A stretch of DNA of 21,489 nucleotides from an uncultured Methanosarcinaceae archaeon (GCA_963721455.1 CAVRJG010000034.1:1-21489); one strand, 5' to 3'; positions 1 to 21,489 are shown, counted from the stretch's first letter. The notes: generated by a model from the sequence alone, not told the origin. Program-made: numbers and translations.

Positions 1-1
1 T

Positions 2-628
2 CATGCAAGTCGCTCAGGTAGTGGAGCATCATTCATTTCAGCTGTAAGTCCTGAAATAAGTGTCATCGAAGTTGGAGCAGGAAACGACTATGGACATCCC
101 CATGCTGAGATTCTTGAAAGATTGCAGAAAGCTTCAAAGGTCTACAGAACTGATCTGGACGGCACAATTACAGTCACAACAGATGGATCAACTTACACCG
201 TGACCACTCAGAAAACTGGGCCTAGAGAAGAAGCCAGGTCTGTATCCACTGGAACTTCTAATTCTACAGCTTCATCCATGATTGAAGAAACCAAGTCAAA
301 AGAAAGCATGATCCCCAGCTCTGCAGAATCAACTGTCTATGTGAGCGACCTGGACCTACAAGATGAATGGGTCAAGATTTCAAACAAAGGCTCTTCCCCT
401 GTGTCCTTGAATGGCTGGAAAATCGAGGATGATGGTAGTAAACACACCTATACATTCCCATCTTACACGTTAAATTCTGGGGCATACGTAACTGTTTTTA
501 CTGGAAAAGGCACCAGAACAGCTACTGAACTATATTGGCAATTAGGCAGTCCCGTCTGGAATAATGATGGGGATACGGCATATCTGTACGATAACAGCGG
601 AAAAATGGTCTCTACACTGGAGAGATGA
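2..628 (+). CDS. 3' part of ComEC/Rec2-like metallo-beta-lactamase-fold protein with C-terminal lamin-tail domain (5' end outside window)
   Basis: Frame open from base 2: HASRSGSG..VIEVGAGNDYGHPHAEILERL..YRTDLDGTI (ComEC-MBL C-terminal motifs), S/T-rich linker, then lamin-tail pattern DEWVKISNKG..SLNGWKIED..VWNNDGDTAYLYD. Confidence 0.85.
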   Translation, partial: HASRSGSGASFISAVSPEISVIEVGAGNDYGHPHAEILERLQKASKVYRTDLDGTITVTTDGSTYTVTTQKTGPREEARSVSTGTSNSTASSMIEETKSKESMIPSSAESTVYVSDLDLQDEWVKISNKGSSPVSLNGWKIEDDGSKHTYTFPSYTLNSGAYVTVFTGKGTRTATELYWQLGSPVWNNDGDTAYLYDNSGKMVSTLER

Positions 629-864
629 AAATGGCAAGATTCAAAGTTACGCTTGATAGGATCGAGGACGATATTGCAGTATTGCTTGTAAGGGATGCTG
701 AAGAGATGAGTAAAATCGATATTCCTCTCTTTTTACTACCTGCAGGAAGCAGAGAAGGAGACATTCTCGATATTACCATTGCCCGAGATAAACAGGAGAC
801 AGAGGCTGCAAAAGAAAGAGTCTCGACTTTGCTTGAAAAGCTTCAGAAGAAAAATAGAGACTGA
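625..864 (+). CDS. DUF3006 family protein
   Basis: TLDRIEDDIAVLLV..LLPAGSREGDIL..ETEAAKERVSTLLEKL; ATGA overlap with upstream gene; DUF3006 commonly follows ComEC-like MBL genes. Start could be 631. Confidence 0.85.
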   Translation: MKMARFKVTLDRIEDDIAVLLVRDAEEMSKIDIPLFLLPAGSREGDILDITIARDKQETEAAKERVSTLLEKLQKKNRD

Positions 865-1073
865 GTAAAAGGTAGATGGGTGGGGAGAAACTGACCAGCT
901 CTGGTTTGAGACGAGGGGCAGGAATCATCACAGACCTACCCCAAACTGCAGTGCCGACCCAGACCGATTTATTGGGCCTGCATAAAAAACAATAAGATTT
1001 GAAACTATTTAAATTTAATTGCTATGTGTGCAGTGGGTACTCGGAGTAAGGAAGATGTAAAAATCTGGATACT

Positions 1074-1288
1074 TTGAAAGCTGCAGAAAAGAACTATGAG
1101 AATCAACAGGACAGAATCGAAAACCTAAAAACACAGGTCCAGGCCCTTTATGACCAGCTGCACACAAAGGACGACCAGATAGAAAAGCTCAATGAGAACA
1201 TGCATAAACAGGCGGTCCACATTCAAACCTTAATCCAGGAGAATAGCAGGTTAAATTTTAGGCTTCTTCCAGAGCATGCAGAAAAAGG
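1074..1288 (+). pseudogene. Fragment of Methanosarcina coiled-coil protein (DUF536-like, family normally ending KKPWWKFW), clipped by MITE
   Basis: QLHTKDDQIEKLNENMHKQAVHIQTLIQENSRL..LLPE; the ORF's last residues (GVLVQK) come from the MITE end at 1289; no convincing start. Confidence 0.6.
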
Positions 1289-1438
1289 GGTTCTGGTGCA
1301 AAAATAATATTTCTGTAGTTTGAGACTATAATTCTTGCCTTTGTGTGTTATTTTTCCCTTGATGATATTGATTAAATTTCCGAATTATGAAGTTTTTCAC
1401 TGATTTTGCAACAAAGCCAGATTTTTTGCACCAGAACC
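1289..1438 (+). mobile_element. IS6-type MITE copy 1 (150 bp, subtype A1)
   Basis: TIR GGTTCTGGTGCAAAAA / TTTTTGCACCAGAACC; interior homologous to copies at 5222, 14320, 20364; no TSD. Confidence 0.9.
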
Positions 1439-1655
1439 CAAAACTTATACCATGGCTTCTTACCTCCAGGTACTTCTATGGTCTTCTGATTGATGAGCGT
1501 TTGAACCTGTGAAATGTTTATTGTAAGTTGTGTTGAGGTACTCTTTATCTTGCTCTGCATTATCAAGTTCTTTCTTTAATATTTTATTGCGCCTTTCCGA
1601 CTCTTCAGATCTGGCGCGCAGCTGGAGAAATTCCTTAAGGTCCGGTACTTTCGTT
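1439..1655 (-). pseudogene. Frameshifted second DUF536-like coiled-coil paralogue ending KKPWYKFW
   Basis: Minus strand: KEFLQLRARSEESERRNKILKKELDNAEQDKEYLNTTYNKH / frameshift / QVQTLINQKTIEVPGGKKPWYKFW; stop codon lost at the MITE end. Confidence 0.65.
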
Positions 1656-1704
1656 TAGTGAAGTAGATATATAAGCAAACATTAAGACTTATATTCAAAT
1701 AATC

Positions 1705-1950
1705 ATGTATACAAGTATTCTGATAGGAAAGTATACAAAAATATAATTAGGCAAATACACAAGTATACATACAAAAAAGCAGATTAAAGAGCTTACCCTA
1801 CATCTAAGTACAGAAAAATCTGAAAAAAGTATTGAACTCATCACTATATATTGCAAGCATTGACGTATACCTAAATGCAGGAATACTTGTATACCAACGG
1901 GCAGATACACAAGTATACCTAAATATAAGTATACAAGTATCCATAAATAC
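1705..1950. repeat. Two arrays of degenerate 8-bp repeats (consensus AAGTATAC); candidate parS/parC centromere and operator
   Basis: GTATAC at 1707, 1731, 1763 and 1865, 1889, 1913, 1929; within-array spacings 24, 32, 24, 24, 16 (all multiples of 8); directly upstream of parA. Confidence 0.75.
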
Positions 1951-1994
1951 TAATATTCAATTCTGTGTGATTTCGAAATAACTGAGGTGTACGC

Positions 1995-2759
1995 ATGGCA
2001 AAAATAGTAACTATTAACAATGTTAAAGGAGGCGTTGCCAAGACAACAACTGCCACAAATTTAGCTGCAGGGTTGGCTCGAAAAGGTAAACGGGTCTTAT
2101 TAATAGACTCCGATCCTCAAGCAAACGCATCCTTAAATCTGTATCCTGGACTAAGAGCAGAAAAAACAATCAAGGATTTGTTCCAGGGAACACCAATCAC
2201 AGAAGTAATTTCACCATCCGTAGAAACCGGATTGGATATTATCCCGTCTTGCCTGGCATTTTCAACAATTGAACTGGAACTAGCCGCACAACTTGCCCGA
2301 GAAACGTTTCTAAAAAGAGCACTGAAGCCTATCGAGAAAAATTATGACATTATATTAATTGATACCCAGCCATCAGTTGGAGTGATCCCAATAAATGCAT
2401 TGTGTGCAGCAAACGAGGTTATCATTCCAGTGCATGAGGCATATGCACTGGATGCGATGAGCCAAATGGTCAATGTTATACTGCAAGTCAAACAAGCACT
2501 GAATCCAGATCTTGTGATAGGAGGAATCCTACTGACAATGTATGATACAAGGACCACCCTGGCAAAAGAGGTCAGGGAACGGTTATTGAATAAATTCGGA
2601 ACAATTCTGTTCGAGACAACTATTCCGAGGAACATTCGGTTAGCTGAATGTCCAACTCACAAAAAATCAATTTTTGAGTACGCGCCTGAATCAGCAGGAG
2701 CAGTTGCATACCAAGCATTAACAGAAGAAGTTATAAAACGATGGGGGATAGTCAAATGA
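1995..2759 (+). CDS. parA: ParA/Soj family Walker-type partition ATPase (no N-terminal HTH)
   Basis: KGGVAKTT deviant Walker A, LLIDSDPQAN, YDIILIDTQPS, TMYDTRT, TIPRNIRLAE; GAGGTG RBS upstream. Confidence 0.95.
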   Translation: MAKIVTINNVKGGVAKTTTATNLAAGLARKGKRVLLIDSDPQANASLNLYPGLRAEKTIKDLFQGTPITEVISPSVETGLDIIPSCLAFSTIELELAAQLARETFLKRALKPIEKNYDIILIDTQPSVGVIPINALCAANEVIIPVHEAYALDAMSQMVNVILQVKQALNPDLVIGGILLTMYDTRTTLAKEVRERLLNKFGTILFETTIPRNIRLAECPTHKKSIFEYAPESAGAVAYQALTEEVIKRWGIVK

Positions 2760-3106
2760 GGACAGCTATAGGTAACACGACAATCGATGAAAACGACAAT
2801 ATAGGAGCTCTGCTGGGGCAGCAGCAAACGCAGGTTGAAAAAAACACAGCAAACCGGGAAGAAACGTCTGCAGTAGTAGGAAAAATGGAAAAGCAAGAAG
2901 AAAATATAGATGATGAAAAACTTAAGCACAACCGATCTGCCAAATTTACCGATTTGGATATCGAGCATTTAGAAAAAATAATGCTTGCGATCGGAACCGA
3001 TAAAGTCTCCAAGGCCCTTAGATGGTGTCTAGATAAGGCGTGGGAAACACATGGGGATGAAATTGAAAAGATAGCTGAGCAAAAAAAGAAGATCGGTACA
3101 CTCTAA
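2756..3106 (+). CDS. Putative centromere-binding partner of ParA (ParG/SegB-like, predicted C-terminal ribbon-helix-helix)
   Basis: ATG at 2756 overlaps parA stop (ATGA); low-complexity N-terminus then strand-helix-helix pattern NRSAKFTDLDIEHLEKIMLAIGTDKVSKALRWCLDKAW. Fold is inference. Confidence 0.6.
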   Translation: MRTAIGNTTIDENDNIGALLGQQQTQVEKNTANREETSAVVGKMEKQEENIDDEKLKHNRSAKFTDLDIEHLEKIMLAIGTDKVSKALRWCLDKAWETHGDEIEKIAEQKKKIGTL

Positions 3107-3163
3107 ATGTAAGTTCCTTTAACACCATAGACTAAGAAATAATCGAGCTGAATCATGGTTTTC

Positions 3164-3313
3164 GGTTCTGTTGCAAAAATAATTTTTCTACCCTTTTAGG
3201 CTATAATAATTTCTTTTTGTGTTATTATTGACCTGCTTATGGCATACTAAATATCCCATTTGTGATGTTTTTCACTGGTTTTGTAAAATAGCCAGATTTT
3301 TTGCAACAGAACC
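3164..3313 (+). mobile_element. IS6-type MITE copy 2 (150 bp, subtype A2)
   Basis: TIR GGTTCTGTTGCAAAAA / TTTTTGCAACAGAACC; interior closest to reverse complement of copy at 20903; no TSD. Confidence 0.9.
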
Positions 3314-3315
3314 AT

Positions 3316-3540
3316 TTAAAGCTTGAGTTCCTTAGCCATTTTTTGGAAAAACTTTCCCTTATCAGTGGTAATGATAAGCCCGTTTTCTTGTCTGGTGAGT
3401 TCTTTTTCGTTCAACATTTCCAGATATTTCTTGGCAATATTAGAGTTTAAATTTGCCTCGTATACAATATGAGTTTTCTTCGCCCCATTCATTGCTACTC
3501 TTAAAATGTCTATGACGATATCATTCCTGCTCCTTCTCAT
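3316..3540 (-). CDS. Small winged helix-turn-helix regulator (HTH_45 type), 74 aa
   Basis: MRRSRNDIVIDILRVAMNGAKKTHIVYEANLN..YLEML..ITTDKG; GGAGG RBS before ATG at 3540. Confidence 0.85.
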   Translation of the reverse strand: MRRSRNDIVIDILRVAMNGAKKTHIVYEANLNSNIAKKYLEMLNEKELTRQENGLIITTDKGKFFQKMAKELKL

Positions 3541-3644
3541 AATACTAACTCCTCCTACAGTGGATTCAAAAAAACAACTATAAAGGTTCGCCATTAATCG
3601 CAAAGGAATCTAATCCCCATAGACTTCGCAGTACCTAGATCAGT

Positions 3645-3770
3645 AACAACTACAATCCTTTTGTTGTAGTTGTTGTTTTACCGAAGACGAATTTACAGGT
3701 TTTAAGCTGGAGATTCGATAACGAAAGATGAACCACCTTCCTTTACGGTCTAATCTCCAGTTAAACGCCT
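3645..3770. other. Two stem-loops; candidate structured RNA or terminator
   Basis: AACAACTACAA (3645-3655) / TTGTAGTTGTT (3664-3674); AGGTTTTAAGCTGGAGATT (3697-3715) pairs imperfectly with AATCTCCAGTTAAACGCCT (3752-3770). Confidence 0.45.
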
Positions 3771-3796
3771 ACTGACATATTTTATCCTGCTCGAAT

Positions 3797-4204
3797 TCAC
3801 GCAGGAGCTTCTTTGTTCATGATATAAGCAACCATTCCAGGGTTAAGCTTGCTTTCCCTTGAAATCTTTGCTTCAATGTCCTCAGCGGATTTTCCTTCTA
3901 TTTTCATTTCCTTTATTTTTTCAGTCACTGAAGACGGAATGGTGTAATATTCGTTAATGTCCTTCCTGTGTCCCCAGACATCCCCTTCTATAAGCTGGAT
4001 TCTCTGCATTTCAAGGAACATCTCTATGGATTTTGAGACCGTAGCCATGTAAGACTTAGGTAACTGAATTACCTCAATTTTCGGGCAGGTTTCAACCAAT
4101 CCAAAAATGTCCTTGTTCGAAGGTCTGAAAGCCAGGTGAACAACACGTTCATTTGGATTTAATGTAAAGATTTCTTCTCTTGAACTAACTACTCGAATTC
4201 TCAT
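3797..4204 (-). CDS. DUF1699 family protein
   Basis: MRIRVVSSREEIFTLNPNERVVHLAFRPSNKDIF..EGDVWGHRKDINEYY, recognised Methanosarcinaceae family. Confidence 0.9.
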   Translation of the reverse strand: MRIRVVSSREEIFTLNPNERVVHLAFRPSNKDIFGLVETCPKIEVIQLPKSYMATVSKSIEMFLEMQRIQLIEGDVWGHRKDINEYYTIPSSVTEKIKEMKIEGKSAEDIEAKISRESKLNPGMVAYIMNKEAPA

Positions 4205-4997
4205 ATTTTTCCCCCACTATGAACTTCTTTTAATTTTACTTTGATATAAACTACATATACTGATTATAAATAATTATCTCATTGAACTAACATTATTTAG
4301 ATAGTTTTTTGGAGATGATGATTATATTAGATCTTCTAATTTGATCTAGAAAAGCCAAAGAAAGAATAATAACCGATCTTTACAATTTGTTTTTCTATTT
4401 TTGCTTCATTTCTGCTCTATTTAATTCCATAATTTTTTCTAAATACAGACTAATTATTCTTATTTTCGATCCCTTTCAATCTCAGACTTTAATGAGACCT
4501 TCCAACTTTTTGGGCGCATCAAAATAAGAAACTGAGAAATCAAATCCTTCCAGGGTCGATAGCTGCGTTTTGAAAATCTGTTTTTTGTAGCTCAAGCTAT
4601 GTAACGTAACTATTACATCCAATACAAAAGCAGTTAAAAAAGAGAGACGGAGCCAGACAGATAAATGGTCAAAGTCTGCCTGGAGTTTGAGAGTTTATTT
4701 TATTGGAAACAATAATATATTAACATCAAATTATTTAAACCCATATCTTTCATTGGATCATTAGTCATTCCTCTTTGATTTATCCGTCCTGGTCCAAAAA
4801 CTAAAGATTTCCTGCTCCTCTTGTTTCCATTCTTTTTCCATAAGTGATAATTCGTCTTCATTCATTCTCTATACCCCCCAAATTCATTAAAAAATTTGAT
4901 TAATTTCGTCCCATAGCTGTTTCACTTTTTCGATTCCTTCTATCCTAAATGAGCTTCAATCGCCAGATTAGACAATGCACCAAAATCATTCAGGACC

Positions 4998-5183
4998 TCA
5001 TGGACTTCCCTCATCCAGGGCTCTTTTTATGTCTGCGGCAGTTCCAAAATTTTTTAATGGAATTACGTTCTCGGCCACCTTGTTAATCTGGTCTCTCAAA
5101 AAAGCCAGGCTAACGGCTGAACCGTCTACAAATCCGTCTGAACCTGCGATAACCGTTTTAATAATTTTTGGAGTTGTAGGCAT
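4998..5183 (-). CDS. Small hypothetical protein (61 aa), possibly part of a decayed gene
   Basis: ATG-started ORF with protein-like composition; 5' region abuts MITE copy 3; no recognised motif. Confidence 0.3.
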   Translation of the reverse strand: MPTTPKIIKTVIAGSDGFVDGSAVSLAFLRDQINKVAENVIPLKNFGTAADIKRALDEGSP

Positions 5184-5221
5184 AATAAAGGATATTTCTT
5201 TCTTACATTATTACTTTTTTG

Positions 5222-5372
5222 GGTTCTGTTGCAAAAATAATATTTCTGCAATTTGAGACTATAATTCTTACCTTTATGTGTCATTTTTCCCGGTGATGAG
5301 AATGATTAACTTTCCTAATTGTGAAGGTTTTCACTGATTTTGCAACAAAGCCAGATTTTTTGCACCAGAACC
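5222..5372 (+). mobile_element. IS6-type MITE copy 3 (151 bp, subtype A1)
   Basis: GGTTCTGTTGCAAAAA ... TTTTTGCACCAGAACC; no TSD. Confidence 0.9.
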
Positions 5373-5510
5373 ATCATTTTCAGCCTACTCGAAAAAAGAA
5401 GACCCGTCTTCTTTATTGGCTCTTCGCTGTTTTGTATGGTGAGATAATAAAAATATGAAGACCAGAAAATAATAAAAAGTCTCTACTCTTTACTTATAAA
5501 TTTATAAACT

Positions 5511-7322
5511 TCACATTTCTAATCTTGTCATAACTCCATGAAGCTCTTCAGGAGGGAGCCTGTAGAACTGGACAAAGGTAGGAGAAAGTTTTTTAATTAC
5601 GGAAAAGACTTTCCATATTATATTGCTGGTAAATATATCGTCTATTCCGTAAAAGATTGTTTTTTCATAGATGCCGTTGTCCTTCAGGATCTGTGCGAGA
5701 TCGATGATTTCCATGTATCCCACATTTATTTCAAAGACGCGCAGTCCTCTTGTCAGTTCTTTTGTTAAAGAGCTTTTTATTCCAAATGGGCTTTCACTCT
5801 TGACAATTGAAACAAAGATGTTATTTTCATAAATGATATTATTCTTAAACATTACATGAGAAATGTATTTAGGGATTTTATCTAGGTCTCGTGAAAAGAA
5901 AAGGGCAGTTCCACTGATTTTATTTTCAGTAGCATATATCCGGTTATATTTTTCAAGGAAATTATCAATTTTCATGCTCTCCATCAGTTCATAAAGTCTC
6001 TTTTGTCCGGAAGTGTATATAACTATAAGAGAAAATACAACAGCTGCTATTACAACTGACCAATAACCTCCATGCGGTATTTTATAGGTATTTGAGAGGA
6101 GGAATATTATGTCAATAAATGTTATAAATAGCGAAATTATAGCCTTCGAGATCTGTTTTTTGTGATAAAATATCGAAGTCATCATCATGCCAGTAATCGA
6201 CATAGTTCCTGTAACCGCCAATCCATATGCAGCAGCAAGTTTGCTCGATTCTTGAAACTCAAGTATCATTAGTAATACGGAGATCAGGAGCATCCAGTTT
6301 ACTGCACTAATATATATCTGTGATTTAAATTCCCCGGATGTGTAATCAATCTTTAACATTGGCATTATTCGGGTTGTTATGCCCTGATATACTATTGAGA
6401 ACACACCGCTAATCATAGCCTGAGAAGCAATAATAGTAGCCATAATACTCAGGATAAGGAATGGAATAAATATTAGATGTGACTGTTGATTTATCATCTC
6501 AAACAATATATTCTTCGAATCCGGGTTTCTAATAAGGAATGCTCCCTGTCCAAGATAATTCAAAACTAAAGCAAAAAATACCAATCGCCAGGCTTTTAGT
6601 ATCGGCTCTCTCCCCATATGACCCATATCGACATACAATACCTCACCGCCTGTTGCGCACAGAATGACTTCAGATAATACAAAAAATCCCGCAATTCCAT
6701 TATCCAGAAGGAACCTGACAGCATAATAAGGGTTTACAGCTTTAAGCACAGTTGGAGTAGAGAATATTGAGGCAATACCGGAAGATGCCATGGCCGCAAA
6801 CCATAAAAACATTATCGGTCCAAATGCCCATGAGATTTTTTCAGATCCTTTCTCCTGCAATGAAAAAAGGCATATTGCAATTATACTGGCAATTAAAACT
6901 AGAATACCCTGTCCTGTATTTTCAAATCCGGAAATAATACGTATTCCCTCAACAGCACTCAATATACTTATTGCAGGCGTAATCACTCCGTCTCCAATGA
7001 GGAATGAAGTTCCAATATAAGCTAATATCGTAATTAAAGACACAATTCTACCCGATTTTAGCAGAGGAGTGAGTATCTCTTTTAAGACAATCGTTCCTCC
7101 TTCTCCTCTTTTCCCCAGGCTCGTAGCAAGCCAGATATATTCTACTGTCACAAGCAAAATAAGAGTCCAGATAATTAGGGATAAAACACCTACAACACTA
7201 GCTTCCGTAGGTTTTGTAAGAAGAAATATAACTGTCAGGGTATAAATGGGACTTGTTCCGATATCTCCAAAAACAAGACCCATAGAATTTATTATTCCCC
7301 TGAAATTATAGTTGTTATACAT
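5511..7322 (-). CDS. kup: KUP/HAK/KT family potassium transporter
   Basis: GLVFGDIGTSPIYT, GEGGT, GDGVITPAISILSAVEG, TGGEVLYVDMGH, LNYLGQGA, ATIIASQAMISG, AYGLAVTGTM; 603 aa, polytopic membrane protein. Confidence 0.97.
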   Translation of the reverse strand: MYNNYNFRGIINSMGLVFGDIGTSPIYTLTVIFLLTKPTEASVVGVLSLIIWTLILLVTVEYIWLATSLGKRGEGGTIVLKEILTPLLKSGRIVSLITILAYIGTSFLIGDGVITPAISILSAVEGIRIISGFENTGQGILVLIASIIAICLFSLQEKGSEKISWAFGPIMFLWFAAMASSGIASIFSTPTVLKAVNPYYAVRFLLDNGIAGFFVLSEVILCATGGEVLYVDMGHMGREPILKAWRLVFFALVLNYLGQGAFLIRNPDSKNILFEMINQQSHLIFIPFLILSIMATIIASQAMISGVFSIVYQGITTRIMPMLKIDYTSGEFKSQIYISAVNWMLLISVLLMILEFQESSKLAAAYGLAVTGTMSITGMMMTSIFYHKKQISKAIISLFITFIDIIFLLSNTYKIPHGGYWSVVIAAVVFSLIVIYTSGQKRLYELMESMKIDNFLEKYNRIYATENKISGTALFFSRDLDKIPKYISHVMFKNNIIYENNIFVSIVKSESPFGIKSSLTKELTRGLRVFEINVGYMEIIDLAQILKDNGIYEKTIFYGIDDIFTSNIIWKVFSVIKKLSPTFVQFYRLPPEELHGVMTRLEM

Positions 7323-7680
7323 AGTATATTCTCTGTATTTTTAGAATCGAATTTCGATATTTAATAAAAAATTGCTCTTCAATAAGCTAATTACCCGTTT
7401 TTTTTGTTTTATTTTGTACAACAACTGTAAAACAAAAAATAGAGTGTTTCCTAAAAGTCCTAAAAAAATATATGTCTTTCTATTGGAACCGACATTCCAC
7501 AAATGTCCACAAAAATGAAAAGTATTTTTATTAAATATTTAACTGTTGAATAATAATTAACCTTTGTTATGGCAAATTCGTTGATTCTTAAACATAGGTA
7601 GTCCCTCTTCATATGGTTGATGTTTTGAAACACCTAAATTTCAGCAGTTCCCTTAAAGTCCACTTTGCGTCAGAAATTCC

Positions 7681-7952
7681 GGTTCTGGTGCAAAAAATCT
7701 GGCTTTGTTGCAAAATCAGTGAAAAACTTCACAATTAGGAATTTAATCAATTTTAGGTCGTGGGTGTGAGTTATTGAAAACCGTAAACACAAGAATCTCT
7801 CTACATTTTCCTCAAATACAGGAGATGTACTCGCTTTTTCGGAATTGATCAATAACTCGTGTACACGACCCAATTTTATAAAGGCGAAAATAGTACACGA
7901 AGGTTAAAAATATGGTATCAAACTAAGTAAATATTATTTTTGCAACAGAACC
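7681..7952 (-). mobile_element. IS6-type MITE copy 4 (reverse), interrupted by a second MITE
   Basis: GGTTCTGGTGCAAAAAATCTGG ... ATTATTTTTGCAACAGAACC; 272 bp minus 115-bp insert and 8-bp duplication = 149 bp. Confidence 0.9.
7756..7870. mobile_element. Nested 115-bp MITE (IS1-like ends) with 8-bp TSD
   Basis: Imperfect 22-bp TIR GGTCGTGGGTGTGAGTTATTGA / TCAATAACTCGTGTACACGACC; TSD CAATTTTA at 7748-7755 and 7871-7878. Family inferred from GGT ends and TSD length. Confidence 0.85.
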
Positions 7953-8274
7953 TCTTATTCCATTAAGGAACCACTGAGGAAAAACTTACAGGTTCCTGAT
8001 TCCTGACTGCTTGTCTTCAAAAATTGAGGATATTTATCTTTAAGTGAGTTGAGAAGCTTGTCCAAATGAGTATAGTTAAAAAATGAGAATTGTGACGTGT
8101 CTTGTCGTCTGACATGCATAGACACACATCTATCTAACTATACAGAAAACAGCGATTTTTCCCGAAAAGCTCCGGAAAGAGTCACCAACGGCATTGTATT
8201 AGGGTGAGCTTGTGTCTGTCTTAATTCCATTTTATGGATCTTCACTGTTTTGAGGTGAGTAAAAATAATATCTA

Positions 8275-8393
8275 TAGGACTTATGCATTTGAGGTACAAA
8301 ATTAAGTACGATAAACACTGTGGTTTAAATTTTCATTTTGGACAGATAAAGGTCCAACACTATTGATTTTTCATTTCAACTGCGTAAATCTTA
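8275..8393 (-). mobile_element. TAGGACTTACGCA-type MITE, degenerate copy (119 bp)
   Basis: TAGGACTTATGCA ... TGCGTAAATCTTA; aligns along its length with the reverse complement of 9685-9802. Confidence 0.8.
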
Positions 8394-8426
8394 TAATTGT
8401 AAAATAAACCGTATTTCAAGCTAATC

Positions 8427-8623
8427 AACGACACGAAAAACCCCTAAAACGACACTCAATTTATTAATGAATCAGCGTCTCTTGTGAAGCAAATGCCCTA
8501 GAACGACGACGACACCGAACCGTTCGTCCCCATATAATTAACTTATAGGCGAAAGCGAAAAAAAATTGACAGCTGATTTCATAGTGTCGTTTTGGTCTAT
8601 GTCGCCGAAATTGTTGTGTCGTT
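8427..8623. repeat. Convergent array of AACGACAC motifs
   Basis: AACGACAC 8427, 8448, ACGACAC 8509; inverted GTGTCGTT 8584, 8616. Confidence 0.55.
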
Positions 8624-8795
8624 TGGATGGCAGTGTCACACTGGAAGATTCATTTCCATTATTCGCATCGCCTTGAACCTATGCTTTGGTTGTGCTGTGA
8701 TATGGTCACTAACTTGCTTTATCCTGAGTTTGTTATCTGCGTTAAGTAGAAACGAAACCTCACTGCTCGGTGTAAGCCCTGTCCACTCTGCGCTT

Positions 8796-9065
8796 TTAAA
8801 CCTCCACATTGCTCATAATTATGTATACTCCATTCTTTCTAACCATAGTTTTATTGTTTTTGTGGGCCATGTACACCTTTGAAAACCCTCTAACTGTTGT
8901 CTTTTTTAAGCCCGCGTTTTGTGCGACGTCTGAATACAACATACCTGTCAGCGCTTCGAATGGTCGAAATTTCCTGATTTTATCTTTTGCGGATTCCTTC
9001 AAAGGCAGGTTTTCGAGCTCAACGCCGTTCAACACTTCCTGGTATGCAAGAAGAAGACTACTCAT
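8796..9065 (-). CDS. Hypothetical protein translationally coupled to recombinase (89 aa; may continue by frameshift to 8636)
   Basis: ATG at 9065 overlaps recombinase TGA; an overlapping frame 8809-8636 (MWRFKSAEWTGLTPSSEVSFLLNADNKLRIKQV..) continues downstream. Confidence 0.55.
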   Translation of the reverse strand: MSSLLLAYQEVLNGVELENLPLKESAKDKIRKFRPFEALTGMLYSDVAQNAGLKKTTVRGFSKVYMAHKNNKTMVRKNGVYIIMSNVEV

Positions 9066-9640
9066 ATTAAAATCCCCCATTCTGTAAGTCTCTTCTTAAT
9101 GTCCCGTAGCTCATAGTCTGTAAAGGAAAGGCTCTGGTAGTGCTTTAGAGAGGTCACAGGGTCATGTCCTTGTCTGGAATAAATCTCAATTTCTGGAACT
9201 CCTGTTTTTAGCATCCAGCTTTCAATTGTTTTCCTGGATGTCTTTGTTCCTACTTTTGGGCTTATCTCTGCTTTCTCTGACCACCTGGCAAGATCCTTAT
9301 TCCAACTTGATCTATAAGGTGGTTTCTTACCATCAATAAAATGTGAAAACACGTAAGAGAAAGTTGAAGGCAATTTATCAATAGTCCTTTTAGGGAGCTT
9401 TTGCTTTTCCTTTTTCTGTGCTTCCTTAGGCAGTATTATCTGATTTCTTTCTTTGTAGTACCATTGAGGATTTTCATAGAGTCTTTGAAGCTCGATGTAT
9501 CGAAGGCCTGTTATTGTGTTAATCTCAAAAATAGCTTTCATTGATTCAGGAATGGCATTTATAAACCTATTATATTCCTCTACAGTTAGGACCTTGGTTC
9601 CATCTGCAGTAACTAATCCATTTTCCATGAAGAAGATCAT
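9062..9640 (-). CDS. Minimal tyrosine recombinase/integrase (catalytic domain only)
   Basis: TGLRYIEL (Arg I), KTSRKT (variant HxxR), QGHDPVTSLKHY (His and catalytic Tyr); ~190 aa, no N-terminal core-binding domain. Confidence 0.85.
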   Translation of the reverse strand: MIFFMENGLVTADGTKVLTVEEYNRFINAIPESMKAIFEINTITGLRYIELQRLYENPQWYYKERNQIILPKEAQKKEKQKLPKRTIDKLPSTFSYVFSHFIDGKKPPYRSSWNKDLARWSEKAEISPKVGTKTSRKTIESWMLKTGVPEIEIYSRQGHDPVTSLKHYQSLSFTDYELRDIKKRLTEWGILI

Positions 9641-9684
9641 AGCTACAAAATATTAAAAGGTAGCTGTTTTTAGCTTATATATTA

Positions 9685-9802
9685 TAGGACTTACGCAGTT
9701 GAGCTGAGAAATCAATAGCATTAAACCTTCAACTGTCTAAAATATGAATTCAACCACAACTCCTGTTGTACGTGATTTTGTACTTCAAGTGCGTAAGTCC
9801 TA
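9685..9802 (+). mobile_element. TAGGACTTACGCA-type MITE (118 bp)
   Basis: Perfect 13-bp TIR TAGGACTTACGCA / TGCGTAAGTCCTA (near-perfect to 18 bp), TA on both sides. Confidence 0.85.
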
Positions 9803-9965
9803 TATTAGTTTACTAGCCTAGAAAATTAGCTTAAAATCAAAGAAATGGCTACGTTTTATGTAGAAACGTAGCTATCAGAAAAAAAACAATAACTTACATC
9901 TTATGTTTAGGGTGGCGTGTGTTATACCAAAAGATTAAAATGGTACGCCACCCATATTCAGCATC

Positions 9966-10976
9966 ATGGAACCTTTAAGGTATAAACTTGAATCAGAGAA
10001 GTCCGAGAATAGATCCACTAAGTATTTCCTGGTGCGCTATATTTCATTTAAGGGAAAGAATAGCAGGGTGAGACAATATTTGGGCACCACTGAGCCTACT
10101 TCTGAAGCTCTAGAAAAAGCCATTAGAGACTACGCTTATGACTCTTGAATTGAAAGCTGCTGAGAAGAGTAGCTGATATGGCTTACTCTTATTACACGGT
10201 AGATTATCTTGGTCAATCAGAAATTAAGAAAATAGAGAAGCTTCGATTCCTCCACAATTCATACATTTCATCGCTCAACAAAATAGAGCTTGAAGTCTAT
10301 ACACAGCAGACGAAAATTTGTATATCCATGGCACTACTGCAATAGAAGGAAACACATTGTCATTGCAGGAAACGCACTATCTCTTAAATGAAGAGATTGT
10401 GCCAAAAGAAAAATCTTTGAGAGAAATAAATGAGGTTCAAAATTACAAATATGTAATGGCTTATGTGGAACAGTACAAGGGTAAAGTAAATCTGCAGTTT
10501 ATTCGAAAATTGCACTCTTTGATAATGAATAATATTGACATGCGTTTCGAGAGTCCGGGAACTTTCAGACGGCACAACCTTGTCTATATAGGTGGTTGTG
10601 ATCTAAGCGTTACGCTTGCTAATATGATTGAGGTCGATTTGAAGGATCTAATTAACGAGCTATTATGATGCCATTAAGAATAAAAAGCATCCTTTCGAGC
10701 AGGCTATATTGTTTCATTACAAGTTTGAATTGATCCGTCCCTTTTCTGATGGTAATGGAAGAACTGGACGTGAAGTTTTGAATTATCTTCTGAAAGAAAG
10801 AAGGGTATCCACAACTGATTATCCCAAAAGAATCTAGGGAAGCATATATTTCAGCCCTGACATCAGGCAATAATAATCAAAATGTGAGAATGATAAAGGT
10901 CTTTAGCGATCTAATGCTTGCAGGTTACGCAAAAGAGTTGGCCGACCTTAGAAACATTGTTGTCCCTGTAAAATGA
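9966..10976 (+). pseudogene. Fic family protein, multiply frameshifted
   Basis: Pieces 9966-10148, 10318-10668 (IHGTTAIEGNTLS..IRKLHSLIM) and a further frame with [28 protein letters not shown]. Confidence 0.85.
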
Positions 10977-10994
10977 AAAAACTAACTCGACAAC

Positions 10995-11102
10995 AAACCT
11001 TCACAATTAGGGAAGTTAATCATTCTTATCCCCGGGAAAATGGCACACAAATGTAAAAATTATAGTATCAAAATGCGGAAATATTATTTTTGCAACGGAA
11101 CC
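10995..11102 (-). mobile_element. IS6-type MITE copy 5 (reverse, truncated, one TIR)
   Basis: AAACCTTCACAATTAGGGAAGTTAATCATT ... ATTATTTTTGCAACGGAACC matches A1 interior; about 40 bp with the other TIR missing. Confidence 0.85.
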
Positions 11103-11218
11103 CATTAATCAATTGTTTGGTATAGTTTTATAATGTTGGTACATTTTCCTTGAATATTTTGATTTTTATTCATTACTTATAGATTTACATATTTTTTTGA
11201 ATTTTTTGCAACGGAACC
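11103..11218 (-). mobile_element. IS6-type element end, subtype B
   Basis: Ends TTTTTTGCAACGGAACC; reverse complement aligns with 16718-16832 (TCAAAATATTCAA..ATTATA(A/G)AACTAT..CCAAA(C/T)AATTGATTAAT). Confidence 0.75.
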
Positions 11219-11344
11219 CAATTTTTAAAACTAAATTTCGAAAAGCAAACGATATCTTTATCTTCCAAACATTGTAACATTCATTTTAGTTTACTATTGA
11301 TAACGGACAACCGAAAATTTCATGGTAGAGAAAGAGGTTATTGC

Positions 11345-11950
11345 ATGACTGAATTTCTACGATTTTACCTTGCAGGGGTTAACTTAGCAGGGGTTAACCT
11401 TTCGGGGTTTAACCTTGTGGAAGCAAACTTGAAAGGGGCAAACTTGAAAGGAGCTAATCTTAAAAGGGCTAATCTTAAGGGAGCTAACCTTAAACTGGCC
11501 AACCTTACAGGGGTTAATTTTGAAGAAGCTAACTTTGAAGAGGCTAACCTTGAATGTGCTGATTTTAGAGGAGCTAACCTTGAGAGAGTTAACCTTAAAC
11601 TGGCCAATCTTATAGGGGCTCACTTTGAAGAAGCTCACCTTGAAGAGGCTAACTTTGAATGTGCTCGTTCTGTAGGGACTCACCTTGAAGGGACTCACCT
11701 TGAAGAGGCTAACCTTAAATGTGCTGATTTTAGAGAGGCTAACCTTGAATGTGCTGATTTTAGAGGAGCTAACCTTGAGGGAGCTGACCTTTACAGGGCT
11801 AATCTTAAAGAGGCTAACCTTGAAGGAACTCATTATTTAACAGTTGACCAGCTATCTATGGTGAAAACGCTTTATAATGCAAAATTAGACAAAAAGCTTC
11901 TCAACTCACTTAAAGATAAATATCCTCACCTTTTTAAAAAAACGTTCTAG
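11345..11950 (+). CDS. Pentapeptide repeat protein (possibly 5'-truncated)
   Basis: Long run of A(N/D)L/Fxx repeats; C-terminus LTVDQLSMVKTLYNAKLD..KYPHLF typical of Methanosarcina members. Start uncertain (11297 TTG or 11345 ATG). Confidence 0.9.
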   Translation: MTEFLRFYLAGVNLAGVNLSGFNLVEANLKGANLKGANLKRANLKGANLKLANLTGVNFEEANFEEANLECADFRGANLERVNLKLANLIGAHFEEAHLEEANFECARSVGTHLEGTHLEEANLKCADFREANLECADFRGANLEGADLYRANLKEANLEGTHYLTVDQLSMVKTLYNAKLDKKLLNSLKDKYPHLFKKTF

Positions 11951-11975
11951 ATCACTCTCTGAAGACAAAAATATT

Positions 11976-12163
11976 CATTGGTCATCGGTTAAGGAATTTT
12001 CTTGTCCATAGGTATCGATTTCGAAGCAAAAATTAATCCCAAATTTTGAGCACTGAAACTGAAATCGATATCCAATTCTAACTTCACATCAATGAATACT
12101 TTGAAAAACTTTGTGGAAATCGATGTAATTTGTCACGATTCCTCACTTAACCAAAGACGCATG
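11976..12163 (+). mobile_element. IS4-like (CAT-ended) MITE, 188 bp, 10-bp TSD
   Basis: CATTGGTCATCGGTTAAG ... CTTAACCAAAGACGCATG; TSD CAAAAATATT at 11966-11975 and 12164-12173; homologous to 17148-17333. Confidence 0.88.
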
Positions 12164-12302
12164 CAAAAATATTAAGTAACTGCAGAAAGCAATGTTATCT
12201 GATAAAATATTATTATTTTCCAAAATATCTCCTTATTTTCCTGCAGAATATTGGGCCAGAATTCTGTAATCAGTATGCTTATTCGCTGTTTTTTATCTTT
12301 AA

Positions 12303-12321
12303 TAGGACTTACGTGGTTGAG
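12303..12321 (+). mobile_element. Orphan end of TAGGACTTACGCA-type element
   Basis: TAGGACTTACGTGGTTGAG vs TAGGACTTACGCAGTTGAG at 9685; no partner end found. Confidence 0.5.
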
Positions 12322-12455
12322 TATTTTTTACAAATAAAAGACTTACCATTAGTGGAGATAAAAGTGAACTTCTCATCAAGATTTAAGGGAGCTTCAGCCC
12401 GAAACAGGCCAAAGCTCTTTCTCTAGTTTATCTTTCGATCCAAGATTCTTCTTAT

Positions 12456-13781
12456 TTAATTATTTTCTATCCAGCCGTCTATGAGTGCCCACAAATCGGG
12501 AGAATTGTAGTCAAGAGCTATGCTACCGTGACCCTGGTTATTCCAGTTTATGGAAGTAACCCTATTATTTGTCTTTCCGACCTCATTTTCGTACCACCAG
12601 GATCCATAATCACCAAACCCTCCTCCAAGCCCAACGTAAAGTAGTGGAGAATCTATTCTGGAAGAATCAATCTTATAACCTTCTACATTACCCATCAAAC
12701 CAGCCATATACTGATCCATATATTTTGGCGTATTAGGGACAGCACCCCCGGTCAATGTTATATTAAGCAATCGATCGTCGTCAACATAATAGAGGTCGCT
12801 GAGATCCCCGCTCCAATAGTGATAGTCTGGTGTGTAGGGATGTTCACTAAATGCGGATGTCTGGCTTGCCATGAGCCTGAAGAACTGCATATTTGTAAAA
12901 TTTGTAAGTTCTGACTGAAAAGGAGAAACTCCCTCAGGATTTACATAAGCTAGACTGGCTACCCCCATCATATTTCCCATATTACTGCAATTATAGATCC
13001 CATTTTTGATACTTTCAGAAATGGCGTCAAATTCCTCTGCTTGTCCATGTGCAAAACTAAGCATTTCAGGATTTTCAGGATCATAATTGATAATAATATC
13101 AACCGGTACTACCTTGTCAACAGATCCTTTATTCAAATCATCGTACTTGCTCGCCTCATAAGCTGTAAGAAGCAGTGCTCCATGGCTGTGGCCAATTGCC
13201 GTAACATTTATTGCTTTTGCAGGCTGTTCACCAACTAAGAAAGCTGTATGTACTCTTGATGCAACGATACCGTTATAAGTGTCCTTCAAATATTCGTCAA
13301 CAGTCCAGTCTTCCATGAAACTAAAATCAGTTTCAGTTGATGGTATATTTGTTTCTCTTCTATCCAGTATATATGCGCTATATCCCTGTTGAGCATAGTA
13401 TATTGCCATATCAGAATAGAACTTTTCAGTTAGACCCTGACCTGGCATAATTACAAGATTTTTATTTACGCTTGTTTCCCAGGGATTTGTCTCCTGCACA
13501 TAGTTAGTAAGGATAATATTGTCATATTCTCCAGATCCAACTTTCACCTTAATTTTATACTTTGTCACATTTCCTGAAACAAGACCTATTCGGCTACTTC
13601 CTATTAAAGGCGAATATGATTTTGAGACAGTAAACGAAGAGGGATTATACGAGACCCCCAACTTACCTGGATGGCTATTAATATTAGGCACCTTTAGATC
13701 AGAAGGAATTGCGGCTAAAGTTGGAGAACAAACTAATAACAGAATCAGGAAAGCAACTATTAATTTTACTTGTATTTTCAC
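12456..13781 (-). CDS. Secreted alpha/beta-hydrolase fold protein
   Basis: Signal peptide MKIQVKLIVAFLILLLVCSPTLAA; LVIMPGQG, GYSAYILDRR, nucleophile elbow GHSHG, C-terminal QGHG. Confidence 0.8.
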   Translation of the reverse strand: MKIQVKLIVAFLILLLVCSPTLAAIPSDLKVPNINSHPGKLGVSYNPSSFTVSKSYSPLIGSSRIGLVSGNVTKYKIKVKVGSGEYDNIILTNYVQETNPWETSVNKNLVIMPGQGLTEKFYSDMAIYYAQQGYSAYILDRRETNIPSTETDFSFMEDWTVDEYLKDTYNGIVASRVHTAFLVGEQPAKAINVTAIGHSHGALLLTAYEASKYDDLNKGSVDKVVPVDIIINYDPENPEMLSFAHGQAEEFDAISESIKNGIYNCSNMGNMMGVASLAYVNPEGVSPFQSELTNFTNMQFFRLMASQTSAFSEHPYTPDYHYWSGDLSDLYYVDDDRLLNITLTGGAVPNTPKYMDQYMAGLMGNVEGYKIDSSRIDSPLLYVGLGGGFGDYGSWWYENEVGKTNNRVTSINWNNQGHGSIALDYNSPDLWALIDGWIENN

Positions 13782-14319
13782 ATTCTCACCTTTACAACGC
13801 CTTAAATAAAGTATAAACTTGAGAATTTACATTTTTAAAGCAAGGTCCTCTACCTTACTTTGACATTGAATAGCGGTAGCGCTAAAATGGTAGAAAATAA
13901 GCCTATGTGGTAAAAACAGACAGTTTATAGAAGGTTCATATGAAACCTTTTCACCCATCGGGAATTAGAAGAAATTCAAAAAATTATTCCAGATAGTATT
14001 CATCTGTCTTGAAAACATTGGCTAAAGCTGAATATATATTTTTCCAATGATAAGAGTTGTGTTTTGAACTCCTACTTTTATTTTATTACAATGTTATGAA
14101 TTCTCAGCGCGAAATCTGATGTTAGCTTTAATACTAAAAACATGAATGTGAGAAGTAAGTAAAATAATTCCCAAGACCAATTTATTTTTAATAACAAGAA
14201 AAAATGTAAAATGTGATAGCACTTTATTAACTATTTGACCGTAAAAATAAAAAATATAATATTATATAAAATTATATAGTTCCCTTATATACAGATAAAT
14301 ATTAATGTATCTGTAAGAG

Positions 14320-14469
14320 GGTTCCGTTGCAAAAATAATATTTCTGCATTTTGACACTATAATTTTCGCCTTTTTGTATCATTTTCTCCCGAATGAAAAT
14401 GATTAAATTTCCTAATTGTGAAGGTTTTTACTGATTTTGCAACAAAGCTAGATTTTTTGCAACGGAACC
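14320..14469 (+). mobile_element. IS6-type MITE copy 6 (150 bp, subtype A1)
   Basis: GGTTCCGTTGCAAAAA ... TTTTTGCAACGGAACC; no TSD. Confidence 0.9.
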
Positions 14470-15405
14470 TCTCCCTACCAATATAACCGTAGAAATTGTT
14501 CGGAAAACACTTGATCAATCTTTGGACTAATTTATTTACTGTTTCTGTGCCCCCAGCTCAGTATATGATTCAGCTTCTGCTTTGAGCATATTTTTTATTA
14601 TTGACTCATCTGAATGAGGGAAAATCCGGCAGAAATCCTGGCAGTATTTTATCCTCTTAACATAAAAAGAGTCATCTTCCAACCCTGCGTTAGCTAATTC
14701 CATTTCAAAATCCTGACACCAATTAAAAATACTTTGTGTTAGAACGGGAATGAATTTATCAGCGTCCGTAACGGATTTTATATGACGGAGGAACAATACT
14801 TATTATCATGTTCCACGCTTTTTCCCACTTTTCCATTCCATCTCTGTAATTCCGGTTTTCAATATCTTCATAGCCTTCTTGCATTAAATCATCAATCATT
14901 TCCATATTGCATTTTTCTGGAATTATTCGGTTCCATAATTCTATTATTGCTAACCAGATAAAATCTTCATCCTGGTCTTGTGCATGAAAATTCTGTGTGT
15001 AATAATGATCTTCTGCTAACTGAATTGCAGAGATATAATTTTGAGCCTGTTTTTTGAAACGTTCTATTTCAAAATCGATATGCATTGATTCCAATTTTTC
15101 AATTATTTCCGAAGTGCTCATCTTTCTTACTTTATTAAGATTCCAGCCTCTTAGAATGAAATCTTTGAAGCTTATATCCTTGTCATCAGAGTATTTTTCA
15201 ATTTCTTTGCCAATTTTTTCCAATTGTTTGGGATTTCCTGTAATTTTTGTTCAAATCTCATAATGGCTAACCGACTAATAACTGGTTCTTCGGATTTCGA
15301 AGTGGTTCTATTTATAGTGGCTACTTTGCTACCTAAACAACAATTTTTATATTTTTTGCCTGAACCACATGGGCACGGATCATTTCTACCAATTTTCTTT
15401 GACAT
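14470..15405 (-). pseudogene. SEC-C motif protein, frameshifted and 3'-clipped at MITE
   Basis: [23 protein letters not shown] then overlapping pieces 15405-15172, 15223-14759, 14796-14536 in different frames. Confidence 0.85.
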
Positions 15406-15629
15406 TCTAATTAGCTATTTTGTTTTTTGCCATTATAATTTTTTCGGTTTGATGGCATAATATTCGCTCGATGCAGCAGTGTGCAGTAAACGATATCAAT
15501 CAGCACTAATAAAAAGTGCCTATGTATTTCTCATAGAATTTTTGCATTTACTGGGACACGTATCGAAGGCAAAAATATACTTGTTTTTGAAAAAGCCTTG
15601 ATAGATAGCGTTTTTAAAAATCTAGTTAC

Positions 15630-15705
15630 ATAGTCTTTGGAATAAAATAAAACTCAAACGCATAGCAGTCATCAGCCGATAGCGATTTTAAAAGACGAGT
15701 AAACA
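15630..15705 (+). repeat. 76-bp diverged direct repeat, copy 1
   Basis: Gap-free alignment with 17013-17088, about 55/76 identical by hand; blocks AAACGCATAGCAG, AGCCGAT, CGAGTAAACA. Confidence 0.7.
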
Positions 15706-15865
15706 AGAGATCACTAGATATAAAGAAAAATATTAGGTTTTAGAACCACATTTATAAAGTGAATTATTGAGGGTAATAAGCTCCAGGCAATTTTTGCTAA
15801 TATTGTGAAATATGTTATGATTTATTATATTTTGTTGTCATCTGTAAGACTTATTTTCCTTGCAG

Positions 15866-15961
15866 TAATTGATCAATTATTTGGGACCTAGTTCTATAAA
15901 TTGATCTTTGTTCATTATCCATAGGTTTACGTGCTTATTCTGAGATTTTTGCAACGGAACC
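15866..15961 (-). mobile_element. IS6-type element end, subtype B (internally deleted)
   Basis: Reverse complement GGTTCCGTTGCAAAAAATCTCAGAATAAGCACGTAAACCTATGGATAATGAACAAAG.. matches 16718 copy. Confidence 0.75.
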
Positions 15962-16084
15962 ATTTTAAGTACCATCTCACATTTAATAAGATAATTTCAC
16001 CGACAAAGTGCTTCCATTTAAAGGAATTTACTGGCATAACATATACTCCTACATTTCTATTATTTCAGTAAATTCCTATCATAA

Positions 16085-16102
16085 TTTTTTTGCAACGGAA
16101 CC
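16085..16102. mobile_element. Orphan IS6-type TIR
   Basis: TTTTTTTGCAACGGAACC, 141 bp after previous end, same orientation; interior unlike A or B. Confidence 0.7.
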
Positions 16103-16171
16103 TAATTATACATAGCCACTCTATTCCCAAAAATGTTATAATTTGCTTAATATTTAAATGGAGGTGTTTTG

Positions 16172-16648
16172 ATGAGAAAGGTTGTAACTTTACTAACTGT
16201 TTTATTGGTGCTTTTAACACCAATAAACACTGTGGCTGCAAAGCCTTGGTTGGAATCCTTAGTAAATGAGTATAATAATGCTGTAGAAGAAGTTTTCTGG
16301 TGGAGTTCCCTTAGGGATTCTATTTCGATAGGAGGAACTATTCAGGATATAGCACTACGGGCAGTTGAAGATTATAGGTCAATTTCTTTAGAAGAAAATA
16401 GAAAATATACGGTAAAAAGGCTATTGATGACATGGTTTTACTTAATAAACTTGCATATCAAGTCAATGCAAGTCCAAAAGTGAAATTGGCATTAAGTGCT
16501 GCTGCTCTATTGAAACACATAAAAGCAAGTTCAAACCTAAAAGCAGCTGAAAAAAGAGCTAAGAAAATACTACCCTTATGATGCTAAACGAATAATTGAT
16601 GGTCTTTCAGGTTATGGTGGCGGCGGAGGATCCTCCGGGACCTGGTAA
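16172..16648 (+). pseudogene. Frameshifted secreted protein with Gly-rich C-terminus (GLSGYGGGGGSSGTW)
   Basis: GGAGGTG RBS, signal peptide MRKVVTLLTVLLVLLTPINTVAA; reading continues in two other frames (AIDDMVLLNKLAYQVN.. and YYPYDAKRIIDGLSGYGGGGGSSGTW*). Confidence 0.6.
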
Positions 16649-16677
16649 AAATACATCGTTGCCTAACAGTTGAAGAG

Positions 16678-16715
16678 AAAAGCCTGTGCATGAATAGATT
16701 ATGACAGGCTTTTTT
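16678..16715 (+). terminator. Hairpin plus T-tract terminator candidate
   Basis: AAAAGCCTGT ... ACAGGCTTTTTT, 30 bp after the stop at 16648. Confidence 0.55.
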
Positions 16716-16717
16716 AA

Positions 16718-16832
16718 GGTTCCGTTGCAAAAAATCTTAGATAAGCATGAAAATTTATGGATAACAAACAAAAGTCAAAATATTCAAAAAGATTTATTCC
16801 TATTATAGAACTATTCCAAATAATTGATTAAT
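16718..16832 (+). mobile_element. IS6-type element end, subtype B
   Basis: GGTTCCGTTGCAAAAAATCTTAGATAAGC..; no matching right TIR seen. Confidence 0.75.
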
Positions 16833-17012
16833 ATATTTAGCTTCATTAAGAACAGAGTAATTTAAATTATTAATTTGTCTTTTGCTTGTGCTTTTTCCAT
16901 TTGATACATATTTCTAAATATCTTCTTATACACTTATCGTGGGGTAATCGATAGATAAAATACCATCACCAATATATCAAGCCTACTGCTAACGGTTTTG
17001 ATAACCCTGTCT

Positions 17013-17088
17013 ATAGTCTATGGAATGACTATTTACCTAAACGCATAGCAGACTTTAGCCGATGACGTTTATTTTAGTCGAGTAAACA
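17013..17088 (+). repeat. 76-bp diverged direct repeat, copy 2
   Basis: Aligns without gaps to 15630-15705. Confidence 0.7.
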
Positions 17089-17147
17089 GAATTAGAGAAA
17101 ATTGAGTTTTTTGTTCATATAATTAATATTATTCTTGTGTAAATATC

Positions 17148-17333
17148 CATTGGTCATCGGTTAAGGATTTTGGGCTGCTGATCTCGATTTCGACGAAAAA
17201 AGTCAAGCCCAAATGTTTAGGGCTTAAATTGAAATCGATATCAGATTCCAGCTTTACATTGATGGAATAATTTAACAAATTTTATGAAAATCGATGCAAT
17301 TGATAACGATTTCTCCTTAACCGATGACCAATG
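17148..17333 (+). mobile_element. IS4-like (CAT-ended) MITE, 186 bp, 10-bp TSD
   Basis: Perfect 20-bp TIR CATTGGTCATCGGTTAAGGA / TCCTTAACCGATGACCAATG; TSD TGTAAATATC at 17138-17147 and 17334-17343. Confidence 0.92.
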
Positions 17334-17436
17334 TGTAAATATCTAATTATATGTTAGTTAATTAGTGTTACTTTTGCTCGTGTTTTTGCGTAAGATTGAT
17401 GTTTTTGATATAAAGGAAAGATTCACTTTAATTCTA

Positions 17437-18692
17437 GTGCATCGATTCCATACTTCTTGAATACAAATTAATATAATACTTTGATTATAATAATATTTAT
17501 GGGTCGTATAAGCCGCCGTTCCAAGTTATCACTCACTAGAGAAGAAGAAGATTACTTGATTAAGTTAAGTAATTCCAGAAGTCAATCAGCAAGCCTTGTT
17601 GAACGAGCTAAAATTGTGCTTTTAAGCTTTCAGGGAATAAACGATACTGAAATCTCTCTGGAATTAAACGTTGCTTACAATACCGTAAGAACTCGAATAC
17701 GAAGAGTTTTGGATTTTGGAGTTAGAGAAAGCCTGAAGGATAAAATCGGAGGTGGAAGACCAAGAACGATTACAGACGAATCTCGTGCATGGATGATCAA
17801 GGTTGCATGTATGAAACCAAAAGATTTTGGGTATCCACATGAAATATGGACACAGAGACTCTTAACTAAATATGTGCAGAAAAACTGTGTCAAGGAAGGA
17901 CATCCTGAATTATCAAAGATAAGTCAGGGAACGATTTCAAAAATCTTGAATGCAAGTAGCATAAAACCACATAAAATCAAGTATTACACCGCCAAAGTGG
18001 ACCCAGATTTTGATGAAAAGGCAACGAAAGTTTTGGGCACATATAAAGAAGTTAAAAAACTAAAAAAGAAAATTAAAAAAAAGAAAACGTTAGATAGAGC
18101 AATATTTTCATGTGATGAAAAAACAGGTATTCAAGCTATTGGGAATAAGTATCCAGATCTGATGCCAGTACAAGGAAAATATCCTAAGATGGCAAGGGAT
18201 CATGAGTATATTAGACATGGTACTCTTTCATTATTTGCTTGTACGGATCTGATTACTGGGAAAGTTCATCACAAAGTTTTTGAAAAAAATAGAAGTCGTG
18301 AGTTTATTGAGATTTTGAAAGAAATAATTTCAGATTACCAGGATACAAAAATAGTCGTGATTCTTGATAACTACATAATACACATATCAGAAGAAACTAA
18401 AAAATATCTAAGTACCTTGAAAAAGGGAAAGTTAAAGTTCGTATTCACACCAATACATGGAAGCTGGTTGAATATTATTGAAAGTTTCTTCAGCAAAATG
18501 ATTAGAAGCTTTTTAAGGGCAATAAGAGTAGAATCTGTAGAGGAATTGAAGGATAGGATTGCTCAATACATAAATTTACTCAATGAGGAACCTGTGATAT
18601 TTATGTGGAAATATAAAGTTGAAGAAAAAGATAAGATTCCTGGTGGAATTACGATCTGAAAAAAATATGCAATTAATTTGGAATCGATGCAC
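17437..18692 (+). mobile_element. IS630 family insertion sequence
   Basis: TIR GTGCATCGATTCCA / TGGAATCGATGCAC, flanked by TA duplication; reconstructed target ATTCTAGAAT is palindromic. Confidence 0.93.
17499..18659 (+). CDS. IS630 family transposase (single ORF, 386 aa)
   Basis: N-terminal HTH (ERAKIVLL..GGGRPRTIT..WTQRLL), DDE triad FSCDEKTG / VVILDNY / SWLNIIESFF; ATG at 17499. Confidence 0.95.
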   Translation: MGRISRRSKLSLTREEEDYLIKLSNSRSQSASLVERAKIVLLSFQGINDTEISLELNVAYNTVRTRIRRVLDFGVRESLKDKIGGGRPRTITDESRAWMIKVACMKPKDFGYPHEIWTQRLLTKYVQKNCVKEGHPELSKISQGTISKILNASSIKPHKIKYYTAKVDPDFDEKATKVLGTYKEVKKLKKKIKKKKTLDRAIFSCDEKTGIQAIGNKYPDLMPVQGKYPKMARDHEYIRHGTLSLFACTDLITGKVHHKVFEKNRSREFIEILKEIISDYQDTKIVVILDNYIIHISEETKKYLSTLKKGKLKFVFTPIHGSWLNIIESFFSKMIRSFLRAIRVESVEELKDRIAQYINLLNEEPVIFMWKYKVEEKDKIPGGITI

Positions 18693-18757
18693 TAGAATAT
18701 CACTGCTATATTTTAGCAGTACTTGATGTATAATTCCATGAATATTTTCTGCAGATT

Positions 18758-18792
18758 AAAAAAGAAGAAGTTCCCTAAAAAGGAAACTTCTT
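18758..18792 (-). terminator. Hairpin plus T-tract downstream of S-layer fragment
   Basis: AAGAAGTTCC ... GGAAACTTCTT imperfect stem; T-run follows on the minus strand. Confidence 0.5.
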
Positions 18793-18811
18793 TAAAACGG
18801 TTTTCAAATCA

Positions 18812-19066
18812 TTACTCTAAAGGGGGCAGTTGAATAGTCTCAGTTGTTACTTTATCGTCTATGTCGTAATCGAATGCCGCAAACTGTGTAGCGTCGACTT
18901 TTAAGTCTTCACCGTTACCCTGGACGTCGATAATATTATCAATATCTGAACCATCGAATACTGGGCCTCTTATTTCTACTCCTTGAGCTGCTGCAGGTCC
19001 TATAATCATAAACATAATTGTTATAGAAAGACAGAATGCCGTTATCTGCCTATAAAATGCTTTCAT
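18812..19066 (-). pseudogene. N-terminal fragment of Methanosarcina S-layer-type (DUF1608) protein
   Basis: GGAGG RBS, signal peptide ending PAAA, then VEIRGPV..ATQFAAFDYDIDDKVTTETI; stops after 84 aa. Confidence 0.75.
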
Positions 19067-19420
19067 TTTCCATTCCTCCTAATTTTTCCATTACATTTTA
19101 ACTTAATTTACTCACCTTAAATATTCATATATTGGATTAATTCCCGTTTTTGTTAGTTTATTTTTTATGCTAACATTCATAAATTCTTGTATGATGTAGC
19201 TAAATTTTATGAACGTCCTTTGTTTTCTCAACAACTGCCCAAATAAATTATTATTGGTGTGAACTTCATTAAGTTTTATACTCACTCCGTGAGTTGTTGT
19301 GAATAAGGTGGCTTCTTCATTTCCGGGATAATATTAACATTGGGCCCTCTCGCATATTATCCCGGCCTCCGTTTGAGTATTCTGTAGATCATTTTTATTG
19401 TGTATTTTATAGAACTCGAA

Positions 19421-19554
19421 GAAGAAACAGAATCAATCAACGAGTTAGAAACCGATTAATTCACTTTTCTTTTTTTATTTCCTTTTTGTGCTATCATCAG
19501 CTCCGGATCCGCACAGGCCTGGCTGGATCTCAGGTTAAAATCAGTGAGTAAAGG
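19421..19554 (+). repeat. Duplicated gene end + T-tract + GC-rich motif, copy 1
   Basis: Encodes EETESINELETD* then TTCACTTTTCTTTTTTT and GCTCCGGATCCGCACAGGCCTGGCTGGAT; homologous to 20233-20363. Confidence 0.85.
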
Positions 19555-19989
19555 CTTTTCCTGATTGGAGAATAAAACAAGTGTTCAGGGGCTTGCACAA
19601 GGTATAGGTGTAAAAACTACATTGTGTGGACACGGTAGTTTCTTGCACAAGCCCGATGGATAATAAAATGGGATAATTGAAAAACTTTTCTTTTTGGCTT
19701 GGTAATACAGTTGGTTTACCATCCTCTACAGGGCTGGAAATGCAGGAAAAGAAGTTACAATTATTGTACATGGAGATAAGAAGGACGATGACGAAAAAAA
19801 CGAAACTGCTTAAAAACACAATAGAACCCTTCACTGTTACGTTTTGGGCTGTCGTGGTTTGTTATGGCTGTTTTCGGGCTACTATTGGGACGGAAGAAGG
19901 CACACTGATAATCGGGAAAAAAGAAAAAAGGCAGGAAAACTTAACATGCTGGTAGAACGAATTAAAGAGTTAAAAGGGGAGTGGAATGT

Positions 19990-20271
19990 ATGACTAAAAT
20001 GACTCTAATCGAAGCACTTGAAAAACTCGCATTAATCAAAAAAAACGGACTCGATACACTGATCCAAATTCAAGATAGTAAAAATGAACCTATTACAATT
20101 ATTGAGGCAATTGAAGCTATTAGGAACGATGCTATAGACATTTATGAAGCTGATAATTATGTCATAAGTGGTGACGGAATCCAGAAAGTAGGGGATGACG
20201 GATATCTAGGCGATATTGTATATCGAGTTAAAGACGAAACAGAACCGATCAATGAAATGGAAAACGATTAA
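19990..20271 (+). CDS. Acidic hypothetical protein (~93 aa)
   Basis: ORF with purine-rich RBS-like sequence, followed by T-tract; its C-terminus has a paralogous relic at ~19400-19459. Confidence 0.65.
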   Translation: MTKMTLIEALEKLALIKKNGLDTLIQIQDSKNEPITIIEAIEAIRNDAIDIYEADNYVISGDGIQKVGDDGYLGDIVYRVKDETEPINEMEND

Positions 20272-20363
20272 TTCACTTTTCTTTTTTTCCTTTTTGCGCC
20301 ATCCATCCGCTCCGGATCCGCGCAGGCCTGACCGGATAACATGCTATAATCAATAAGTAAAGG
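20233..20363 (+). repeat. Duplicated gene end + T-tract + GC-rich motif, copy 2
   Basis: DETEPINEMEND*, TTCACTTTTCTTTTTTT, GCTCCGGATCCGCGCAGGCCTGACCGGAT; homology ends at the MITE. Confidence 0.85.
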
Positions 20364-20511
20364 GATTCCGTTGCAAAAAATATTTCTGCAATTTGACACT
20401 ATAATTTTTACCGTTATGTGTCATTTTCGCTCGAATGAAAATAATTACCTTTCCGAATTGTGATGGTTTTTACTGATTTTGTGAAAAAGCCAGATTTTTT
20501 GCAACGGAACC
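20364..20511 (+). mobile_element. IS6-type MITE copy 7 (148 bp, subtype A1)
   Basis: GATTCCGTTGCAAAAA (one substitution) ... TTTTTGCAACGGAACC; no TSD. Confidence 0.88.
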
Positions 20512-20553
20512 CTATCTTTGGTTTTCTTTTTATTTTGTTGTATCATTAGAAAG

Positions 20554-20572
20554 GATTTTTTGCAACGGAACC
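20554..20572. mobile_element. Orphan IS6-type TIR
   Basis: GATTTTTTGCAACGGAACC, 61 bp after copy 7, same orientation. Confidence 0.7.
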
Positions 20573-20625
20573 AATTTGAGAACCACTCCTCTATTACGGT
20601 TTTCAGTAACTGATCGCTATGACCC

Positions 20626-20902
20626 TTATTTCCAGGCCTTCAGTTTCAAGCTCTCCACAGGCAGGCATCCACACCGCCTTTCGCTTATATCTAAATCTTC
20701 AGATAAAATTTCAACTGAAAATCCGGCTTTTTCCAAAAGTCTGAGATACTCTTCTTTTAATAACGCACCTGCAATACAGCCTGCCAGCATGTCTTTGTCG
20801 TTTTTCAGGTATTCAGGAAGCTCGGCCAGAAGAACCATGTCTGAAATGTACATTCTTCCCTTTGGCTTCAGGACCCGAAAGGCTTCACTGAATACTTTTT
20901 CC
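20626..20902 (-). pseudogene. arsM: 3' fragment of arsenite S-adenosylmethionine methyltransferase
   Basis: [47 protein letters not shown]; 5' part replaced by MITE at 20903. Confidence 0.8.
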
Positions 20903-21051
20903 GGTTCCGTTGCAAAAAATCTGGCTATTTTACAAAATCAGTGAAAAACATCACAATTGGGATATTAAGATGTTATAAACAGGTCAATAATGGTACAAAA
21001 AGCAATCTTTATAGCCTAAAAAGGCAGTAAAATTATTTTTGCAACGGAACC
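20903..21051 (-). mobile_element. IS6-type MITE copy 8 (reverse, 149 bp, subtype A2)
   Basis: GGTTCCGTTGCAAAAAATCTGG ... ATTATTTTTGCAACGGAACC; no TSD. Confidence 0.9.
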
Positions 21052-21489
21052 TTTTTTCTCGCCTAATAGACATAAAACCACTAAGAAGAACGTCCTTGAA
21101 GCCTGTGCAATTACGGCATATCATCAGAGTACAGACATACCTGTGGTTACCTTCCTTTTGAGTGATGATGCACGTCAATTCAAACAAATTGCATATCATC
21201 ATTCTCTTTGTTGGATTCATGACGGAAGAAACTACAAGAAATTGAGACCAATAGTACCTTACCATAAAGAAAAGCTGGGAGCTTTTCTGGAACGGTGCTG
21301 GGACGTTTATGGGGAACTCTGTGAGTTTGGAATAAATCCCAATTCAGAGGTAGCGAAGCAATTATCTGAAAAGTTCAATCAGTTGTTTTCGATCAAAACA
21401 GGATACGAACAGTTGGACGAAAGAATCGGTAAGACGAAAGAGAACAGACATTTGTTAAAGGTACTCATTTTACCAGAGATTCCACTACA
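21052..21489 (+). pseudogene. Internal fragment of IS66-family transposase, 5'-truncated by MITE, runs off window
   Basis: Open frame not in ORF track: LLSDDARQFKQIAYHHSLCWIHDGRNYKKL..KTGYEQLDERI..LPEIPL. Confidence 0.85.

Follow-up and report, generated by a model that had tools for sequence, protein, structure and literature searches.

The repeats that punctuate the window (the whole 21,489-nucleotide stretch of DNA analyzed here, from an uncultured Methanosarcinaceae archaeon) are probably MITEs of about 150 bp that carry the terminal inverted repeats (TIRs) of an IS6/IS26-family insertion sequence (IS) of Methanosarcinaceae and are mobilized in trans, the window being a pile-up of such events. 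What is new is an IS6-family MITE in Methanosarcinaceae, not a proven gene-shuffling machine. The common ends, the partner IS, one 8-bp target-site duplication (TSD) and the breakpoint junctions are directly established.

A pattern search of the window found 20 ends of the type GGTTCYGKTGCAAAAA, of which 19 are exact and one, at 20364, has a single mismatch; 100 dinucleotide-preserving shuffles gave a mean of 0.08 and never more than one. The first-pass annotation had reported 20 MITE-type ends, and all its coordinates were right. A profile built from six of the window copies and run with nhmmer recovers eight copies there (the one at 7681-7952 as two halves): six complete MITEs, one enlarged to 272 bp by a nested insert, and one truncated (Table 1). 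The length of about 150 bp first ascribed to the copies holds for the six complete ones (148-151 bp) but not for the 272-bp copy, in which roughly 120 bp of nested sequence (7753-7873), itself bearing a 25-nt inverted repeat, separates the two halves. As the definition of a MITE has it, these elements are small, non-coding, TIR-bounded and present in many copies (eight in the window). No protein-family or transposase match was found inside any MITE copy; the lone ORF of at least 80 aa that touches one (4975-5256) extends over no more than 35 nt at the start of the 5222 copy and has no Pfam match.

Five further ends (11218, 15961, 16102, 16718 and 20572), initially taken for orphan MITE ends, all proved to be termini of decayed full-length IS6 elements. 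The window thus holds 13 elements in 21.5 kb, eight MITEs and five IS stubs, whose strands run + + + - - + + + - - + - - along it. Beyond the 16718-16886 relic, as far as about 17101, the sequence is more weakly homologous to an IS relic in another locus (L064). The earlier statement that the window has no IS6 transposase is correct for an intact gene but not for remnants, because the first 26, the last 26 and the last 9 codons of such genes persist. Since all local IS copies are dead, none of the window's elements is autonomous.

Table 1. MITEs, IS6 relics and gene remnants in the window
Feature	Position	Strand	Details
Complete MITE, 150 bp	1289..1438	+	both ends GGTTCTGGTGCAAAAA; nhmmer E 1e-42, profile positions 1-150
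Complete MITE, 150 bp	3164..3313	+	subfamily with GGCTATAA interior; both ends GGTTCTGTTGCAAAAA
Complete MITE, 151 bp	5222..5372	+	end search, profile
MITE, 272 bp	7681..7952	-	two half matches, profile positions 75-150 and 1-82
Truncated MITE	10995..11102	-	profile positions 1-108; left TIR directly adjoins IS6 relic from 11104
IS6 relic, right end	11104..11218	+	IS positions about 742-857; right TIR; last 9 transposase codons
IS6 transposase, last 9 codons (INQLFGIVL)	11104-11130	+	homology
Complete MITE, 150 bp	14320..14469	+	93% identity with copy in locus L082
IS6 relic, right end	15868..15961	+	IS positions about 742-857; TIR adjoins interior of 15962..16102 relic
IS6 transposase, first 26 codons	15960-16037	-	homology
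IS6 relic, left end	15962..16102	-	IS positions 1-142; left TIR; first 26 transposase codons
IS6 relic, right end	16718..16886	-	IS positions 688-857; last 26 transposase codons
IS6 transposase, last 26 codons	16806-16883	-	homology
Complete MITE, 148 bp	20364..20511	+	left end GATTCC; right TIR adjoins IS6 relic from 20513
IS6 relic, left end	20513..20572	-	IS positions 1-60
Methyltransferase gene fragment	20626..20937	-	Methyltransf_31 profile positions 88-145 of 145 only
Complete MITE, 149 bp	20903..21051	-	92.6% identity with L014 copy; flanks 6/8

The assignment of the ends to the IS6/IS26 family was borne out by comparison with the published 14-bp IS6 consensus GGTTCTGTTGCAAA, which includes G1, G2, G7 and G10 (PMC6807381). 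The 20 window ends match it at 14/14 (four ends), 13/14 (15 ends) or 12/14 (one end), and the GGTTCTGTTGCAAAAA ends of the 3164-3313 copy match at 14/14. A DDE_Tnp_IS240 transposase between the same TIRs, which the first-pass annotation had proposed looking for, was found in full-length ISs of related Methanosarcinaceae genomes. Nine loci (L029, L036, L042, L056, L063, L068, L074, L075 and L034) have TIRs in inverted pairs that span 853-870 bp, a length inside the family range of about 700-890 bp. An intact 234-aa transposase ORF is present in L063 and L036, and tblastn aligned residues 1-234 in one piece in L036, L042, L056, L063 and L068, all Methanosarcinaceae loci with an autonomous IS that has the MITE's ends. 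The protein scores 162 bits against PF13610 (DDE_Tnp_IS240) and 283 bits against NF033587 (IS6; cut-off 125). A hallmark of the family is one DDE transposase, about 210-240 aa long, that contains a DDE_Tnp_IS240 domain, and this is what the partner IS encodes.

The partner IS is of bacterial type, since its transposase shares about 65% of its residues with IS6 transposases of Bacillus and Alicyclobacillus (64-65% with plasmid-borne ones of Bacillus mycoides, B. toyonensis, Alicyclobacillus and Priestia). Its IEQDHRSIK motif fits the signature E-DH---K and its TIR has G10, both of which characterize the bacterial IS6 group (PMC6807381). The notion of an "archaeal IS26 analogue" therefore survives as regards the IS6/IS26 family but not as regards an archaeal type. 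The archaeal-type "IS6" elements (ISH14, ISPfu1, ISMja1, ISC774 and others in Table 5 of PMC6807381, excerpts of which show no Methanosarcina entry) share with the partner IS the family label, small size and, in many members, GG tips. Unlike it, they have transposases at most 25% identical to the bacterial ones, E--F---K-R in place of E-DH---K, and TIRs without G10 (PMC6807381).

The partner IS resembles the IS240-like ISs of the Bacillus cereus group and its relatives in length, in its single 234-aa DDE_Tnp_IS240 transposase and in sequence; the clade V members IS240A and ISBwe2 are 861 and 863 bp long, each encoding 235 aa (Harmer & Hall 2019). The GGTTCTGGTGCAAAAA TIR is identical at 16/16 positions to that of an 859-bp IS of Bacillus bingmayongensis (L045). 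None of the nine partner ISs shows a TSD, and likewise an excerpt of Table 4 of Harmer & Hall (2019) records one for none of the five Bacilli clade V entries in it. In contrast to these Bacillus ISs, the partner IS has a Methanosarcina-like archaeon as host and is accompanied by an abundant 150-bp MITE with which it has the TIR alone in common. Beyond the terminal 16-18 bp or so, the MITE has nothing in common with any of the nine ISs. It thus did not arise from them by simple deletion, and the type I definition of a MITE, which makes the interior a deleted form of the parent IS, was rejected.

The MITE profile matches 55 of the 123 fetched loci: 48 of the 64 labeled Methanosarcina or Methanosarcinaceae, seven with other labels, and none of the remaining 52. 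MITE-bearing loci are nearly all Methanosarcina-like. Among the matches listed, the 20-mer of the genome scan finds MITE left ends and some IS ends only, eight of them exact in the window. Forty-five of 49 copies are 148-153 bp long, with TIRs of about 16-17 bp, and there are at least three subfamilies. Copies differ by 24% on average and the TIRs are almost invariant; interior blocks such as CTATAAT, CCTAATTGTGA and TTTTGYAA are conserved across subfamilies. ISfinder names two IS6-family MITEs, MITEBth2 and MITEHarch3 (PMC6807381), of 227 and 336 bp (PMC7986276). Compared by description only, these too are non-autonomous, with IS6-type ends and no transposase, but the present family differs from them in length, in its subfamilies and in its Methanosarcinaceae hosts.

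The shared ends suggest that IS copies elsewhere in the genome supply in trans a transposase that binds them. Judging by family membership, the MITE would have moved by a replicative, cointegrate-forming route, as described for the IS6 family (PMC7986276), cutting its target with an 8-bp stagger. If an event between molecules is resolved, an 8-bp duplication would remain; events within one molecule, and recombination between copies at a later time, would leave none and could put ends against truncated genes or sister elements. The copies may also have had a part in moving the genes between them.

A perfect duplication of 8 bp, the TSD length of the IS6 family (PMC7986276), borders one of the 49 MITEs (L014, CATACTTG; 0.04 expected) and is the sole direct trace of an IS6-type insertion; two more have 6/8 flank matches (0.52 expected). 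TSDs of any kind are lacking in the other 46 MITEs and in 9/9 ISs, the distribution of matches is close to the shuffled null, and among lengths of 3 to 10 bp none but 8 bp gives any score. In the window no reciprocal 8-bp flank pairs were found (best 6/8), and flank pairs of at least 7/8 number 4/1340 within genomes and 21/9245 between them, so intramolecular events are not directly documented. Of 167 distinct ends, 18 adjoin a further IS6 or MITE segment; the junctions fall at many IS coordinates, and three of them lie in the window. The count is to be read against a soft null, as 10.8% of bases in the seed-centred loci are IS6 or MITE. Further ends lie within 2 kb in 18 of 32 loci. Evenly scattered simple insertions, which the first-pass annotation had named as one refuting case, are thus not the pattern. 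Near the right-hand end of the window a methyltransferase gene is cut by the MITE end at 20903, and its fragment, lying between that end and the IS6 relic end at 20572, marks a breakpoint. Ends set against truncated ISs and genes are at most an indirect trace of a replicative route; together with the clustered ends, they fit IS6/IS26-style rearrangement.

IS26 copies cluster, usually lack TSDs, and have ends that adjoin truncated genes and sister copies. The window's elements share these traits, and the family, with the IS26 pseudo-compound transposons and translocatable units of Enterobacteria. Unlike those, however, the units of the window have no transposase, their passengers are ordinary accessory genes and pseudogenes, and no compound-level duplication was found in the window.

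Do the MITEs, alone or with ISs, nevertheless act as IS26-like translocatable units or pseudo-compound transposons, so that captured and stacked modules form a cassette platform? We consider this unlikely. The family assignment on which it was built is right, and the scarcity of TSDs and the clustering of elements count in its favor, though the clustering is compatible with insertion beside an existing copy rather than proof of it. Two modules are bounded by three direct-orientation MITEs (1289, 3164 and 5222), same-orientation IS stubs (15962-16102 and 16718-16886) flank 615 bp with a small secreted-protein ORF, and the interval 20573-20902, bounded by an IS end on one side and a MITE end on the other, contains a gene fragment. 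In other genomes, four of the window's gene sets have homologues no more than 2 kb from a MITE (L026 and L061 for HTH_45 plus DUF1699, L053/L054 for the integrase, L014 for the pentapeptide protein and L074 for the LTD protein), but such homologues exist for only five of the 23 window ORFs and fragments, among loci chosen for holding a MITE. The flanks give no support to capture and stacking: an 8-bp duplication flanks no pair of window ends (best outer-flank match 6/8). An IS26-type pseudo-compound transposon was rejected on the same ground, the direct pairs (1289/3164/5222; stubs 16102 and 16718) having no outer 8-bp duplication. Orientations are mixed and no more ordered than chance, several modules are pseudogenes, and the window has no intact transposase gene. 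Targeted conservative movement of IS26 depends on transposase made by the copies that take part, and a MITE can provide none. Moreover, because the stretch also contains an IS630 element and repeats of three further families, tolerance of insertions explains the density of elements without capture. We regard as improbable, too, a version in which a MITE driven in trans by an IS6 transposase of bacterial origin forms, with the adjacent gene module, a translocatable unit that inserts beside other copies, with the window as a growing cassette array; if true, MITE-dense stretches would correspond, in archaea and with a non-autonomous element, to the resistance islands of IS26.

It is quite unlikely that the copies are ordinary simple insertions whose 8-bp duplications have since decayed, with density owed to age and to tolerance in a junk region, and ends without rearrangement. 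The excess of one perfect and two 6/8 duplications over expectation, the 24% average difference between copies and the pseudogenes of the region all speak for it. However, presumably young copies (93-99% nearest-neighbor identity) score 0-5/8, L014 excepted, and flanks match at the null level even though the TIRs are almost invariant. Simple insertion would not, moreover, leave ends flush with ISs and a gene that have been cut short.

Domestication, in which the elements are kept by selection as regulatory or structural units (small RNA, promoter or terminator) rather than by transposition, is very unlikely. It would account for the conserved interior blocks and the intergenic position of the copies, but RNAalifold finds no conserved fold beyond the TIR stem in 45 copies, and therefore no sign of a structured RNA; an Rfam search gave no match. 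Copies also lie in both orientations relative to adjacent genes, and some are nested in dead ISs. Least credible of all are attC-like sites used for cassette exchange by the tyrosine recombinase within the array: fixed repeat length, conserved inverted ends and variable interiors would suit them, but the same ends bound full-length IS6 elements with a DDE transposase, copies occur in both orientations, the short recombinase reaches 21 bits where the XerA/integron-integrase model has a cut-off of 220 and is flanked by a different repeat, and the ends, read by eye, do not appear to fit the attC core motifs. An integron (attC array plus IntI) was accordingly rejected.

The genes between the elements include several that had been listed as modules and are in fact broken: the Fic gene is split over three frames, the SEC-C protein gene is split, and of the methyltransferase the last third alone remains. 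As pseudogenes, the IS630 element and other small repeats are also there, the window looks like a permissive, accessory stretch, partly decaying. An ORF of 192 aa for a Phage_integrase-family recombinase lies at 9062-9640, flanked by a separate repeat of about 125 bp. The first-pass annotation overlooked an intact IS630-family IS at 17431-18698, and the same stretch has small repeats of at least three further families.

The end sequence GGTTCYGKTGCAAAAA occurs 20 times in the 21,489-bp window when up to two mismatches are allowed (19 sites are exact and one has a single mismatch), against a mean of 0.08 and a maximum of 1 in 100 dinucleotide-preserving shuffles. All the end and copy coordinates given in the first-pass annotation proved correct. 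Are these ends the terminal inverted repeats (TIRs) of IS6-family elements, as was claimed? For 65 short IS6/IS26 members from bacteria, Harmer & Hall 2019 (PMC6807381) report the end consensus GGTTCTGTTGCAAA, in which G1, G2, G7 and G10 are conserved; archaeal elements termed "IS6", they state, have ends without G10. Four window ends match this bacterial consensus at 14/14, 15 at 13/14 and one at 12/14, and G10 is present in every one of the 20, which bears out the family assignment.

Copies of the miniature element (MITE) in the window were defined by alignment and by a profile built from six copies; stubs of the partner IS described below were identified by tblastn, blastn and an IS profile. 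Seven complete copies of about 150 bp had been proposed. Six stand, but the one at 7681 is interrupted by a nested segment of some 120 bp (7753-7873), itself bounded by a 25-nt inverted repeat (7753-7777 / 7849-7873); the 22-nt end of this insert has no exact match among the at least 123 loci listed by the scan described below. The five ends classed as orphans were correctly placed, but all five belong to stubs of partner-type ISs. For the stub at 16718-16886, weaker homology to an IS relic in locus L064 extends to about 17101. In total the window holds 13 IS6-type elements and no live IS6-family transposase gene; the earlier statement that the transposase is absent thus holds for a working gene, although first or last codons survive in stubs. 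The window is a dense graveyard of the MITE and its partner IS.

IS6-type elements, stubs and junctions in the window (IS positions are coordinates of the partner IS)
Feature	Position	Strand	Basis or extent
Complete MITE	1289-1438	+	alignment and profile; complete copies 148-151 bp
Complete MITE	3164-3313	+	alignment and profile
Complete MITE	5222-5372	+	alignment and profile
MITE of 272 bp, two halves around nested insert	7681-7952	-	alignment and profile
MITE, cut short	10995-11102	-	profile positions 1-108
IS6 stub	11104-11218	+	IS positions ~742-857; last 9 codons
Complete MITE	14320-14469	+	alignment and profile
IS6 stub	15868-15961	+	IS positions ~742-857; right end
IS6 stub	15962-16102	-	IS positions 1-142; first 26 codons
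IS6 stub	16718-16886	-	IS positions 688-857; last 26 codons
Complete MITE	20364-20511	+	alignment and profile
IS6 stub	20513-20572	-	IS positions 1-60; left end
Complete MITE	20903-21051	-	alignment and profile
End-to-element junctions	11102/11104, 15961/15962, 20511/20513		

Genome collections were scanned with the 20-mer GGTTCYGKTGCAAAAAWAWY, a pattern restricted to MITE left ends and a subset of IS ends, with 8 exact sites in the window. The scan returned at least 123 loci, here given L numbers; all counts from it are lower bounds. Among the loci listed, which do not include the window itself, 64 are labelled Methanosarcina or Methanosarcinaceae and the others include Bacillus and Ectobacillus. 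Nine of them (L029, L034, L036, L042, L056, L063, L068, L074 and L075) have inverted ends 853-870 bp apart, and L063 and L036 have an intact 234-aa ORF between the same TIRs as those of the MITE. This ORF matches PF13610 (DDE_Tnp_IS240) at 162 bits, the very transposase that the first-pass annotation had proposed to look for; its score of 283 bits with NF033587 ("IS6 family transposase") clears the cut-off of 125. By tblastn, residues 1-234 align in one piece in L036, L042, L056, L063 and L068 and in shifted, broken pieces in L029 and L074/L075, with fragments in other loci; among the matches listed, transposase-like sequence is found in 21 of the 64 Methanosarcina-labelled loci. The IS6 assignment of the MITE, with its partner IS identified, is solid, and the MITE is a real, well-defined element of this family.

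The partner transposase is 64-65% identical to IS6 transposases of Bacillus mycoides, B. toyonensis, Alicyclobacillus and Priestia plasmids; of the best 5000 plasmid records, 212 are at 60-80% identity and 4788 below 60%. Its motif IEQDHRSIK corresponds to the bacterial E-DH---K signature in PMC6807381, where archaeal and bacterial IS6 transposases share at most 25% identity. The roughly 65% identity to Bacillus-type transposases, together with this signature, shows the partner IS to be of bacterial type; it is resident in an archaeal lineage. Its size class matches that of the IS240-like clade V in the same paper (IS240A, 861 bp/235 aa; ISBwe2, 863 bp/235 aa). Of 8000 candidates scored in a protein search, at least 7705 are relatives at E <= 1e-40. 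Identity is 78-97% across the best 120, most of which have 234 aa and one of which is named "IS6 family transposase" from Methanosarcina sp. UBA5, so annotation pipelines already recognise this protein. L063/L064 (CAVSHT010000004.1, about 80.8-87.7 kb) is another dense cluster, in which an intact IS, a single MITE and a further five ends share about 6.8 kb. Among the proteins listed, at least seven distinct transposase variants, 93-94% identical, are linked to this contig, and the IS therefore appears to be multi-copy in that genome.

How widespread is the MITE itself? Its profile matches 55 of the 123 loci listed: 48 of the 64 labelled Methanosarcina, seven labelled otherwise and none of the remaining 52. 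Of the complete copies, 49 are distinct and 45 of these measure 148-153 bp; pairwise identity in the set of 49 averages 76.6% (range 58-99%), and at least three interior subfamilies are common to different genomes. The window copies at 14320 and 20903, for instance, are 93% and 92.6% identical to copies in L082 and L014, respectively. MITE and partner IS are alike only over some 16-18 terminal bases, and an origin of the MITE by internal deletion of the IS was rejected, since its interior has no similarity to the nine ISs above. A structured RNA or tRNA is likewise rejected (no Rfam or ARAGORN match; in 45 copies RNAalifold predicts the 16-pair TIR stem and nothing else), as is an integron, on the recombinase profile score. 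No match to the MITE was found by blastn in plasmid or phage collections. Left and right TIRs carry the same variant in 33 of the 49 copies (shuffle mean 22.4, maximum 32), from which we conclude nothing because shared descent of subfamilies explains it.

The seven loci labelled otherwise (L010, L012, L015, L021, L034, L058 and L105, of which L034 also has a full IS) lie on contigs binned as Falkowbacteria, Ignavibacteria, Bacillota, Fibrobacterota or Methanobacteriota. The Falkowbacteria assignment of L010 is likely a binning error, since the closest named relatives of its Thi4 gene are from Methanosarcina (79% to Methanosarcina sp. Kolksee). L058 has ends at 56-60% GC around a segment of some 2.4 kb that holds two MITEs and has a GC content of 27-39%, which could reflect a chimera or a transfer. 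Inverted pairs of the 16-mer end, 56-145 bp apart, were seen in L013, L044, L050, L062, L067, L096, L098/L099 and L107, which come from Ectobacillus, Bacillus, Bacilli and Bacillota MAGs, Alicyclobacillus, Liquorilactobacillus, Marinisporobacter and a cyanobacterium. According to PMC6807381 and PMC7986276, the IS6 family was represented in ISfinder by only two MITEs, MITEBth2 and MITEHarch3 (227 and 336 bp). Such MITEs may be commoner in bacteria than these two entries imply; none of the bacterial pairs matches the interior of the Methanosarcina MITE.

IS6-family transposition is replicative and prone to adjacent deletions, and leaves an 8-bp duplication only after resolution. The family forms cointegrates, as stated in PMC7986276. 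Among the 49 MITEs, one (in L014) has a perfect 8-bp duplication, CATACTTG, and two more match at 6/8; for the remaining 46 the flanks agree at 0-5 of 8 positions, near the level of the shuffled null (0.04 expected at 8/8 and 0.52 at 6/8). Among duplication lengths of 3-10 bp, none but 8 bp scores. MITEs with 93-99% nearest-neighbour identity, which should be recent because of their close relatives elsewhere, lack duplications except for that in L014, and none of the nine full-length ISs has one. A comparison with a candidate empty site, provided by paralogous gene tails at 19419-19554 and 20231-20363, showed homology ending at the 20364 MITE with no resumption beyond it. (These tails are 74-86% identical and lie downstream of small ORFs, and the second ends exactly at the MITE.)

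Taking the listed Methanosarcina loci and the window together, 18 of 167 distinct ends directly adjoin another IS6 or MITE segment. These junctions lie at many IS coordinates and recur near 47-62, in five cases, and near 707-742, in three. A methyltransferase gene stops at the MITE end at 20903, which leaves only profile positions 88-145 of 145. Among the Methanosarcina-labelled loci listed that have full 2-kb flanks, 18 of 32 have at least one further end beyond the seed element. Taken together, the rare duplications, abutting ends, cut gene and clustered ends fit the pattern expected of the IS6 family. Reciprocal 8-bp flanks were rejected as traces of inversion or recombination: the best match between window ends is 6/8, and matches of at least 7/8 are no commoner within genomes (4 of 1340 pairs) than between them (21 of 9245), one of the four being the L014 duplication and another a low-complexity A/T run. 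Many MITE and IS ends directly follow an A-rich run ending in G (AAAAAGG, GTAAAGG, CAAAAG), and the five independent junctions at IS positions 47-62 sit just upstream of the transposase start codon; these features may reflect a target preference, or MITEs inactivating their own helper IS.

Does the window assemble gene modules, as the first-pass annotation proposed? Intact genes include those for ParA, an HTH_45 protein, DUF1699, Kup, a pentapeptide protein and the IS630 transposase described below. The Fic gene, however, is spread over three frames (10294-10976), the SEC-C-motif gene is in three pieces (14536-15414, minus strand), the methyltransferase is a stub and the recombinase is only 192 aa long. 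What the first-pass annotation called a hydrolase is an intact 441-aa protein without a family match. Element orientations are mixed along the window. Of the 23 ORFs or fragments of the window, only 5 have a homologue close to a MITE in another genome, in loci that were chosen for having a MITE. DUF1699 and the integrase share 73-87% protein identity with Methanosarcinaceae MAG loci, to which nucleotide identity is 79-81%; with the presence of DUF1699 itself, these values indicate a host genome like that of Methanosarcina. An insertion-tolerant region explains the MITE density as well as a capture platform does; gene shuffling by the MITEs is a hypothesis with which some traces are compatible.

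IS6/IS26 elements are best known for building antibiotic-resistance regions in bacteria. What is seen here is a bacterial-type IS6 lineage established in Methanosarcina-like archaea, with an abundant MITE split into subfamilies. The pair offers a system in which to ask whether IS6-type rearrangement acts in trans on ends that lack a transposase, and whether such rearrangement shapes the accessory regions of methanogens. For annotation, it accounts for unannotated 150-bp repeats and orphan ends and marks gene-truncating breakpoints. Our literature search turned up no description of either an IS6-type MITE or an IS6 element from Methanosarcina; the text of the 2021 review (PMC7986276) does not contain "Methanosarcina", nor that of the 2019 paper (PMC6807381) "methano". 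A 2024 census (PMC11602168) places Methanosarcina spelaei among the archaeal genomes richest in MITEs, and the present family may already be within its bulk sequence list.

Several other mobile or repeated elements lie in the window. An intact IS630-family IS (17431-18698, 1268 bp), missed by the first-pass annotation, has 33-nt inverted ends that are 85% complementary and encodes a 392-aa transposase (17481-18659; DDE_3 and HTH_32; NF033545 at 205 bits). Just past the decayed IS6 relic is a second MITE-like element of 186 bp (17148-17333) with perfect 20-nt inverted ends, CATTGGTCATCGGTTAAGGA; a relative at about 11975-12144 has one end only. A palindromic repeat of about 125 bp is present in two and a half copies (8273-8397, 9680-9807 and a partial one at 12293-12321), the first two inverted around the tyrosine recombinase gene (9062-9640, 192 aa). 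This pair and the recombinase may together form a recombinase-borne element, or else a segment capable of inversion; in L014 (2150-2476) the repeat sequence adjoins a MITE, without a recombinase gene. Finally, an open frame on the plus strand (21020-21487), truncated on the left side where the MITE ends at 21051, runs past the window end; it has no Pfam or NCBIfam match and, by eye, may resemble the C-terminal region of a transposase.
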